From: Thalia democratica
Taxonomy: Eukaryota
NCBI GenBank assembly: GCA_965202585.1
Contig: OZ241828.1
Coordinates: 37,448,001-37,512,000 of the forward strand
Reading direction: 5' to 3'
Length of the DNA stretch: 64,000 bases
Shown here: positions 1 through 64,000 of the stretch, piece after piece
Position numbering within the stretch: the stretch's first letter is position 1
Layout of the letters: every line of letters begins with the position of its first letter
Notes under the pieces: model-generated
What the model was told of the DNA's origin: nothing
Databases searched by the model: none
Seen by the model: the letters and a program-made list of their open reading frames with translations, nothing else
Program-made: the position numbers and the translations under genes

Positions 1-915
1 TTATTTACAGTGTAAAGCACTTTCTTAAATCTCAAATACTAGCTTAAAGTTAGCTAGAATAAAAAACCTTATATTTTGTATAATTTAAACTATAAAATTT
101 GAAAATATGTTTAACAAATTCTGCTAACTAAATTGTTAGCTTATAGTAAACTAATTTAATTGCAAATGTTACGGCAGTTTTAAATAAACTTTTTTAATGT
201 ATAAGTTTAGATATTAATAAAATATTTAACTTTGTTTTCAAACTTTTTTATTTTAAAATAACTAAATGATAACTAAAAGTTTAAAATTCTTGTTACTTTA
301 GTAAGTTTTAAAGAACGTCGACTCTAGGCACTTCGTTCATAGTAGCGCAAACATTTTTTAAAGGTAAAAAGGTACAAATTGCTGTAGACAATATTTAATA
401 AACAAAAAATATATTTCTAATAAACTTAGTTATATGAAATATAAACCTACTCTTATTTTATTTTTTATTAACTTTAGTTTTTATAATCGTACATTAATGA
501 TTAAATTTTAGGGTTTTTTGTAGTATTAAAAATTTTTGTCGTTATTTATTTTTTTAGTATAATTATTTTTGTAATATAAAATACATTAAATACACCTTTA
601 TTCATAGCTAAACTGTTTTACACGATTTGAATTTAGTATGCTTTTATAGTTGATAAAACACAGTTGAAAAGATGATAGCTACATTGTTTTTATGACTGCA
701 ATGTTTATAACTATTTAGTTATCAGAAAGTTATTGTTAACAAGTTATAAAATAAAAACACGGCTGTGTCACAAAGGTTCAATTCAGACAACAACATTTTC
801 ACAAACTGTATTTCACACGAACGTTTACATAAAACTTTAATACAGCTTTTAATCATGTGATAAAAAAAGTATAAAAGCAAGACGTTGAGTGCTTGGTTAG
901 TTAGTTCATATTTTA

Positions 916-1291
916 ATGACAACAAATATAATGGTGAACAAACTCTGCTTCGTTTTAATCAGTTTGGTTTTTCTGGTCACGGTCAAAAGTCAAACTTGCC
1001 AAATTAGTTTGAAATGTGACAACAATGGCACTTACACTTCACAAAATCTGGCACTGACTAAAAGTTTATTCGAAGATAACTCAAAAAGCGAAATAGACCA
1101 ACTAACTGCGGGAGAGATCAGTGAAATTAGAAGGAGATTGAAAGTGAACAAGAATAATATCGCCGGCAACAAAAATGTCATTGATCAGTTGCGGAGTTTC
1201 GACAAAATAAGTTTAAGAATTGCAAAGTCGCGGTTCGAGAAGCAGTCGCTGATAAATGGCATTATCGATGATAAGATACGAAAGCTTTATA
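916..1291 (+). CDS. Exon 1 of a secreted protein gene (signal peptide, Cys-x5-Cys motif, coiled-coil-like stalk); downstream exons are disrupted
   Basis: ORF 916-1296 begins with a hydrophobic signal-like stretch (MVNKLCFVLISLVFLVTVKS), followed by QTCQISLKCD and a charged helical region. A phase-1 donor GTTAGT at 1292 matches the phase-1 acceptor at 1737. Confidence 0.55.
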
Positions 1292-1737
1292 GTTAGTATT
1301 GATGTTATATAGTAAAATGTTTATTTTTCATTCTATTTTTTTTTACAAAATTAATAAAAGATCAATTTCTGTTGAATGTTAAACTTTAAATTTTTTTTAT
1401 ATATGTTTAATTTGAAAAATGTTTTTTAGTAATTTCCCAGAAATATATGAAAATTTATAATAACGTTTAATGTAAATATAATTTAGTTTGATATTATTAC
1501 TATTTAATATAATGCAACATTTTATTTTATGTTTAGTATAAGTATTTTATTGTAAAGTTTAATAAACAGATTTAATTTCACAGAGATTTTATTAGAATCT
1601 TAAACTACTTATTCGTTATAAATAGACTCCCGTGAAGTACATAATTGTTTGAAAACATATTTGTTTACACTGATCTTTTTATAGTCTACATTTTAAATAG
1701 GTTTAAAAGGCAGCATAATAAAAAAAATGTTTAACAG

Positions 1738-1906
1738 GTTGTCAAGTAGACGGTATACCAAGCTCCCCGCACCCAGATCCAGTTTTCGTAGCGGATAAAA
1801 CAACTTTCACATTAAGTTGCAATATGTACTATCTTCCCAGTGGAAACACCACAAGACACTGTATAAAAGAAAATATTTATCCTAATTTCATCACTTACTT
1901 GTGAAA
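1738..1906 (+). pseudogene. Sushi/CCP-domain exon with a 1-nt frame disruption
   Basis: Acceptor TTTAACAG (1737) and donor GTAAGT (1907). Translation CQVDGIPSSPHPDPVFVADKTTFTLSCNMYYLPSGNTTRHC...YPN, then SSLTCE in another frame, gives the 4-Cys CCP pattern. The exon is 169 nt, whereas a phase 1-1 exon needs a multiple of 3. Confidence 0.5.
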
Positions 1907-2251
1907 GTAAGTTGGTATAACTTGTATAGACTTACGAAGTTTATGAACAAAAACAATTTTTTTTTTGTTTAAAGTTTAAAGAAATTGAAAAACATAAGCT
2001 TATAAAATACTTTAAGCTCGCTCTAAAACCAAATTATCTGTTTGAAACTTAGCTTAGTTTTAGCAAATAATTTAATCTATAAACTAACCTAACACTTATT
2101 TAGAATAATCATTTAAAAAAAGTATAGTAGGTTTCAAATTTTAAGCTTGTAAGATGCTTCAAACTTTATTTGTATAAACATGTTTTAAATCAACATCTTA
2201 AAAAAGTGAAAGGTAAAGCTGACAACTCAAGTACTGTAATGTTTTCTTTAG

Positions 2252-2411
2252 TGTGTAATAAGCATTATAACCATCATAACTAATAATGGTAACTTTACGT
2301 AAAACAAAAAGGAGCTTAGCTGACTTGGGACGACTCAAAAGCTCATTGTGAAAGTTTTGGAAAAGTTTTAATGGAGGGGCCTAGCGGTTATGAAACTAAA
2401 GAAGAACGCGG
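2252..2411 (+). pseudogene. Degenerate C-type lectin domain exon (N-terminal half)
   Basis: Acceptor TTTTCTTTAG (2251) and donor GTAAAC (2412). Fragments NGNF, LTWDDSKAHCESFGK and LMEGPSGYETKEER fall in different frames with stops, resembling the CTLD motif TW.DA...C...G..L. Confidence 0.45.
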
Positions 2412-3203
2412 GTAAACAGTTTGATAAACAACTAAAACATTTTATTTAAAGTTTTTAAGTTGTACATAAGACACTTTATATACATATATATACGTATATA
2501 TATCAAAGTCTCTTATATTGCATGTTTATTTGCAAACGTGAAATAATGATAAGCAGTTATTAAAATTTGTAATCTTAATTAACTTTACTTTTTTTTAATT
2601 GAAAACTATCTAAGACATTTTTACACGTTTTGATACTAAACTACGGTTTTTTTAATTAAAGCAAATAACTAAAAATAAAACAATGTATTCATCTACTATA
2701 ACATTTAAACGTTTAAAGTAATATTTTTTCAAGTATCAGTTAGTAAGGAAATCTATAACTATTAACATTAAAAATTTATTGACTTTGGCTTTCTATTAAT
2801 TTTATTTTTTTATACTTTGCTTAATTGAAAATGCTACTAGGGTAAAAAAAATTTCTTAGTTTTGATTGCACAATCTTTAATTTTTATAGATATCATTTAC
2901 ATTCAGTTGATATTTTTGATCACCTGGTAGATTTAAAACTCGTTTAGAAGTCTCTAACTTTTTACATTTTCTAAGCTAACAATAGTTGACAAAAATTATG
3001 TTTAATTCTGTGTTTTAAAATATTATAAGAGTTGACTGATGTTTTTAAAATGTTTTTTAGCACGCTTGCAAACATTTTGGACAAAGACTATTGAAACTTT
3101 TAACATTTTCCTATGTTTTATGTTTATCTATATATATTAGTTTTTGTTTAAAAACTGAATTTTTAATTTGAAAAGTTTTAAATTTATATTTATTTTATAC
3201 CAG

Positions 3204-3385
3204 TAACTTAAAAATGAACATCTTTCACACAGGAAATTTTGTAAGGAACTGGGATTTGACGGGTCAATATGGGAAAAGAATGTCGAAGGAAAGTTCTACG
3301 ACAAGACAAGAACGGAGAGAGTGAAAGAAACAACTTTCCAAGATACGGACATCAAAAAGAACACTTCTTCTGCAGGGACCCTTAA
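3204..3385 (+). pseudogene. Degenerate C-type lectin domain exon (C-terminal half)
   Basis: Acceptor TTTTATACCAG (3203). Fragments RKFCKELGFDGSIW..NVEGKF and KEHFFCRDP* lie in different frames, resembling the CTLD W.G/EG.F and terminal F.C motifs. Weak. Confidence 0.35.
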
Positions 3386-5700
3386 GTATGCAAAGAATCG
3401 GGTAAAACCCATTACAAAAAACTACAAATCTGTTTCTTATGCAGGAACCATTAATGGTGCTGTTTAAAAATTCTGCATTTATATTTCTAACTGAGATTTT
3501 GTACTTTTTTATTATTATTTTGTCTTGAGCGACTTATCATAATATACATGCGCTTATTTTTAAGTTGCTAAAGTTTATTAAAATTGTTAGTTATTTTTGT
3601 AATATCGTTGTTTTACTCATACTTATGTTTATTAACTTCTAAAAAAAAGTGTAGCTATTATGTGATGTTTGATAAGAAACTGTTTCTTTGCAGTAAAAAT
3701 AAACCGGTTATCTAGTACATATTGTGTTTAGAAAGCTTAATATATTATCAGTTGTTTTTACTTTATCTATATAAGCCTTACAATTTCTTTCATGGTAACA
3801 TCATAAAAAAAGCTTTTGAAATGTTATAAGTATGTATTTTAAAACACTTTTACTTGAGTAAGTATTATATATTGAATAATTTTTGGTTTCATTAATTTTT
3901 AATCTAATAATTTTTCCCAATGATAAAAATAGTTTTGATCTTAGTTTACATATAATATATCGCTTTTACAAAAGCAATTTTTAAAAGTATTAAATTTATC
4001 ATAACTATAGACGTTTTTTATGTTATTTAAAAAAAATTTTCTGTACAAAACTTGTTTTTTATATTATGAAAAATGACTTCATATCAATTTCTTACTATTA
4101 AGTCAATTAGTGTACATAACAAAGTTTTCTGCTTTTATTTTGCGAGTTAAATAAGCAAAATAAAGTACTTCTTAATAAAAATAAACAAAAAAACAAAGCT
4201 AGTTTTAATAAAAGTTAATGATAATCACTTGAAACTCGGTGAGTAAATTTAATTAAAGTATAATAACTATTAAAATTAAAATTTTGTAGCTGAACTCTTG
4301 CGACTTAAAACTAATTCAATAAGTATTTTGATTATGTTTAAGTTAAATCATGAAATAAATCATATCATTTGATTAATGATTACAAACATTTTATACATAT
4401 TACAAAATACTAAACAAAAGTGCCATTTTTGACAAAACAATTAACTCAGGTGATTAGATAATAAAAAAATATTATATAAATTCGAATCATAAAATTATAT
4501 ATATTTATTTTAGGTTATCAGTAAAAAATCTCTTGAAGACACTGTCGAACGTAAAAATAAACTAAGAAAGAAAACTATAAATTTTATATTTAGAAAAAAA
4601 GCTACGGTAACTTACTATACTATTTTTAATGAGTCAAGTCAGATAAAATGAATAACTGAACAGCTAAAAGATAAAGTATAAACAAAAAATACAAGTTCTA
4701 GTACGTGACTATTCAAATAAGAATAAAAAACGAATGTATAATTAAAAAATACTTAGAACACGTTAGAAATATCAAAACTTTTTTATTGTAAACCTACTCT
4801 GTACCGACTAAGCAGAGTTGAGTTAATATTGCACAAACTCAAACGTCCCTGCAAAAATAAATATGACTTTAGCTGTTTGGTTGTGGGTAATACCCGATCT
4901 TGTGGTCTTTCAGCTTTTACACTTAGATTTGCGTGTCAACTTTCTAGCTAATATTAGGATTAGGACTCCTTTTTAAACCCATTAAGTCCTAGCTTTTGGC
5001 AAAAATTTTCCAAAATATTTTTTAAGATTTTTATTTTCAATAAACTAATTTAAATTTTCTTAGCCATGTAAAACTTCGAAGTCTTGTAGAAAGTATTAAT
5101 AACAAACTAAGTTGAATTTGTTAAAAATTGATATTATCAGTAATTCTATAAACTGAAAAAGTTATTTATAAAGTAATGCTTGTACAAACATGTTGTTTTT
5201 AGTTTATTGAAACTTTTTTATGTAATAAAAAAAATTAAGTTGGTTTTGCATAATCCCGTTTTATTTATTTTATAATAGCTTACTTTTTTTTATAGATTTT
5301 GTTAGTAAGAAAGTTTTAAGTTTAATGTTTTGTACTTAATTTTTAAAGTATAAAAGGTTTTGTCATACAGCAAAAATCTAAAAAATATTTTTTATAAGAA
5401 GTGAAAAATTATTGTTATCAAATAATAGTAAGCAGTTTTATTAATTAGAGTTTAAGTTTTTACTTGTTTTTAATCAACTGTGTTTTATGTACTGTTTAAT
5501 GAGTAAAACTAGAAAAGTATTTTTCTAAAAAATAGCTAAATATTGATGCTTGTGAAACAAGATATAAATAGTTATATTATGTTTATGTAATTTCTATGTT
5601 TACTATAAAAATTCCAAACTATTGCTTACGATAAAAACATGTTTAAAAAAAAATCTATATGACTGATCAGCGATCATAAAAAAAGTTAAAAGATATAAGT

Positions 5701-5792
5701 GGTTTATTGAAAAAAAACGAAAAATTGCTCAATTTTTTTTGGTTCAAGGACCTGGATACGCAAAAAGACCTCTCGGTCATCGAGTTGCATAC
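5701..5792 (+). repeat. Dispersed repeat family R1, diverged fragment
   Basis: GGTTTATTGAA...GCTCAA..TTTGGTTCAAGGACCTGG...TCGGTCATCGAGTTG aligns by eye to the copies at 63771-64000 and 42932-43012. Confidence 0.5.
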
Positions 5793-6420
5793 CCAACTTA
5801 ATCAAAACTATAATGAGCTACAAATGAAAAAAAAATGAAAAAAACTTTTCAGTCAAGTTTAAACTCTATCAATAATATAATTTAAACTTTTTTTTGAATG
5901 AACCTTGTATATTTTTTAATAGTGAATACTTGCATTCAAAAAATGTTATGCTACAATGTTGTGAAAAGAAGAAATAGCCATAGAAAGTTTACCTGTTGAT
6001 AAGACAGTAGTTTATAACTTTAGAAAAACTAGAATCAACTAAAAAAAGTAATAAACAAAGCTAAAGAATTTAAATTACTAAGTAAGAAAAAAAATATTGA
6101 AAGCAGTACAGAACAAATTTTTAAAACTGTGCTAAAAATTAGAAAGTAAAAAGTTTTTTTTTACTTAAACCATCAAGCATTAAGAAATAGTATTTTTAAC
6201 AAAGCTATATTTTTTTTATACCTGCTTCATAACATAATACTTAGTTTATTTTGTTTACAGATGTGAATTATTGCCATTAGTTCTTAAAGTGCTGTGTAGT
6301 ATAAAGATTACTATTTAAATGTAGTTGTTGGTTTTATTTTTGTTATTGCTTGATGTAACCCTTACCAACAGCACACAAACTTTATATTTAGTATTTGAAC
6401 CAAATTTATCTACTTCTAAG

Positions 6421-6686
6421 ATGTCAGAAAAACCATTCGGATCTTCTCTGAAATGTAAAGTGTTTATTCATGCTCCTGATATTGCAACTGGAACTTATGG
6501 GGAGCCTGGTCATTTTTTAAATGGTGAGGGGCTAAATATTGTCAATTCCCAGTATGACACAAGGTCCATGGATGACTTTTTCAAAAGTATCATACCGGAT
6601 TTGATGCGCGTGATGGCTCCTTTTCAAAATTCCCCTGAAAACGTTTCAAGGTGCCAGGAATTTTATGGAGACGAGAGTAATTTCAA
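6421..6686 (+). CDS. Uncharacterised gene, exon 1 (start at ATG 6421 assumed; the frame is open upstream to 6325)
   Basis: Part of ORF 6325-6690. A phase-2 donor GTAAGC at 6687 joins in frame to the next exon. Confidence 0.6.
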
Positions 6687-6935
6687 GTAAGCTTACTATT
6701 TAATTTTTTAAGTTCTTATTCTTTTAAACAGATACAATTTTGAAATACTTAAACAGTTCAGGAACTAAATTGTCCAATAGTAATACATTAATGTTTCTTA
6801 GTTGTGTATGATACTGCTTAAAGTTTCCTACATGGTGAAAGCACTTTAGTTTTTGTGTTTCATGAGCTAGTGAAAGTAGACATGTGTTGTTTTTTTACTT
6901 ATTTGCAATAAAACTTTATGAATCATGAATTTCAG

Positions 6936-7139
6936 GTTTTCTTACATCTTGCCCCCCTTCTACGGTCCAGGCAACAAAGGCGTTTCAGTGGTTGATTTCG
7001 TTAAACAATACCAAATAGAAAACCCACATGCTGAATTCCCAGAAATTGTTGTGAATATTTTCAGATGGAATGCTAGGCCTTGGGTTAATGAAGACTTCAG
7101 TTTTATCAAAGAAGAGTTTTTAACTTTTTTTATTAAAAA
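6936..7139 (+). CDS. Uncharacterised gene, exon 2
   Basis: Acceptor TTTCAG (6935) is phase 2 and continues as K-FSYILPPFYGP...PEIVVNIFRWNARPWVNE. Phase-2 donor GTAAAA at 7140. Confidence 0.65.
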
Positions 7140-7784
7140 GTAAAATGGTTTTTGTTAGTCGTTTCCGTCTAAGTTTTGATAATGGTTAAATAAGTTTGTT
7201 TTTTAACAAGTAGCTTGTTTAGTTTTTTTAAAAGTTTTTGTTCGCTAATTTGAAGTTATTGTACTCGTACGCTATGGGTTTTGTTTCTAATAAAAATATA
7301 TTTTAAACATTAGTTTATATTGTAAGTACAAAACAGTATATGCATCGTATAATTACAAAAACAAGTTTCTAAAACTTTTATTTAGGTTTTGTGCTTAACA
7401 GACTGTGAACAGTAGTGTATTGTAAATGTAAAGCCAGTTTTCCTTATTGTAAGAGCTTAATACAAAGAAAACACGGACAAGCTTATGTATGTTATGTTAT
7501 GTTTAGATACCTTGAGAAAATAGTCTATAGAAAATAGTTGTCGATAATATTTAAATAGCAAATAGTAACATAAAAGATGTAAAATTGTATAAATCTTTTA
7601 CGCCATTGTTTACTTTTGAACATTTTTAAATTTAATAGTGTAACTAACATATAAAGTTCAAAAGTTGTATGGTGTTAATAGTATATAATTGCATTCTTAT
7701 TGATAAGTATGTATTTTGTCATTAAAACTTTTTTTGTTAAGAAATTCTAAACGAAGTTAGTTTTAAACGAGGTTTTGTTTTTAG

Positions 7785-7878
7785 ACTTGTTCCGCGTATG
7801 TATTTTCTAAGTAGCACAAACAAGTACGAGTACTCCCTTTCTTACGACTATTCAGAAAAAGTAAAAACCCTAACCTGA
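7785..7878 (+). CDS. Uncharacterised gene, probable exon 3 (terminal)
   Basis: Acceptor TTTTGTTTTTAG (7784) is phase 2 and reads K-LVPRMYFLSSTNKYEYSLSYDYSEKVKTLT*. The three exons total 564 nt (187 aa plus stop). Confidence 0.5.
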
Positions 7879-9912
7879 CCATCAAAACATAAGTTCTGTA
7901 GAACGAGAACTACAACTTAATTTAACACAAAACAGCTTAATTCTTTAAAAGAATATAGTGTAAAGTACTTAAGAAATATATATAATGTTTCATGTTTTTT
8001 ATAGATAGTTGTAAAATTAGTTTTATTTATAACTCAAAAAAAACTTTTGTAGCAATTTTAATTTCATGATATAATTACAAATAAAAATTTTGTAAAGGAT
8101 ATATCTCTGCAACAATTTCTGTTTTGTATACGTTATAGTTATAAAATATCTCCATCTCTATAGCAAAATATCTCTATCTCTATAAAATATATGATACTCA
8201 GAACTTATAGGAAAATGTACCAATTAAATTGTAAGCAAGCTTTACTGCAAACTTCAAAAAATTTTTGCTGTAATGTGGTTATGGAACACAGGAGATTCGT
8301 TTTTGTACAAATTTACAGGAACGTTCGTCCCTGAAATTCTGTGTCTAATAGTGCAACTGCAGAATGCCTTCTTTTTACACATCTCTTTCGCCGGCTAGAG
8401 AATTTCCTTTTGTTTGAGCGTGACTGACTGTATACACTAGTTCGTAACTTAAAGTTTTGCTATAACTTGCCGAAATGGAATAAGGTCAGAGTCAAGAATT
8501 AGCTGAATGAGTCCAGAAATTTTATTTGTAAGTTAAAACTATTTTAGTTCAACCAAAAAACTAAATTATAGTGTAAACTTTTAAAGTTATGGATTAGGTT
8601 CTTACACTTTGCATTCAAGATAAGAGTTTAAAATTAAGGCTTAGAATTTGAAAAATAGTTATTCTTGAGAAGAGTAATCCGCATTTAAAACAAACGGGTT
8701 GTATAAAAACTAATACTTTAATCTATTTGCTTGATACATTCGTCGCTTTTGTTTTTCAAATCTTCAAGTTTCATGCAAAGCTGCCATAATCTACACAGCT
8801 TTTTTGTACTTAGGTTTGCATATAGTTTTATTGTCAAAATATTTTTGACATCCGTTAAATGTCGTCGATGAGCTAAACTAGTATTTCTAAACTGCTTACG
8901 AGCTATTACTATCAGCAAGAATACTATATAAAATTTTTATTTATTTAAGAGTTTGAAAATCATCCTTAAATAGTTTAAGACTCTCATTTCATATAAACAT
9001 TTTTCATTTTCTAAGCTTATATAATACTTGTTTGTTGTAAAATAAAACAAAAAAAACTACTAAATTAATCAAAAAAAGCAAACGACGTTGTTTATCTACG
9101 TTTTAGCATTTGCTATCTGGTTATATTTTAATATTATTCTTTAAGATTACTATTTTGAATTAAGTTCAGAATACTTAAAAACTTATTTATTGTTATGCTT
9201 ACATTTATTATCTTTTTTAGTATTCAAATGTAAAAAAAGTAGTTATAGATGTTTATACTTTAGCAGAAAATAAAGTATTCAAATTGTAAGCTAAGATAAA
9301 TGTTCCAAGCAAACTTAAGTTATTTTTTATTTTACATTATTTATTTTATTTTTTTTGAGGAAATTAAAGAAAAAAATCTTCTTTTTATGTTTTTAAATTT
9401 TGTCTGCTTTCTATTATTAAAGTTTTAGACTTGGAAAAGTATTGAAAAAAAAGAAAATAAAAAGAAGATTTTTAAATTGGAGGAAATTTATTGTTCTTAA
9501 TATCATTATTGTTAAAATGTTATAGTTTTTTATCTTTTTTTCTTATAAAAAGCATAAATGTTACACTATTTTTTATTTCATATTTTATAAAAGTTAAGTT
9601 CAGTTATTGTAAAAATCACTTCTTTAAAATTCTTCAAAAAGAAATTGCAATAGTTTATTTAACTAATCAAATTAAAAATTGTTTTTACTGTTCAATTTAA
9701 ATTATTAAATAAAATAAAAATTACCTTTTTAACAAAAATACTTTTAATTTTTTTTTTTCAGCCTATTACATTTTACTTTCTTTAAAGAAGTTGTAACCTA
9801 TAAATCAAGTATTCACACGTTTGTTATTAGTGTTGTTTATATACTTTTAAAAGTTAATTTAAAGTTGTATATATATTTTTTAGTTCATAAGTTACTATGC
9901 AAGATTCATGGT

Positions 9913-10158
9913 ACATTATTAAACACAAAATTCAGTTAATTTTCGTCTAGTTTTATTTTCTTTCATTTTTTATTTCGTTTAATTGATTGTTTACTACTAA
10001 AGATTTAAATATTATAATAGATATAAATAATAAAAAAACTATGATCGTAAGAAACTTTCTAAGCATGTGGTGTACGACTCGATAACTGAAAGGTTCCTTT
10101 GTACACCAGGTCCTTAGACCAAACTTTTTGAGCGCTTTTTTTATCGTTCAATAAACAA
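9913..10158 (-). repeat. Dispersed repeat family R1, long copy
   Basis: The reverse complement matches 63771-64000 over about 230 bp (e.g. GTTTGGTCTAAGGACCT.GTGTACAAAGGAACCTTTC.GTTATCGAGTCGTACACCACATGCTTA). Confidence 0.85.
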
Positions 10159-11469
10159 CATTTTAAAACTTGTAGATAAGTATTTTGAAAAGATTTTTTC
10201 ACAAATTTAGTAAGATTTAAAAACATAAATAAAACAAGTATTTTTTATGTGTCTAGAAAATTTAAACCTTTTTAAAAACTAGACGAGTTTAGATTTAAAA
10301 AAGTCAAAGTAAAGAGGTTTGAAACTACAAAAAAATTGTTGAGCATTAAGAAATTTTCGTCTATCATTGTTACTAAAAATATAGACAAGAAAAAAAAGCT
10401 TTTTAGATAACATTTTAATTTTAAAATTTAAATTTGTATAAGAAATAAAACCTACAATCATAAGTTTTACTTATAGTATCGAAGGACATAACATAATAAA
10501 CTATTTATAATATTAAAATATTTTTAACTAAATAAAAAAAACAGAAACCATGCTAAATAGCTAAAGGCTTTAAAAGCTTTTATATAGCTTAATATTAAGC
10601 ATATCTATTTTAGTAAGTTTGTTAGCTTTATATGCTATCTTTAATAATTTATAAAAATATAAACTAGAATAAACAAAATAAAACACTATTTAATCTTATT
10701 ATTAAACAATAAACCTACTATTTCTTCAACTGTTTATAAATAGTAAGACTAAGTTTCAAACTTTAATAAAGCTTTATATAATAAACAAGTATCTAATTGA
10801 CCAGAAAATAGTTCATTTGTTATTTTTTTAAACTAAAGTGTTTAAAACTTAAAAACTTTGAAAATGTTCTGTAAGTCTTTAGCGAGTGATAAAATAGAAC
10901 TTACTGGTTATAGTTAGGTTAAAATAGCATAAGTGACTTTTTCGTAGAAGTTTAAAATAATAAATGACTCTTTGCGTTGCTGATATTTCAATATTGAAAT
11001 ACACGGTTACTTTCCTACGAGTTATCTAGTAAAACTTTGGTCGTGAAATAGAGTTAAGAAGCTTGGAGTTAACCATTTATATACGAAATTGAGAACTATA
11101 CTTGCGTTAGAGGATTATAAATTATAGTTTAAAGGTAAATTCTTAATGACTAACTACTTATGGCTAATAGTTTAAGAAAAACATAAGTTAATTCACGGTC
11201 AAATACTCAGTGCAAAAAAAAACTACTCATAAAAAAGAGTACATGTTAGCACTCTATTTATAAATGACATTTAAAACAAAAATAATAGTTTGCTAAAATC
11301 TTCATGAAAAATTTTAACAAATTAAGAGTTTTTTATTTGATGAAAATCTTATTTTTTATTTTAAGAAATGTATATAAACTCCAAATATTAAATATTAAGT
11401 TCAAAGTTTAAAGTTTCGATTTAATAAATTTAGAACCACATTGCTAACTTTTTAAATTTGTCTTTAACT

Positions 11470-11731
11470 CAGAAATCTGCAAACTGCAGCCTTCAAAAAA
11501 TTTGCGATTGCTATGTGTTTTTTAGCTAAAAAAGGCTTTTTTATGATAATAAAAATTGATTTTTTAATGAAACAAATGATTTTTACTAATAATTTTATTA
11601 TTGCATGTTTTTACTAATTTCATTGCTTAGAATAGAAAATAATTACTGAAATAAGTATTACCAGTTGCGGCCCGCCTGCAGCTTATTCTTAGAAAGTTGG
11701 CCTGCAAATGATAACATTCTGCCGATCCCTG
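11470..11731. mobile_element. Old hAT (Charlie/Tip100-like) MITE
   Basis: Ends CAGAAATCTGCAAACTGCAGCC and CTGCCGATCCCTG resemble the CAGGGGTCGGCAA-type hAT TIR, with a subterminal GCGGCCCGC. The flanking 8-mers CTTTAACT and CTTTGACA match 6/8 (candidate TSD). Confidence 0.5.
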
Positions 11732-12211
11732 CTTTGACAGAAGTAGTTGTAAAGCATTTATAAAAGACTATTAAAAAAGAAAGAAAAGTAATTTCAAAAC
11801 TAAAAACTTACTTAATAAAAAGTAGAAACATTCTTTACAACAAAACATTCAATTTTTAGAAAATGGTTTAGAATTTATTTCGTTTGTCTTATTAACTAAC
11901 TAACCATGCATAAATTTACAATTTGATTTGTAAATGTAAAGCAATGAAAAAACTCAAATATACTTTTGATATTTTGTTGGAAAAATTAAGTGGTATTGTT
12001 TTAATGAATAATTTATTTATACAATCTTCAAAAAAAATGTTAAATACTAACAAAATGTGATCTTAACAAAACTAATGATGTTAGTTATTAAAATACTAAA
12101 TTATTAAAACAGATTTATGACGATGTAATAAGAATTTTAATAATTTTAGATGTAATAATTTGATGTAGTTTATTAATTTCTACTATTTTTAAAAATATAG
12201 GTACTGTAAAT

Positions 12212-12488
12212 CAGTGGTTCTCACAGTGTGTTTTGCATAGAAGTAAGTTTACTGTGCGTATAAATTTATTAGAGAGAAAAAATGTTTTATAAGTGACGTT
12301 TATTTTGTACTTTGATATCATAAAATGCTTATTCTTAAATAGATTATAAGTTTCTAACACGTAACTTATATGTTAAAACGATCAAAACATAAGAATAACA
12401 ACTTTATAAATTTTATAGTCTATCCTGCACAGAATTTATTTTCCAGTATTTTACTATGCACAGCATTTGAAAAAGTTAAGAACCACTA
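12212..12488. mobile_element. hAT (Charlie/MER5-type TIR) MITE
   Basis: Imperfect TIRs CAGTGGTTCTCA and TTAAGAACCACTA. The flanking 8-mers CTGTAAAT and TTGTAATT match 6/8 (candidate TSD). Confidence 0.6.
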
Positions 12489-15284
12489 TTGTAATTGCAT
12501 GTACTTTAAGTTTTAGTATCGTTTAATACAATCTTTAGCTACGTCAACAGTCTGTTATTTATTTAAGTTGTTAGAGAAAAAAGTAAAACAAGCATTATTT
12601 TAAAGTTTTAACCGTATTTTTCATCATAATTATACTAAAAATTTAGTCCATAGCTCTTTATGTTTAGATAAAAGTATTTTTTTTTTTTTTTATAAAATAT
12701 CTATTCTCAAACCCGCTTTCTTGTAGAACTATTCTCATTTAACTCTTTTTACGTGGTTTGTTGACTCAAAATATTTTAATGACTTTTTTTATAATTAAAA
12801 AGCCGTGTTTTTTATCGAATGTACTTTCTGAAACGAAAGCTTCAAAAATTTTTTTTCAGACATATACTTCTTATAGAGAGTCTTTATTTTAAGCTTATTA
12901 TTAGCAATCGCTACATTATTCAAAGTACATCTATCAAAATACTCTAAATTAAAGTTTTTGCTTTCTGACCTCGGTTTAACGGCTACGATACTAATTTATG
13001 TTGTACTTATTAACATATGCTTGAGTGACTCGAAAAAAAAACAACAGTTAACTGTTCTTTCAAAGGGTGAAAACTCGTTTAAAAAACATGTTTACGTATA
13101 TATAAGAACGAAAACATCAAAAAACAAACATGTGTCTTAATTTTTGGTTATAATGTTTTTTAACTCATAAAGCGTTGTTTAGCAAAACATAAGTCATAAC
13201 GAAAAACTTAAAAATGTTTTTGTTTTTAATATATGTTGTTAACTAATTTCAAAGTTTAAAAGAAGTAATATGTTATCGCATTGTTTAAAGACAAAATATA
13301 TGATAAAAAAACAAAAGACTTCAACAAACATTCTATTGAGACAGTTTAACCTTAAGCATGAAATTTTTATGCTTAACTTCTAATAGAGAACCGTATTAAA
13401 AGTTTATACAGATCTCTACTTAAACTAGTCTAAACTTAAGCAACTTTGTTATATGAATAAAAACCATATTTTAGTTTAGAAAAATTGTTTGTTTTAAAAA
13501 ATTTAATTAAACTACTTATACTAAATCTGTTTAACTAAAAAAATAAACCATAAAAATTCAAAGCAATTAATAGGTTGAAAGTATATAAATATAAAACATT
13601 AATTAATCAAAATTTTATATGTAAAACTCAGTTTCACCCTTTAAGGGATCTTCAGTTACAATAAAAATCTGAAAAATAAAAGTAAAACAAAACATGGAAG
13701 ATACTAAAAAGTAAAACAAAACAAGTAAATTAGAATTTGTAAATTATGATATTTAGATAGTTTCTAGTCTTAAACATGAAAATTGTATTTACTAGAATTA
13801 CTTAATAAATTGAAAACTTTAACTTAGGTTTTGAACATAAAACTACTAAATTTAAAAATACAATTAGCTTAAAGTGAAAAAATAAATTAAATGACTTACA
13901 TATTACCATGAACAAAGGGATTTGAATTAGATTTATAACTTGATAAACTACTAGTTTTATATAAATAAGTGTATAAATATGATTTATATCGTTAATCACT
14001 TTATATCAATAAATTATCTAATACAAACTTATTAGCTTTAAAATTTTTCGGTCTAGTATTTTGGTTTAAATAATTAATTTCCATTAGGCTTTCCCTTATT
14101 TAAAATGTTATCTTACTACTAATTGATGATTAATGTACAAGTAAAATAATTTAAAGTCCATTAAAGTTTAAACTATTGGTTTCTAAAAGTTTAACACAAA
14201 AAAAAGTTAAAGCACTTTTCAATTAAACTTTCAAAATCTAGTTCTGTTCAACAAGTCAATGTATTAATTTTTTTAAAACTGTAGTTGTTTCTAGTATATT
14301 TTTATTTTATTTTCTACGCCTTAAGTCGAATTAAAAAAAATCATTTTTTACTTTCTGTATTTTATACATTTCTTATACTATTTGATGCAGATTTTGAAAA
14401 GAGATACATATACACAATAAAATTAAGATCTTTTTTAAAAGGTAATGTATTCTACTAAAATGATAACTTTTCGTTATTTTAAGCATACTCAGATTCTTAT
14501 ATTCATGTTTATTATGTGGGAGCTTGAAAACTTTTCGTCATCTAACTTAACAACTTTCTATCGATGTTATGTTTGTATGTTGATTAATTATCCTAGTTGT
14601 AAGATGTATGTAGTTATAAAACACACTTTATAAACAGCTAGTTAAGCTTAAATTTTAGTTGTTTGACTATAACTGTATCAAAACTTCTAAGTTTATCTCT
14701 TTAAACTTTTAAACAGGTTGTTTGTATTCCAAAATTTTTTTTAACGAAAACGAGAAAAACATAAGTATTTATTTTTTTTTCCTGAAAACTAGAAAAAATA
14801 TTGTTTCTATTTTATCACTTATTCAATTTTTATAAAAAAGTCTATTTAGTTTTGAAGTAAATAAATATCTAAGAAAGAAGCAAAATTTTTTGTGTGATTG
14901 TTATTAAATTGTTTTTTAACTTCTAGACATGAGCTTTACTTGCAAGGCAACAGATACAAAAAGTTGAAAAACTTTCATTTCAAAAAGACAACTTTTCTAT
15001 GTTAAAACATTTAAATAAACAACTTATAAAATATTACTTAATCAGAATAACAATATAACAAACAAGTTTCATTTTTAACATAAATTTTTTTAAGGCATGT
15101 TGGTGTCTAGTCTCTGAACTATTTTGTAGATAAAATTTTCTGTGATGGAAAAAGTGTATGTGTATAAAGTATTTAAAGTTTTATACAGTCAAAACGCTAA
15201 CAAAGACGACACAACAAATATACATATAAAGACATTTTGTTAAAAATCTGTGTTTGTTTATGCAATTTGTAAAGCAAACACGCT

Positions 15285-15430
15285 GATAATGTTGAGCCGG
15301 CTTATTGGCCATCAAAGTATGATTGATGATTGGTTACAAGTTAATTTGCCTGCTAATTACCCCTTGCTTTTTCCCATGCACATCATCGTTTGACCGTAAA
15401 AAGGTGAGCTTCAAAGCCCGTACTTTAGCG
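15285..15430. promoter_or_regulatory. Candidate far-upstream enhancer island
   Basis: GC-richer non-coding block containing TGATTGAT (Pbx-type), CATCAAAG and CTTCAAAG (TCF/LEF-type) and GATTGG. Motif inspection only. Confidence 0.3.
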
Positions 15431-18400
15431 TATTATTTATTTACATGTGTTATGTTACGTTTCTGCAGAAGATTAGAAGTGCACAATGTTGAAAATTGTT
15501 TGAGTGTTTTGTTACTTTGTTGTTGAATGTTTAAGAGTTGTTTTGTTTTAATTTTAAGTAAGTATAAGTTTTTTGTTCTAATTTACTCAGAACACAAAGA
15601 TTTTATTAAAAAAGGTCTGCAACATTTTAATAATAACTAAATGAGTTTATAATTTACTGTATAACTTTTTATTAAACAAATATTTTCTAAGTGAAATTTA
15701 CAATAGTTTTTAAAATTCACAAAATAACTGAGTATAAAAACGTTATATTTGTTTCAGACACAAAAAAAAGTACTAAGATTGTTTCTTGTTTATTCAAGAT
15801 TAAAAGAAAACATAATTCGATTAAGACAGAAAATAATTAAAGCTGTTTTATCAGTTAACTATTATAAGAATTTCTTATTATTCTTATTCTGTTTATCGCA
15901 AGTTTTTCATTAGAAAAATTGCATAAACTATTACTCATCTATTGGTTATGAGAAAAGTAAATTCAGATGTTTGATGATTAGAAATAAAATTCAAAATATT
16001 AACTTTAAGCTCATTAAGTAATAAAATTTGTAGTTTAAAAAAAAAATTAACACTTTATTATAAATCTTAGCTATAAATGTATTAGAGAAAAAACTGCTTG
16101 TTCTTAAAATAGTCATGTGGTGATTTAAAGTCTGTAATTTTGGTTATTATTTAATTAAGGTTTGAAAAAACGTTTGTATTTATAAAAAGTTATAACTCCA
16201 GTATTAATCGAAATTTACTTCAATAAAAGATTTTTAAGATTAAAAGAAAAATTTAAAGCAAAATAAAAAAGTCTGTTTTATTCAGTGTTGTTTTTAAATT
16301 TAAATACTTAGTCAATGGTGCATATGTTTATAAACAGATTAAAAATACTTTTTTCTAATGTTCTTAAGACCAAAGTGTTATTTTAGATGAAAAAAAACTA
16401 AAAAAAAAACCTCAATTAAATATTTTTTTATACCAGTGTACAAAATAAGAGCAACAACTTTATTTATACTAAATGTAATAGCTATTGAACACATATAATA
16501 AAAAAATATTTTTTTCAAAACCGGTTTATTGACAAATAAAACTTTAAAAGCTTACTAATGTAGTTTCAATTGATTTCCTTAGATTACTTTTATCTAGAAT
16601 AAAATTTCAAAACATCGATATAAATTTTACTTGCAGTATACAAATAAATTACAGTAAACTTCTATCAACTTTAAAGTGTTGCATACACTATAATTTTTAA
16701 TTAGAGATTTTTTTACTATTTATAATTTTTGTTTTGAAAAAAAAAACCTTTTATTTTAGAAACTAAAAGTTTATTGTAAAACTTTGAGATTAACAATTTT
16801 CAAGCAGTCTACTGAAAACAGACTAAGAAATTTTTTGAGAGTTGAAGCTAATTACAGATTTTTTTTATACGTTGATTTTCTTATTATTTAGTATGATTAA
16901 ATTTTAAATTTCTGTCAGTGACTAAATAGAAAGTAACTATTTTTACACTATTTTGATTTGAAGTTTAGTTATTTACAAGAAGTTTAGTTATTTTCTTGAA
17001 ATTAATTTTATATAAAAAAACTACAAGTTAAAATGTAAAATAAGATATCTAAAGTAGTACTATTAAATATCATATCAGACTTTTTTATTTAAAATAAATT
17101 TTAGTAAGTTTATCAAAACAAAAAATTTAATATATCTAAAGTTAAACATGTTTTAATCATATAAAATGTTGAAAATAAAACTAGTTTAAATTATTAAAAA
17201 AAACTAAGACTTTAAACTGTTCATATTAAACAAACTATTTCCGGTAGAACGCGCTATACTGATGCTTGTTACGGTTTTAAAGTGAATGTAAACACTTTAA
17301 AAAAATGTATATTATGGTTTTATAAAAATTGTTAAGTTAAACAAAAAAGCATATAAATAGTTTTTATTGTAAAAAAATATATACAGTTTTTATGGTCGTA
17401 AGAAAAACGTTGAAAAAGAAAATATTCAGAAAAAAGGTCGATTAAAATCAGAGTTTTGAATAATTTTAACTGAAACATTATACTGTCTTGTTGTACCTAT
17501 TAAAAAAAAAAAAAACTCATTTGAAAATATAAACAGAAGTTTACTATTTTCATTTCAAAAGGTAGTTGGATTATTGTTAGTTAATACAAATCGTTTATGT
17601 ACTTTTAAGTAAAGTTTGAAAAAAACCTATACAATTTAAATAATTAAGACACAAACAAACATTTTCTAATTAGAAATAAGATACTTTTTTTTACAATGTT
17701 ATTTTGTTTTTCGTGTTCTTCAAAAAAAATTAAAAAAATAACAAAGTTAAAACTGTACATTAAGATTTTAATTACGTTTATTACAGTTTATTTTTTAATT
17801 AGACAAGTATTAATTAATCATTATATGAAATTTCTATAAGAATAGTTGTGTTTATTTGTTTATATTATGTTAAGTACAAGTTATTTTTTTTGTTAGCTAA
17901 ACTTGTTTGTTTTAAATTTTTGTTTGTTGACTTTTTGTTGTTTAATTTAGACTTAAGTAGCTTGAAACAGGTATTAAAGAAAAAAGATTAATAATCTCTA
18001 AGTAAATAACAATATAGAATGTTTGTTTTTCAGGGATTTTCACAAAATTGATAAGATTTAAAATCTTTTACAAATAGATATACCATTGATTGAGTAAAAA
18101 GAAAGTAGAATATCTTGAATCTACTATTACTATTACATGTTTTTGTTTAAATTGAAAAGTACAATATCAATTTTTTCAAAAGCCTTATTTAAGTATACGT
18201 ACTACTCATTAAAATAAAAGCTACAATCGCTGATTATTAATTTGCTTAAATATTTAAGTATAAGTAACTTTAACCATATGTTTATAGTCTACAATTATAA
18301 AACTTATAATAATAAAGTTTAAACAAATATATTTTAAGTTTTTAGTATATAGTTTAAATTATACTTCAACTTAATTTTTTATACTAAAGTATATTTTTGC

Positions 18401-19112
18401 AAGTATTTGGAATGTTTTGAATTGTTAGGTTGTATGGTATTTTACCTATAAAAAAAAGGTACTGTACAGTTTTAACCTGTCACTAAAGCTAAACTTAGAA
18501 TAAAAAACAAAAGTGTTTCCTCTTTAAAGGCATATCTATTTAGAAAATTTATAAATTTTACTACAATGTAGCTAAACTTATAACTTCTTGTATAACTGTC
18601 AATGTAACAGTATTTTTTAAACTATGTTTTCGTAAAAACTTTGACGTTTTATCGAAGTAGTCAAACCTTATTTACGTTTACTATTTTGTTACTAATTAAA
18701 AACTATTAATGTTAGACTATATTCGTAGTTTATGTATTTGAAATAGTACAAAAAAAATAGTATCCTGTTTAATACAATACTAAAAATCAAGTTGAAAAGT
18801 TACTCTCAAATATTAGTATTGGTAGACAAATTTAAATAAATAAATAAATTCATCTCTTAAATTGTAATAAAACAACTGTTCAAATGAAAAAAAAGTAACT
18901 CGTACATTTTATGCAAGTTTAATTCACGCATAACTTACCTTTTGACTTGCTCTGCAAACCAAAAGGTTAACGAATTGCTCACCGCATGAAAACAACACAA
19001 TTCCATTCAGACAAATTCACAATGGGGCTCGCACTTTCAAATGAATCGTGCAATAATTTGCATTACCATTACTTCGCTGTAAAACACAAACTATTTTGCT
19101 CGCCCCAACTTC

Positions 19113-19316
19113 AAGCCACCGATTACTCAAATCTCAAGCCGAAAGCACAAATATGCAGGCGCCCTGCTGTCTATCACCCCGTTCTGGATAAAAAAGTCTC
19201 CCCTTTTCATCAAAATTGCGGGCGCCAACGTGTTGCGCGACCATTGTGTCCCCTTCTTACGTGAAAAGATTGATCGCTCCGTTGAAAATTGTGCATAACG
19301 CAAAAACGCCATTTTG
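19113..19316 (-). promoter_or_regulatory. Paralogous cis-regulatory module A (upstream copy)
   Basis: The reverse complement shares ordered blocks with 54376-54548: CAAAATGGCGTT, CGATCAATCTT, AAGGGG(A/G)CACAATGG, TGGCGCCCGCA and GGCGCCTGC. Confidence 0.7.
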
Positions 19317-22300
19317 TCGCAAATGATGCACTTTTTTATAATTGATAGTTTCGATTTAGCAAAAAAACATTATGCAAATTCGTACAAATTGTAAAAAGCA
19401 GTGGGTAATAAAATATTGTTTTATAATGAGAAGAAAAAAAAAACTTTAAGCACAACTCTCACTTCCTTAAGATTGTGCAATTTTATAGGCCTTATACAAA
19501 TGAAATTGACCATTGAAACAAATAATGGCCTGATATTGATAAAGTAACATATGTTTTAATTGACTGTGACTGCCCAAATTTTTATCCTGCTTACGGAGAT
19601 TGATAGAAACAAAAGTTTTTTTTAGAAAATTACAACAAATACACTATTATGTGGTTAAATGGATTGTTTTAGAACATTTTACAGTTTGAATTAAATTATA
19701 ACATAAGTACTAGTAAAAAATTTTACAAATGCTAACTAGTTTTAATTTTGATAATAAATTTTTTCCTTAAAAAATACAAAGGTTTTTATTATGTTGACAA
19801 AAGTAACTTATAATCGAATTCAACACTTTTAAACAAAATTGTTCAGTAAATTATCACTAAAAACATTAAGTTTTAAAGTTGATAAATATTTAAATGGTTT
19901 AAGTTAAGTATAGCGTATTTTAGCTGGCGGATTGTATACATAAGTGAGTATTCTTATCTTTGAAATTGTCATATCTTTTTGTATTTTCGCGACAATAGAT
20001 CTGCTATTGACCATTAAGCAACGTTAAAAAAAAAAATTAACCCTGGGCGCTTTTCAACTCACCGCTTTGTTTACAGTTTGTTAATAAACGACGCTTTAAG
20101 CTTTTAATTTTTCCACTTAATTTCATTTAAAGTTTGAAGAAAAACTAGACAGTCGTTGCTATTAAATTATTGAAGCTGTTTGCAAAAGCTCATTTTGTTT
20201 TAAAGCAACAGGCAGGCAGTGCAAAGTACTTGAGCGATTGATTGCATCTTAAACACTTTTAAAGTGACCTAAATCCCAGCGAGAGGCACGAGATACGCTC
20301 GGCGAAATATGCACAAACTTCCCAGCTTTCCGATGCTTATCAACGCCGATTATGGAGCTTTAAAACGGGATGAATTATAGATAATTTCCGATAAGCCAAC
20401 ACCGCTTAGCACAGAAATTAAACACTTTTGAACGAGCGCTTTGTGTTTTGATTCGGATACAGTTTGTGTTTTGTGTGATTGCACACAAGGCTAAAAATAG
20501 ACTTAGATGATTAGTATAGAATAAAATATAGCTTGCTTTTGAAAAAAACGTACAATGTTTTGATATAGATTTGAAAGCAAAAAATTTTAGTTGTTAATTT
20601 AGTTTATCATACTTTATTTTTTTTTTGTTCTTTTGATATAATACAAATGTATAATACTTAATAGAATTTTTGGTAAAATTAAGCCAAAATTTTTAAACCG
20701 TCTAAAATGAGTTGGATATTGATTTACTTGTGTTGTAAAGCTAGTCATAGAACTTATACTACTCAAAAATTAAACGTTTATTTGTTTATTGATTTAACAT
20801 ACAACTTATAACTTAAGTTATTTATTAAAAGTTAAAACTTAACTTTTGAAGTAGTTAATATTAAATGAACACTTATAAAAAAGTTGTGTTATAACACTGT
20901 AATATATAACATTTTACTAAAACTTAATAAAGTACTTTTAGTACAATAATTAACAAAACAAAACTGCACTAAACATCTTCATTAACTTTAACTTACCACT
21001 GGCTGTTTAATTAACAAAGCCTGAACAATCTTATTTGATGTAAAATTTATTTTACCAACCAGTTCAAGCATGAAGGGAAAATAAATATTTGTTCCGATGC
21101 ACTACACTAGTCATACAAATATTCTGTGGGAGCTCATGAAACAAAGCACCTTTAATTGGCAAGTCAATACGACCGGATCAAATTCAACTCGAACTTCTAA
21201 AAATAGAGAAGGGAAATTAAAATAACCCGGTCAATTGGCAGCGAGTTAGAAGGGCTCAGTGGAAGCTACGAAAAACTCATCCAAATATTTACCGTAGACG
21301 AAATCATGACGTAATATTTGATTTCGAAGGACAAAAGTTCATCTTGCCTGGGTGCTACAAAAACAAACTTGAGTTGATGGTTGTCTGTGCTTTGTTTTTG
21401 TTTTCTAATTGCGAGTAGGTAGCTTTGCAGCGCCAAAAATCATTAAAGTTTTGCTTGAAAGTTATTGCCCATGATTGTAATGTTTATTAAACAAGTAATT
21501 ATAGTTAGAGTTAATTATTTGATTTAAAGTATTCTTTTTTCATATTAAAGTACTCATAGCTTACTTTTAGTGCAATTTTGAAATTTGTCATCAGTTTATA
21601 TCTAATTTAATTCAGAACTATTCAAATAAGTTGCGACTGTGGATAGGTAATTGATCCACAATAATCACTTTAGAAAAGTAATAAAATAGCCAGTTACACT
21701 TAATTATGGCATGTTGATAAAACGACGTTATTAGTTGTATAAACATATACCTTCACGCTTTTATAATTACTTTTTAAGTGAAAGTCTATTATGGTTGTTG
21801 TTGTTAAGAAGCTTAACTTTGTTTAAATGCGTGGTGTTGTATGAAGTCGTGAGAAAATTTTAAAGTTTAAAAAGACAACAATGCTATCTTGATGTCAGTG
21901 AAACATGTTAAAAGTAACTTTGGTTCTGTTGTATTTAGCAGCTTTTAAAAGTGTAATATATTTTGAATATAACGCTGAGTTGTGTGTCTAAAACTACAAG
22001 CCACTTAGCGCTTTGTGAAACTACAATGCTAGCTGAAAAAGTACAAAAGAATCTAAAATAAAATAAAATCAGTTTCATTTATAACACAGCTTGTTTGTTG
22101 CTAAATACAAAACTTTCTTGCAACTCAACTTAAACCAACTTAAACTCAATACAACTGATACTGTGGTGGGTTCTTAAAGGTGTTTCTTTAATTCCTTTTA
22201 TTGTTACAAAGTTTATCTAAAGTTCAAATCTTATTTTGATTGTGTCGAAATGTAGTAGAATTCGTTGGTACACCGCTAGTGCTTACGTAACAATAGACTT

Positions 22301-22699
22301 GTAAAAAAAATATTGAAAATGCTAGAAAGTTGAATTAGTTAAAGCTGTATTTTTTTTAATAAACTTTTTTTTTGTTATAGTTAAAATACTAAAAACAAGT
22401 AAAACAAATACTTGATCACAAACCTATTCATATAAAGTTTCCTGAAATCGTTATTGTTGTATGAAAATTAGAAGCTTTATTTTGTAAAGTTAAAGCTTGT
22501 ATAGACGATAAAAAGTATGATACTTTTTACATCTTAAGTAAATTAATCGATTATACTCCAAAGCTTAACAAAACTTGGTGAAGTAAACACATTTACGCTT
22601 TGTTATTATTAATTTATCAGCATATATTTTTTTTAGTCTTACACAAAATTGCAGTCACGCTTACGTTAAAAAGTTATAATTACAAAAGACACCGAGTTT

Positions 22700-23446
22700 G
22701 AAAACAAGCGATTTGTTTCATCAAAAGTCGCACTTAAAACGCTTCATATCGCCAAGATAAAGCAGTCATGAAAAATATATTATGACTCCGACTTGTTTTG
22801 TGCAAGTTAACGCAAAGAGCCAACATCAAACGGCCGAGTTGAGTTTTTAATAAATTTAATCGCACGTATCTTTTTGAAAAATCAATTCATATTTTTTATC
22901 TTAACTTCTCCCGGTAAACAGCAACAGCAGCAGCGGCAGACCGTGTTTTCGTTAGAAACACCACTAGAGCGTCCAAAAAAAATTACGAAACAGTTGCACC
23001 AGTGGCACTTCAAACAATTATCAGATCGCAATCTAAACAACCAGCGCACTAAAAATAAGCGACTTCTAACAGACAGCGAGAGGCCCCTTCTTACACCGGA
23101 GATAATTATTCACGCGATTTGTGAGAAATCAAAGCGTGCAAAAGTGGGAGGCACGTCCGGCCGGTCAAAAGTGCTTATTCGTAAACTCTGCTTGCAACCC
23201 TTGAAAAGTTGATTTCAATTGGCAGCGTAAACACAAAAATGCTTTCAACTGGCCGCGAGTCGAACCGCGCGCACGGTAGCTCGCCGGCCGAGCCCCCGAG
23301 GCGATAGTGGACGCTCCGGTGTGTGAGAATCACGGGAGAGACCACCAGTGAGCTGTTTGTTGCACACATTTGTCCTTTTATGCGTTTGTTTCAAAGGCTG
23401 CCCGCACCGGCGTCTTACGCTCCGGCGGAACACAATCGAAACGGTC
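22700..23446 (+). promoter_or_regulatory. Candidate distal promoter or non-coding first exon of the GATA gene
   Basis: CpG-rich island 3 kb upstream of the start codon, with GATA sites (AGATAA near 22755 and 23100) and a possible donor GTAAGA at 23447. Confidence 0.3.
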
Positions 23447-24419
23447 GTAAGAGCTTACGATATTTCATGCATCGGGTAGAAAAAGTTTAAACAAAGTTTA
23501 AAGTGATGGGGTCGCGGAGTTAAAAGTTTAAGTTATTAATGTGTTTTTGTTAGTAGAACTCTTCAACGGACTAAGTATTTTTTTTTGAAAAATACTTTTA
23601 ATGTAACTTCTAGCAAGTGTTGCGAGAAGTTATGGCTTGGTTGAATACTTTTTAAGGTTTATTTTTCCGACTTGACTTTTTGCTAATAGTTAAGTGGTTG
23701 CATATATAATGATTTTGTTCTAAATTTTAAAATATTTTTAACCTTTAAGATATTGTGAATAGTTGGCTAGTTTAAAAAATATATAAGCTTAAGAGTAAAA
23801 ATAAACATTAAAAACATATAATTTGTTAAATAAACAAACACAATTATCTAAAACTTTTTAGTAAACCTACTTATAGTAAACTTAAATCTAGTAAACAGAA
23901 TTTTAGATAAACTTAAAAACTTTAATTTTTTAAGCTGTTGAACTTTTGTAGTGTTAAGTTGCTTATCTAATAATTTATCAAAGAAATTAAATTACCTAAT
24001 AAAAAATATAGTTCAACAATTAAATTATAAATTCTTTTTGTACAGTATTGTAATTTATTTTAGTGAAAGTTTTCATTTTTCAAATAATTAAAATTAAAAC
24101 AGCTTAAAAAATTAAAGTTTCCTTTTAGTATATTTATCAATAAATTGTTTACGGTATCACAAGCAGATTATCTTGTTTGTAGGTTAGTTATCAAGCATAT
24201 TCATTCAAAATTAAGTATATATTTATACAAAAAGAAACAAAATGCTATTTGGAGTGTAATTGTTCAGAGTGTAGTTTAAATTGGTCGAGTTTAAAACAAA
24301 TCACAAGACGTTGATTATATTAGAGGAAAAGTATTAGTTTGAATAAGCATTTGGAAAACAGTTTACTTGTTGCTATTTCGAAAAAAAAATCATACAGGCT
24401 TTAACGTTCGAATCACCAC

Positions 24420-24612
24420 AGTTTCAATTACTCGTACAAGCAACCTACAAGCCTTGCCTTAAAACCCAAAACGCATTCGGATCTCAAAACTCGAGTTCGG
24501 TCATCGCAAAGTTTTCCCGGAGATCTCACAAGATGCGCGGAAGAGCAGCGTGTGCATGAAGCGAGAGAGGCGAGGAGAGGAAGGCGGAAGGCGAAGGTGG
24601 CACTTGAGCGAG
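24420..24612 (+). other. Candidate second non-coding 5' exon of the GATA gene
   Basis: GC- and purine-rich island ending at a strong donor GAG|GTGAGC (24613). The 5' boundary is a guess. Confidence 0.35.
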
Positions 24613-25599
24613 GTGAGCAGTACAAAGCATTACGCGCAGGGTCGATGGCGCACAAGTTGTTTGCAAATACTCCAAACAGAACTTGTCAGAAGTGAGTTGA
24701 AGAGTCGCAGCGGATGCAGAAAAAAGTTTTCAGGGTCTTGAGAAGTTTAGTATGGTTTGTAAAAAGTTAAAAACAAAGGAAATAAGTGTGAGCTTTGGAA
24801 ATAAGGAAAAAGCGAGGGAAAAATTTTAGCTAATTAGGTTCATCGATGTGGACAAAATGTTAGGAATAAAAAAGTTAAAATAAAGTTTTAGTACAAAAGC
24901 TTTAGTAACGTTTGTTTTGGAACCGTAAGAAGCACGCTGATTTTAGGTTAAACGAATTTGAAATGACTTTTTAAGTTAACTTAAGTTTTAGATTTAGCTA
25001 ATTTGTTTAATATATAGAATATATGGTGATAGAAGTAAATTTGTATCAATAAAAGATACCATTGTTGTTTTTAGTAACATTATAACAAACGTTTGAGATT
25101 ATAAGTTTATCTTTGTGTTAGTTTAACAAATAAATTAAGCGTTTTGAAACTATAAAGTTAAAAGAGAAACAGATTTTAAAAATCATTAATGTCTGAGATA
25201 CTTTTGGTTTTGTTTATATTTTTGTTGTAAAAATTACTAAAGTATTTTATATGTGTAGTTATCTTATATTTTATAGTTACATTACTTTTTTTTTGCATCA
25301 AGTTATGCATATCGCTAATGTATATATATTGTTTTCAAAAAACTAACTACGTATGTAAATTGACATAAAGTTGTATTGTGTATTGTTTGGTAGTCCGAAC
25401 ATTACTATTCGAGATCTACACCGAATTAAGTTAACAGCCGTCTACGTAAAAAACTTTCGCATGAAAAATGTCCAAGTGACCCTTGACGATGTTTAATTGC
25501 GCGGTGCCATGTAAAAATACACCGAAAAGTAGGCGATAACAGCAACAAACGGGCTAAACCGTTTAAAACAATCAGTTTTGTAAACAGCTAATCACAAAA

Positions 25600-25800
25600 G
25601 ATTAAGTCGGACGCAGGCCAGCGCGCATTAACAGACATTGTTAGCAGGTTCATCCGATACGCGATTAAAATGCAAACAAATCACTTTTTCTTTCGCCGTT
25701 CGACGCACAAAATGGCCGCCGCCACTTAAGTATCAAGTTTCCGCGCACACCAATCAGATAAGGCGCGCACCGGGCAAGATGTGTTGAGAGAAAACAGAAT
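25600..25800 (+). promoter_or_regulatory. Proximal regulatory/promoter island of the GATA gene
   Basis: CpG-rich, with a YY1-type CAAAATGGCCGCC (25708-25720) and an overlapping CCAAT/GATA element, CCAATCAGATAAGG (about 25750-25763). Confidence 0.4.
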
Positions 25801-26032
25801 AAATGCGCTCATGCCGACTATTAATTCAAAGCCAATTTCAAATGTACGGTGCGTAAGCAAGTTAAGGAGATTATGTGTGTGTGAGTACAAGAAATACTTT
25901 GAGTATCAGTTGAATTGCAAGAAAAAATTCTCACAGTGGTAATTTAAGGCTTAGCAAACTCGATAGTGAAATACTTTATTAAAATTAAAAATAATTTAAA
26001 GCAGACTTTATAAACAAGCAAAAAAAGTCGCG

Positions 26033-26291
26033 ATGATTCCAAGCAGGGACAACTCGAACCGCTGGTTCCAGACCAACGGGATCGGGTCCAACCACCACGT
26101 CAATGCGGACAACTCGGGCTTCTACCCCAGTAGCTATGCCAACGCGCACCTGGGCACCGGGGCGTGGGACGGGCACGGGTACCCGGGTCCGAAGATGGAC
26201 GCCAGCGTGGAAACTCTGGAGTACTTCCAGCAGATGGCAGCAGACCAGCAGAACTCGTCGTTTCCGCTCAACCCGTTTCAAATGTATCCAG
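26033..26291 (+). CDS. GATA1/2/3: GATA1/2/3-class transcription factor, coding exon 1
   Basis: GC-rich ORF MIPSRDNSNRWFQ...PFQMYP. A phase-1 donor GTTTGT at 26292 joins in frame to exon 2. Confidence 0.8.
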
Positions 26292-28405
26292 GTTTGTTTG
26301 CAGATTTGTTTTAAAAAATGTTTTTTGTTTAGTTTATTAATTAATCTTAAGTATAAGTTAAAATATTTTAAGGACATGATTATTTTGCACGCGTGAAACA
26401 ATCGATTTATTATTTTACCGAGCGGAATAAACTTATCTGTAAAGTCTTAATTAAAACATTAGCTACATGTGAATTTAAAAACTTGTGAATGTTCTATTAA
26501 AGTATATTAAAAAAGCTATAAAATCTTGTCAATCAACAGATAATGAATAACTTTACTATGAGTTAAAACAACATTAAAATGTGATCTCCAAAAATGTTTA
26601 TTTACATTTCGTTTTGAGGGATCGGTGTTATTTATACTCATATAGAATATTAGAGAATAAAAGTATTTATGCTAAAATTACCACAAAACTAAAATAAAAG
26701 TTTTCTCAGTTATCATTAATTATTAAATGCAAAGGTTCTAACCTTAGTAATACTCTTTACCATTTCAGCTTACAAGCTTCCAAAGTTTTTCGTAACTCGA
26801 ATCGCAATTAAACATCAATTAATCAAAGCTATTTGTGTTAAAGCTGATTAAAATCTCATCGCAGTGCAATTAGGGCAAGTGTGAAACCCCAACAATCGCC
26901 GCATTTTGTTTATTTGGAAACGGAAGTCGCTTCCAAATAGAAAAATGACCTTTCGTCACTTTCAGTTCTTTTTTTAGCGCAAACAGTATCAATTATTCAA
27001 GTTTTCTTCTTCTTCTTGCTTATTGTCCATTGCCTGGCGTTTTCAACTTCGTGTAACATAAACATGCATCGCGTTTTTCTCTGATTTCAAAATAATAACC
27101 GCTGAAAAGTATTGTGTTGCTGTTTAAAGCTGGATGTGTGTCATCTTTCCTGCGTAAACTCCTCTATTATCTATTTATTGTCAGAATACTTTCTGTGCAG
27201 TTGTTGATATTGTGGTAATGTTTAAAAACTGAACTATTGTTTAAATAAAATTAATTCGTTAAGTTCGTTTTAGTTTGCATCAAGCTACCGAACGTTACGT
27301 GTGGTTTTGTTTTCATTCTATCATTAAAAATTCTAAAGATAGAGTAACAGGCTTGAATAACGTATTAAGAATAATTAAAAACGTACTTAGATGCTTATCA
27401 AAATACAAATTTTGATTGCCTTGTTATAAATTGAAAAGGATAACAAAAATGTAAAAAAATTTATGAAAGTAAAAAAAAACTTATTGTTTTGAATTTTTTT
27501 TGTTTCTTGAATATTTGCTTTTCTAATATAACATACGAGGTAATAGTAGTAAATTTAAGTTTTATTTAGTAAATATATTTAAAAACGAACAGATTATATA
27601 TGGAAATTGTTTGTATTGCTACCACCTTTATATTTAAAATAAACGACAAATTTTAACACTCTTGTTTTACTGAAATAGTTTACTAAGTTCTTGAAAATTG
27701 AAAAGGTATTCTTATTAACTTTGCAAAATAACTACCTATAAAACTTCTATCAAAACGACCATAAAAGTACATATGTTTATACTACACAGCATCATTTTTT
27801 AAACATTTTGCTAGTATTTAAATACTTCAAAAAATAAGTACTTGAAACTTTTTTAAACGATCAACTAATACATTAATAGAGTAGTTAGCCAAAATATAAA
27901 ACATAACTACTAAATTTTACGCAAAAAAACTTAACAGTAAATAGTTTTTATTTTTAAAACTTAGTTTAAATTTCATTTTTTTTTTTATGACCATTACTTT
28001 CTAAATTGAAATGAGTAAACACCTACTAATCTAGACAATATACTTATAACAACTTCAAAAGCTTATTTTAAAAATACATACTTAACTTTTTTTTAACTTG
28101 CAATATAAATACGTTTAAGTTTATCCTGAAGCTTAAATCAATTTGAAGATTATAACTTGTTGTTGTAAGATTATATTGATCCATATTGATATGGAAATCA
28201 AGACACTAACATGTTTTTACAGAGTTCTTTAAACATCTAAAAACAAAATACAAATTACTTCTGACGCAATCGTTTAAAATTTTTAGCTACCAACTTCAAA
28301 AAAGATATTAAAACATATTTTTCTGACAAATGATACATCTGATACTAATCCTTGGTTTTTGACGTATAAATTTTATAAAGTTTAGACAAGTTTAAGATAA
28401 AATTT

Positions 28406-28506
28406 GCGAGGGACGCCTATGAAAGCCGCATATTGTAGAAAATTGGTGAAAATCTCTTATCGACACAAAATAAGCGAGAAAATGGTGATAATTTTCATTC
28501 TACTTT
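28406..28506 (+). promoter_or_regulatory. Paralogous module D (intron-1 copy)
   Basis: Blocks GGGAC..CCTA, TATCGA-N6-ATAAGC and TCTACTTT recur inverted and in order at 50972-51080. Confidence 0.45.
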
Positions 28507-29402
28507 ATATCTTGTTACTGATAAACGCAGTAAATTGGTCAGAAATTGGGGGTAAGATATTGTTTTGACTCTGTGTTTAAGTTTGAAGATTTTTTATTTT
28601 TCATTTAGAATGTTTACAATTGCTCTTGTTTATTGAGAAAAGTTTAATTAAACAATTTCAGAAATGATTTTAACACTATGAAACAAAATTGTCCATTTAT
28701 GTACTTGATTACAGGAAAAAAAAATTACCATTGTTTTAGAACTCAACTAAAACAAAGGATACAAGTTAATGAAATATAAAAACTTTATATTGTTCATAAT
28801 TCAGAAATAACATACGTTATAAACAATATACAAAAATATATAGTTTTGACACGATAGGTTAATGCATAAGCTTATACAATATTTTTGATAAAAAGAAAGA
28901 TCTGAACAATTAGTTTAATTACCGACTTAAGTTGCTATACTTATAATACTTTTCTTTCAGTATAAGCATGTCTTTTTTAAGCTTCAAATGAGTAGTCAGC
29001 AACATAGGATTTGTGTTAATATGAAAAAATTAAATTAAAAATCGGAATTATGGCAAGATTTATACCTGGCTAAAAAAAATACTGTTTGAAAACGCAAACT
29101 CACAAAAAAGCAACATTGTGAAAGTTGTGAATTAAGAGCTAGAGACAGGTGTTTACTTAATCGCTTGCCACATGCCGCGTAAAAAACTTTGCACTTTCCT
29201 TACGACGATCAGGCCCTCAGGCTCCCAGCTAGTAGAAAAAAAAGAAACTTTCTGTTTATCTTCGCTTTGCAGCATAATTGACTCGGCTTTGTAAAGCCGC
29301 CTGATCTGGCTTTTGCTTGGCATTATACACATATACAAGAAAGGAACGAGAAATTATTTTCATAATATCGCTAACAACTTTGTTAGTTTGTTTAACACAC
29401 AT

Positions 29403-29505
29403 GCTAATTTTCATCTAATGCATGCCACCAAACGAGATTTCGGGTGGAGATAGGCGTCGCGGCAAATGTCGCTTCAATTTTACACTCTCGGTCAACACGC
29501 TGAGA
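29403..29505 (+). promoter_or_regulatory. Paralogous module C (intron-1 copy)
   Basis: Blocks GCTAATTT(T)C(A/G)TCTAATG, CACCAAA, GTGGAGATAGGC, GG(C/A)AAATG, AATTT and ACAC..GAGA recur inverted at 50640-50735. Confidence 0.65.
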
Positions 29506-30560
29506 CGGATAAAAGAGAAAGCACCAGATATGTTGTGCACCTCCACACAGCATTATGTTCAGGAGAGACATGAGTGCTGGTTTGCTTACAATATAATTCA
29601 TTAAGAGCCGAAAGACGGTGCTAGACTTTGTTTCGTTGCTGAGTCGCTAATGCGTTTTTGTTCAGCAAAGAAATTATTGATTTGCTCCGAAGACCTTTCG
29701 CATAATAGAGGCCTCTTTGCAGTTCTGGTGAAAACGCATCAGGCGAGCAAATGGTCCTTCATGCTCTAACGTATCAAGGAGCAGGAAAAAAAACTGTTAA
29801 TTTAAAATTTAGTCATGCTTTTTGTCCTGTAGAGCCTTCGTTAAAATCTGTTGCATGCAGTTTCTTAATTAAAAGCCAAATGCATGGAACTGCAGTTTAC
29901 TTCAGTTCCAAATGTCAGTCGGTTTTAAAAGAAGAGGACTACTTTTTTGTTTCAACAAGACGGAATGGAAAAGCTGTGACAGATTGTCTTTAGATAGGAA
30001 AGATAACGTCATTTAATTTCTCTTATCGACAGAAGTACTAATGCCGGGGTAACAAGTTTCATATTTCTGTAACAATAAGTAACTTACTTACTACTATGTA
30101 TTAGCAAACTAAACACACATGACATTATAGTCGTAAAAACTCTGAATTGCTTTATGTTTCTTTATACAAATGTTGAAATTTTGTACTTGCTTTAATTATA
30201 TAACGCAAACTGACCGAAACATGCACAAACAACAAAAAGAACAAACAAACTAAAACCATAAAAAGTAACATAGAAAAAATAATATTGTTAACATTAACAT
30301 TTATAAGTTAAAAAAACCTTGAAAGAAACCAGAAAAGGGTGGCGCGTGTGTGAAAAAGCTCAACGCAATAAACCTCGAATGAAACGAGAACGCGTGAGTG
30401 TTTTAATTAAGACTTCCCTTTTGTACACAAAGCTGTTGAGCCCGAATCAATCGTTTCAGATCAAAGCGGCTCGGCCCTGAAACCAGCCAGTTGTTTATTT
30501 TCGTTTCTGCGCACAGTCATCGCTTTCTAAGGTGACTAAGTCGCTTGCTGCAGCTCTAAA

Positions 30561-30729
30561 TTGAAGCGATTGGTCACACCGAAAGTCGTTAGGCGAAAGA
30601 CTCTCATCGAAAATTAACTCGTTAGCCAAATCACCTCTCGTTTCTTAATAAAGGTGGGCATGAAATGTTTGAGCGAAAAAGCCATTGAAGTTCTTCATCA
30701 CCTTTCAATTTGTCAATTTGTGTAAACAA
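30561..30729 (+). promoter_or_regulatory. Paralogous module B (intron-1 copy), 169-bp near-identical core
   Basis: 165/169 nt identical to the reverse complement of 50193-50361. Contains GATTGG (CCAAT) and a Fox-type TGTAAACAA. Confidence 0.9.
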
Positions 30730-30883
30730 ACAGATTGCTGGCTTAGCGCTTATCTAATTAAATAGTCATGAGAATCGGCACTTGATGCTGTAGCTGATGA
30801 AAGTTTTAATCATAAAACAGATTTAGCTTGAAGATTACCGTAACATGACAGCCAGATTGAAATCTATTCTGTTTTATCCTCTC

Positions 30884-30916
30884 TATATAAAAAAGTTGTG
30901 CTTTCGCTTGTCAGTT
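30884..30916 (+). promoter_or_regulatory. Candidate internal TATA-Inr core promoter in GATA intron 1
   Basis: TATATAAA starts at 30884 and TCAGTT has its A at 30913, a spacing of 29 nt (canonical). Confidence 0.45.
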
Positions 30917-31266
30917 ACTTGCACGAGAACCAATACACACCTTAAGTATTTAAATTGCTTTAATGACGAGCTTTAAGGTGTAAAAAGCAATTTTAGTTTT
31001 TCAATACATTGTAAACCCGTTATTATTATTTTAAATTCTTTTTTCACATTGTTTTTTTTAAATATATTCATGCTGAGTACTTAAAACACTGCTTATTGCT
31101 ATTTAGAGTAAAATTCTTAAAACCGAAGTTAGTAACTCAGAAAAAAAGGAAAACAGAAACCTGTTAAGAACTTAATTTATAAATTTTTTACAAGTCTTCA
31201 TTATCTAGTAATATAATTATCTTATGAGTAAATAAACTGAATTAAAAACCAATACTTTTTTTTCAG

Positions 31267-32049
31267 CACGGAGGCTGCACCACCAAGTCCACTCGCACGC
31301 CACCTCGCCAGCCGCCAACCCGGGGCTTTCCCTTTTCTCGTCGTCGGCCAAAAACGGCGTTTTCCACCCGCACCTGCCCGCGGCCGCCCACCACCAGTTC
31401 AACGCCAACCACTCGTGGACCAACAAGCACCGGGGGCTGTACGACTTCAACCTGCCCACTTCCGCCCAGCAGCAGCAGGTCAAGGTCGAGACCACTTCCT
31501 CCGTCTCGTCCAAGTCGGACACGAGCGTGGCGGCGTGCAAGCCCCAAGCGCAAGAGGGGGACACGACCGCGGCGGCGGCGGAAAAGTCAGCGTTCGGGGA
31601 AATAACCAGCTGCGAGAACGGCGCGTCGCAGCAGCTCACCTCCGAGCAGCAGCAGATGACCTTTCACTTCCCGACGCCCCCGAACGAGGACGGGGAAGTC
31701 CCTTCAGCCAACTCGACCCTCGCCCAGCAGGAGAAGGCCGCCAAGCCGCAGGCGTCCAACGAGCCCAACATCATACTCAACGGCGCCTCTATTACGTCAT
31801 ACAACGACCAGGAGTTGGCGGGCAGCAACAAGCTTTCAACCTACCCTTCCGGAGGGACCAACGGAGAGAGCAAGAGCAGCATGAGCTCGGGGCCGACGGC
31901 TTACAGCAGCGCGATGCACACGCAGAGCTTCGCGCAGCAGCAGCAGGACATCAACGAGGTGGCGAAGTACGCGGCTTCCGCCAACAGCCTGTCGACGAGC
32001 CAGTACAGCAACAGCACTCTGGCGAAGAAGAAGAGCAGAACTAACGCGT
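31267..32049 (+). CDS. GATA1/2/3: GATA1/2/3-class transcription factor, coding exon 2
   Basis: Acceptor TTTTTTTTCAG (31266). The 783-nt open frame includes TFHFPTPP (compare the GATA2/3 FTFPPTPP motif) and ends KKKSRTNA. Donor GTGAGT at 32050. Confidence 0.92.
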
Positions 32050-32467
32050 GTGAGTTGTACATGTTGAAATGATGAATTGGAATATTTATGTAGTTGACAG
32101 CGGCTAATTCATAAGAAATTGTACGAATGTGTTTTGCTTAAATTATGCATTCGTTTTATACTTTTTTTAAAATAATAACAATAAAAGATTACGAAAATTA
32201 TTAAAGTACAACTTTTTAAATGTTTTATTGTTTGTAAGCATTAAAGTTTGTTTAGAATAACATGTTATAACGTTGTACTAAAAAAAAACCTAGAAATATA
32301 AGTTTTTATTTTCAATACTTAAATTATATAATAATTAAATAACTGAAAACACCAAAACTAGCTGAACTATTACATGTAAAATACCGCAGCCGAGTTTTAT
32401 GTAAAAGCGGCCTGCGCGTACATTTACTAAACAAACAACCAGTTTGACTTTAAATTAACACGAACAG

Positions 32468-32610
32468 CCCGCGAGTGCATCAACTGCGGGGCGACCACCA
32501 CGCCGCTGTGGCGCAGGGACGGGACCGGGCACTACCTGTGCAACGCGTGCGGTCTCTACCACAAGATGAACGGGCAGAACAGACCGCTGGTCAAGCCGAA
32601 GAAGCGGCTT
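32468..32610 (+). CDS. GATA1/2/3: GATA N-terminal zinc-finger exon
   Basis: [47 protein letters not shown]. Acceptor AACAG (32467), donor GTGAGT (32611). Confidence 0.97.
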
Positions 32611-32827
32611 GTGAGTTTGCTTGTTTTTTAATTAACTTATTCTGTTTGAATAAATTTTGTTTTAAAGCTGATATTTAACAACCTTTAGTTTACTGTAAAA
32701 GTTAAAAATTGTATTTAATAATCTGCACAAATATAATTTATTCAGCTTACAACAACTAATGCTTTTTTTCTTTAAGTTTTCTGTAACATACGAAAGTCAT
32801 CATTAAAATTTAATCTCTTTGCAACAG

Positions 32828-32953
32828 TCGGCTGCGAGGAGGGCGGGCACCAGCTGCAGCAACTGCTCCACCACCCATACGACGCTGTGGAGGCGCAACT
32901 CGAGCGGCGACCCGGTGTGCAACGCGTGCGGACTTTACTTCAAGCTTCACGGG
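32828..32953 (+). CDS. GATA1/2/3: GATA C-terminal zinc-finger exon
   Basis: [42 protein letters not shown]. It is 126 nt and phase 0-0, as in vertebrate GATA2/3. The linker SAARRAGT is GATA1/2/3-type. Confidence 0.97.
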
Positions 32954-32999
32954 GTTGGTAAACACATATATGAGAATAAGCAAGTATGCGCACGGATGT

Positions 33000-34330
33000 A
33001 CGTTTCGCTCTCCCTTAATGGCATCGAGCATTAAGCGCGTAAATATTTAGCAAAGCTGTGCGCGTTAATGAGTTTTAGAGGTCAATTAGAGGAAGCGAGC
33101 GAACGCGTTCACACGGTAAAGTTTATTGAAAGATGAACGCTGAAGCTGACCGCAACCGATCAGCAGCCTGCTGCGTGCATCAGCTTTTGCAGAACAGGTA
33201 GTTAGAGCTGTGTTCAGCCTCAAAAACACGGGAGGTTTTCAAATGTAAAACTTCAATAGCTGCTTGTTTACAAAAACAACGCTCAACTGTTTCAAACTAA
33301 AAAAAAAGACACTGGCATATTTACGCATTAATTACTGATTTTATCACATGCAAACAGTATCAGAGCGTAATTGCTCTCGGTAGCAGCAGCCAATTAGTGA
33401 GAAATGCTTGCACAGTAGAAGGTGCCAAACTTAGATCTCGAAGATTAGCACCAACAAAAACTTTGCTCGCAGCCAGCCACTTTGATTGGAACGGAAAGGC
33501 AAACAAGGAGGCTGTGTTTGATAGACGTAAACCCAATGAATGTCAGTTGTAAACAGAAAGAACACGACGCATGTTTTCAGGCTGGGCGACCGTCATTGAA
33601 TTGGCCTTCGAAATGCAAATAAGATAAATCCAAGTACAAATATCTGGTGCGTCATTGAGAGTGGGAATGTTCGTCGCTTTTTTTGTCCACTTTCGATTGT
33701 TTTTCGTTCTATTCATGCCTTTTTCGGTCAAACTTCAAAGCCGAAACCACACAGGACGGTATTCAATTCAGCATTTTTTTTTTGCTTGAAAACTCGCTCG
33801 AAAATGTTGAACACTTAAACAAACACGGTTAGAAGCCTTATGGACTGAACGCTGTAATTTTCCAAATAAAAAAGCATCTTTCAAAAAAAGCGAGCAAAAT
33901 TTTCGGCTTATTGTGATTTGAAGTGGAAATTGCTCAAAGCGAGAAAATTGTGTGTGTGGAAAAGAAGCGTGGTAATGCACATAATCCAGTTTAGACGACC
34001 AAAGCGCATAGAAGCAAATTGCTGGCCGTTGCAGCCTCTTGCTGATTTTCGAGTGTATTGAAATGTTGTCAGCTTATCTCCTCTGCCGCTGGCATGCCTC
34101 ATGAACTTTTGTTTTCTTTATGCAACTTGCTTCCCATTCTCGCTTGAGCCGCAAAGCAGTGACCTGTCCGCGCTGTCATTTCGAAATTTCAATAAAGGCA
34201 CCGTGTAATTGCGCATTTCATAGGCTGCGTGTATAAGTGTGCTGCATCAAAGATATTGGTAAGGTATTGAGGAAAATGTTTCTTTGCGGCGAATAACTGA
34301 GTTTCATCGCTGAAATCTTGCAGTAATATA
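33000..34330. promoter_or_regulatory. Long GC-richer non-coding block filling most of GATA intron 4
   Basis: About 1.3 kb of high-complexity sequence with no supported ORF, unlike the neighbouring AT-rich introns. Confidence 0.4.
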
Positions 34331-34537
34331 TTAAGTAGTTTTGAATTAGAAAACTAATATAAGTTCTTGCTTAATTGTATTACGTTGTGTATGACACAAA
34401 CTTTTAATTACTCTAAAAAGCTAAAGTACTGAACAAACCTGTTTACAAGACTTTCACTGCAAGCTAAAAAACGTTTAACAATCTCACAGCGCCGCTAACA
34501 ATGACCACAGTAGTAACAGCTAAAATCTCCTTAACAG

Positions 34538-34903
34538 GTGAACAGGCCGCTGACGATGAAGAAGGACGGCATCCAGACGAGGAACAGGAAGATCAGCACC
34601 AAGATCAAGAAGTCCGGGGTGTGCAGGGACGCGAGGTACGACCAGACGTTCAGGTTCCTCGACAACCCCACCGGCTTCGCCAACCTGCAGTCCTACTCCC
34701 AGTCGTTCAACCCGATGCAGTTCAACCCGCACCAGCACCAGCTGGGCCACCAGGGCTTCGGCCACCACGTCAACCACCACTCCATGTTCCCGCCGCCCGG
34801 CCACCACGTCGGCCACCCGGGCATGACACCCGCGCACGCCCACCACACGTCCAACACGCTGGCGCTGGGAATCGGGGCGCACTCCGGCATGGCGATCGGG
34901 TGA
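34538..34903 (+). CDS. GATA1/2/3: GATA basic tail and His/Gln-rich C-terminal exon (to in-frame TGA; or to 34899 if spliced)
   Basis: Acceptor TTAACAG (34537). Reads VNRPLTMKKDGIQTRNRKISTKIKK...GMAIG*. The TGA at 34901-34903 lies inside a GTGAGT donor at 34900. Confidence 0.93.
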   Translation: MNRPLTMKKDGIQTRNRKISTKIKKSGVCRDARYDQTFRFLDNPTGFANLQSYSQSFNPMQFNPHQHQLGHQGFGHHVNHHSMFPPPGHHVGHPGMTPAHAHHTSNTLALGIGAHSGMAIG

Positions 34904-35932
34904 GTTGGGTTTTTAGTTTTTTTTTTTAAAACGGTTCTAAACTATTTTGTAAAGGTTGCTAAAAATAAGTATGTTGATTATCAATAATGTGTTGGTTAAG
35001 TAAAAATGACCATTATTAAAATAAACAACTAGGATGTTTGAAATGGAAACATAAGTTTTTATTAAATTAAGTTCAGTCAAAGGCTCATGCTAACTTATTT
35101 AAAAGTTTAGCATATTTAATTACGCTGATTAAAACTAAACTTAAAGGTAATTTTAAATAGTATTTTAAATTGACAAACAAGTGCATTGCAATTAACAAGT
35201 GATTTTTTAAAACAAGAAAATGTTTGTTTGGTTACACATGCCACATTTTTGATTGCCTCTCATGTTTACTTAACGCTGAAAGTTTCTATGTCGCCATATT
35301 AAATTACATTTTAAATTTAATTACCGGTTGAAATTTTTTCGCTGCACTTTTATTACCCAAAAACCAGTTTACTGTTTTCTAAAACATATATACTTGAGTT
35401 AAAATTAGGATAAGAAATATTAGAAAATGTATGCTTTTAAACGATTGACTGCAGTACTTTAAAAAGTAATTAAGAAATTAACCAAAATAAATAAATAAAT
35501 ATTGTAATTAGAATTAGAACATGCGGTTCCTTGACTTAATGTATGATTAAACACCATAGAAAAAGTGTTTGATTCTTTTAAGTAAAACTAACTATTATTT
35601 TACTTTTAATGATAATAAAAACGTTGCAAACAAATTGAGAAAAACATCTGCAATACAATGAATTTAAGCACCTTACTTTAAGAATTAAAAAATATAAGTA
35701 AAGCATATTTTTTAAAATTATTAACAAAAATTTTCTTTAAGTAAATATTTATTATTGTTTATTGAACTCTCCATTAAAATTAAATTTCATAAAAAAGTAA
35801 GAGTATAAAAAATGTTTATGACATAGTCTAAAAACAACTTCCACCTTTGTGCAACTTTATACAAAAGCGTTTATTGTAAAAACGAACCCTTTTCGCCCAA
35901 AAGTACACCACACTAATTTGTTTTTACTGCAG

Positions 35933-35975
35933 ACTTGATCAGCGCGTCGATCACAGTATCGGACAAAAGTACTAA
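35933..35975 (+). CDS. GATA1/2/3: Probable additional or alternative terminal GATA exon (G-LDQRVDHSIGQKY*)
   Basis: Branch-like CACTAAT, pyrimidine tract and TTTTTACTGCAG acceptor (35932). The phase-2 join to donor 34900 is in frame. A complex UTR-like block follows to about 36250. Confidence 0.6.
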
Positions 35976-37789
35976 TTGTGATGTCACATTGACGACGTGT
36001 GGAAGCAGCAGTGAAAATTAACAGACGCCATTTTCGTTTGCACGCGGCATTGTGAGAGGAGACTTAATTTAAGGATTGGAAGAGCGGTGTTGTTAGATGC
36101 AGTGTGTCGCTTCAGCGTGTCTGCTGAGGATATTTGATTGATTCTGACTCTATCAGAATCTTATGCTGCTTTATAGTACAATACTTTTGCATAAATACCA
36201 TGTTTTGCCAAATTAAATGCTAGTTTGGAAGCGATTTTAAGTATAAATAAGTAATGATTGTTAATTATTTTTTTATGAATTTTAAGGCGGTGTCATATCC
36301 AAATAGTAAAGGTACAAAAACAGTTTTACAGACTTGATTTAATTCACTGTTAGATATTTGCTTTGTTTAATTTACGAAACAAAACATTAAAGCATTTTAA
36401 GCTGTTCTTTTAGTTTATGCATTGTTAAACATTTAAAGCTTTTGGTCTATAGCTTTAAAAAATACATTGTAATAGTGTTATATATTCTTTTACTTTATTA
36501 ATACTCTTCATACTTAAAGTTACTAGCATTTTAGCTAATTTTAAAGGTGTTAATTTACTTTTGTCAGAGAATTTAACACCTTAAATCAATATGATATTTA
36601 CTTTCATACAAACATTTTTATTTTTATTTTTTAAAACTGAGTTATAATTCAAAATTTTAAGTCAAACAATAAAACTTGTTCAAACGTTAATATTATAGAT
36701 TTTGACTTTTAACTTTTACTTGTGAACTTTATTTGTTTAAATATTTTGCTCTGTTTTATGTAAACAAAACGAAATTATTAAATATTTTTGTTGACAATAA
36801 CTCTGAGACAAGAATTTCTCACTTTTTACTCTTAAAATCAAAAAAGTTCTATGATTAAAGTACCGTTCAAGATGAAATTTAATTTTAAAGTAAAAAAGCC
36901 TAAAATAACGTATTTAAATATTCCTTAACAACTTTATTCAGTTCGCTTGGAGATTAAGTTTTATCAATGTGTCTGATTTTACAAACTAATAAGAGATTGT
37001 TGTTTTATGTTATAAACTTATTGCAAAGTTTATTAGTTAACTAACACTCTGTACTCCTTTTATGCTACTTAGCAAAACTAAAAACATTAGTAGAGCTAAG
37101 TCAGATTATCGTTGTGATAACATTTAGTAAAATTTGTTTACTTAATAAACTATTTTAATTGCAAAAACTCTTGTTTTATTTGTTATTCATCTTTTTGATG
37201 AGTAATGTGGTAAAGGTAACGAAATATTAAATAAACATTAATCAGAACTATACACAGAGAAATTTATTACAACTTTTAAATATAAAAATTAAAAAAGTCA
37301 AGAAAAAAAAGTATTATGCAAGATTTAATATTGGATATAAGCATACACTTATTAAATACATTGATAGTTTAATGAGAAATTTCTTTGAATATACTAAACA
37401 ATATAGTTAGTTTATGATTCAGTAATAAATAAAATATAATTCAAATCTCTAATATGCTTAATCTTTAAATGTTTTAGTAAGCTCATATAACTTTTAATAG
37501 TTGATTAAGCTTAAGTATCATATACAATATACATATGTATGTTAAATACTATTGATCTCTTTTCATTTTTTAAAGCTCAAACGTTTTACATACGTTAAGT
37601 TTGATATTTTATCAAAACAAGACTTTACCGCTTTAATCATGAAAAATCTATTTTATACATAGTTCGAATCATTTTACGATTTCTTTTAATCTTTAAAAAA
37701 ACTATATTTTCATTCATTTAATAGTAAGTGGTTCTATAACGCTAAGACTACTAAATTAAACTGTAATATCTTTGATTTTAAGATTTAAA

Positions 37790-38360
37790 ACCGTTGATAA
37801 GGTTTCACTAAAAACAAAACTTTATCGGCTACACTGGCTCTGCCAGAGAGGCTAACAATTGCAAAATTACCATAACTAAAATATTCAAAATGCGCGGCGC
37901 CAGCACAACTTGATAACATGTTGTTGTATGAGAGTTCCAAACAGTCTCGCTCCCCGCAAATAAACTCTGAAATTAAGCGTGGCGGAAAAATTTCCACTTG
38001 CGCTGCGATTGCTATCGGCTTCTGCATAAAAAAAAACAAAGCTTAGGCGCTCAGCGATGGGATTACGCTGAAAATTGTCAGCGAGGAAAGGTGTTGCCTG
38101 CTGAATGTTTAATTTGGCCGTAAAAAGCGAAGAGCCGCAGTTTGCAGCCCGTACCTTTTTAATATTCATCGCTCTAATTCGCCGTGAATCGCAACTTTTG
38201 CCGCTTCGACCCGCCTGCAAGCAAACAAACGCGCTTCTGCAAATCGAAAAGGTTGCCGTTTGTTTACGTGACATGTTATGCTGTCAGTTTGCTTATTAAT
38301 ATTTAAAAAGGGATTATATTTTTATCCGTATTATGTTTGGAGTAAACACAAGGGCGCTTT
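37790..38360. promoter_or_regulatory. Downstream GC-rich non-coding island
   Basis: CpG-rich block with GGAAAAATTTCC (Rel/NFAT-like), GGATTA (K50 homeodomain-type) and GATA sites; no credible ORF. Confidence 0.35.
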
Positions 38361-40393
38361 CCTAAAGTCGTTAAAACTTTTGAAAGCAATAATAAATGAG
38401 CGAGAACAGTTGTTTTAGTTTGTTAAGAAGTTTAGTTCTTTTTTTATTAATGAAGTACTAAACATTGTCAGTGCTTTTAAGAACAATGTATTTAAAGAGT
38501 CTAAACAATTTTTTTACAGATTAAATTTTTACTACATGTTAAGAATAGTCTTTTATAAAACTTATGTTTGAGAAGTTCTATTTACACTTTTGATATTTAA
38601 TAAGCTTAAGCTAACAAAAAATTTTATACAAAATATGATTATCTTTATGATATTCCACTTAATCAACTGTTTCTGCTTTTTTACGACTTTAAAACTTTTG
38701 ACATAGTTTATGTTGAGAAAATAATGCATGACAAAATTTATAGTGATTAAAAAAACACTTTATTGAGGTAATAAAATTTTGTGTTATTAGACATAAAGTT
38801 ACTTTATTTTAGCTATTCCATATCTTTCAACGAGATTAGTGCATAAAAACTAGCATAAAAACTAAGTAGCCTTTATGCTGCTTTAACGACTTAGACCTAG
38901 CATTAAAATAGTTTTATGCTTGCGATTGTAAAATTGTTTATTTTTAAGCGTTAATATTGTTAAAGAACAATACTAAATTTAAATATACTTATACATACTT
39001 TAAATTTTCGGACATTTTTATTTGATATTCTACTTAATTTTGTTATAATTATTATAAAATATACACAATATTGATATATTCATATGATAACTCCAAAAGA
39101 CTAAGCGTAACTTTAATATCTAGTCGAGATTTTACATATTTTGATTAAAACTAACCAGAAAATTAACATTAGTTGTTTAAAAACACTTAATCTTTAATAG
39201 TCTTTCTTGAAATCAGAATTTTACTATTTAAGAAAGGTTTTACCAGCCCGACTAAAAAAATTCGTTGACAAAATACACCTAATTGCTTCAATCACTTTAT
39301 TTATAACCAATAACGTTTCAATATCCTATTAGCAAAGAACTTTATTTCGTACGAAAATGTTGTTTTGGAACGATTGGCCCTGTTAATCTTTTTTTTTGAA
39401 TTGATACCGTCTGAACATACTTACTTTACTTCTACAGTCTATTACATCATCAAAAAAAAGAAAATTATTGTTTTGGCAATTTTTAGATCTTTTAAAGGAC
39501 TAGTTTTTTTTGTACAAGTTATTTGAAAGTGTAAGCTTTCTAAAAATAACTGCATCATGTACTAAAAATTTTAAAAGTTTCAACTAGTTTTGGTAAACAC
39601 TTAGTTGTATGTTTTAGTTTTGTTAAAGTCCAGTTTAACTTAGAAAACTCTGAAAAATACAAGACAAAATTATAAATAAGATTTATTACTTTACGAACTC
39701 TAATAAATTGATATACTCTATAAGATATTTTCTTTATTTTTGTTACAAAACTTAGCTTAATGAAACATAAAATGTACTAAACTGTTTAAGATTTAATTTA
39801 GTTATACATCAACTTTGATTAATTTCTTAATATTCGTCATAGAAGTTATCGAATTTTAACCGCACTAAATTATCATAACTTCGTTACCATCAGTGTTTAA
39901 AATTGTTACAACGTACTTAAGCATGTTTGTTCCTAGAAAATAACAATAGTTCAGTCTTTCTAATAAAAAATATGAAGGTAATGGTGCAATTATAGGCTGA
40001 AAACAAATTAAATACCGAAAAATAAGATTTTTATAGCTCAAATTTCATGCTAGTAACAAAGTAACTTAGCTTGCGTCAAATATAGTTTTACTTTATGAAA
40101 AGTGAGCATAAAGAAACATTAAACATGAGCAGTTTATTAAAGAGTCTAAGTTCATGTAGTTAAATAAAATTGTGGCATGTAGATTTTCAGGTGTAAATTC
40201 AGGGTCCTTAGCCAGCAGTAAGTAAAAGATCTTTATCTAATATTTCATTCTCCTACAACGGCAGAATCACTCGAAAAAAAAATATTGCAACGACTTGCCC
40301 GGGACGTTTGAACCAAATTGCCGCTAAACGGTGTTTATGCTTCGGACCGGCCGCCACTTATCTGCAAAGCGATTGTAATTTGCCCGCTTCTCA

Positions 40394-40941
40394 TATAAAC
40401 TTCTTCGTACAAAGTTATAACCAGTGGTAGCATATATATATATTAAGGGGGAATTCTAAACACGTTTCTTATGAAAACAAACCGACGATGAAAAGCGAAA
40501 CTGCCCGGGCGACATCGCGGTCTGCAACCGAATTAAGTACATAATGGGCCGCGGTGTCTAATACGAAATAGATTTACAAAACGCCTCAGATACAGTCGGC
40601 ACCGGCTTTATAGACGGGTTAGCGTAATAATAAAGATGCAGTCGCGATAAAGTCGCCTTCGCAACGGCGATTTCTGTATCTTCGCTCTGAATCAAAAGTA
40701 AACAAGCTTATGCTTTAAAGATGCGTGTTCTTCTGTGTTGAATTGCTCGCAGTGTTTTTTTTTCTAAATCGTTCGAATTTAGCTTCCTGGCGAAACTTTA
40801 AGCTGATCAGTGGATAAATATTCCTCTCTTTGAACAACTAGGTTTTTATGAATGGCTTTTTGTTTGGGTAGCGAAGCCTACCTGGTTTGAATTCCAAAGC
40901 TCAAACAGTGACGAGTCTATCTTTGCGAGCACCAGGTGAGT
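40394..40941 (+). other. Candidate promoter plus first exon of a non-coding transcript
   Basis: TATAAA at 40394 and CCAGT with A at 40423 (29 nt apart), a CpG-rich body with only very short ORFs, and a consensus donor CAG|GTGAGT at 40936. Confidence 0.3.
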
Positions 40942-42931
40942 TTAGACACCTAGACGATTAAATTTGATGCTAATCTTTTTTTATTAACTTTGGTAGGACT
41001 TTTTATTACTGACTTAGAAAGCTTCCACTTAAGTCATCGTTTAAACATTATTTTTTAACCTCGTGTAAATAATTTGATTTTTTCACAGTAATTGCTTTGC
41101 GTAGTTTCATTTAAATACTTAAGGCATATTATCTCAAAAATTTAACATTAAATTACCATTAAAGTTTTTTTAGCATCTTTTTTTTAAATCTGTAAGAGCT
41201 TCTTTTGTTTTGTACCATTTAAGGTTAAGTTGTAAAAAATATATAAATAAATACAGCGTTAAACACTTTTACAATAAATGTTAGTCTTTCTTAATGACTT
41301 TGATTACAATAGAATAATTTTAAGAAAACTTGTTTAACAGTTTTAAGCCAAGGAAGTGTTACAAAAGTTTTTGTTTCATTAGTTTAACCAATATTTTTTT
41401 ATTCTTTAAAGATACAAGAAAATTCCTTTTTCCTTTGGAAAGTACAATAACTTAGATTCTAAATCTTGAACACTAGTTAATTTTGTAAGCATTTTTTTTA
41501 GCTATTGTAAGAGAACTAAAATAAATGTAAGAGTTTTGAATGTTGTATTATACAAAAGTAAACTTTGTGCATTTATGTATTAAAATCAGAGTGTAGTTAA
41601 CATTTCAATTGCAGTATTTTTTTGCCGTATTTTTTTTTGTTTTTTGCTTATTTGTTATTGAAAAGTAGTTCCTTTAAAAACATAAGTTTTATAGTTTGTT
41701 TGTTTAAAGTTGTGATATTTTTAGTTTTGAAACCTAATAACAGTCTAGCGTAATCCAAATAGATAAAAAGTAACAAGTTGTATAATATTTAGCATAAACC
41801 GACTGTGCTTACATGAGCAATAATGAAACGTAAACATTGTTAACAAAAATACCTCACGTGTGTTAGAATGTCCATAAAAAGTTTGATACTTCTACTACTG
41901 TTAAATTTGGAGTTTTATTTTTAACATAAGACTTGCTTAAGTTCATGAAATTTTTTATTAAATTGTTTCAGTTCTTATGAACTTAGCAACTAGTGCGCTT
42001 CTAATTAAAATGTAATATATGATAAAGTTTCAAAAACAAGACTTTTTACTGACTTTATTATTTATCACTTTTTCTTAAAAGATGGTAAACATCTACTTCA
42101 AAGTTTTTCACTTTCTTGTAAATATATCAACAACTGATTCAAAGCTTTTAAATTTAGTTCCGTAGTTTATTTTTAGTAAATCTCTATTTTAATGTACCAA
42201 AAAACTGTGTTTAAGTTTATTACACTTTAATGAATTGCTGGGTATACATTAAATTAAAGTGTGTTTACTTTTATACTACAGAATTTTACGGGTCACTTAA
42301 ATTGTTAAATACTACAATAGATTTTTATAGTTTAAACAAAATACTTAAGAATTATGTCAAACTGTACAAAACTAGTGTTAAAAGTACTAACTCTTGATAG
42401 TTAAAATATTTATGCACTGTTGAAGTAACTAAAATACCATTATAAAAAAATTTTCTAATTTTGATTTTTTTTCTAGATTATAATTAATTTAAAAACTCTC
42501 GTTTTAAAGATATTGTTTATTAAGTACATTTAAAAAAATTTTTTCTTATTTATTTTAAACAATTATAAACTTTAATATATAAAAGTTATAAAACTACTCG
42601 ATTCAAAGATGTGTAAATTTTTATGGATAATAAATAGTAAATACTGCAGATAGTTGATAATACTTGTTAACTTTTGTTACGTTATCTTCATAGCTTCACT
42701 CATAAAAGAAAAACTTCAGATGAAAAACTGATTTTTCAAAATTAATGAAACTATCTTTTTTACTTTGCTTCTAAAGCTAATTAAGTTAATTAATTAAAAA
42801 CTTACACTCCGAAAAGATGTTTTACGGTATATTGAAAAAACACTTTATAAACCCGTTTATAAAACTAAGAACATTTTTTATTTGGTTAGGCTTTGCCAAC
42901 TAGGCGTTTCTGCTTTTAGATAACTGTTTTA

Positions 42932-43012
42932 TTGTTTATTGAACGACAAAAAAGCGCTCAAAAAGTTTGGTTTAAGGACCTTGACTACAAAAAAAAGCTT
43001 TCGGTTATCGAG
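42932..43012 (+). repeat. Dispersed repeat family R1, fragment
   Basis: TTGTTTATTGAACGACAAAAAAGCGCTCAAAAAGTTTGGTTTAAGGACC...TTCGGTTATCGAG matches the reverse complement of the 10.1-kb copy. Confidence 0.75.
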
Positions 43013-43319
43013 ATAACACTTTAATTTTATCGTATTTATGTAATTATAAGTTTTTAGAAATTTCTTTAAATTTGAACTGATTGTTATTCCTCAGTATATA
43101 CAAAATTGTATACTTTTTTTTTTGATTATTTTCATACATTGCTTTGAAAACACTTAGAAAATTAAGACTTTTATTTTTTACTAACATAATGTTAATGTAA
43201 ACAAATCACTATTGTTTATATATTATTATTTTTAATTAACCTATCATAAAAATATAAAATGTTTAAATTTTCAGTGTCTAATTAAAAATTCATTATCAAA
43301 AAAAAACACAAAGTCTGTT

Positions 43320-44150
43320 TTCACTGGTAACCTTTGAGCGAACACTGCTGGCAAATTAGCTCTCAGTTGTTACTCAATATCATAACCGGCTCGCAAAAAG
43401 AAAACAAAACGCGAAATGATCAATCATACTTCTTCTCATGCTGCTACCGAAATGTGTGACGTGAGTTTGGAGGCAATGGTCGAAACTAATCAGCGACTTT
43501 TCAGGGTATTTTCTTTCAAAGCAACTTTTTTTCTTTCTGAGTTGACCTGCCTTTCGCCCCGCGTCAAAATTAAAAAGCACTTCTGCGAGCGCACCTTGAT
43601 TGCAAGTTGCACCGCTCGCACCTGTGAGCTGTGATTGCCGTAAACAAAACATCAGATGCGGCGTGCAGCAGTTCGCAGCCTTCTAGTTTGCGCTAAGTGT
43701 AAGCTAAGCTTCTTGCCCTCATCCTGAAACCGCGAGTGTTAATTTAAACCTTAAACTTATTATGATGTGTTTTGTTTTGAACGCTGGCGGCGTGAGCTAC
43801 CACTGTTCATTCACTGTTTCACAGGTAGCTAGCTATACTTACGTCAAAAACAAGTTTTTTTGTTAATTAAATTACTTTTCAACTGCCTTGCCACCCCGGA
43901 GCGCAGCGGAAATGCCCATAGAAAGTTCTGGTTGCGGCGGAAGGCAATTTGCGAGCCGAGAAATGTGACTAAGCTGCAGAGATAAAATCTTTGCAGATAT
44001 TTTCCCGTACATCATTACCCTATCTCATTCTCGCCGCAACGACCGCTGCTTTATCTAATTCGTTTAAAACGTGTTCCAAGCACATTTTCCTACATCCCAG
44101 CTCCATTGTGACATTTCGGATTTTCTATTGAGTTGATGTGTGCCAAAGTT
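43320..44150. promoter_or_regulatory. Downstream GC-rich non-coding island
   Basis: CpG-rich, with ATCAATCA (Pbx-type) near 43418, several GATA sites at 43979-44058, and an Ets-type CGGAA; no supported ORF. Confidence 0.35.
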
Positions 44151-45269
44151 TGTTAAACACCTTAATCTCCCTGTTTCGTTACGTTTTCTGTCAAGGGCAG
44201 CGATTGTTTTAATTGCAGTTTTGTTGTGTACATACACAGTGTTTTTAATATTTTCAAATATGATACTTTGTAAGAAAATGTTTACACAATATCTTTACAC
44301 TTGTAAGTATTTAAGGTTGATTAGAGTTTTATATTTAAGTTATAGGTTTAAGTACAGTTGACGCTAATATACTATAAAAGTTTTACCATTAGTTTTTTAA
44401 TTTTATTTTTCTTAAATACTAAATTATTATGTTTTTAACTTTATAAACCTGTTATCAAAGTATATAAAAAATATGTAGCTTTTTAAAGGTAGCAAAATAC
44501 ATTTTTATTTAATACTTTTCTTACAATACTTTTTTTATAAATGAAAAAAATTTACTATAGCATCTTAACATTAAAAAAAAATTTTTTTGACTTCTAAACT
44601 TTTGTTGAAACTTTAAGTAAAAGTTTTTCATTGGTTCCAGCTGTTTAAGAGTTTACTAGAAGATATAAGCTTTATTTTATTTTAGTAAGATCTTTGACTG
44701 TAAACAACTTTAATTAAACTCTAAAAAACTGCTTATAACAATTGTTGTGAAAATTACTCATTATTACTAAAAATTTAAATGAAACTAATGATTTACGTAC
44801 TCGCTTCTAAAAATTCATAGATTTTAATAGTAAAACTATTAGCGGTAAAGGAACATTATACGGTATTAAGCATATCTAGACAGTGATCAGATTTTTATTT
44901 CTAGACAGCTCTGTGATTCATTTATGAAATGACATTGTACAAGTTGGTAACATCCATTAGATTATTAACTTTGTCATGACATTAAAAACGTTAACAATGT
45001 ATCTATTTAAGATCAGAAGTACTTAGTTTAATATAATTTTCAAATTAATGAAGTTTTAAAACTATTAGGAAACTAAAAATGTTTTGAAGTAAAGTGTTTT
45101 ATATGTTAAACTAAAGAAAAATCAACTTAAATGTCAGATTACTTGCAATTCACATATGTAAAACCTTTAGTCGCAGCAAAATCTAAATGACCACTAACTC
45201 ATATAAAGTTCAACCACTTACGTTTTTTTAAATAAAAGAAAATTAAGTTGTCAAAATCTCGACTAAACC

Positions 45270-45660
45270 CAAGATAAAAGCCTCGCGCAAGCAGGGTACG
45301 AAAATAAATCGGCGTAAGAATAAATTTATCAGCAAATTTAATTCAGATCAGTCGTGAGATTTGGCCAATTAGCTGCTTGAGAAAGCCGCGTGTTTGTTCG
45401 TTTATTGTTTGAGCAAATGATCTGATCCGAGGCAGATCAAAGACACTTTTTTTCATTTGCGCGCGGTACCTCTATAACGATCAGATCTGCTGCAAGATCT
45501 CGCAGCGTCCACTCTCTAAGCGGTTAATTCTGAGCGGTGAGATTTTATTTTTGGACGCGATCAAAAGCGAATCGGACGTCGGCGAGAGAAGATCACGGGG
45601 AGAGATAGCGCGGGACGTGGAGACAAGCTCTTCTGAGATGCGCTCTCGCTCTTCTGAGAG
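45270..45660. promoter_or_regulatory. GATC/AGAT-dense homotypic site cluster
   Basis: GATC at 45346, 45419, 45424, 45435, 45479, 45484, 45496, 45559 and 45591, plus AGATAA (45272), TTATCA (45326) and AGATAG (45603). Confidence 0.55.
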
Positions 45661-48483
45661 GTCGTTAGCTAGACTGCTTTCGGATGTCTTGGCCGGTCAC
45701 CCCTGCTTGTTTCATCTCTTGAATCCGTCAAAAAAAAAATCGAGTAAAAATTTTAAACTCGATGACAACTCGTTTGATCGGCTGACTTCTTGCTGAGGCT
45801 CACAACAAACAATCGTGAAATCGTCGAGCGTCTGACGACACCAAGCGGATAGAAAAAAAGTTTTTCATTCTGTTTTTTTAGAAAACACAAAAAAGAAACA
45901 GGTTCGTTTATTCTTATGGATAATGTTTAAATAAGTTTATAAAATTTCAAAAATTAACAATATAAAATGAATTGAACTTGTAACAGGTATTTAAGTAATT
46001 TCGTACAAATGTTGCGTAATTTGTCTCCTTAAACGCATGAGTTTTTACTTATTTTTTTGCAAGTATTACATAACATTAAACATTAAAAATTTTTTCTATT
46101 AAATATACATCTTCTTTAAGTTTTGTATAGTTATATAATGAATTTTTTTTTACTAAGTTGATTTTAGTAAAATTTAAATAAATAAAAAACTAAAACACAA
46201 TTTTTTATTTTATTTTTACTTTATACTTATAATACCTAAAATATAGTTCTGTATATAAAAACTTCAAACTCTTATCTTAAGTATGGTTTAAAAAATTATA
46301 TTCTAAACACTTTTGTAAAGTCTTTCTAGTACTTTTTAACAACCAGCCAACAAAATAAAAGTTCATTTCGTTTGCAATAATTTTTAAGATATACAAATTC
46401 ACTGCAAAAATATTTTTATATAGTTTAATTGGCTTTAAACTATAAAAAAGTACTTTTTAAAAAATAATAAAAGGTTGTAACAGTACAAGTTGTTTTTAAA
46501 ATTAAAAAATATTCAATTAGTTTAAAATAAACTAATATTTGTAGATATTGTTATCAAAATATCATTTCTATTAAAAAAAATCAGTCGAAAGTACCCATTA
46601 TAAATATTTTTAATGATCGAAGAGATCACCATTTTAGACAACTATTTATGCGTTTACACTACTACATTGCTGAAGCTTCAGTACTTTGAAAACTGTTTGA
46701 AAACCCGAATGAACTTGTATGAATGAAGCTTGAGAATTGTAATCTGATATATTTGATAAACTTAAACGGAAGCTGGTATTGTAATACGGTTCCAAATTAT
46801 GTCATTTGGTTTGTATTTTGCTTTGTTAAATGATCATAACTGCTACAACTACTTCATTCATAAATGTCATTTAAGCTGAAAATGTACCAGAAACAGATAC
46901 TTTATTTTGAGTTAAATGACAAGCTAAGTTTTTAATCAAAAAAAAAAAAACTTTTATTATTTTTACAATATTAAGTGTAAGTTTTTAAACATTGGCAAAT
47001 GTCATTTAAATTGAAAGCAAACTGTTTACTATAATTTGCCTAATTATTTAGTACTTCTAATATTGAAAAAAAGTCTTAACTTTTTTTTTCTCTATTACTT
47101 AAAGTACATTATAAAAGTATAGAAAGAAACTTTATAAAGTGTAAATGCTAAAAAAACATTTGTTTCAACTTTTAAACAAGTTCATTATATTTATTTTAAA
47201 GAAAACCGATGATCATACTTTTAAAATCATAAATCAAACTCGTTATCCAATTAAATTTTTCGAAAATTTTAATATAAGCAAATATTTTGAAGTTGTACTG
47301 AATAAGTTTAGAATTATCTTTTTAAGTTTAAAATTTTGTAACCTCTTTTAACTTTTCTTCAGTTGTTAGTACTTAATAAGTAAACTTCGACATTAAAACG
47401 GTTTTATTCAACATAAAAAACAAAACTAAAATTGAACACCCTTCTCTTTACATTTCCCTATTAAAACTGAATTGTTTTTATTCTAATATATGTTTCAATT
47501 AGTTTTTTTAAGCTAACTTGTAGTTTTAAAAGAAGCCTATGAAATTGACAAAGCTACTTAAAAGCTCTCATTTTAAAACTTTTTTAGTTAGTAACTGCTT
47601 TTACATTTAATGATTTCAAACTATGTTAGCTAGACTTCGTTTTGACACTTTAGATAGTCTTTATTTTTAAATTTTTTGTACTTTAAAATGTTGAATGTAT
47701 GATATACAAAATTAATACTTAAATTCATACTGAAATTAAATTTAATTTTACAATAAATTTATGAAAAAAACTGACGTTTTTTAATTAATATTTATTTAAA
47801 ACTACATTTTAATGAAAACATTGATTTGATTATTAAAATATTAATTTAGTAACAAGCTTTTAAAGCGTTTTTTTAAATTTAGCTTCTTAAAATCTATTAA
47901 ATTTATAAGTTTTGAGTTTAAATAAGCACTAGTTTATGAAAGAAACTTTACTAATATTGTTCACCATCAAAACTTATTTCATAACGAACCTGGTCAAAAT
48001 TACTACTCGTTTATCTTTATTTAGATATATTAAATTTACATAGAATAGTATCTGCATATTTTGTATAGCTTTATTGTAGTCAAGTTTTACAAAAAGTGCT
48101 GAGTATTAACAAAAATTTAGTTGATTTAATAGTAATAATAACTAACATTATAATACATTATATAAAAAAAATTATATAAATTAAATACAATTTAATAGTA
48201 CTACATTTTTGTTGTTTAAAGTCTTAAAAAACTGAATAAAGTCAATGTTTTGAGCATGCGTAAAAATTTTTTAAATTCAAAATGTTACATTTTTGCTTTC
48301 TATATAAATGTTAAAATCTACCTCAGTATTTATATATTTTTTCAAACGTATATTAATTGTTTTGTCGATTAGCTTTTCACAAAATACTTACTTGTACAAA
48401 ATATTTTCACTTTAAAAAAAACTAACTTTTTTTTTATAAATAGTATACAGAAGTGTATTTAAATGTTTTCAATAATAAATACA

Positions 48484-49053
48484 TTACTAAAAATATATAA
48501 CAGAGTGCATTTCATTTTGTTTAAATTTGTTTAAGTACTTTCAAATAGGACTCGTCAGAAATTGTTTCCTACTGGATTGCAATGAATACAAATTAAAATA
48601 AAATTATACTACAGTTTAAAGTTTTAAGATATAAAATGACGTAATAATCAAAAGTTTAAAATTAAATAAGTTCTAATGCTAAACAAATTTGGTATACTAA
48701 TAAAACTCGGTAGAATTAAAACATTCTAAATAAAGAAGCGATAAAAAATTTTTAAATTAAAACTATGCTTAAAAATAATAAATAAAATTTTTTTATCGCT
48801 TCTTTAATTAGAATGTTTTAATTCTACCGAGTTTTATTAGTATACCAAATTTGTTTAGCATTAGAACTTATTTAATTTTAAACTTTTGATTATTACGTCA
48901 TTTTATATCTTAAAACTTTAAACTGTAGTATAATTTTATTTCAATTTGTATTCATTGCAATCCAGTAGGAAACAATTTCTGACGAGTCCTATTTGAAAGT
49001 ACTTAAATAAATTTAAACAAAATGAAATGCACTCTGTTATATATTTTTAGTAA
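48484..49053. repeat. 570-bp near-perfect palindrome (fold-back); possibly a TA-flanked MITE
   Basis: Left arm 48484-48753 and right arm 48784-49053 with a 30-nt spacer and about 4 differences by eye. Reads TA|CTAAAAAT...ATTTTTAG|TA at the ends. Confidence 0.92.
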
Positions 49054-50192
49054 GTTATGCACCGGAAAAAAGCTGTTCAAATAAATACATTATAAGACGT
49101 TTTGTTTCGTAAACTTGTGAATATATGTTATTTGCATCATACTTTATCGGTTATATATACAAAAGTTTAACACTTAATTTATACTAATATTTTTTTTTTT
49201 GATTATAAAGCTAAATTATTTTTAAATAAAATGGAAATCAAGCCAAAACATAAAGTTACAAAGATCAAGTTTAACAAAAGTTATACACTGTTCTAACAAA
49301 ACTTTATAAATTTCATACACTCAGTAAAGCTGCTTTAACATAATTTCAAAGATAAATTATCAGCTATTGATATATTAAAGGATGTAATTGCTTAACTTTC
49401 GGATGTTTGACAGCACCATTTTATTCAGGTGAGATGTTTATTTTACTTCGAATAGTTTTGTTATTTAAATCCTTTAAGTTAAAAAGCTAACAACTTTGTT
49501 TGCTTTGTATTAGCAACGTATTAATACGTGCTATTGTTCAGTTTGTTACTTGAACCTAGTAAAGATAGGTTTATTCGTGCTTTTGCCTCGAGTTAATTTG
49601 ATTTTTATTGTGAAACTACTTTAACCAAGTTTAAATTTATTTCTTTATAACAGGTAATTTACTAGCTGATTGCTTTTAGTGCACGATTTAATTTAGTTTT
49701 CACCGTAATTAGACTGCAAACATCAAAGTTATCAAGCTGAAAACGCATGTATTTATATTAAAGCAATAAACCCATTGCAAACTTTATGTGGACTAAATAT
49801 GCAAAAGGTATTAAAAGTCAACATTAAAAGCACTTAACGTTCGGTGTGCTTTGAATTTGTTAATGTTAATCTTCCGACTCAATATACAGCCGCGCGCCGA
49901 GATAACACAGTGATCGCATTTGATAACGAAACATGTTAGCATTAAATTTAATAAATATACACACAAATGTGTATCAGAAACGCACATGTTTTATTGAAAC
50001 ACATCAAGCTCATCATTTCACCCTGCTAAGCAAGTTATCGAAAGCAGATATTGTTCCGATGCGAATCTAATCTTCTTCATCTTTTTTATTGCTGAGATCA
50101 AAGCGATGGTGAGATGCTGTGATTAAAAGCTTAATCGCGGGAGGGGATCTCGAATAAAAACACAGTTTCGCCGGACTTCTGAAACATTTTGC

Positions 50193-50361
50193 TTGTTTAC
50201 ACAAATTGACAAATTGAAAGGTGATGAAGAACTTCAATGGCTTTTTTGCTCAAACATTTCATGCCCACCTTTAATAAGAAAAGAGAGGTGATTTGGCTAA
50301 CGAGTTAATTTTCGATGAGAGTCTTTCGCCTAACGACTTGCGGTGTGACCAATCGCTTCAA
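50193..50361 (-). promoter_or_regulatory. Paralogous module B' (downstream inverted copy)
   Basis: The reverse complement is 165/169 identical to 30561-30729. Confidence 0.9.
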
Positions 50362-50639
50362 GTGTTGTGTACACGAGTTGTAGAATCAAAACAAAACAAA
50401 GAAAAAAATGTGTGCTTTTGAACAAGCTTTTTAAATCCTGTCAAAATTATATTAAGCTTACATCAAAGTTTATACGCAAAAGCTAAAGTTAAGTTTCTTA
50501 GTTTCATTTTTAAAAATACACAAGAAAATTTACAAAAGCAAATTTGCTTTAATTGTTTGTTTATTAAATAGTATTTAATGTTTCATGTATATATATATAT
50601 ATTCGTCTCGCTATACTATGATTTCTCATATTGTTCGTT

Positions 50640-50735
50640 TCTCTGTGTGAATAGGAACATTAAATTCAAAAGCCATTTTCCATAATGCCTATCTCCACTG
50701 GTATCTTTTGGTGAAAATCATTAGACGAAATTAGC
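50640..50735 (-). promoter_or_regulatory. Paralogous module C' (downstream inverted copy)
   Basis: Ordered block match to 29403-29505, including GCCTATCTCCAC (50687-50698), the reverse complement of 29444-29455. Confidence 0.65.
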
Positions 50736-50971
50736 CGACGTGTAAAAATAAATAACACGGTTTTTATCAATAACATTGAAATGATACGCTTATTTATTCT
50801 GCCGTGAGTGTTCAGCGGTCGACAAATGCGCTGCAGAACGGATATTTTTAGAAGCCTGTGGCCTCAGAATAAACAAATTTAAATGTTAGCGGTACGAATA
50901 ACATGCACAGAAATTACCTATAACCGTTCGATTTTTTCTTCCCAGATTAGCAACTGAACTTCATTCTTAAG

Positions 50972-51080
50972 AAAGTAGATTATTGTTGAAATTAAGCTGC
51001 TTATCGTATTTCGATATTGATCACGAAACTTACCTCTAAGGTAATAACATGAAAATCATTAAGATTAGGTTGTCCCGGCG
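50972..51080 (-). promoter_or_regulatory. Paralogous module D' (downstream inverted copy)
   Basis: AAAGTAGA (50972-79), GCTTAT-N6-TCGATA (50999-51016) and TAGG..GTCCC (to 51076) mirror 28406-28506. Confidence 0.45.
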
Positions 51081-54000
51081 TTAAGAAATAACTTTTGTTG
51101 CTTTATTTATAGACGTGAATATTTTTGGTATCAAGTTATTTAATTTGAGTATATCATGATTGTTTTATTGCCATTAGAAAGTACTTTGCTAAAATTATAA
51201 ATACTCTGCATAAAAAACTGAAAAAAAAATTGAAAACTTTGTTTTATAAAGTTTAAGAAATTTATCTATAGCTTAAAGTTATTATAGTTTGTTATTAAAT
51301 TGTTTTAATGTTAAAATAATGACTTCAACGTATTTTTGTTTTTTACAAACTGTTTTAAATATAATCTTGTATAGTTTTTAAATTTGTTTTCAAACATAAT
51401 CTTTGCAGATTAGTATGCTTAACTAAAAGCGTTAATCGTTTGAAGTGAAAAGAACAGTTTAATTGATCTAAACAACAGTATAATGAATCATCGCTTTTCA
51501 AATAAATCCTGTTAATTGCTACGATAAACTTTATTAGTAATGACATCTTAAGTCAAACATTAAAACAAAACAGATTAAAGTAGAAGCTATTTATAATATC
51601 CTGTTGATGAATAGAACTTATATAAAAATAAAAGTATAATAAGCTTTGTAAATACAAATTTATCTTTAAAACTAGATTCGTTTTTACAGTGGCTTATTGC
51701 TAACGTTAAGTCGGGTCAATTTTTATTATGTATTGTTTGTTATTTGTTGTCTGTTTTAATAAGTAAAAAATTATTACTTATCAAAAAAATATTTAACGTA
51801 TACGTTGATTTGTACATACAATTTAAAAAAAAACTGAAACTGTTTAAAAAAAGTAGCTTAAACAAAAAAAATCTTTTTTATTATGAATAAGTAGAAAATT
51901 AAAGTCAAATAAGTTCACCTTTATTTCGACTGTTATACCTTAAAGTTAGTTTGAATTTTTAGTTAATTTATTATTCAAAACTATGTTAAAATCTTAAAAC
52001 TAGTTTTAAAACCAGTAAATTTACAATATTAGTACTTTTATGACTTGTTCTAGATTTATTTAAAATATTTGTTCACCAATATTTAAAATAAAATATTTCA
52101 ATAGAGACTTTAATATCTAATACAATAGCAAAGAATTTTGTTAAATAATTTATACACTTAGTAGAAACAGTTAAAAACGAATATTAGTTTACTTTTTCAG
52201 TGCAAAAATGTTTCAAAAACAAAAACAAAACTAAGATGTTCTATAACATGGCTTTCTTTAAAAATATCTCTGTTAAGATATTTTAAGTTAAATTTTAAAA
52301 GTTTGAAAAGTATTTTATTTTTTCACAACTACTTTAAACTTATTTTTGAAAACTTATAGATCCTTCCAACTATAAGCTCGATGTGATCTTATCAAAAAGG
52401 TTTTTGTGTGTTTAGTTGTCATAGCGGCTACTTAAAAGCGAACATTTGCTATCGCATCGCAAAACTGATTTTTTAAACTTAAATTACAATTTCTAACAAG
52501 CGTTGAACAGGCGGATTCGAACTTTTATAATTAAACAATTATTTTGTTGCTTTGGTAGTTGTTTTTTATGTAAAATTCTTTGTGATAGAAAAGTTTAAAA
52601 ACGGTTTTTTACCTACATATTTTTTAAAGTTTATGTAATTTGTTTGTTATTATGTCAATTTGTTTTTAACAGATGTTAATTAAATTTTATAAATTAATTA
52701 AAAATTTGAAAACTTTACTTTTTTTATTATTAAACATTATTAATATTTTTTTGTTAGTTTCAATTGTCACTTTTTATTTTGCATTACTTTTTGTTTAAAC
52801 ATTTATTTTATTGCACTTATACGTAACATTTTGTTATCTAAAACAGTCTATATAATTTTTTTTTTGAATTTTAACTTAAAACCTTTACTTTTAAGACGAA
52901 CTTTTATACTTTAATCTAAAAGTAATAACATTTTTATCTTGCTAAAACATTTATAGTTTAGCGTTTGATAAATACAATTCAACGTATATAAAACTTAAGT
53001 CACAGTTTGTAAGTTATAATTTTAAGTAAACTAGCTTTTAAACACTTGTTTTTTTATCCTCATTTTTACATAACTTTTTATAAAGACTATACAAAACTGT
53101 TTATTTTAGTTTTTGTAGTTTTAGTAAAAGAACATGCGGTTTCTTAATTATACTAATACTTCTATTGTTTTTATGGCTTCAGTTAATGAAACAAGTCATT
53201 TGTAATCTTTTACATGATATTTTAATTTAAAAAAAAGTTTAAGGGTAAAACTACTTTTTTTTTTCATTTAGCTGTAATACAAAAGAATTAAGTATTTTTT
53301 AATTAAACTTTTTAACTTAAAAAAAACTACACAAAAAACAACAAAAAATTAACACACTTTTAAACGTAAAGTTTTTTAATAGGATATATATATATATAAA
53401 GCCTAAAGTCATACTCATATAGTTTTTACAATTTCTCAGCTAAAGATTAAAATCTCGTTTTGTTAAAGCTACTTTAAAAATTATAATTATAATATCTTAA
53501 AACACAATATATATATATATAAAATAAGGTTAATGTTCAAACTTAAACACCTTCTACTGAGCCCACTTGAAGGGCTTTTAAATAATTTATTGAAATGGCG
53601 ATTTTAAAAATCCTGGTACATATGTTTCATAAAGCTTTAATTTTTTATAAAGCTTTAATCATCAGCCAGTTATATATATATATATGTACATACATATACA
53701 AAAATAACAGAAATTCTTCGGTATCGTAATCAGCTCTTAAAACTTAAAACAAAATTCTTTAAAAAAACTGTTAAATCTTCTATTAAAGTTATAAAAAATA
53801 AAACTTTTAGTCTTTATATTAACGTTCTAGCTACTTTATTTATAAGTTGTAAATACTAAAGACCAGTGTAAGTAAAGATTTGTAGTGTTATTGAATAATA
53901 ATAGTAATAAAAAAGAATTAAGTAAAAATTTATATCCACTTATTTTATGCGATACTTTTTTATAATTGATGTTCTTGATATATTGATTTGAAGTTGTTCA

Positions 54001-54375
54001 TTCAGTTTAGCATTTTACAGTTTAAAAAACGGTTGATTTTCATTTTATTTCCAGTCTGAACTGTTTCTGTAAAAGTTATATGTGATTAATTACATGGTCC
54101 ATTTGAATTAAATGATAACTACATGTTTTATTGATAGTCACAGTCAATTTACAAAAGCTCTAATCATTCAATTACCCTAACACCGTATTAAAATAATTTA
54201 CAAACAAGGGACTAGTAAAATACCAACACAATATTTATCTTGCACCATTTAAGCTAAGGTAAAAAAAAAACAATATTTTTAAGCTTGTCAAGTCTAAGCC
54301 AAAGCCTTCTTAACTGATTTTGTTTTTTAAAACTAATTAGAGCTTTTTCCAACCAGTTTAGTTTCAGAATTAGAG

Positions 54376-54548
54376 CAAAATGGCGTTACACGATTTGCTC
54401 AAGAAACTCTCGCGGGACGATCAATCTTCACAAGTGAAAAGGGGGCACAATGGACCAACAAAAACTGGCGCCCGCATTTTCATGCCTGAAAATTTCGACA
54501 GACAAAAAGGCGCCTGCGCACCCGCTGAGTTGTGAGCAACGAGTGGTT
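54376..54548 (+). promoter_or_regulatory. Paralogous module A' (downstream copy, inverted relative to A)
   Basis: Blocks at 54376-87, 54418-28, 54439-53, 54466-76 and 54509-17 match the reverse complements of 19305-16, 19266-76, 19241-55, 19217-27 and 19155-63. Confidence 0.7.
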
Positions 54549-55081
54549 TTTATATTAGATTGATTTCAAATTTATTTGGTATTAAAAAAAGTGTTAAACG
54601 CGGAGTCTTGCGTATTTTTTTAAATCTTCTTAGCGTCTAATGAACGTATCAATTAGTACAGCTTTTCATTGGGATATTGACAAAAAAATATAGTAAGAAA
54701 AACTCTGTTGATATTTTAGTTTTTTTTTTAAGCACATTAAACAAATTAAAAAAAAAACAGTGTTCTTCATAAATATTATTAAACGTTTTATTTAAATTTG
54801 CCAGTGTGAGCTGAATAGTTGGTAACTTTTGTTGTATATGTACTTAATAAAAGGTACTGAAGTATCTCAAGAATCTAATATATTTTATTTTTGTTTTTTA
54901 AGGTGACTTAGAAGGATTTTACGTTTATTCTTCGTTAAACACCACTTAAGATCTTACAAAGTCATTTAGTTCTATTGAATTAAGACGAAAAAATGTAGTA
55001 TTTTTAAAGGTTTTTCTTTTATTATAATAAAAACTATTGTTTATTAAACGATAACAGTAAGCGCTTAAAATACTTGGTCAT

Positions 55082-55117
55082 GGGACTTGGTGTACAAAAG
55101 AACCTTTCAGTTATCGA
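55082..55117 (+). repeat. Dispersed repeat family R1, short core fragment
   Basis: GGTGTACAAAAGAACCTTTCAGTTATCGA matches the R1 core. Confidence 0.6.
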
Positions 55118-57051
55118 ATATATAATAATATATATTTTAAAATTATTTTGTTGTTTTTTAATAGTAAACGATAAGCGTAATGAAAATAATTAAAATAAAG
55201 GAAAACTTTCGTTTTTAAATCAATTACATAAATTCAGCTTGAACTTTTTTCAAGTAAAGTTTTAACCGTTATGTTTGATTTCTCTTATCAGATATACTAT
55301 CTGCATGTTAATCTTTTGTAATTATACATATTTTTTTTATGTCATAACTTTTAATCCTATTAACCGTGAGCATTAAATTATGTCATTTATGTTTTTTTCT
55401 GTAAAACAACTTTTTGGATTTCTTAACTTTCTACACTTTAATTTATCTGGAATTTTCAAAGCTAAAGCATTGTTCATACTAGATTATAAAAAATATATAA
55501 AATTTGCTAATTTTTTTTGTTTTCGAATATTCAAAATATTTTTATTTTCAATGTTAACTGAGGTCATGGGTAGTCTATACTCTTTACAAATATCTTAACA
55601 AAGACATTCACAAGTGGGTAAAAGCATAAACACATCATTTTGGAGTATTTTAGATTTAGATTTTTTTAAATTCTTTTAGGTCAGAGAAACAAACTTAAAA
55701 AAAAATAGTCATTTCATTTAGTGGTCGACAGTGCAAAGATTTTTAAATTTTTCATATATGTACTCTAAATTTGATGCACCCAAAATTTGACTAGTACAAA
55801 CAATTAGTTTATTTTTGTACAAAAAAAATTAACAACTAACTGAACAATATAAAAAATGAAAAAAAAGGTTAAAAAGTAGTAAACTTAAAAGCTTTGGTTA
55901 AAAAAAAGTTAACAATAAATGAGTTTTTACAGTAAAATAAACATAAAAACACCATTGAAATATTTTAAACAGAACCAGTAAGTTTAATTTTCTATCAAAG
56001 CTATTCAATTCTAATCATTTTAACTACTTATGTTTGTTTATTTCTCTCATATTTATTTCACTGCACATAAGCTCTATTTAGGACATTTAAACTGTTTTTA
56101 TGTGTTTTAAAAACAAGCTCATTTAAAGGCAGTGTTAATATCTGTTTGTGTTTTAGTTTGCTGTTTTTTAAATTAATTTATCTATGTAAGTTATTGCCAT
56201 CTTTATATTTATTTAAATTGTTTAAATTTTTAAAATAAACAACTAAAAAGTTAATTAAAAACATGTCTAATTTTTTTCAAGGAATGCAAAAGTATAGTTT
56301 TATATTTTGCAATCTAGTTTTACATAAAATTAAAAAATCAACATTTTTAACTTGGAACCATTTATAAATAGCTTGTAAATAATCAAACTGTAGAATAAGG
56401 CATATTTAGCTATTGGTGTGATAGTAAACTTATAGCTAAACGTAAACTAATAGAAAAAACATAATCTTAAAATCTAAAAACAGCTGTGCTCGGAAAACAA
56501 CAAAAAGTTTGGAGCTTTCAATCTGCCTCTAAAAATGCGCTGAGATGTGCAAAAAATTCACATAGTTTTTTGTTGTTGTTGTTTTAGTATAAAAAAATAA
56601 CAAGGATTAAATCAGTTTAAAACTGTTTACTTCAGAACAAAACAAATTATTTAAAATTGGTTATGAAAATCATAGCTTTATCTATTTGATAAAAAGTACG
56701 TTTTTGATCAACGGTAGAAACATATAGAGTTGTTATAAACTAAAATTCAGTTACTGTATTTTATTCAAAAAGCATGTGAGAGATTATTTAATGTTTAAAT
56801 AGGTTTTATAAAATTCTTGAACCTTTCTTAAGGAAGTTTACAGTATTTAACAAGATTAGTCTTATGTTGTTAACGGTAATATAATTAAAGAATTTAATGT
56901 AAGAATTTTATACAAGATATTGGTAGCTAAACATTTTTTAAATTAAGTTTTCTTAAATAAATAAGTTTTTAGTAGTGCATCTAACTAACTAATCATATGT
57001 AAGGGTGTTTAATTTATAAAAAAGTCACAGAGTTTATTTAAATTTTTTGTC

Positions 57052-59667
57052 CTTAGCGAACTGAACAACAAAAAAGTTACTGATTTAAACGTGAAGCACA
57101 ATAGAACTATATATTCTCTGCATCGCAATCAGATGCAAAACTACTCCTAGTTTTTCAAGAGATAATTCTGTATTAAGTTAGTTAATTAATTTTCAAGATA
57201 AGCACATAAATAATTTTATAGTGTAACAAAGTTTTAATTAAACCTAGCCAGATTTAACATTGAATTTTAAGTTTTTGTTCCAAATCTGAACCATGTTTAC
57301 AAGTTTGAAAGACCGTGCAGTAAAAACCAAGCAAACTAAAATGCTGATAATACGTATGTGGTTAAATAAAAAGTTGACGCTTTCGGATGCTTATTCAATA
57401 AATCTACTACTGAAAATTGACGACAATTAAAAGTAAAGTCCTATAAATTTACAAGCTCGCAGACTACTTATCTGTTGACAGTAACTTGACAAGTTTTATT
57501 TTAACCAAAATTAATAAACCAATTTTTATGTTTCTTAAAACAAACTGTTTGTGCAAATTCTTTGCAGCATTAACAAAACGATGTAGAGAATTTATAGACT
57601 CAAGTATAATATTTTAACTTCTTCTACACAAACTTGAAGCATTTTGCATATAAAGCAGTTTTGAATGCTCAAAAGTTCATGGGTAGAACTTTTTAACTCG
57701 GCTTCCTGAAATACTTTTCCTTTGACAAGATTCTATTTTTTTAAAGAGATGGGTTCAAACTACAACAGAGTGTGTATAAACATATATTAAATTAATTAAA
57801 ACAAACCTAAGTTGGTTTTGTAACAGATAGATGAAGAGCTTAAGTTTGAAATTATTTTAAATGAGGCAAACATGACCTTAAAGAATGGAAAAAAAACTGA
57901 CATGATTTTAAAAAATACTTAGATGTCGCCAGGCTCACTCTACTGATGCAATCCGAGATCTCTTAAATGAGGTTTCTACTGAATAAAAAAATGCATTTAG
58001 TTGTGCTAATGTAATAAATTTTATAAAAATAAGACTACAATTAAAAGGTTTTACCAATGCGGATGAGGTAATAAGTTTAGTGTTGCTATGAAAGTTTCAG
58101 AACACAAAAAAGTAAAAAGTGTTTAGTCTAGGCCCTTTCATGAGTAGATCAAATAAGACCTACATTCTTAAAACTACTTAATTATGCTAATAAAGTAAGT
58201 GTTGTATATATTTTTAACAGTATATAAAAAAATGTTCTATCTTATTTTTATGCTGATCGCTTTGCGTGAATCAATTAAAAAAAAAACCTAAAATTTGTTT
58301 ATCTTAAAGTTTTGTGAAGTTCATTGAAGTTTTTTTTTTAAATTGTTATTATTATAACTTTAAAATAATATACTATACGATTGATATTAATTCATGAAAA
58401 AAAAATCCAACACCAAAGAGTATACTCAGATTGACTTGAACTCATGGAATACTGTAAGCATTGTTTTATAAAACAAGCACAACTAATATTCTTTTAATCA
58501 AAAATATACATTTTGTAACAGTTAGCGTACTTTTCATTTCAAGACCAAATTTATGGTTGTGAATCAAGATTAATTTACAACCCTTAAAATACCTTAAAGC
58601 TAAGTTTTAAGTACGGTTATAAACACGATATATTGAAAAATATCTTTTATTAAACATGTTTTGATTATTATTGAACAGTACTTTTTTATGAGTATATTTT
58701 AGTAGTTAGTGTAATAAGAAATTGTAAAAACTTTTTTTAGATTAGGTGTATGTTGTAGAAATAATTATATGAATTTGTCGCTATTGAATGTCTTATCGAA
58801 ACTCACAACCTTGATACAAGTATAAGCTGTTCCAGTACCTTGTTAATTACCTTGAAAGAAAGTAAAAAGGTAAAAAACCAAACTCTTTGCTGCTTAAAAA
58901 TTTTGTTTAATCCAATTACTTTTGTTTTAAATTGTTAGTAGTGTTAATAGTCTTTCTTATATTCTTTGAAAACTCAAGTGGTATACTTCTAAAATTAAAA
59001 CAGTTACTCATATATACATATATATATAAACGCACTATAACTACTTTATTCAAGACAAGTTTTTTGAACTGGGAGGAATAACGTTGCTCAAAAAAAAAGA
59101 AAAAAACTAGCAACTTAGTTTGGTCTGTCAGGCCTGGCAGAAAAAAATACCATTAGAAGCAGAGCTAACATATTATCTTCCAGGTCTAATTTTACTGCCA
59201 ATCATATAAACGAAATCACCTTATATTTTCTAATTCTTACTTAATTATTTAAGCTTTTTTGTAATAGTTTATTTGAAAATTTTTATTTTAAAATTTACTA
59301 CTTTTTTTTTGTAAAAACACTTCAATTTTCAAACATATTTAGGTGGCGACGATAAACACAGAAGAGCATCTGTGGAGTACTACTGACCAGATTTAAACAA
59401 ATAAAAGAAGTTTCTAGCTCCAATGCTCTTCCTGAGAATCACTCACTTGCATTATAGATGACCGTCAATACATAGTAGGATAGTTAGCCGAAAATAAATG
59501 GTTTTCTAAGTCATTAACTAACTGTTGTTTTTTGCACATACAGCATATTGGAAGATGAGAAGAAAACGTTTGTTGAGTGTATATGAAGATATGATCTGAT
59601 TACCAAGAGTTGGCACCTCTTCACCAAAATGAACTTTACTTATCATCTGGGTATTGCTTGCGGGTGA
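57052..59667 (+). pseudogene. Decayed Kelch-like (BTB-BACK-Kelch, KLHL family) pseudogene
   Basis: BTB remnants: LSELNNKKVTDLNVK...F S/HR (57052-57130), MFTSLK (57293) and IYY*KLTTIKSKVL*IYKLADYLSV (about 57402-57476). BACK-like: RWV and KYLDVARLTLL (57740-57950). Kelch: GGDDKHRRASVEYY*PDLNK* (59343-) and RYDLITKSWHLFTKMN (about 59590). Multiple stops and frameshifts. Confidence 0.65.
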
Positions 59668-60763
59668 TTAAATGCAGATTTAGTTGATACAGTTATTTTG
59701 AACTTATCTTCTCAAGCACTATATTGTCATAAATGAACTGAATATATTTTATATATTAAGTTCTAAAACATACTCCAAATACTGTATTTTATTCTTAAGT
59801 TCAAGTTGTCTACAATTTTTTTTCGCTAACTATAAATTTTTAAACCTTCTTGATAAAAAACCTATACTATGTAAAATTTCTAGAATTAACTTTTATAACT
59901 TGTAATCTTTCTCTTCATGCTTCTTTTTTATTTTAAACTGTGCTAGATAAAGGAGACTGGTTTGTTTAAAGTGTACTGTTAAAATACTTTTGAGTCATTA
60001 GTTGACTACTATACATTTTATTAATAAATATTTGATGAAATAAACAACTTGTTACTGCATAATGTTACTACTATTTCATTGTACTTACTAGTGAGAAAGA
60101 AGAAAAATAACTAGAATGAAAACTACTAGCTTTAAGTGTGTTTCATGATATTAAGTTTTTAAAGTCGTTATATTCTCTAAAAACAAGTTTTTATGAATTT
60201 TACTACGCCAAAATGCTTAAAAACCTATAATGCTAAAACATTTTGATTAATAAGCTTTTTTTCTGCTGAGATAAAGAAGCATTTAGTATCTTTGATATAA
60301 GATAATTTGTATACGAAAATTTAAACTAGTAGTGTCTAGTCTTGGCTCTTTAAAATACAAATGTATAGTGTTTTAATTCCTTTAGATTTTTTTGTTTTTT
60401 TGATTCATAAAAACGTAATTACACAAATACAGAAAAAACACATCTTTGGGTTTGGTTTATTTTTGAGAATAAGATAATTAACCACTTAAATTCAAATATA
60501 AAAAATTTTTTGTAACATAAAAGTTCTTCAAGACCACATCGCTTTAAAAGTAAATTTTTTTGGAATTTAGATTATAAAACAAAAAATGTATCTAGTTTAA
60601 CTTGTATACTATATTTTTAGTTCTATGCATTAAACATATCAAAATATTGATGAAAACAAAATAAATTGTAATTTTTAAAAAGTAAGTAAGAGAGATAGTA
60701 ACTAAGAAGTTTAAAATTTGTTAAACTAAAAATTAATTAAATCTTAAATCAATTTTAAATTAA

Positions 60764-62710
60764 GACTTTAACGAATCTTTCCATTCGATCATGAAACCTA
60801 ATTGTTTTATTCATCTCGCAAACGAGCCTCTTCTCCACTACTCCCTGAACGTGTTGCTTCGCAGCGGCGTTGAAAAAATCATCATCGCGTGCAAGCAGCG
60901 ATCGAGCGAAGAAGTGGTGGAGTATTTGCAGAGCCGCAAAAAGTGGGCTCATAAGTACAAGTGCGGCGAAATAAAGGTGATTCCCCTCAATGACGACGTG
61001 AGCAGCGTCGGCGACGTGTTCAGGGAACTGGACGACGTCGTCACGGATGACTTCAAATTCATCCCGTTCGATGTCGTGTCGAGCGCCGATTTATCGAAAG
61101 CTGATGAGGAGGAGTCATCCCGTTGACAAGACCGCTCCCATGTTGACGGTGGTTCTGACGGACGGCGTCGGCACCGAGCACGAGCTTCGGCAGTTGGAAG
61201 ACGACGTCATAGTCGTTTACGACTCTGCATATTTCACGCTGCGTTATTTCAACAAGACCAAGTGTGAGAGGAAGCACTCCATGCCGATGTGCCGATGTCC
61301 TTCGTGCGGGGCTCAGCGTGAACTATCGAGTTCTTGATCCCGGCGTCTGGGTTTGCTCCAAGGAAGTCATCGAAGTTTTCAACGACAACTTTGACTTTGA
61401 CACCCAAGACGTTTTTATCAAAAACGTGATAGAGCTGTTTGAGTTTCTGGGCAAGGAGGTTCACGTTCACCTGCTGCGCTCCGGTTACTGCTGCAAAGTG
61501 ATCAACTTGACGAGGCACCGCGTGGTTCAACGTGACGTCATAAACAGAAAACTGTGCCCGCTTTTACCTGAAAACCTCCCAGCGTCAACGAGTGAAGGAG
61601 GGTACGAGGTTGGCGCGAAAGGAAATTACTTGCACAGCACCTGTCAGCTCTCGTCTGCTGTGAAGGGGAAAACTTTCACGATTGGACCTAACACAAAGAT
61701 TGGGAGTTCCGTGACTGTAAACGAATCGGCAGTGGGTAGCAATTGCATTTTGAGCAGCGGTTGCGTCGTTGAAAATTCAACGCTGCTGGGCAATGTGAAG
61801 GTTGGTGAAAAAAGCTTGGACTATTAACTCCTTCGACGTCGAGATAGGAAGCAACGTCATAATTGACAACTGCTTAATATGCTCAGGGGTGAAAATATCA
61901 GACGACGTTAAAGTTCCTCAGAACAGCATAATTGTGTATTACTTAGGTAAAAATTCAAAAGTACTAGTTGAAAAGGACATTTCTTACGTTGGAAAAAACG
62001 GCCTAGGCATGCATTACTCCTTGAATTCTGACATATTTTGTGAAGATATTTTAGCACTGGAAAACACTACCGACATGACCAACAAGCTCTGGGGTATCTC
62101 CATTGACAACGCGAATTATGTGTCAGAGGATGAAAACGAGAGCACTTCTTCGGATGAGGACTTGATGCTCGACTCTGACGAATTCAAAAGAGAGGTCGAG
62201 GAGACGGTTGCGAGACTCGTCGAGGAGCCCAACGTGGAAACGACGAACCTCGTACGGGAAATCAACGCTTCGAGGCTCAGCTACAACGCGCCGTGGAGAA
62301 AAGTGACGAACGCGGTGGTCACTTGCGTCATGGAGCGTTTCGTCGATGAGCTGCGAGCTGGAGGCGCGTCGAGGAAAACGGCGTTTGACGGAGTGGCGGA
62401 GTTGTACGGGGGGCTGCTTAGAGAGTACGTCGCGGAAGAGGAAGAAGAGGCGCTTTCGGCGCTGACCGCCTACTCGATGCGCAACGAGACTTTCATGGGA
62501 GCGCTTTCAGTCGCGCTCAACTCCTTGCTCTTGCGAGACATCGTCCAGCCGGAGTCCATTGTTCAATGGTACGAAGAAAACCCGGCCCATCGGCGAGGAG
62601 CTGTTACCGAGACCAGATGCGGAAGATCAGAGAGTTACAATCTTGTTACAATGTCTAAACTTTTAAGTTGCTTTTGCTTCAAAATTTTAGCCAGTGTTGT
62701 TATCTACTAA
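60764..62710 (+). pseudogene. EIF2B5: Intronless, N-terminally incomplete, frameshifted translation initiation factor eIF2B epsilon homolog (probable retrocopy; sequencing errors not excluded)
   Basis: Four overlapping ORFs (60791, 61047, 61264, 61802) cover in order the nucleotidyltransferase-like domain (LANEPLLHYSL, SVGDVFRELD, FNDNFDF), the left-handed beta-helix (IGPNTKIGS, VGSNCIL, IGSNVII), the acidic linker (KLWGISID..SEDENES) and the W2/HEAT domain (FKREVEETV, LVREINASRLSYN, DIVQPESIVQWY). Homology extends upstream to DFNESF at 60764. Confidence 0.8.
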
Positions 62711-62828
62711 TAATATTCACAAAATGACAATCGTTACCTGTTGAGTTTCGTGTTTCTAAATTCTTGTATAAAACTAATAATTTGTTTTGTCTTCAAGTAT
62801 TAACCAACAGCTTATATCTACTAAAACT

Positions 62829-63454
62829 GGGAACGGTACTAAATAACACGAGAACAAAATTACACGAAAGCTCCAAATTGCACAAAGATACTTTTGCACG
62901 AAGACAAATTCGCACTAGGGCACAAAAATGAACGAGAGAATAAAATTGCACGAAGACGATTTTACACCGAGGGCCAATTTTGCACGAGTTACATTTTTGC
63001 ACGAGGGTAAAAAAAATACAGAAAAAAAAGCACTAAAAGATAAAAAAGTTACTGACCGAAGGTAACAATTAAGGGTACCAACTAACAGTGATAGTAAAAA
63101 TAAATAACTAATAAAATATAATATTAAAAAAGAACACTAAGAGAAAAAAAACTAAGAAAAAACTACCGACCGACCGAGGGTAAGGGTTAGAGATAACAGT
63201 GATAGTAAAAAAAAATAATAAAAAAAGAATAAAAAAGAAAAACTACCGACCGAGAGTAAGGGTTAGTGGTAAGAGTGCAAGTAAAAAAAAATTCAACCCG
63301 TGCAAAAATGTCTCCGCGCAAAATCGTCTGCTCGTGCAAAAGTATCTTCGTGCAATTTTATCCACGTGTAATTTTATCCCCTCGTGCAAAATTGTCGTCG
63401 TGCAAAAGTATCTTCGTGCAATTTTGTACGCTCGTGCAAATTTGACAGCTACCC
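62829..63454. mobile_element. Non-autonomous Mutator-like (MULE/foldback) element, 626 bp, with a perfect 9-bp TSD
   Basis: ACTAAAACT directly repeated at 62820-28 and 63455-63. Termini are GGG...CCC. About 9 subterminal TTGCACGA-type units on the left and about 9 inverted TCGTGCAA units on the right. The A-rich core carries repeated CTACCGACCGAG.GTAAGGGTTAG. Confidence 0.85.
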
Positions 63455-63770
63455 ACTAAAACTATCTGCAAATTTGACTAACATCCGTTAATTTTTTTTT
63501 AGTAAAAAACGATAATTCGTTATTTTTAAGTGTTAGCCAAGAGTTAAATGACTGCTTAAAATACTTTCTACATGACTTGAATATTTTTTAGTTTTTTTAT
63601 TTATTTACGCTGACTAATTCATTGAGCGAGAACAATTATTAAAGAAACAGTTTTTTGAGAAAATGTAAAATATAGTATAGATAAATGACTAGAAAAACAT
63701 ATTACTTTAGTTTTAATTAATTATTTACTAACTTGTATTTAAATTATAGAAAGCAACTTGTATTGAATTA

Positions 63771-64000
63771 TTGTTTATTGAACGATAAAAGTTTGGTCTA
63801 AGGACCTAGTGTACAAAGGAACCTTTCGGTTATCGAGTCGTACACCACATGCTTATAAAGTTTCTTACGAGCTATTACACATAGTTTTTTCATCTTTTTA
63901 ATATTTAGATCTTTAGTTATGAACAATCAATTAAACGAAAAGAAAAATGAAAAAAATTAAAACTAGACGAAAATTAACTGTATTTTGTGTTTAAAAATGT
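63771..64000 (+). repeat. Dispersed repeat family R1, long copy running to the window edge
   Basis: Matches the reverse complement of 9913-10158. Confidence 0.85.

Follow-up and report, generated by a model that had tools for sequence, protein, structure and literature searches.

The window analysed here is a 64,000-nucleotide stretch of the Thalia democratica genome (assembly GCA_965202585.1, contig OZ241828.1, positions 37,448,001 to 37,512,000 of the forward strand). It holds a single GATA gene, whose right-hand neighbour is an eIF2B-epsilon-like gene. The ancestral GATA123 gene had a layout in which three exons encode ZF1, ZF2 and the 3' conserved domain (PMC2383905), and the same arrangement is found here, with the fingers on separate exons and the NRPLTMKK tail on a third exon at 34535. 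The closest solved relatives of the fingers, ranked by match score, are GATA-3 and then GATA-1 (152 and 149 bits), followed by GATA-4 (137 bits). Upstream of the fingers, a donor predicted from sequence (CAG/GTTTGT at 26292) would join the inferred first coding exon in frame to an acceptor at 31267, and ORF fragments of relatives, 69–88% identical to exon 2, align from 31248/31264 onward. A protein search with exon 2 returned only four ocean-metagenome contigs of ~1 kb, which end before the module that we call B. The gene is accompanied by three pairs of non-coding modules, A, C and B on the left and B', C' and A' on the right. Along the window, the features are as follows.

19155..19316, + strand: module A, a non-coding, GC-rich island that precedes the inferred GATA start codon by 6.7 kb
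26033..26291, + strand: inferred GATA coding exon 1, an ATG-initiated ORF with a GC content of 0.585 and no right-hand counterpart
29353..29523, + strand: module C, a non-coding island in GATA intron 1
30561..30737, + strand: module B, a non-coding element of 177 nt with sharp edges, located in intron 1, 530 nt before exon 2
31267..32072, + strand: N-terminal region of GATA in exon 2, an open frame whose 3' end is approximate
32476..32550, + strand: GATA N-terminal zinc finger, CX2CX17CX2C (Pfam GATA 5.3e-16; best solved relative GATA-3)
32855..32929, + strand: GATA C-terminal zinc finger (Pfam GATA 5.2e-17; best solved relative GATA-3)
34535..34903, + strand: last GATA coding exon, an open frame with the basic tail NRPLTMKK... 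and the conserved post-finger motif, through the stop codon
50185..50361, - strand: module B', nearly identical to B but inverted, at a distance of 19.4 kb
50619..50785, - strand: module C', the inverted paralogue of C and its reciprocal best match
54376..54517, - strand: module A', the inverted paralogue of A, which follows the GATA stop codon by ~19.5 kb

We scanned the whole window by Smith-Waterman alignment with a composition-aware matrix, adopted because AT-rich low-complexity matches overwhelmed plain +1/-1 blastn. A/A', C/C' and B/B' emerged as inverted, reciprocal best matches, scoring 68, 44–64 and 245–248 bits, respectively, against a window-wide null maximum of ~28 bits. None of 2,000 dinucleotide shuffles matched the observed scores (z of 18.6 for A/A', 25.4 for C/C' and 116 for B/B'), and each module has exactly one partner inside the window. 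The best boundaries are 19155–19316 versus 54517–54376 for A/A' (69% identity), 29353–29523 versus 50785–50619 for C/C' (66%, a wider alignment than first drawn) and 30561–30737 versus 50361–50185 for B/B' (170/177, 96%); the 165/169 identity reported earlier for the core of B was reproduced. The preliminary description had listed four pairs. Its alignments of A and C are significant against shuffles, but the fourth pair, D/D' (28406–28506 versus 50972–51080), is a chance match, with a score of 13.8 bits that equals the null median and is equalled or exceeded in 261 of 2,000 shuffles (P=0.13). Three further candidates for colinear matches (22013–22074 versus 54369–54312, 26426–26487 versus 53105–53043 and 31626–31644 versus 50122–50104) reach 22–24 bits and lie within the null range, and a similarity between 31.2–32.0 kb and 60.8–62.6 kb is compositional, the latter interval being the eIF2B-epsilon-like gene.

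The order A, C, B on the left is mirrored by B', C', A' on the right, with all three right-hand members inverted, located 15–20 kb downstream of the same GATA gene and compressed into 4.4 kb as opposed to 11.6 kb. The reversed order, opposite orientation and compression claimed at the outset are thus upheld for A, C and B, although the left-hand modules are only partly a 5' set: A alone precedes the gene, C and B being located within the inferred intron 1. If the three pairs had arisen by independent events, this combination of orientation and order would be expected in ~1/48 of cases. Homology is not continuous over the duplicated span. As had been noted, the spacers between modules do not align, and no other colinear inverted match exceeds the direct-orientation control of the same region (control maximum 25.6 bits). 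This restriction of alignment to three islands fits great age, but makes a single event an inferred origin. Given that 66% identity in AT-rich DNA would score positive with the matrix used, the failure of the spacers to align indicates that the islands evolve more slowly than their surroundings. The modules are GC islands of 0.31–0.48 within a background of 0.15–0.25, and only 3 of ~10 such islands on the left have a partner on the right.

The modules are non-coding: A and C carry indels of lengths not divisible by three, B has stop codons in all six frames, and the modules give no Pfam or tblastn signal and no Rfam match. Ten ORFs that overlap the modules had no match in an exact look-up, and two metagenome DNA scans, one with a 22-mer of B and one with a two-block pattern of A, were likewise blank. 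B can also be set aside as a structured RNA, because it matches no known Rfam family and gives no fold signal (z of -0.6 and -0.5). Nor did we find another GATA gene or pseudogene on the right-hand side; tblastn of 36000–60500 recovered no GATA coding remnant (best E=1.9), bearing out the original statement that exon-1, exon-2 and finger remnants are missing there.

The three right-hand modules differ in condition. Matches between A and A' are clustered in blocks of 8–12 nt (P ~0.02–0.03), substitutions between them are symmetric, and their GC contents are similar (0.47 for A and 0.48 for A'). The retention of motif blocks and GC content makes continued constraint on A' probable. Five of the six listed polymorphisms of A' fall within a diverged stretch between two conserved blocks; two of the six are on matched columns, which is suggestive only (P=0.06, or P=0.05 for A' and C' together). 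In C/C', mismatches are evenly spread (P=0.47) and strong-to-weak changes are skewed 28 to 13 towards loss of GC by C' (P=0.03; 0.31 versus 0.40 in C), the pattern expected when a decaying copy is paired with a constrained one. C' thus appears to be drifting through AT-biased decay; an AGATAG site of C is kept in C' too. Neither A' nor C' is less polymorphic than its flanks (8 listed sites in 173 nt at A', 4 in 167 nt at C').

B and B' stand apart. Both retain CCAAT, TCACACC and GTAAACA, and we saw terminal inverted repeats or a target-site duplication at the edges of neither. On the + strand, the end of B is GT/GTAAAC, which is donor-like, and conservation ends 8 nt later. A distance of 258 nt separates B' from C', and both the side and the strand of B' are the expected ones, which assigns it to the same event. 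At 96% identity, however, B and B' are too similar for the age suggested by A and C (66–69%), and they have probably been homogenized by gene conversion or are under extreme constraint, with this contrast in identity being the sole basis for proposing conversion. It also means that the description of the duplication as ancient, which fits A and C, does not apply uniformly.

Depth and polymorphism were read on the right-hand side, using contigs from two organism A runs, one run labelled organism B (about as close to the window as the second haplotype) and one marine metagenome. Contig depth is 72–108 at C', equal to single copy, 126–429 at A' and 141–235 in two bins at B', compared with ~70–100 for a single copy. 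B' is therefore of low copy number, and the copy number of B is loosely bounded at ~2–5. We considered whether the modules could be pieces of a transposable-element family lying by chance on both sides of the gene. The window does hold real repeat families, there is a 580-nt palindrome near B', and B is sharp-edged. Yet depth over B', C' and A' is ~1–4 times that of single-copy sequence, compared with 11,000–500,000 (10^4–10^5x) at true repeats of the same stretch; the many dispersed copies of a transposon relic are not seen. With one partner per module, plain edges on B and mirrored colinearity also speaking against it, this origin is very unlikely. An assembly artefact, in which a retained haplotype or chimeric join produced the right-hand copy, would be helped by the high heterozygosity (~1.5%). 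It is still harder to credit, since the 66–69% identity of A/A' and C/C' is far beyond allelic divergence and contigs of independent runs cross the right-hand junctions: C' and A' are covered with their flanks (A' by contigs from runs X1, X2, X3 and X5), and the 50185 edge of B' is crossed by contigs from runs X2, X3 and X5.

A single inverted duplication, with loss of coding and promoter parts as originally envisaged, would most simply account for three low-copy pairs that are inverted and in reverse order. The reading that we favour, with a probability of about 0.5, is that one old inverted duplication left the islands A', C' and B' in mixed condition, and that their left-hand partners are constrained cis-elements. 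The copied segment, placed downstream of GATA in inverted orientation, would have begun 6.7 kb or more upstream and reached through intron 1, perhaps taking in the entire gene. Exon 1, the promoter and the bulk of the sequence would then have been lost to deletion and mutation, which reduced 11.6 kb to 4.4 kb, with only the three islands surviving. Of these, A' would probably be under constraint and C' drifting, and the near-identity of B' to B may reflect non-crossover gene conversion between the inverted copies, very strong constraint or a combination of the two. In this AT-rich genome, GC-rich, motif-dense sequence marks cis-regulatory elements. As the islands share these properties and remain recognizable where the spacers are lost, their left-hand members are most likely GATA enhancers or other constrained cis-elements.

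Selection on the right-hand set is a separate matter. The claim that selection had kept the enhancers there finds a counterpart in the block-wise retention of A' only; the GC loss and evenly spread matches of C' and the unreduced polymorphism of A' and C' do not follow it. These latter observations would suit a right-hand duplicate that is non-functional and decaying neutrally, with B' looking young through recent conversion by B. A' and C' would still align because selection has frozen their left partners, halving divergence relative to flanks that drift neutrally on both sides. Exon 1, the promoter and most left-hand islands lack a right partner, and the right copy is heavily deleted and has been invaded by high-copy repeats, as neutral decay would predict. 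The retained GC content, symmetric substitutions and block-wise identity of A' argue otherwise, as does the cluster at 49.8–51.1 kb, a composite GC island with unique sequence in it, and B' demands an extra mechanism. We regard a wholly dead right-hand copy as possible, but rather unlikely. It is more doubtful that B and B' are themselves the functional pair, acting as orientation-matched architectural or tethering elements or as two promoter/first-exon units around exons 2–5, with A and C as incidental relics. Their identity would then be preserved by the need of both to bind the same factors, an idea to which the sharp-edged 177-nt core at 96% identity, the opposite orientation at a distance of 19.4 kb around a transcription unit, the shared CCAAT, TCACACC and GTAAACA motifs and the donor-like end of B lend themselves. 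Gene conversion explains the pattern more simply, however, the motif assignments are tentative, and no RNA run has been shown to contain B. Similarly doubtful is a two-sided architecture, built by a local inverted duplication, in which B/B' would be an orientation-matched pair of tethering or boundary elements or of promoters, maintained at 96% identity by concerted evolution, and A', together with the 49.8–51.1 kb cluster, would be a working second enhancer set.

Under the favoured reading of one old duplication with islands in mixed condition, the locus has partial parallels in several known systems. The duplicated conserved non-coding elements (dCNEs) of vertebrates (McEwen et al. 2006, summarized in PMC2020477) derive from whole-genome duplication and lie beside two retained paralogous genes (PMC2020477), and their retention and loss between paralogues have been described (PMC1896008). 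The modules resemble them as short non-coding paralogues with significant similarity near a developmental transcription-factor gene, embedded in DNA that can no longer be aligned. They differ in that both sets flank one gene after a local inverted duplication, the window having no GATA gene but this one and no second coding copy, and in that they are known from one genome, whereas conserved non-coding elements are defined by cross-species conservation. As in an inverted segmental duplication, several markers stand in opposite orientation and reverse order, although only the three islands still align.

Shadow enhancers offer another comparison. Here, too, two separate cis-elements with shared motif content would serve one locus, and overlapping expression is possible in principle; shadow enhancers, however, are defined by activity and the modules are known from sequence alone. 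In most described cases, to our knowledge, shadow enhancers cannot be shown to be sequence paralogues arranged as mirror images. The arms of inverted repeats, for example the palindromes of sex chromosomes, are kept alike by arm-to-arm gene conversion, and B/B' recalls them in being near-identical where sequence of the same age has diverged. Unlike such arms, the B tract spans only 177 nt, with a 19.4-kb spacer, inside an old and mostly decayed duplication, and conversion is itself a proposal. At Drosophila eve, a developmental gene, the boundary elements homie and nhomie lie on either side and pair in an orientation-dependent manner. Here too a transcription-factor gene lies between two related elements of fixed relative orientation, but the likeness is one of analogy only.

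If the right-hand set is functional, the locus would be a case of enhancer duplication without gene duplication, with paralogous cis-elements facing each other across an invertebrate GATA123 gene, and the origin of redundant ('shadow') enhancers would become directly testable. Should it prove a dead relic, its left-hand partners A, C and B would still be singled out as GATA cis-elements under constraint, in a genome that lacks functional annotation. In either case, B/B' provides a compact system in which to weigh gene conversion against ultra-strong constraint on non-coding paralogues. A crossover between B and B' would invert GATA exons 2–5, making the pair a potential source of structural variation.

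Because uncorrected blastn was dominated by AT-rich noise, local alignments were rescored with a log-odds matrix fitted to the composition of the window. Every non-coding module that the preliminary description had placed in mirror image around a single GATA gene was then scanned against all 400-nt chunks of the window on both strands. For the left-hand modules A, C and B, and reciprocally for their downstream partners A', C' and B', the top match over the whole window was the claimed partner, on the opposite strand every time, with scores of 68, 44 and 245 bits, respectively; the next-best match anywhere in the window reached 23–29 bits. With boundaries optimised, the pairs are:

19213-19316 and 54480-54376, inverted: A and A', main local alignment, 74 of 107 columns identical
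19155-19175 and 54517-54497, inverted: A and A', extra colinear block
29353-29523 and 50785-50619, inverted: C and C', 114 of 172 columns identical
30561-30737 and 50361-50185, inverted: B and B', 170 of 177 identical

In 2000 shuffles that preserved the dinucleotides of the right-hand partner, the observed score for A, C or B was never reached (z = 18.6, 25.4 and 116), and the 169-nt core of B was confirmed to match B' at 165 positions. The fourth proposed pair, D/D' (28406-28506 and 50972-51080), scored 13.8 bits, which is the null median, and 261 of the 2000 shuffles did as well, so that its homology is rejected as chance. The mirrored feature is real and low copy for three of the four modules (A, B and C), the remaining quarter of the claim (D) being chance; the partners of A, C and B do lie in reversed order, and their span is compressed from 11.6 to 4.4 kb. 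Tiling 12-46 kb against 46-64 kb, and then the whole window against itself, gave no further colinear pairs, with extra inverted candidates at only 22–24 bits and a maximum of 25.6 bits in the direct-orientation control on the same two regions. The right-hand side had been described as free of GATA coding remnants, and tblastn of all five GATA exon translations against 36000-60500 agrees (best E=1.9).

We considered whether the modules could be transposon relics or the product of a misassembled haplotype. Logan contigs were compared with 49300-55200; they came from four runs, two of them of the source organism, one with a different organism label and one of a marine metagenome. Single-copy contig depth in this stretch is about 62–105. 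The bin wholly within C' had a depth of 72–108, and the bin preceding it, comprising the first 60 nt of C' and AT-rich flank, 448–484; the two B' bins had 141–235, which fits two copies with common 31-mers and about five at most, and the A' bins 126–429. Repeats in this stretch reach 30,000–500,000 (an element at about 53507-53634) and 11,000–16,000 (a family at 55013-55200). Module depths far below these mark the modules as low copy, which, together with the lack of a terminal inverted repeat or target-site duplication at the edges of B, argues against transposon relics. Misassembly is rejected because the divergence of A/A' and C/C' is far too great for haplotypes and because each of the four runs has contigs that span C' and A' together with their flanks; the 50185 edge of B' is also covered, and the 50361 edge is absent among the pieces listed. 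Contigs of two runs from the same sample are about 1.5% apart over 49300-55200, indicating high heterozygosity. The run under the second organism label has many variants in common with the source runs and diverges no more than the second haplotype does; the two labels may denote one species or very close ones.

The window covers 64 kb without gaps, at 28.5% GC. The gene flanked by the two module sets is a two-finger GATA gene on the + strand:

32476-32550, + strand: N-finger (Pfam GATA, 5e-16)
32855-32929, + strand: C-finger (Pfam GATA, 5e-17)
34535-34903, + strand: basic tail and C-terminus, third exon

This layout of two fingers and a tail exon is the ancestral three-exon layout of GATA genes (PMC2383905), and the solved GATA-3 and GATA-1 structures match the fingers slightly better than GATA-4 does. 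The large N-terminal exon begins at an acceptor at 31267, the same point at which alignments to contigs of relatives start (31248 and 31264). A GC-rich ORF with an ATG at 26033 leads to a CAG|GTTTGT donor at 26292; since this donor joins the acceptor in frame, 26033-26291 is the putative coding exon 1 and 26292-31266 the putative intron 1. Its closest neighbours are ORFs near 6.3-7.1 kb on one side and, on the other, an eIF2B-epsilon-like gene at 60791-62710, which leaves the GATA gene within roughly 19 kb plus 25 kb of gene-free DNA, where GC-rich islands (0.31–0.53) are scattered over a background of 0.15–0.25. Many further GC-rich non-coding islands with no paralogue inside the window lie on the left or within the gene (20.2k, 21.0-21.4k, 22.8-23.6k, 24.4-24.8k, 25.4-25.8k and 33.0-34.2k) and on the right (37.8-38.4k, 40.2-41.0k, 43.4-44.2k, 45.2-45.8k and 49.8-50.18k, the last adjoining B' and lacking a left-hand partner); as candidates they may be cis-regulatory or represent untranslated exons.

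Had the three modules been copied independently, the observed orientation and order would arise with a chance of about 1/48 ((1/2)^3 x 1/3!), and just 258 nt separate B' from C', with side and strand as expected. The economical account is therefore a single inverted duplication that took in at least A to B, and an inverted-duplication origin is well supported. Exon 1 and the 20-26 kb GC-rich islands, inside the duplicated segment, have no right-hand partner, implying that the copy lost >60% of its length. The whole gene may have been duplicated tail to tail, or only its 5' part inserted downstream; the evidence fits both.

AT-rich sequence at 66% identity would score positive under the matrix used, and the spacers between modules do not align at all. 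It follows that divergence was slower in the modules than in the spacers, which is the signature of constraint acting on one or both members of each pair. The proposal that selection kept the right-hand enhancers has partial backing and fares differently for A' and C'. Matches between A and A' are clustered in blocks of 8–12 nt (P about 0.02–0.03), and GC and substitution direction are symmetric (7 vs 8), in favour of the proposal; in the aligned part of A', six polymorphisms are listed, five of which crowd into the diverged sequence that separates two conserved blocks, and by strict count matched columns hold two of the six, where 70% would be expected (P=0.06). Mismatches between C and C' are evenly spread (P=0.47), with 28 strong-to-weak vs 13 weak-to-strong changes in C' (P=0.03) and GC of 0.31 vs 0.40, the pattern expected where one copy is relaxed and its partner constrained. 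Listed polymorphism (8 sites in 173 nt of A', 4 in 167 nt of C') is no lower than in the flanks. An AGATAG site is kept in both C and C', CATTGT and GCCATTTT in A and A', and CCAAT, TCACACC and GTAAACA in B and B'; the factor assignments of these motifs are presumed and serve as leads. Signals of present-day function in the mirrored set are mixed.

The B core differs from B' by 2.4% (4/169), near the inter-haplotype difference of about 1.5%, and the edges of the similarity are razor sharp; A and C, from the same duplication event, differ from their partners by 31–34%. The position of B' places it in the old duplication rather than in a chance new insertion. Its identity to B would reflect either very strong constraint on nearly every base of both copies or non-crossover gene conversion, and we favour gene conversion, possibly helped by constraint, as the probable reading. 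A B-B' crossover would invert exons 2-5 and part them from exon 1, and selection should act against its products; the joints listed for contigs on the right side (49300-55200) include none of this kind. All six frames of B are interrupted by stop codons, its predicted RNA folding on both strands is no stronger than that of shuffled sequence (z -0.6 and -0.5), no RNA run was shown to contain it, and it has no Rfam match at E<=1 around it; over the window there was none at gathering score, and no tRNAs were found.

The closest concept is that of vertebrate duplicated conserved non-coding elements, whose paralogous copies persisted beside developmental regulators once these had been duplicated (PMC2020477, PMC1896008). 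Unlike these, the GATA modules derive from a local inverted duplication, both of their sets border a single gene, and no second coding copy survives; we do not class them as members, that class being defined by cross-species conservation. Shadow enhancers are defined by function, and for the modules that label would be a putative one. A full-text literature search for inverted duplication and shadow enhancer returned only an unrelated match, a faint indication that the arrangement is previously undescribed.

A protein search with exon 2 returned only four ORF fragments, on ocean-metagenome contigs of about 1 kb (69–88% identity). Compared with 31248-32186, these contigs (L001-L004) align in the exon only, at 72% and 87% nucleotide identity; as the flanking introns are unalignable, these relatives lie at a useful distance for testing module conservation. 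JGI metagenome contigs, scanned twice with patterns from the modules, gave no match, and neither did exact look-ups of ORFs overlapping modules.

The eIF2B-epsilon-like gene (+ strand) carries NTP_transferase, LbH_EIF2B and W2 domains and is followed at 62855-63444 by a block in which tandem repeats of 16 and 50 nt occur with inverted repeats. The short element at 53507-53634 has TA runs at both sides (53509-53522 and 53674-53687); its summed depth of 30,000–500,000, against about 70–100 for single-copy sequence, holds in all three organism runs, and it is abundant in the marine metagenome too. A MITE-like repeat of very high copy number, lodged in a TA microsatellite, is its probable identity. 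The dispersed family whose 55013-55200 copy has a depth of 11,000–16,000 recurs at five or more places in the window (9913-10169, 63760-64000 on the - strand, 42932-43012, 55031-55117 and about 5601-5900). An AT-rich near-perfect palindrome (48479-48754 and 48783-49058; 276-nt arms, 98% complementary, 28-nt spacer) lies 1.1 kb from B' and may represent a foldback element or a site where hairpins form.

Follow-up and report, generated by a model that had tools for sequence, protein, structure and literature searches.

The window analysed here, that is, the whole stretch of 64 kb, is very AT-rich (29% G+C overall) and carries a two-finger GATA transcription-factor gene, whose best solved relatives are GATA-3 and GATA-1. 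Three pairs of related segments surround this gene in mirror order (A, x, B ... B', x', A'), the members of each pair being in opposite orientations. The main features are as follows.

26033-34930, plus strand: two-finger GATA transcription-factor gene, with the N-finger at 32476-32550 and the C-finger at 32855-32929
19113-19316, minus strand: module A, the stretch described in the earlier note, with five blocks and a tail; the conservation peak of the locus
54376-54546, plus strand: module A', an inverted paralogous copy of A with identical block order
29353-29480 (plus strand) and 50662-50785 (inverted): pair x/x', weak (69.5% identity over 128 nt) and colinear with A/A' and B/B'
30561-30737, plus strand: module B, in the first long intron of the GATA gene, 96-97% identical to B'
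50185-50361, minus strand: module B', the inverted partner of B

A and A' are 35 kb apart and are the outermost G+C-richer islands of the landscape on either side; the CpG observed/expected ratio is about 1.1 across the whole window and is uninformative. The mirror order fits one old inverted duplication. The right arm contains no GATA exon, and a second GATA gene there was considered and rejected, since the window has a single GATA-finger gene and the two arms show no similarity at the protein level.

B and B' are segments of about 175 nt with sharp edges, present in only two copies genome-wide and carrying stops in every frame, and they fold no better than shuffled sequences. They are far better kept than A and A', which points to extreme constraint or to gene conversion.

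To the right of A' there is an eIF2B-epsilon-like gene (60759-62710, plus strand), whose NTP-transferase, LbH and W2 domains are spread over four overlapping frames and which probably has very short introns. An exon for the N-terminal strand of eIF2B-epsilon was not found upstream of 60759, and A' was discarded as a first exon of this gene because its peptide does not fit.

Two copies with one order of blocks

The segments common to A and A' are listed here with their positions in the two copies.

Block 1, CAAAATGGCGTT: 19305-19316 (minus) and 54376-54387 (plus); exact, 12/12, with a YY1-like word and a Kozak-like ATG
Block 2, CGATCAATCTT: 19266-19276 (minus) and 54418-54428 (plus); exact
Block 3, AAGGGGRCACAATGG (AAGGGGACACAATGG in copy A): 19241-19255 (minus) and 54439-54453 (plus); 14/15 identical
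Block 4, TGGCGCCCGCA, the first GGCGCCYGC unit: 19217-19227 (minus) and 54466-54476 (plus); exact
Block 5, GGCGCCTGC, the second GGCGCCYGC unit: 19155-19163 (minus) and 54509-54517 (plus); 9/9
Weaker tail block: 19116-19138 (minus) and 54525-54546 (plus); common to A and A'
Extra colinear exact 14-mer: 19558-19571 (minus) and 54136-54149 (plus); about 240 nt upstream of block 1

The earlier note had claimed five motif blocks in conserved order at near-constant spacing. The order is indeed the same in both copies, and the blocks are colinear and exact, block 3 excepted. The spacing is near-constant from block 1 to block 4, where the gaps measure 28/30, 10/10 and 13/12 nt in A/A', but not from block 4 to block 5, where they measure 53 and 32 nt; between block 5 and the tail they are 16 and 7 nt. 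Each block has exactly two matches in the window, one per copy. GGCGCCYGC has four, two per module and in the same orientation, and the arrangement of these twin units suggests a pair of candidate sites for one factor.

A and A' are homologous. Their chain of colinear exact matches scores 70, while the maximum in 2872 control windows is 32, a match far in excess of what chance would give. The core is about 66% identical overall, the DNA flanking the two copies is unalignable between them, and identity is more clustered into blocks than it would be if the mismatches, equal in number, were evenly distributed (P about 0.009). A 13-mer at 19410-19422 was set aside as a probable chance match, being AT-rich and lost in the orthologues. 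A short hairpin can be drawn in both copies (19299-19320, minus; 54373-54400, plus), with the ATGGCG of block 1 in its loop and a stem in which CAAA(A) pairs with a downstream TTTG; the outer pairs differ between A and A', and the stem is AT-rich and could be due to chance.

The 802-Mb genome has no copies other than A and A'. In a BLAST search of the genome each copy used as a query retrieves only itself, and three two-block patterns (blocks 3 and 4, blocks 1 and 2, and the GGCGCCYGC pair) are found genome-wide only at A and A', with no match in a reversed control. Matches to block 3 with one mismatch do occur elsewhere in the genome, without any other block nearby. A transposon or dispersed repeat is ruled out by this copy number; membership of a high-copy TE family had been named in the earlier note as a result that would speak against its reading, and no repeat family was found.

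Conservation of module A in related lineages

Loci orthologous to A were recovered from marine metagenome contigs, mostly from Tara Oceans, which represent three related lineages (L025, L026 and L027-L030). An exhaustive HMMER search with the short frame of A led to L025 through one raw open-frame call on a Tara Oceans contig in which TGA was read as sense; the other HMMER matches (P0002-P0004) were rejected as repeat artefacts. L026 and L027-L030 came from a word search in which the frame on the opposite strand was the query. Neither short frame had an exact match on record, and of two pattern scans of JGI metagenomes one was empty and the other gave a chance match inside a bacterial gene. 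The call on L025 (P0001, positions 931-1566, 211 aa) has no translation under the standard code and is a gene-caller artefact, TGA having been taken as sense across AT-rich animal DNA.

Orthology of the contigs is assumed on the strength of their colinear alignment, which extends into the flanks. The whole length of L025 can be aligned, to 20488-18582, with 92.7-92.9% identity, and L026 shows 86.8% identity over 1.65 kb. The four contigs L027-L030 are nearly identical to one another, and their alignment is limited to 18892-19397 (80.6%) and a patch at 17918-18218. Over module A itself the identity to the three lineages is 95.1%, 94.7% and 89.9%. The last value belongs to the most distant of them, in which identity is down to 72.6% for the rest of the island described below and to 60% in the 110 nt upstream; the DNA further out is effectively unalignable.

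Within the module, variable columns among the four lineages, this genome included, amount to 3/59 in the blocks and 31/151 in the spacers (Fisher one-sided P=0.0034); the closest lineage taken alone has 0/58 differences in the blocks (sliding control, P=0.034). Blocks 2 and 5 do not vary among the four lineages, and the changes in the other blocks are a single 1-nt insertion in block 1 of L026, a G>A at 19253 in block 3 of two lineages, and an altered last base of block 4 in L026. The upstream 14-mer at 19558-19571 is unchanged in L025 and L026. Since conservation peaks at the module and change is least in the blocks, the blocks are under constraint.

The earlier note had called for a comparison of blocks and spacers across species and would have counted a loss of the blocks in orthologous loci as a refutation; the blocks are kept there and do vary less, in loci where the module as a whole remains 90-95% identical. 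Its picture of free, scrambled spacers holds between the paralogues A and A' only; among orthologues the spacers of A are conserved as well, about 20% of their columns being variable as compared to 48% just upstream. Regarding the enhanceosome-type grammar that it had proposed, order is kept and spacing is kept across blocks 1-4 but not between blocks 4 and 5, and the spacers are also conserved among orthologues. Module A thus behaves as a single constrained unit of about 200 nt, in which the blocks common with A' are the oldest and most rigid core and not five sites on free linkers.

All orthologues of A are 75-78% identical to A' over a 69-nt core, and from this about equal distance it follows that the duplication is older than the sampled lineages. 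An orthologue of A' was sought in public sequence records by means of the A' frame and none was recovered; the comparison with its paralogue is what suggests constraint on A'.

Module A is part of a larger conserved island, which ends in a splice-donor-like site.

18938-19326, minus strand: conserved island around A, about 390 nt, richer in G+C, with a sharp start about 10 nt before block 1
18933-18941, minus strand: splice-donor-like AAG/GTAAGT at the far end of the island, with GTRAGT kept in all four lineages

The one change at the donor-like site among the lineages, an A>G, stays within the GTRAGT consensus. Two octamer words ATGCAAAT flank the module, at 19056-19063 (minus) and 19372-19379 (plus); the one inside the island (19056-19063) is kept in all four lineages, unlike the upstream one. 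Past the far end of the island, at a distance of 0.7-1 kb on the minus strand, a patch of AT-rich DNA about 300 nt long (17918-18218) is 74.7% identical in the most distant lineage (L027), in surroundings that cannot be aligned. It may represent a second exon or a further conserved non-coding element. In the run of a second organism, the contig that spans 18887-19351 differs at 2 of 465 nt, as compared to about 2.5% for the contigs on either side; over its full length the island differs from the closest metagenome lineage by 6.5%, against 7.4% outside, and little weight is given to the contrast in the second organism because it is not repeated there.

Coding potential, RNA structure and candidate sites

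In copy A a frame of 61 codons (19312-19127, minus strand) is open from the ATG of block 1 and holds all the blocks, and some of the differences between A and A' look synonymous or conservative. The frame is intact in L027, with a 3-nt insertion. On the other hand, it is interrupted in L025 by a TGA at codon 17 and a 1-nt insertion, and in L026 it is shifted at codon 3; the orthologues differ in the module by indels of 1, 4 and 7 nt, and their substitutions show no three-base periodicity (p=0.84). In A' the blocks lie in three different frames, and two frameshifts would be needed to give the residues of A. No protein-level relatives of the frame were found except raw open-frame calls at the same locus, and it has no protein-level paralogue. 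A coding exon or micro-ORF is ruled out by the stop and frameshifts in orthologues and by the absent periodicity: module A is non-coding. That A could be a small protein-coding gene or exon, of which A' would be a frameshifted copy, is accordingly scarcely credible.

As to RNA, Rfam gave no match in the window or in L025, at gathering or at relaxed thresholds, and the folding energies of A and A' are ordinary (z = -1.2 and -1.1). The consensus fold of A and A' has a covariation term of -4.0 (-2.75 for the opposite strand), with 3/30 and 3/19 compensated pairs, and the term is -0.75 when L025 is added as a third sequence. A fold of the four orthologues gives a covariation term of +1.44 with 2/116 pairs compensated, four close sequences having little power. 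A structured non-coding RNA was rejected for want of an Rfam family, for its ordinary stability and for the lack of covariation support, this last being a weak argument with four lineages. Three sequencing runs hold the stretch, none of them recorded as RNA; their depth is even, about 55-100, over intergenic DNA, which identifies them as assemblies of genomic DNA.

Several of the blocks resemble the sites of known transcription factors. Block 1 contains the core CGCCATTTT, which we take to be a look-alike of the YY1/Pho consensus. Block 2 contains ATCAAT/GATTGAT and block 3 contains ACAATGG, presumably look-alikes of Onecut-type and Sox-type sites, respectively. The words of block 1 and block 4 are not enriched genome-wide (86 matches against 92 in a reversed control, and 10 against 5, respectively). 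One further word resembling block 1 is placed close to the GATA gene.

25707-25717, plus strand: ACAAAATGGCC word in the GATA promoter island, with 10 nt in common with block 1 and in sense orientation

The earlier note had placed further YY1-type sites at 25708 and 36026, and both words are present, at 25707-25717 and 36026-36034. It had also read them as a possible sign of looping or Polycomb tethering; YY1-type matches in the window number 3-4 where 0.6-1.3 would be expected, but the duplicated pair provides two of these matches, and once this pair is counted once they are within chance and no evidence of either. Moreover, the cluster of GCCAT expected of a Polycomb response element is absent, A and A' having one GCCAT each, and in the orthologous 1.9 kb GCCAT is not enriched (3 against 2.5 expected).

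Possible functions and known counterparts

The pair A/A' is most likely a known kind of element. The reading that we favour, with modest confidence and on the basis of sequence comparison, is that A and A' are paralogous conserved non-coding elements (CNEs) with a regulatory role at the level of DNA, which would be exerted on the GATA gene. They would descend by an old duplication from a single non-coding cis-regulatory module, left together with x/x' and B/B' by an ancient inverted duplication around a single GATA1/2/3-like gene. We infer that the module acts at the level of DNA and not of RNA, by presenting a set of short candidate protein-binding sites: one YY1-like, one GATTGAT/ATCAAT, one ACAATGG word and two direct GGCGCCYGC units. 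Purifying selection would have held these putative sites in both copies and in the related lineages. With A 6.7 kb upstream and A' about 19 kb downstream of the GATA coding exons, the two copies may act on this gene as distal, enhancer-type and partly redundant inputs.

The exon-like edges of the island around A, with its sharp start and its conserved GTRAGT end, count against this enhancer-type reading, as does the lack of genome-wide enrichment of the block words. These edges are also the ground for an explanation that we consider possible but rather unlikely, in which A and A' are the promoters and first exons of outward-pointing transcripts, either non-coding or with a long 5' UTR. From a start at or near block 1, transcription would proceed to the left in A and to the right in A'; exon 1 would correspond to the conserved 390 nt, and the blocks would have their effect either at the start site or as part of the RNA. 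The abrupt onset of conservation about 10 nt before block 1 and the roughly 390 nt that follow, up to a GTRAGT kept in four lineages, agree with it, as do a TATA box, TATAAAAAAG, which precedes block 1 by 24 nt both here and in L025, the recurrence of the word ACAAAATGGC in sense orientation in the GATA promoter island, and the lower conservation of the presumed promoter (-1 to -110) relative to the presumed transcribed part. However, the TATA box is lost in L026 and L027, and A' has a shorter island with neither a comparable donor nor a TATA box at that distance. Furthermore, the minus strand to the left of A shows no recognisable coding exons, and transcribed blocks acting in the RNA find no structural covariation behind them.

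The position of the copies could also be given a meaning of its own, if A and A' were a paired boundary or tether, inverted copies that bracket the GATA domain, bind the same architectural proteins and pair into a loop; we regard this as improbable. The same small chance is assigned to the more specific proposal that such a loop, enclosing the GATA gene and its enhancers, would be a tunicate counterpart of fly insulators, in which the GGCGCCYGC twins and the YY1-like word replace CTCF. A and A' are indeed the outermost G+C-richer islands, in opposite orientation, with other genes beyond them such as the eIF2B-epsilon-like gene (60.8-62.7 kb), and each carries the same ordered sites, the twin GGCGCCYGC units included, which are found nowhere else in the window. 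Yet the inverted placement follows from the inverted duplication itself and needs no function, B/B' and x/x' share the same mirror logic inside the domain, and neither copy has a CTCF-type motif, the CTCF core having no match in A or A' within 2 mismatches. A neutral origin, with A and A' as decaying remnants of a duplication and the blocks as chance islands of identity, would agree with the core identity of only about 66% and with the moderate P of about 0.009 against an even spread. It is nevertheless very unlikely: in three other lineages, where the neutral flanks can no longer be aligned, conservation peaks at the module and variation within it is lowest in the blocks, and the duplication predates those lineages.

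The paralogous CNE reading has its closest precedent in vertebrates, where paralogous CNEs lie beside two paralogous developmental genes retained after whole-genome duplication (PMC3595034, PMC1896008, PMC2394741). Like these, A and A' are non-coding, remain similar amid unalignable DNA, are conserved in orthologous loci (for copy A), lie beside a developmental regulator and show their conservation in short motif-sized cores; unlike these, they flank one gene in mirror order, by local inverted duplication. In Ciona, short CNEs (ciCNEs) are clustered around developmental and regulatory genes, and Pbx/Hox-type words have been noted in them (PMC3836708). A and A' resemble ciCNEs in being placed near a regulatory gene in a tunicate-type genome, and block 2 contains GATTGAT. 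The Ciona survey removed elements that matched several places, so that duplicated CNEs were outside its analysis (PMC3836708), and pairs of this kind are little described in tunicates. The present pair overturns no current view and is a clean, small and testable case: an element of about 200 nt whose paralogue marks about 60 indispensable letters, a choice that the orthologues confirm.

Other systems are comparable in part. Shadow enhancers are defined by overlapping activity, and most of them are not known to be recognisable sequence paralogues. A and A', as two related modules distant from one presumed target and carrying the same set of candidate sites, may be likened to them, and differ from most of them in being recognisable paralogues. 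Paired fly insulators, for example homie and nhomie at eve, are related elements at the ends of a domain for which orientation matters. By analogy, A and A' would be related elements at the two ends of the domain of a developmental gene; unlike homie and nhomie, they have no recognised architectural-protein motif. Finally, YY1/Pho sites occur at start sites and in Polycomb response elements; the core CGCCATTTT of block 1 recalls such sites, but it is a single core per module and not a cluster.

Some repeated sequences complete the description of the window. At 48479-49058 two arms of 276 nt, 98% complementary and 28 nt apart, form a large hairpin or foldback element. A dispersed repeat family has four part-copies (9913-10169, 42932-43012, 55031-55117 and 63760-64000), one of which lies 0.5 kb beyond A'. 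Near the right end, a tandem array (63299-63459) is composed of 16-18-nt units of the CGTGCAAAA type, and similar units are present at other loci of the genome (L015, L017 and L019).

What the first reader, a model, noticed from the sequence alone, without database searches (positions are those of the whole stretch)
30561..30729. Module B/B': 169-bp core 165/169 identical inside flanks that are barely alignable
Seen: only 4 substitutions and no indels versus the reverse complement of 50193-50361. Identity drops abruptly at both ends, yet the inner flanks remain faintly homologous (GAT.AA..TTTTAATCA.A, GAAGATTA, TGCTTTCG..ACTTGC). Inference: the core is far more similar than the rest of the duplication, implying recent gene conversion between the inverted arms or ultraconservation-level selection. 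It carries CCAAT and Fox-type (TGTAAACAA) motifs and lies about 155 bp upstream of a TATA-Inr.
Basis: partly seen in the sequence, partly recalled or inferred. Interest (0 to 1): 0.75.

Follow-up and report, generated by a model that had tools for sequence, protein, structure and literature searches.

The report
Twin noncoding islands in GATA locus
A 169-base non-coding stretch in the first intron of a GATA transcription-factor gene has a 98%-identical mirror copy 19 kb away; the pair is real and unique in the genome, and is most likely a regulatory island recently overwritten by gene conversion inside a much older inverted duplication, which is a known kind of event.

Summary
The core observation holds. 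30561-30729 equals the reverse complement of 50193-50361 at 165/169 positions with no indels, and identity collapses at both edges. These are the only two copies in the 802-Mb genome, and both sit in unique sequence. It is therefore not a MITE. The core has stops in all six frames, no Rfam or tRNA match, and no unusual RNA fold.

The window holds one five-exon GATA1/2/3-type gene of 558 aa. Copy B lies inside its intron 1, 537 bp before exon 2. Copy B' lies 15.3 kb past the stop codon.

The "faint" homology claimed for the immediate flanks is at chance level. Two other blocks, X/X' (66%) and A/A' (71%), are significant and nest around B/B' in mirror order. That points to an old inverted duplication of non-coding islands.

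B and B' differ by 2.4%, about 2-3 times the difference between individuals (about 1%). At least one SNP lies inside the core.

My best reading is recent gene conversion of a paralogous regulatory island (about 0.5). The rivals are a recent 172-bp secondary duplication and selection alone.

No RNA data or orthologous B sequence could be obtained. Earlier notes of this scan report other inverted duplications in this genome.

The parts
30561..30729 (+). Core B (match extends weakly to 30737). Non-coding, 38% G+C, 8 CpG. Inside intron 1 of the GATA gene, 4269 nt after the exon-1 donor and 537 nt before exon 2.
50193..50361 (-). Core B', inverted copy, 165/169 identical to B. Lies 15,289 nt downstream of the GATA stop codon, in AT-rich sequence that is unique in the genome.
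29353..29523 (+). Block X (intron 1), homologous to X' at 66%. Keeps an identical 12-mer GTGGAGATAGGC containing a WGATAR site.
50619..50785 (-). Block X', inverted partner of X, 257 bp outside B'.
19208..19316 (+). Block A, 6.7 kb upstream of the ATG exon, homologous to A' at 71% as several G+C-rich motif blocks in the same order.
54376..54484 (-). Block A', inverted partner of A, the outermost block of the right arm.
26033..26291 (+). GATA exon 1 (ATG, ends in phase 1, donor GTTTGT). The ORF is 90% identical in a related species and diverges right after the donor.
31267..32049 (+). GATA exon 2 (phase 1 to phase 1). 87% identical in DNA to a related species' contig that stops aligning 19 nt before the acceptor.
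32468..32610 (+). GATA exon 3, N-terminal zinc finger.
32828..32953 (+). GATA exon 4, C-terminal zinc finger.
34538..34903 (+). GATA exon 5, basic tail and C-terminus, stop codon at 34901-34903.
30884..30916 (+). TATA-like box (30884) and Inr-like TCAGTT (30911), 154 bp right of B. Present beside B only. A possible internal promoter, untested.

Best explanation
B and B' are the innermost pair of three non-coding islands (A, X, B and B', X', A'). These islands survive from an ancient inverted duplication of the 5' regulatory part of a GATA1/2/3-type gene. No trace of a second gene copy is left. The islands are most likely cis-regulatory modules that act on the one remaining gene: B from within intron 1, and B' from 15 kb downstream. 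A/A' and X/X' have drifted to 66-71% identity. B/B' was recently homogenised by non-reciprocal exchange (intrachromosomal gene conversion between inverted repeats). The tract ends sharply because nothing alignable lies beyond the island to carry a heteroduplex further. Constraint on the island probably kept the copies similar enough for conversion to continue. Shown: the match, the copy number, the non-coding nature, the gene model, the mirror order of the three blocks, the absence of flank homology, and the scale of B-B' divergence against polymorphism. Inferred: conversion as the mechanism and enhancer function.
For: The match is 165/169 with no indels and has exactly two copies in the genome. 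Flanks of both copies are unique in the genome. X/X' and A/A' score 48 and 37 against GC-matched control maxima of 19 and 16. They are the only long-range non-repeat BLAST matches in the window (E = 4.5e-5 each). Both are inverted and nest concentrically around B/B'. B' lies only 257 bp from X', in the expected order and orientation. No homology exists in any spacer between the blocks. No relic of GATA exons exists elsewhere in the window. B-B' divergence is 2.4%, against 0.4-1.2% between individuals in the adjoining DNA (table 8). Presumably neutral DNA differs by about 25% from the nearest related species, and the best non-coding island there is 96% identical. The exchange is therefore far younger than the arms. 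The locus is dense in G+C-rich non-coding islands around a developmental transcription factor gene. Earlier notes of this scan and my own 200-kb sample show that inverted and direct local duplications are common in this genome.
Against: No orthologous B or B' sequence could be obtained, so the defining signature of conversion (paralogues closer than orthologues) is untested. Conversion between islands that had already drifted to about 70% would be very inefficient, so the model needs continuous homogenisation or help from selection. There are no expression, chromatin or reporter data, so enhancer function rests only on location and composition. B sits at the edge of a larger G+C-rich island (30326-30740), whereas B' stands alone in AT-rich DNA. 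That pattern also fits a one-way recent copy.
Confidence: 0.5

Rival explanations
1. Recent small secondary duplication. A 172-177-bp piece of the intron-1 island was copied in inverted orientation 19.4 kb away, for example by template switching or a templated insertion during repair. It is unrelated to the older A/X duplication, drifts neutrally, and has no function of its own.
For: The immediate flanks show no homology at all. Divergence is only about 2-3 times polymorphism. B is part of a larger G+C-rich island while B' is an isolated fragment in AT-rich DNA. Local duplications of a few hundred bp to a few kb, direct and inverted, are frequent nearby: at least six in 200 kb.
Against: The copy would have landed by chance 257 bp from X', on the correct side and in the correct orientation to continue the mirror order A-X-B | B'-X'-A'. 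That is roughly a 1% coincidence for a landing site within +/-40 kb (my estimate). There is no target-site duplication and no telling microhomology at the junctions. The nearby duplicates seen are mostly larger or much closer together.
Confidence: 0.17
2. Selection alone. Both copies are an ultraconserved duplicated enhancer. Nearly every base is constrained, and the sequence has stayed unchanged since the ancient duplication without any exchange.
For: The element lies in a developmental transcription factor locus rich in conserved non-coding islands. One of these islands is 92-96% identical across species where neutral DNA is about 75%. The edges are sharp and there are no indels over 169 bp.
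Against: The sister blocks of the same duplication are only 66-71% identical. Everything else between the arms is unalignable, so 97.6% would demand constraint far beyond the best island measured at this locus. A SNP inside the core is fixed in one individual's contig (30566 G>A). All four best-holding DNA runs carry only 7 of 12 sampled words of the core, which suggests ordinary polymorphism inside it.
Confidence: 0.12
3. A transcribed element: a small RNA gene, or an alternative first exon or promoter module used on both strands of the locus, conserved for its RNA or promoter function.
For: A TATA+Inr-like pair lies 154 bp right of B, and only four such pairs occur in the window. Another pair lies on the minus strand at 51248/51221, upstream of X' and B'.
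Against: There is no Rfam match at gathering score or at E <= 1 and no tRNA-like gene. Fold energies are ordinary on both strands (z = +0.5 and -0.75). The TATA-Inr is not conserved beside B'. Stops occur in all six frames. No RNA run on record holds the core's words. This last point is weak evidence, because low-level and small RNAs are easily missed.
Confidence: 0.05
4. Assembly artefact: one of the copies does not exist in the animal.
For: None directly.
Against: The two copies differ at four positions and sit in different unique flanks. Contigs of two other individuals cross both junctions of B (records 22, 23, 29). Summed depth over the core bin is about 2.5-3 times that of the neighbouring bins in both runs (table 2), as expected for a second copy.
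Confidence: 0.02

Closest known systems
Interlocus (ectopic) gene conversion between inverted paralogous segments, for example arm-to-arm conversion in sex-chromosome palindromes or the inverted Hsp70 gene pair of Drosophila (from my own knowledge, not checked in papers here)
   Same: Two inverted copies on one chromosome. A short tract is far more alike than the surrounding paralogous DNA, its borders are sharp, and its divergence is of the order of within-species diversity.
   Different: The homogenised tract here is a 169-bp non-coding island rather than a gene or a whole arm, and the rest of the arms has decayed beyond alignment. The phylogenetic proof of conversion is missing.
Duplicated conserved non-coding elements (dCNEs) around paralogous developmental regulators in vertebrates (from my own knowledge; the paper searches gave nothing closer)
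   Same: Short non-coding islands kept in several copies in the landscape of a developmental transcription factor. They stay in conserved order while the spacers diverge. A/A' and X/X' look like typical dCNEs.
   Different: Known dCNEs usually lie beside two surviving paralogous genes and are about 70-90% alike. Here only one gene survives, both arms flank it in mirror image, and one pair is 97.6% alike.
Ultraconserved elements
   Same: A run of more than 150 bp of near identity without indels, next to a developmental gene.
   Different: Ultraconservation is defined across species, which could not be tested here. The evidence available (a SNP inside the core and the far lower identity of the sister blocks) argues against it.
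MITEs and other short non-autonomous transposons
   Same: Similar size (about 170 bp), with high identity between copies.
   Different: Only two copies in 802 Mb, with no terminal inverted repeats and no target-site duplication. For contrast, a true young repeat sits 1.1 kb away with more than 1000 candidate copies.
Redundant ('shadow') enhancers
   Same: Two similar non-coding modules at different distances from a single developmental gene, one intronic and one distal.
   Different: Shadow enhancers share binding-site content but are rarely near-identical in sequence. Activity of B and B' is untested.

Membership tests
MITE / short transposon | Many dispersed genomic copies | tested here: not met
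   Whole-genome search at E <= 10 finds exactly two places, B and B'. Searches with 1.7-2.2 kb around each copy find only the partner core.
MITE / short transposon | Terminal inverted repeats and a target-site duplication | tested here: not met
   The core ends TTGAAGCG... and ...GTAAACAA are not complementary beyond 3 nt. The bases flanking each copy are not duplicated.
Structured non-coding RNA gene (Rfam families, tRNA-like) | Match to a covariance model, or a fold more stable than shuffled sequence | tested here: not met
   No Rfam match at gathering score or at E <= 1. No ARAGORN gene. Fold z-scores are +0.52 and -0.75.
Coding exon | An open frame through the conserved stretch, with splice sites at its borders | tested here: not met
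   The longest ORF touching the core is 44 aa and every frame has a stop inside it. There is no AG before the core in either copy.
Interlocus gene conversion tract | Lies within an older paralogous (duplicated) context | tested here: met
   X/X' and A/A' are significant, inverted and collinear with B/B'.
Interlocus gene conversion tract | Tract identity far above that of the neighbouring paralogous sequence, with abrupt borders | tested here: met
   97.6% against 66-71% for the other blocks, with chance-level flanks.
Interlocus gene conversion tract | Paralogues within a species closer to each other than to their orthologues in related species | not testable with these tools
   The related species' contigs found (L003-L006, L027, L028) are 1.0-1.3 kb long and do not reach B. 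Two JGI metagenome scans with core 28-mers found nothing.
Ultraconserved / conserved non-coding element | Conservation across species well above neutral | not testable with these tools
   No orthologous sequence of the core was obtained. Only neighbouring parts of the locus could be compared.
Ultraconserved / conserved non-coding element | Reduced polymorphism within the species | tested here: inconclusive
   One listed SNP lies in the core (30566 G>A in X2), and the best DNA runs hold only 7 of 12 sampled words. This hints at ordinary diversity, but the sample is tiny and the contigs are fragmentary.
Promoter-proximal module | A fixed position upstream of a used transcription start, kept in both copies | tested here: not met
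   The TATA (30884) and Inr (30911) exist beside B only; the aligned position beside B' has neither. B lies inside intron 1 of the gene. Whether the start is used could not be tested, because no RNA run was available.

The most novel reading that the evidence does not exclude
B and B' could act as a recombination substrate that flips the 19.4-kb segment between them. That segment carries the TATA-Inr, exons 2-5 and the downstream islands. Because the flanks are mirror images (A-X-core on the left, core-X'-A' on the right), either orientation puts the same order of islands in front of exons 2-5. Only one orientation joins them to exon 1. An inversion polymorphism would then switch between a full-length GATA product and an N-terminally truncated or null one. 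One metagenome contig joins B's own left flank and the core to 67 nt that do not fit B's right flank (X1 record 6). This is compatible with such a recombinant junction. It is equally well explained as a chimeric low-depth assembly path through the 54 nt that the two copies share.
Probability: 0.04. Interest if true: 0.8.

Novelty: new member of a known kind. Interest (0 to 1): 0.35.

Why it matters
The pair is a clean, small and well-delimited candidate for a duplicated enhancer of a GATA1/2/3-type gene, in an animal group with few characterised regulatory elements. It shows how a short non-coding island can stay nearly identical inside an inverted duplication that has otherwise decayed beyond alignment. 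It also gives a directly testable contrast between conversion, selection and recent copying: four sequences from two species would decide. Practically, two 98%-identical inverted repeats, one inside intron 1 and one beyond the gene, are a substrate for an inversion that would break the gene. They are also a trap for short-read assembly. Beyond that, the finding is an ordinary instance of known processes.

Tried and rejected
- **Transposon (MITE):** rejected by copy number (two) and by the lack of TIR and TSD.
- **Structured RNA or tRNA-like element:** rejected by Rfam, ARAGORN and fold z-scores.
- **Coding exon or micro-ORF:** all frames are closed, and the only substitution that falls in the 22-codon plus-strand ORF is non-synonymous.
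- **Second GATA gene or exon relics in the right arm:** none found by zinc-finger pattern or tblastn. The apparent similarity of 33.0 kb to 45.55 kb was checked and is not real.
- **Faint homology of the immediate flanks:** at chance level.
- **Other mirror blocks:** an all-against-all Smith-Waterman scan of the window added none. It also showed that AT-rich simple sequence alone scores 35-45, so the significance of A and X rests on the GC-matched controls and the dust-filtered BLAST.
- **Cross-species copies of the core:**
  - two JGI metagenome scans with 28-mers gave no match;
  - exact look-ups of 16 short ORFs around B, X, B' and X' found none in the protein collection;
  - relatives found through exons 1 and 2 sit on contigs too short to reach B.
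- **Expression:** no RNA run holds the core. The runs laid were all DNA contigs, and X17, labelled as organism B, holds nothing of the locus.
- **Paper searches:** none turned up a closer precedent.

Full report
**The observation**

Window 30561-30729 and the reverse complement of 50193-50361 are identical at 165 of 169 positions, with no indel. The four substitutions are at core offsets 22, 80, 88 and 115. BLAST and the repeat finder extend the match weakly to 172-177 nt. The 40 bases outside either edge are unrelated. Against the whole 802-Mb assembly the two places score E = 1e-81 and 3e-76, and nothing else matches even at E <= 10. Searches with 1.7-2.2 kb around each copy return only the partner core, so both copies sit in unique DNA.

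**What the core is not**

- **Not a transposon.** It has two copies, no terminal inverted repeat and no target-site duplication. A real young repeat 1.1 kb from B' gives more than 1000 candidates in the same kind of search.
- **Not a known or obviously structured RNA.** There is no Rfam match at gathering score or at E <= 1 and no tRNA-like gene. Fold energies are ordinary on both strands.
- **Not coding.** Every frame is closed within the core, and the longest ORF touching it is 44 aa.

**Gene context**

The window holds a single GATA gene on the + strand. Two GATA zinc fingers are encoded at 32468-32610 and 32828-32953. The closest solved structures are GATA-3, GATA-1 and GATA-2.

A five-exon model has GT-AG introns throughout and translates to 558 aa without internal stops:

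| Exon | Coordinates |
|---|---|
| 1 | 26033-26291 |
| 2 | 31267-32049 |
| 3 | 32468-32610 |
| 4 | 32828-32953 |
| 5 | 34538-34903 |

Exon 1 is supported by phase: it ends in phase 1, as exon 2 requires. It is also supported by an ORF from a related species that is 90% identical up to the predicted donor and diverges immediately after it. The related species' exon-2 contig stops aligning 19 nt before the predicted acceptor.

B therefore lies inside intron 1, 4269 nt after the donor and 537 nt before exon 2. B' lies 15,289 nt beyond the stop codon.

Such pairs are rare, with four in the window on both strands. They have no counterpart beside B'. An exon starting there could not join exon 2 in frame from its own ATG. 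It may be an internal promoter, but this is untested.

**The flanks and the wider mirror structure**

Local and semi-global alignment scores of 100-1270 bp on either side of the cores lie at the mean of GC-matched controls. The best case has z = 1.5, with 7% of controls as good.

Two other blocks are clearly homologous:

- X 29353-29523 against X' 50785-50619: 66% identity, score 48 against a control maximum of 19.
- A 19208-19316 against A' 54484-54376: 71% identity, score 37 against a control maximum of 16.

In a dust-filtered BLAST of the window against itself, these are the only long-range matches that are not repeats (E = 4.5e-5 each). Both are inverted and nest concentrically around B/B', giving the order A, X, B | B', X', A'. 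B' is only 257 bp from X'.

A caveat applies. An all-against-all scan shows that AT-rich simple sequence alone reaches raw scores of 35-45. The significance of A and X therefore rests on their G+C-rich composition, the matched controls and their collinearity.

No spacer between the blocks is alignable. No relic of GATA exons exists anywhere else in the window. The genome has GATA fingers at only two other places, on other contigs.

The simplest history is an old inverted duplication of the 5' part of the locus, or of a whole gene whose second copy has vanished. Only constrained non-coding islands remain recognisable from it.

**How old is the B/B' identity?**

Contigs of two other individuals (runs X2 and X4, DNA) differ from the window by 0.4-1.2% in the adjoining DNA (table 8). 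They cross both junctions of B (records 22, 23, 29). Summed depth over the core bin is 2.5-3 times that of the neighbouring bins, as expected if a second copy exists (table 2).

B and B' differ by 2.4%, about 2-3 times the difference between individuals. For scale, the related species differs by about 25% in presumably neutral DNA upstream of exon 1 and by 7-8% in exon 1. It differs by 4-8% in the best conserved non-coding island of the locus, 25440-25639. The arms of the mirror structure are far older than that species split, since nothing neutral aligns between them. The core's identity is far younger than the split.

A SNP inside the core is present at full depth in one individual (30566 G>A). 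All four best DNA holders, from three studies, carry only 7 of 12 sampled words of the core. This suggests ordinary polymorphism inside it.

**Weighing the explanations**

- **Selection alone** would need constraint well beyond the best island measured here, and it sits badly with polymorphism in the core. I give it about 0.12.
- **A recent independent 172-bp duplication** explains the absent flank homology and the isolation of B' in AT-rich DNA. Local duplications are also common nearby: at least six in 200 kb, including a perfect 1012-nt palindrome. But the copy would have had to land by chance next to X', on the correct side and in the correct orientation. I estimate that as roughly a 1% coincidence. 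I give this reading about 0.17.
- **Gene conversion** of an already paralogous island explains both the position and the identity. It probably needed constraint that kept the copies similar enough to pair. I give it about 0.5.

Conversion and selection are not exclusive. The function of the islands as enhancers of the GATA gene is inferred only from their location, their G+C-rich composition and the density of such islands in the locus.

**What could not be done**

No RNA run holds the core, and the runs I could lay were all DNA contigs. Transcription of either copy is therefore unknown.

No orthologous copy of the core could be reached:

- The related species' contigs are 1.0-1.3 kb long.
- Two metagenome scans were blank.
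- Sixteen exact ORF look-ups were blank.

One observation stays unexplained. A 245-nt contig from a marine metagenome (X1 record 6, depth 3.6) carries 9 nt of B's own left flank and the whole core. It then continues for 67 nt that do not fit B's right flank, although another contig of the same run fits 30828-30978 perfectly. This is either a chimeric assembly path through the 54 nt that the two copies share, or a real recombinant junction from an inversion of the 30.7-50.2 kb segment. I could not lay reads a second time.

**Comparison with what is known**

The pair behaves like a short interlocus gene-conversion tract between inverted paralogous segments. Its sister blocks look like duplicated conserved non-coding elements of a developmental regulator. 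Both comparisons rest on my own knowledge, since the paper searches found no closer precedent. The unusual points are that the arms flank a single surviving gene in mirror image, that one copy lies inside intron 1, and that the homogenised tract is a 169-bp non-coding island.

Earlier notes of this scan describe the same mirror landscape on this window. They also describe other inverted duplications elsewhere in this genome, one of them with exons kept nearly identical while introns drifted. They call the animal a pelagic tunicate, which I did not test. In my data the relatives and the run holders come from marine metagenomes.

**Verdict**

This is a real and tidy feature, a new member of a known kind. 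Its interest is moderate to low unless the inversion reading or cross-species ultraconservation turns out to be true.

Noticed in passing
window 29353-29523 and 50619-50785: Blocks X and X' keep an identical 12-mer, GTGGAGATAGGC, which contains a WGATAR site, while the surrounding block is only 66% identical. This may be a GATA autoregulatory site kept in both arms.
   Followed up: partly
window 25440-25639 (compared with L027:400-600): The non-coding island just upstream of the ATG exon is 92-96% identical to a related species' contig. Neighbouring non-coding DNA is about 75% and the exon itself 92-93%. It is a strong conserved element or a 5' UTR.
   Followed up: partly
window 48479-49058: An inverted dimer (276-nt arms, 98% complementary, 28-nt spacer) of a roughly 295-bp repeat. 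The repeat has more than 1000 candidate copies at 96-98% identity across the genome, so it is a young transposon. It lies 1.1 kb from B'.
   Followed up: partly
window 9913-10169, 42932-43012, 55031-55117, 63760-64000: A second dispersed repeat family (82-87% between copies) occurs in both orientations. It accounts for the other long inverted matches in the window.
   Followed up: no
window 60791-62710: eIF2B-epsilon-like ORFs (NTP transferase, LbH_EIF2B / hexapeptide and W2 domains) lie in three different overlapping frames without obvious introns. They may have very short introns or be a decayed retrocopy.
   Followed up: partly
window 51221-51248, minus strand: A TATA+Inr-like pair, one of only four in the window, lies on the minus strand upstream of X' and B'. 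It mirrors the direction in which the GATA pre-mRNA runs through X and B.
   Followed up: no
L016:4631-5642; L012-L014; L023; L025/L026 (G000:C4, 37.61-37.90 Mb): The 200 kb sampled to the right of the window holds a perfect 1012-nt palindrome and at least five other local direct or inverted duplications (91-98% identical, 0.36-4.2 kb). Local duplication is frequent in this genome.
   Followed up: no
window 30552-30729 (run X1, record 6): A metagenome contig joins B's left flank and the core to 67 nt that do not fit B's right flank. It is either a chimeric low-depth path or an inversion junction.
   Followed up: no
window 63299-63459 and 62855-63003: A tandem array of a 16-18-nt unit (CGTGCAAAA-type, 7 copies) has an inverted partner array 430 nt away, just downstream of the eIF2B-epsilon-like ORFs.
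   Followed up: no
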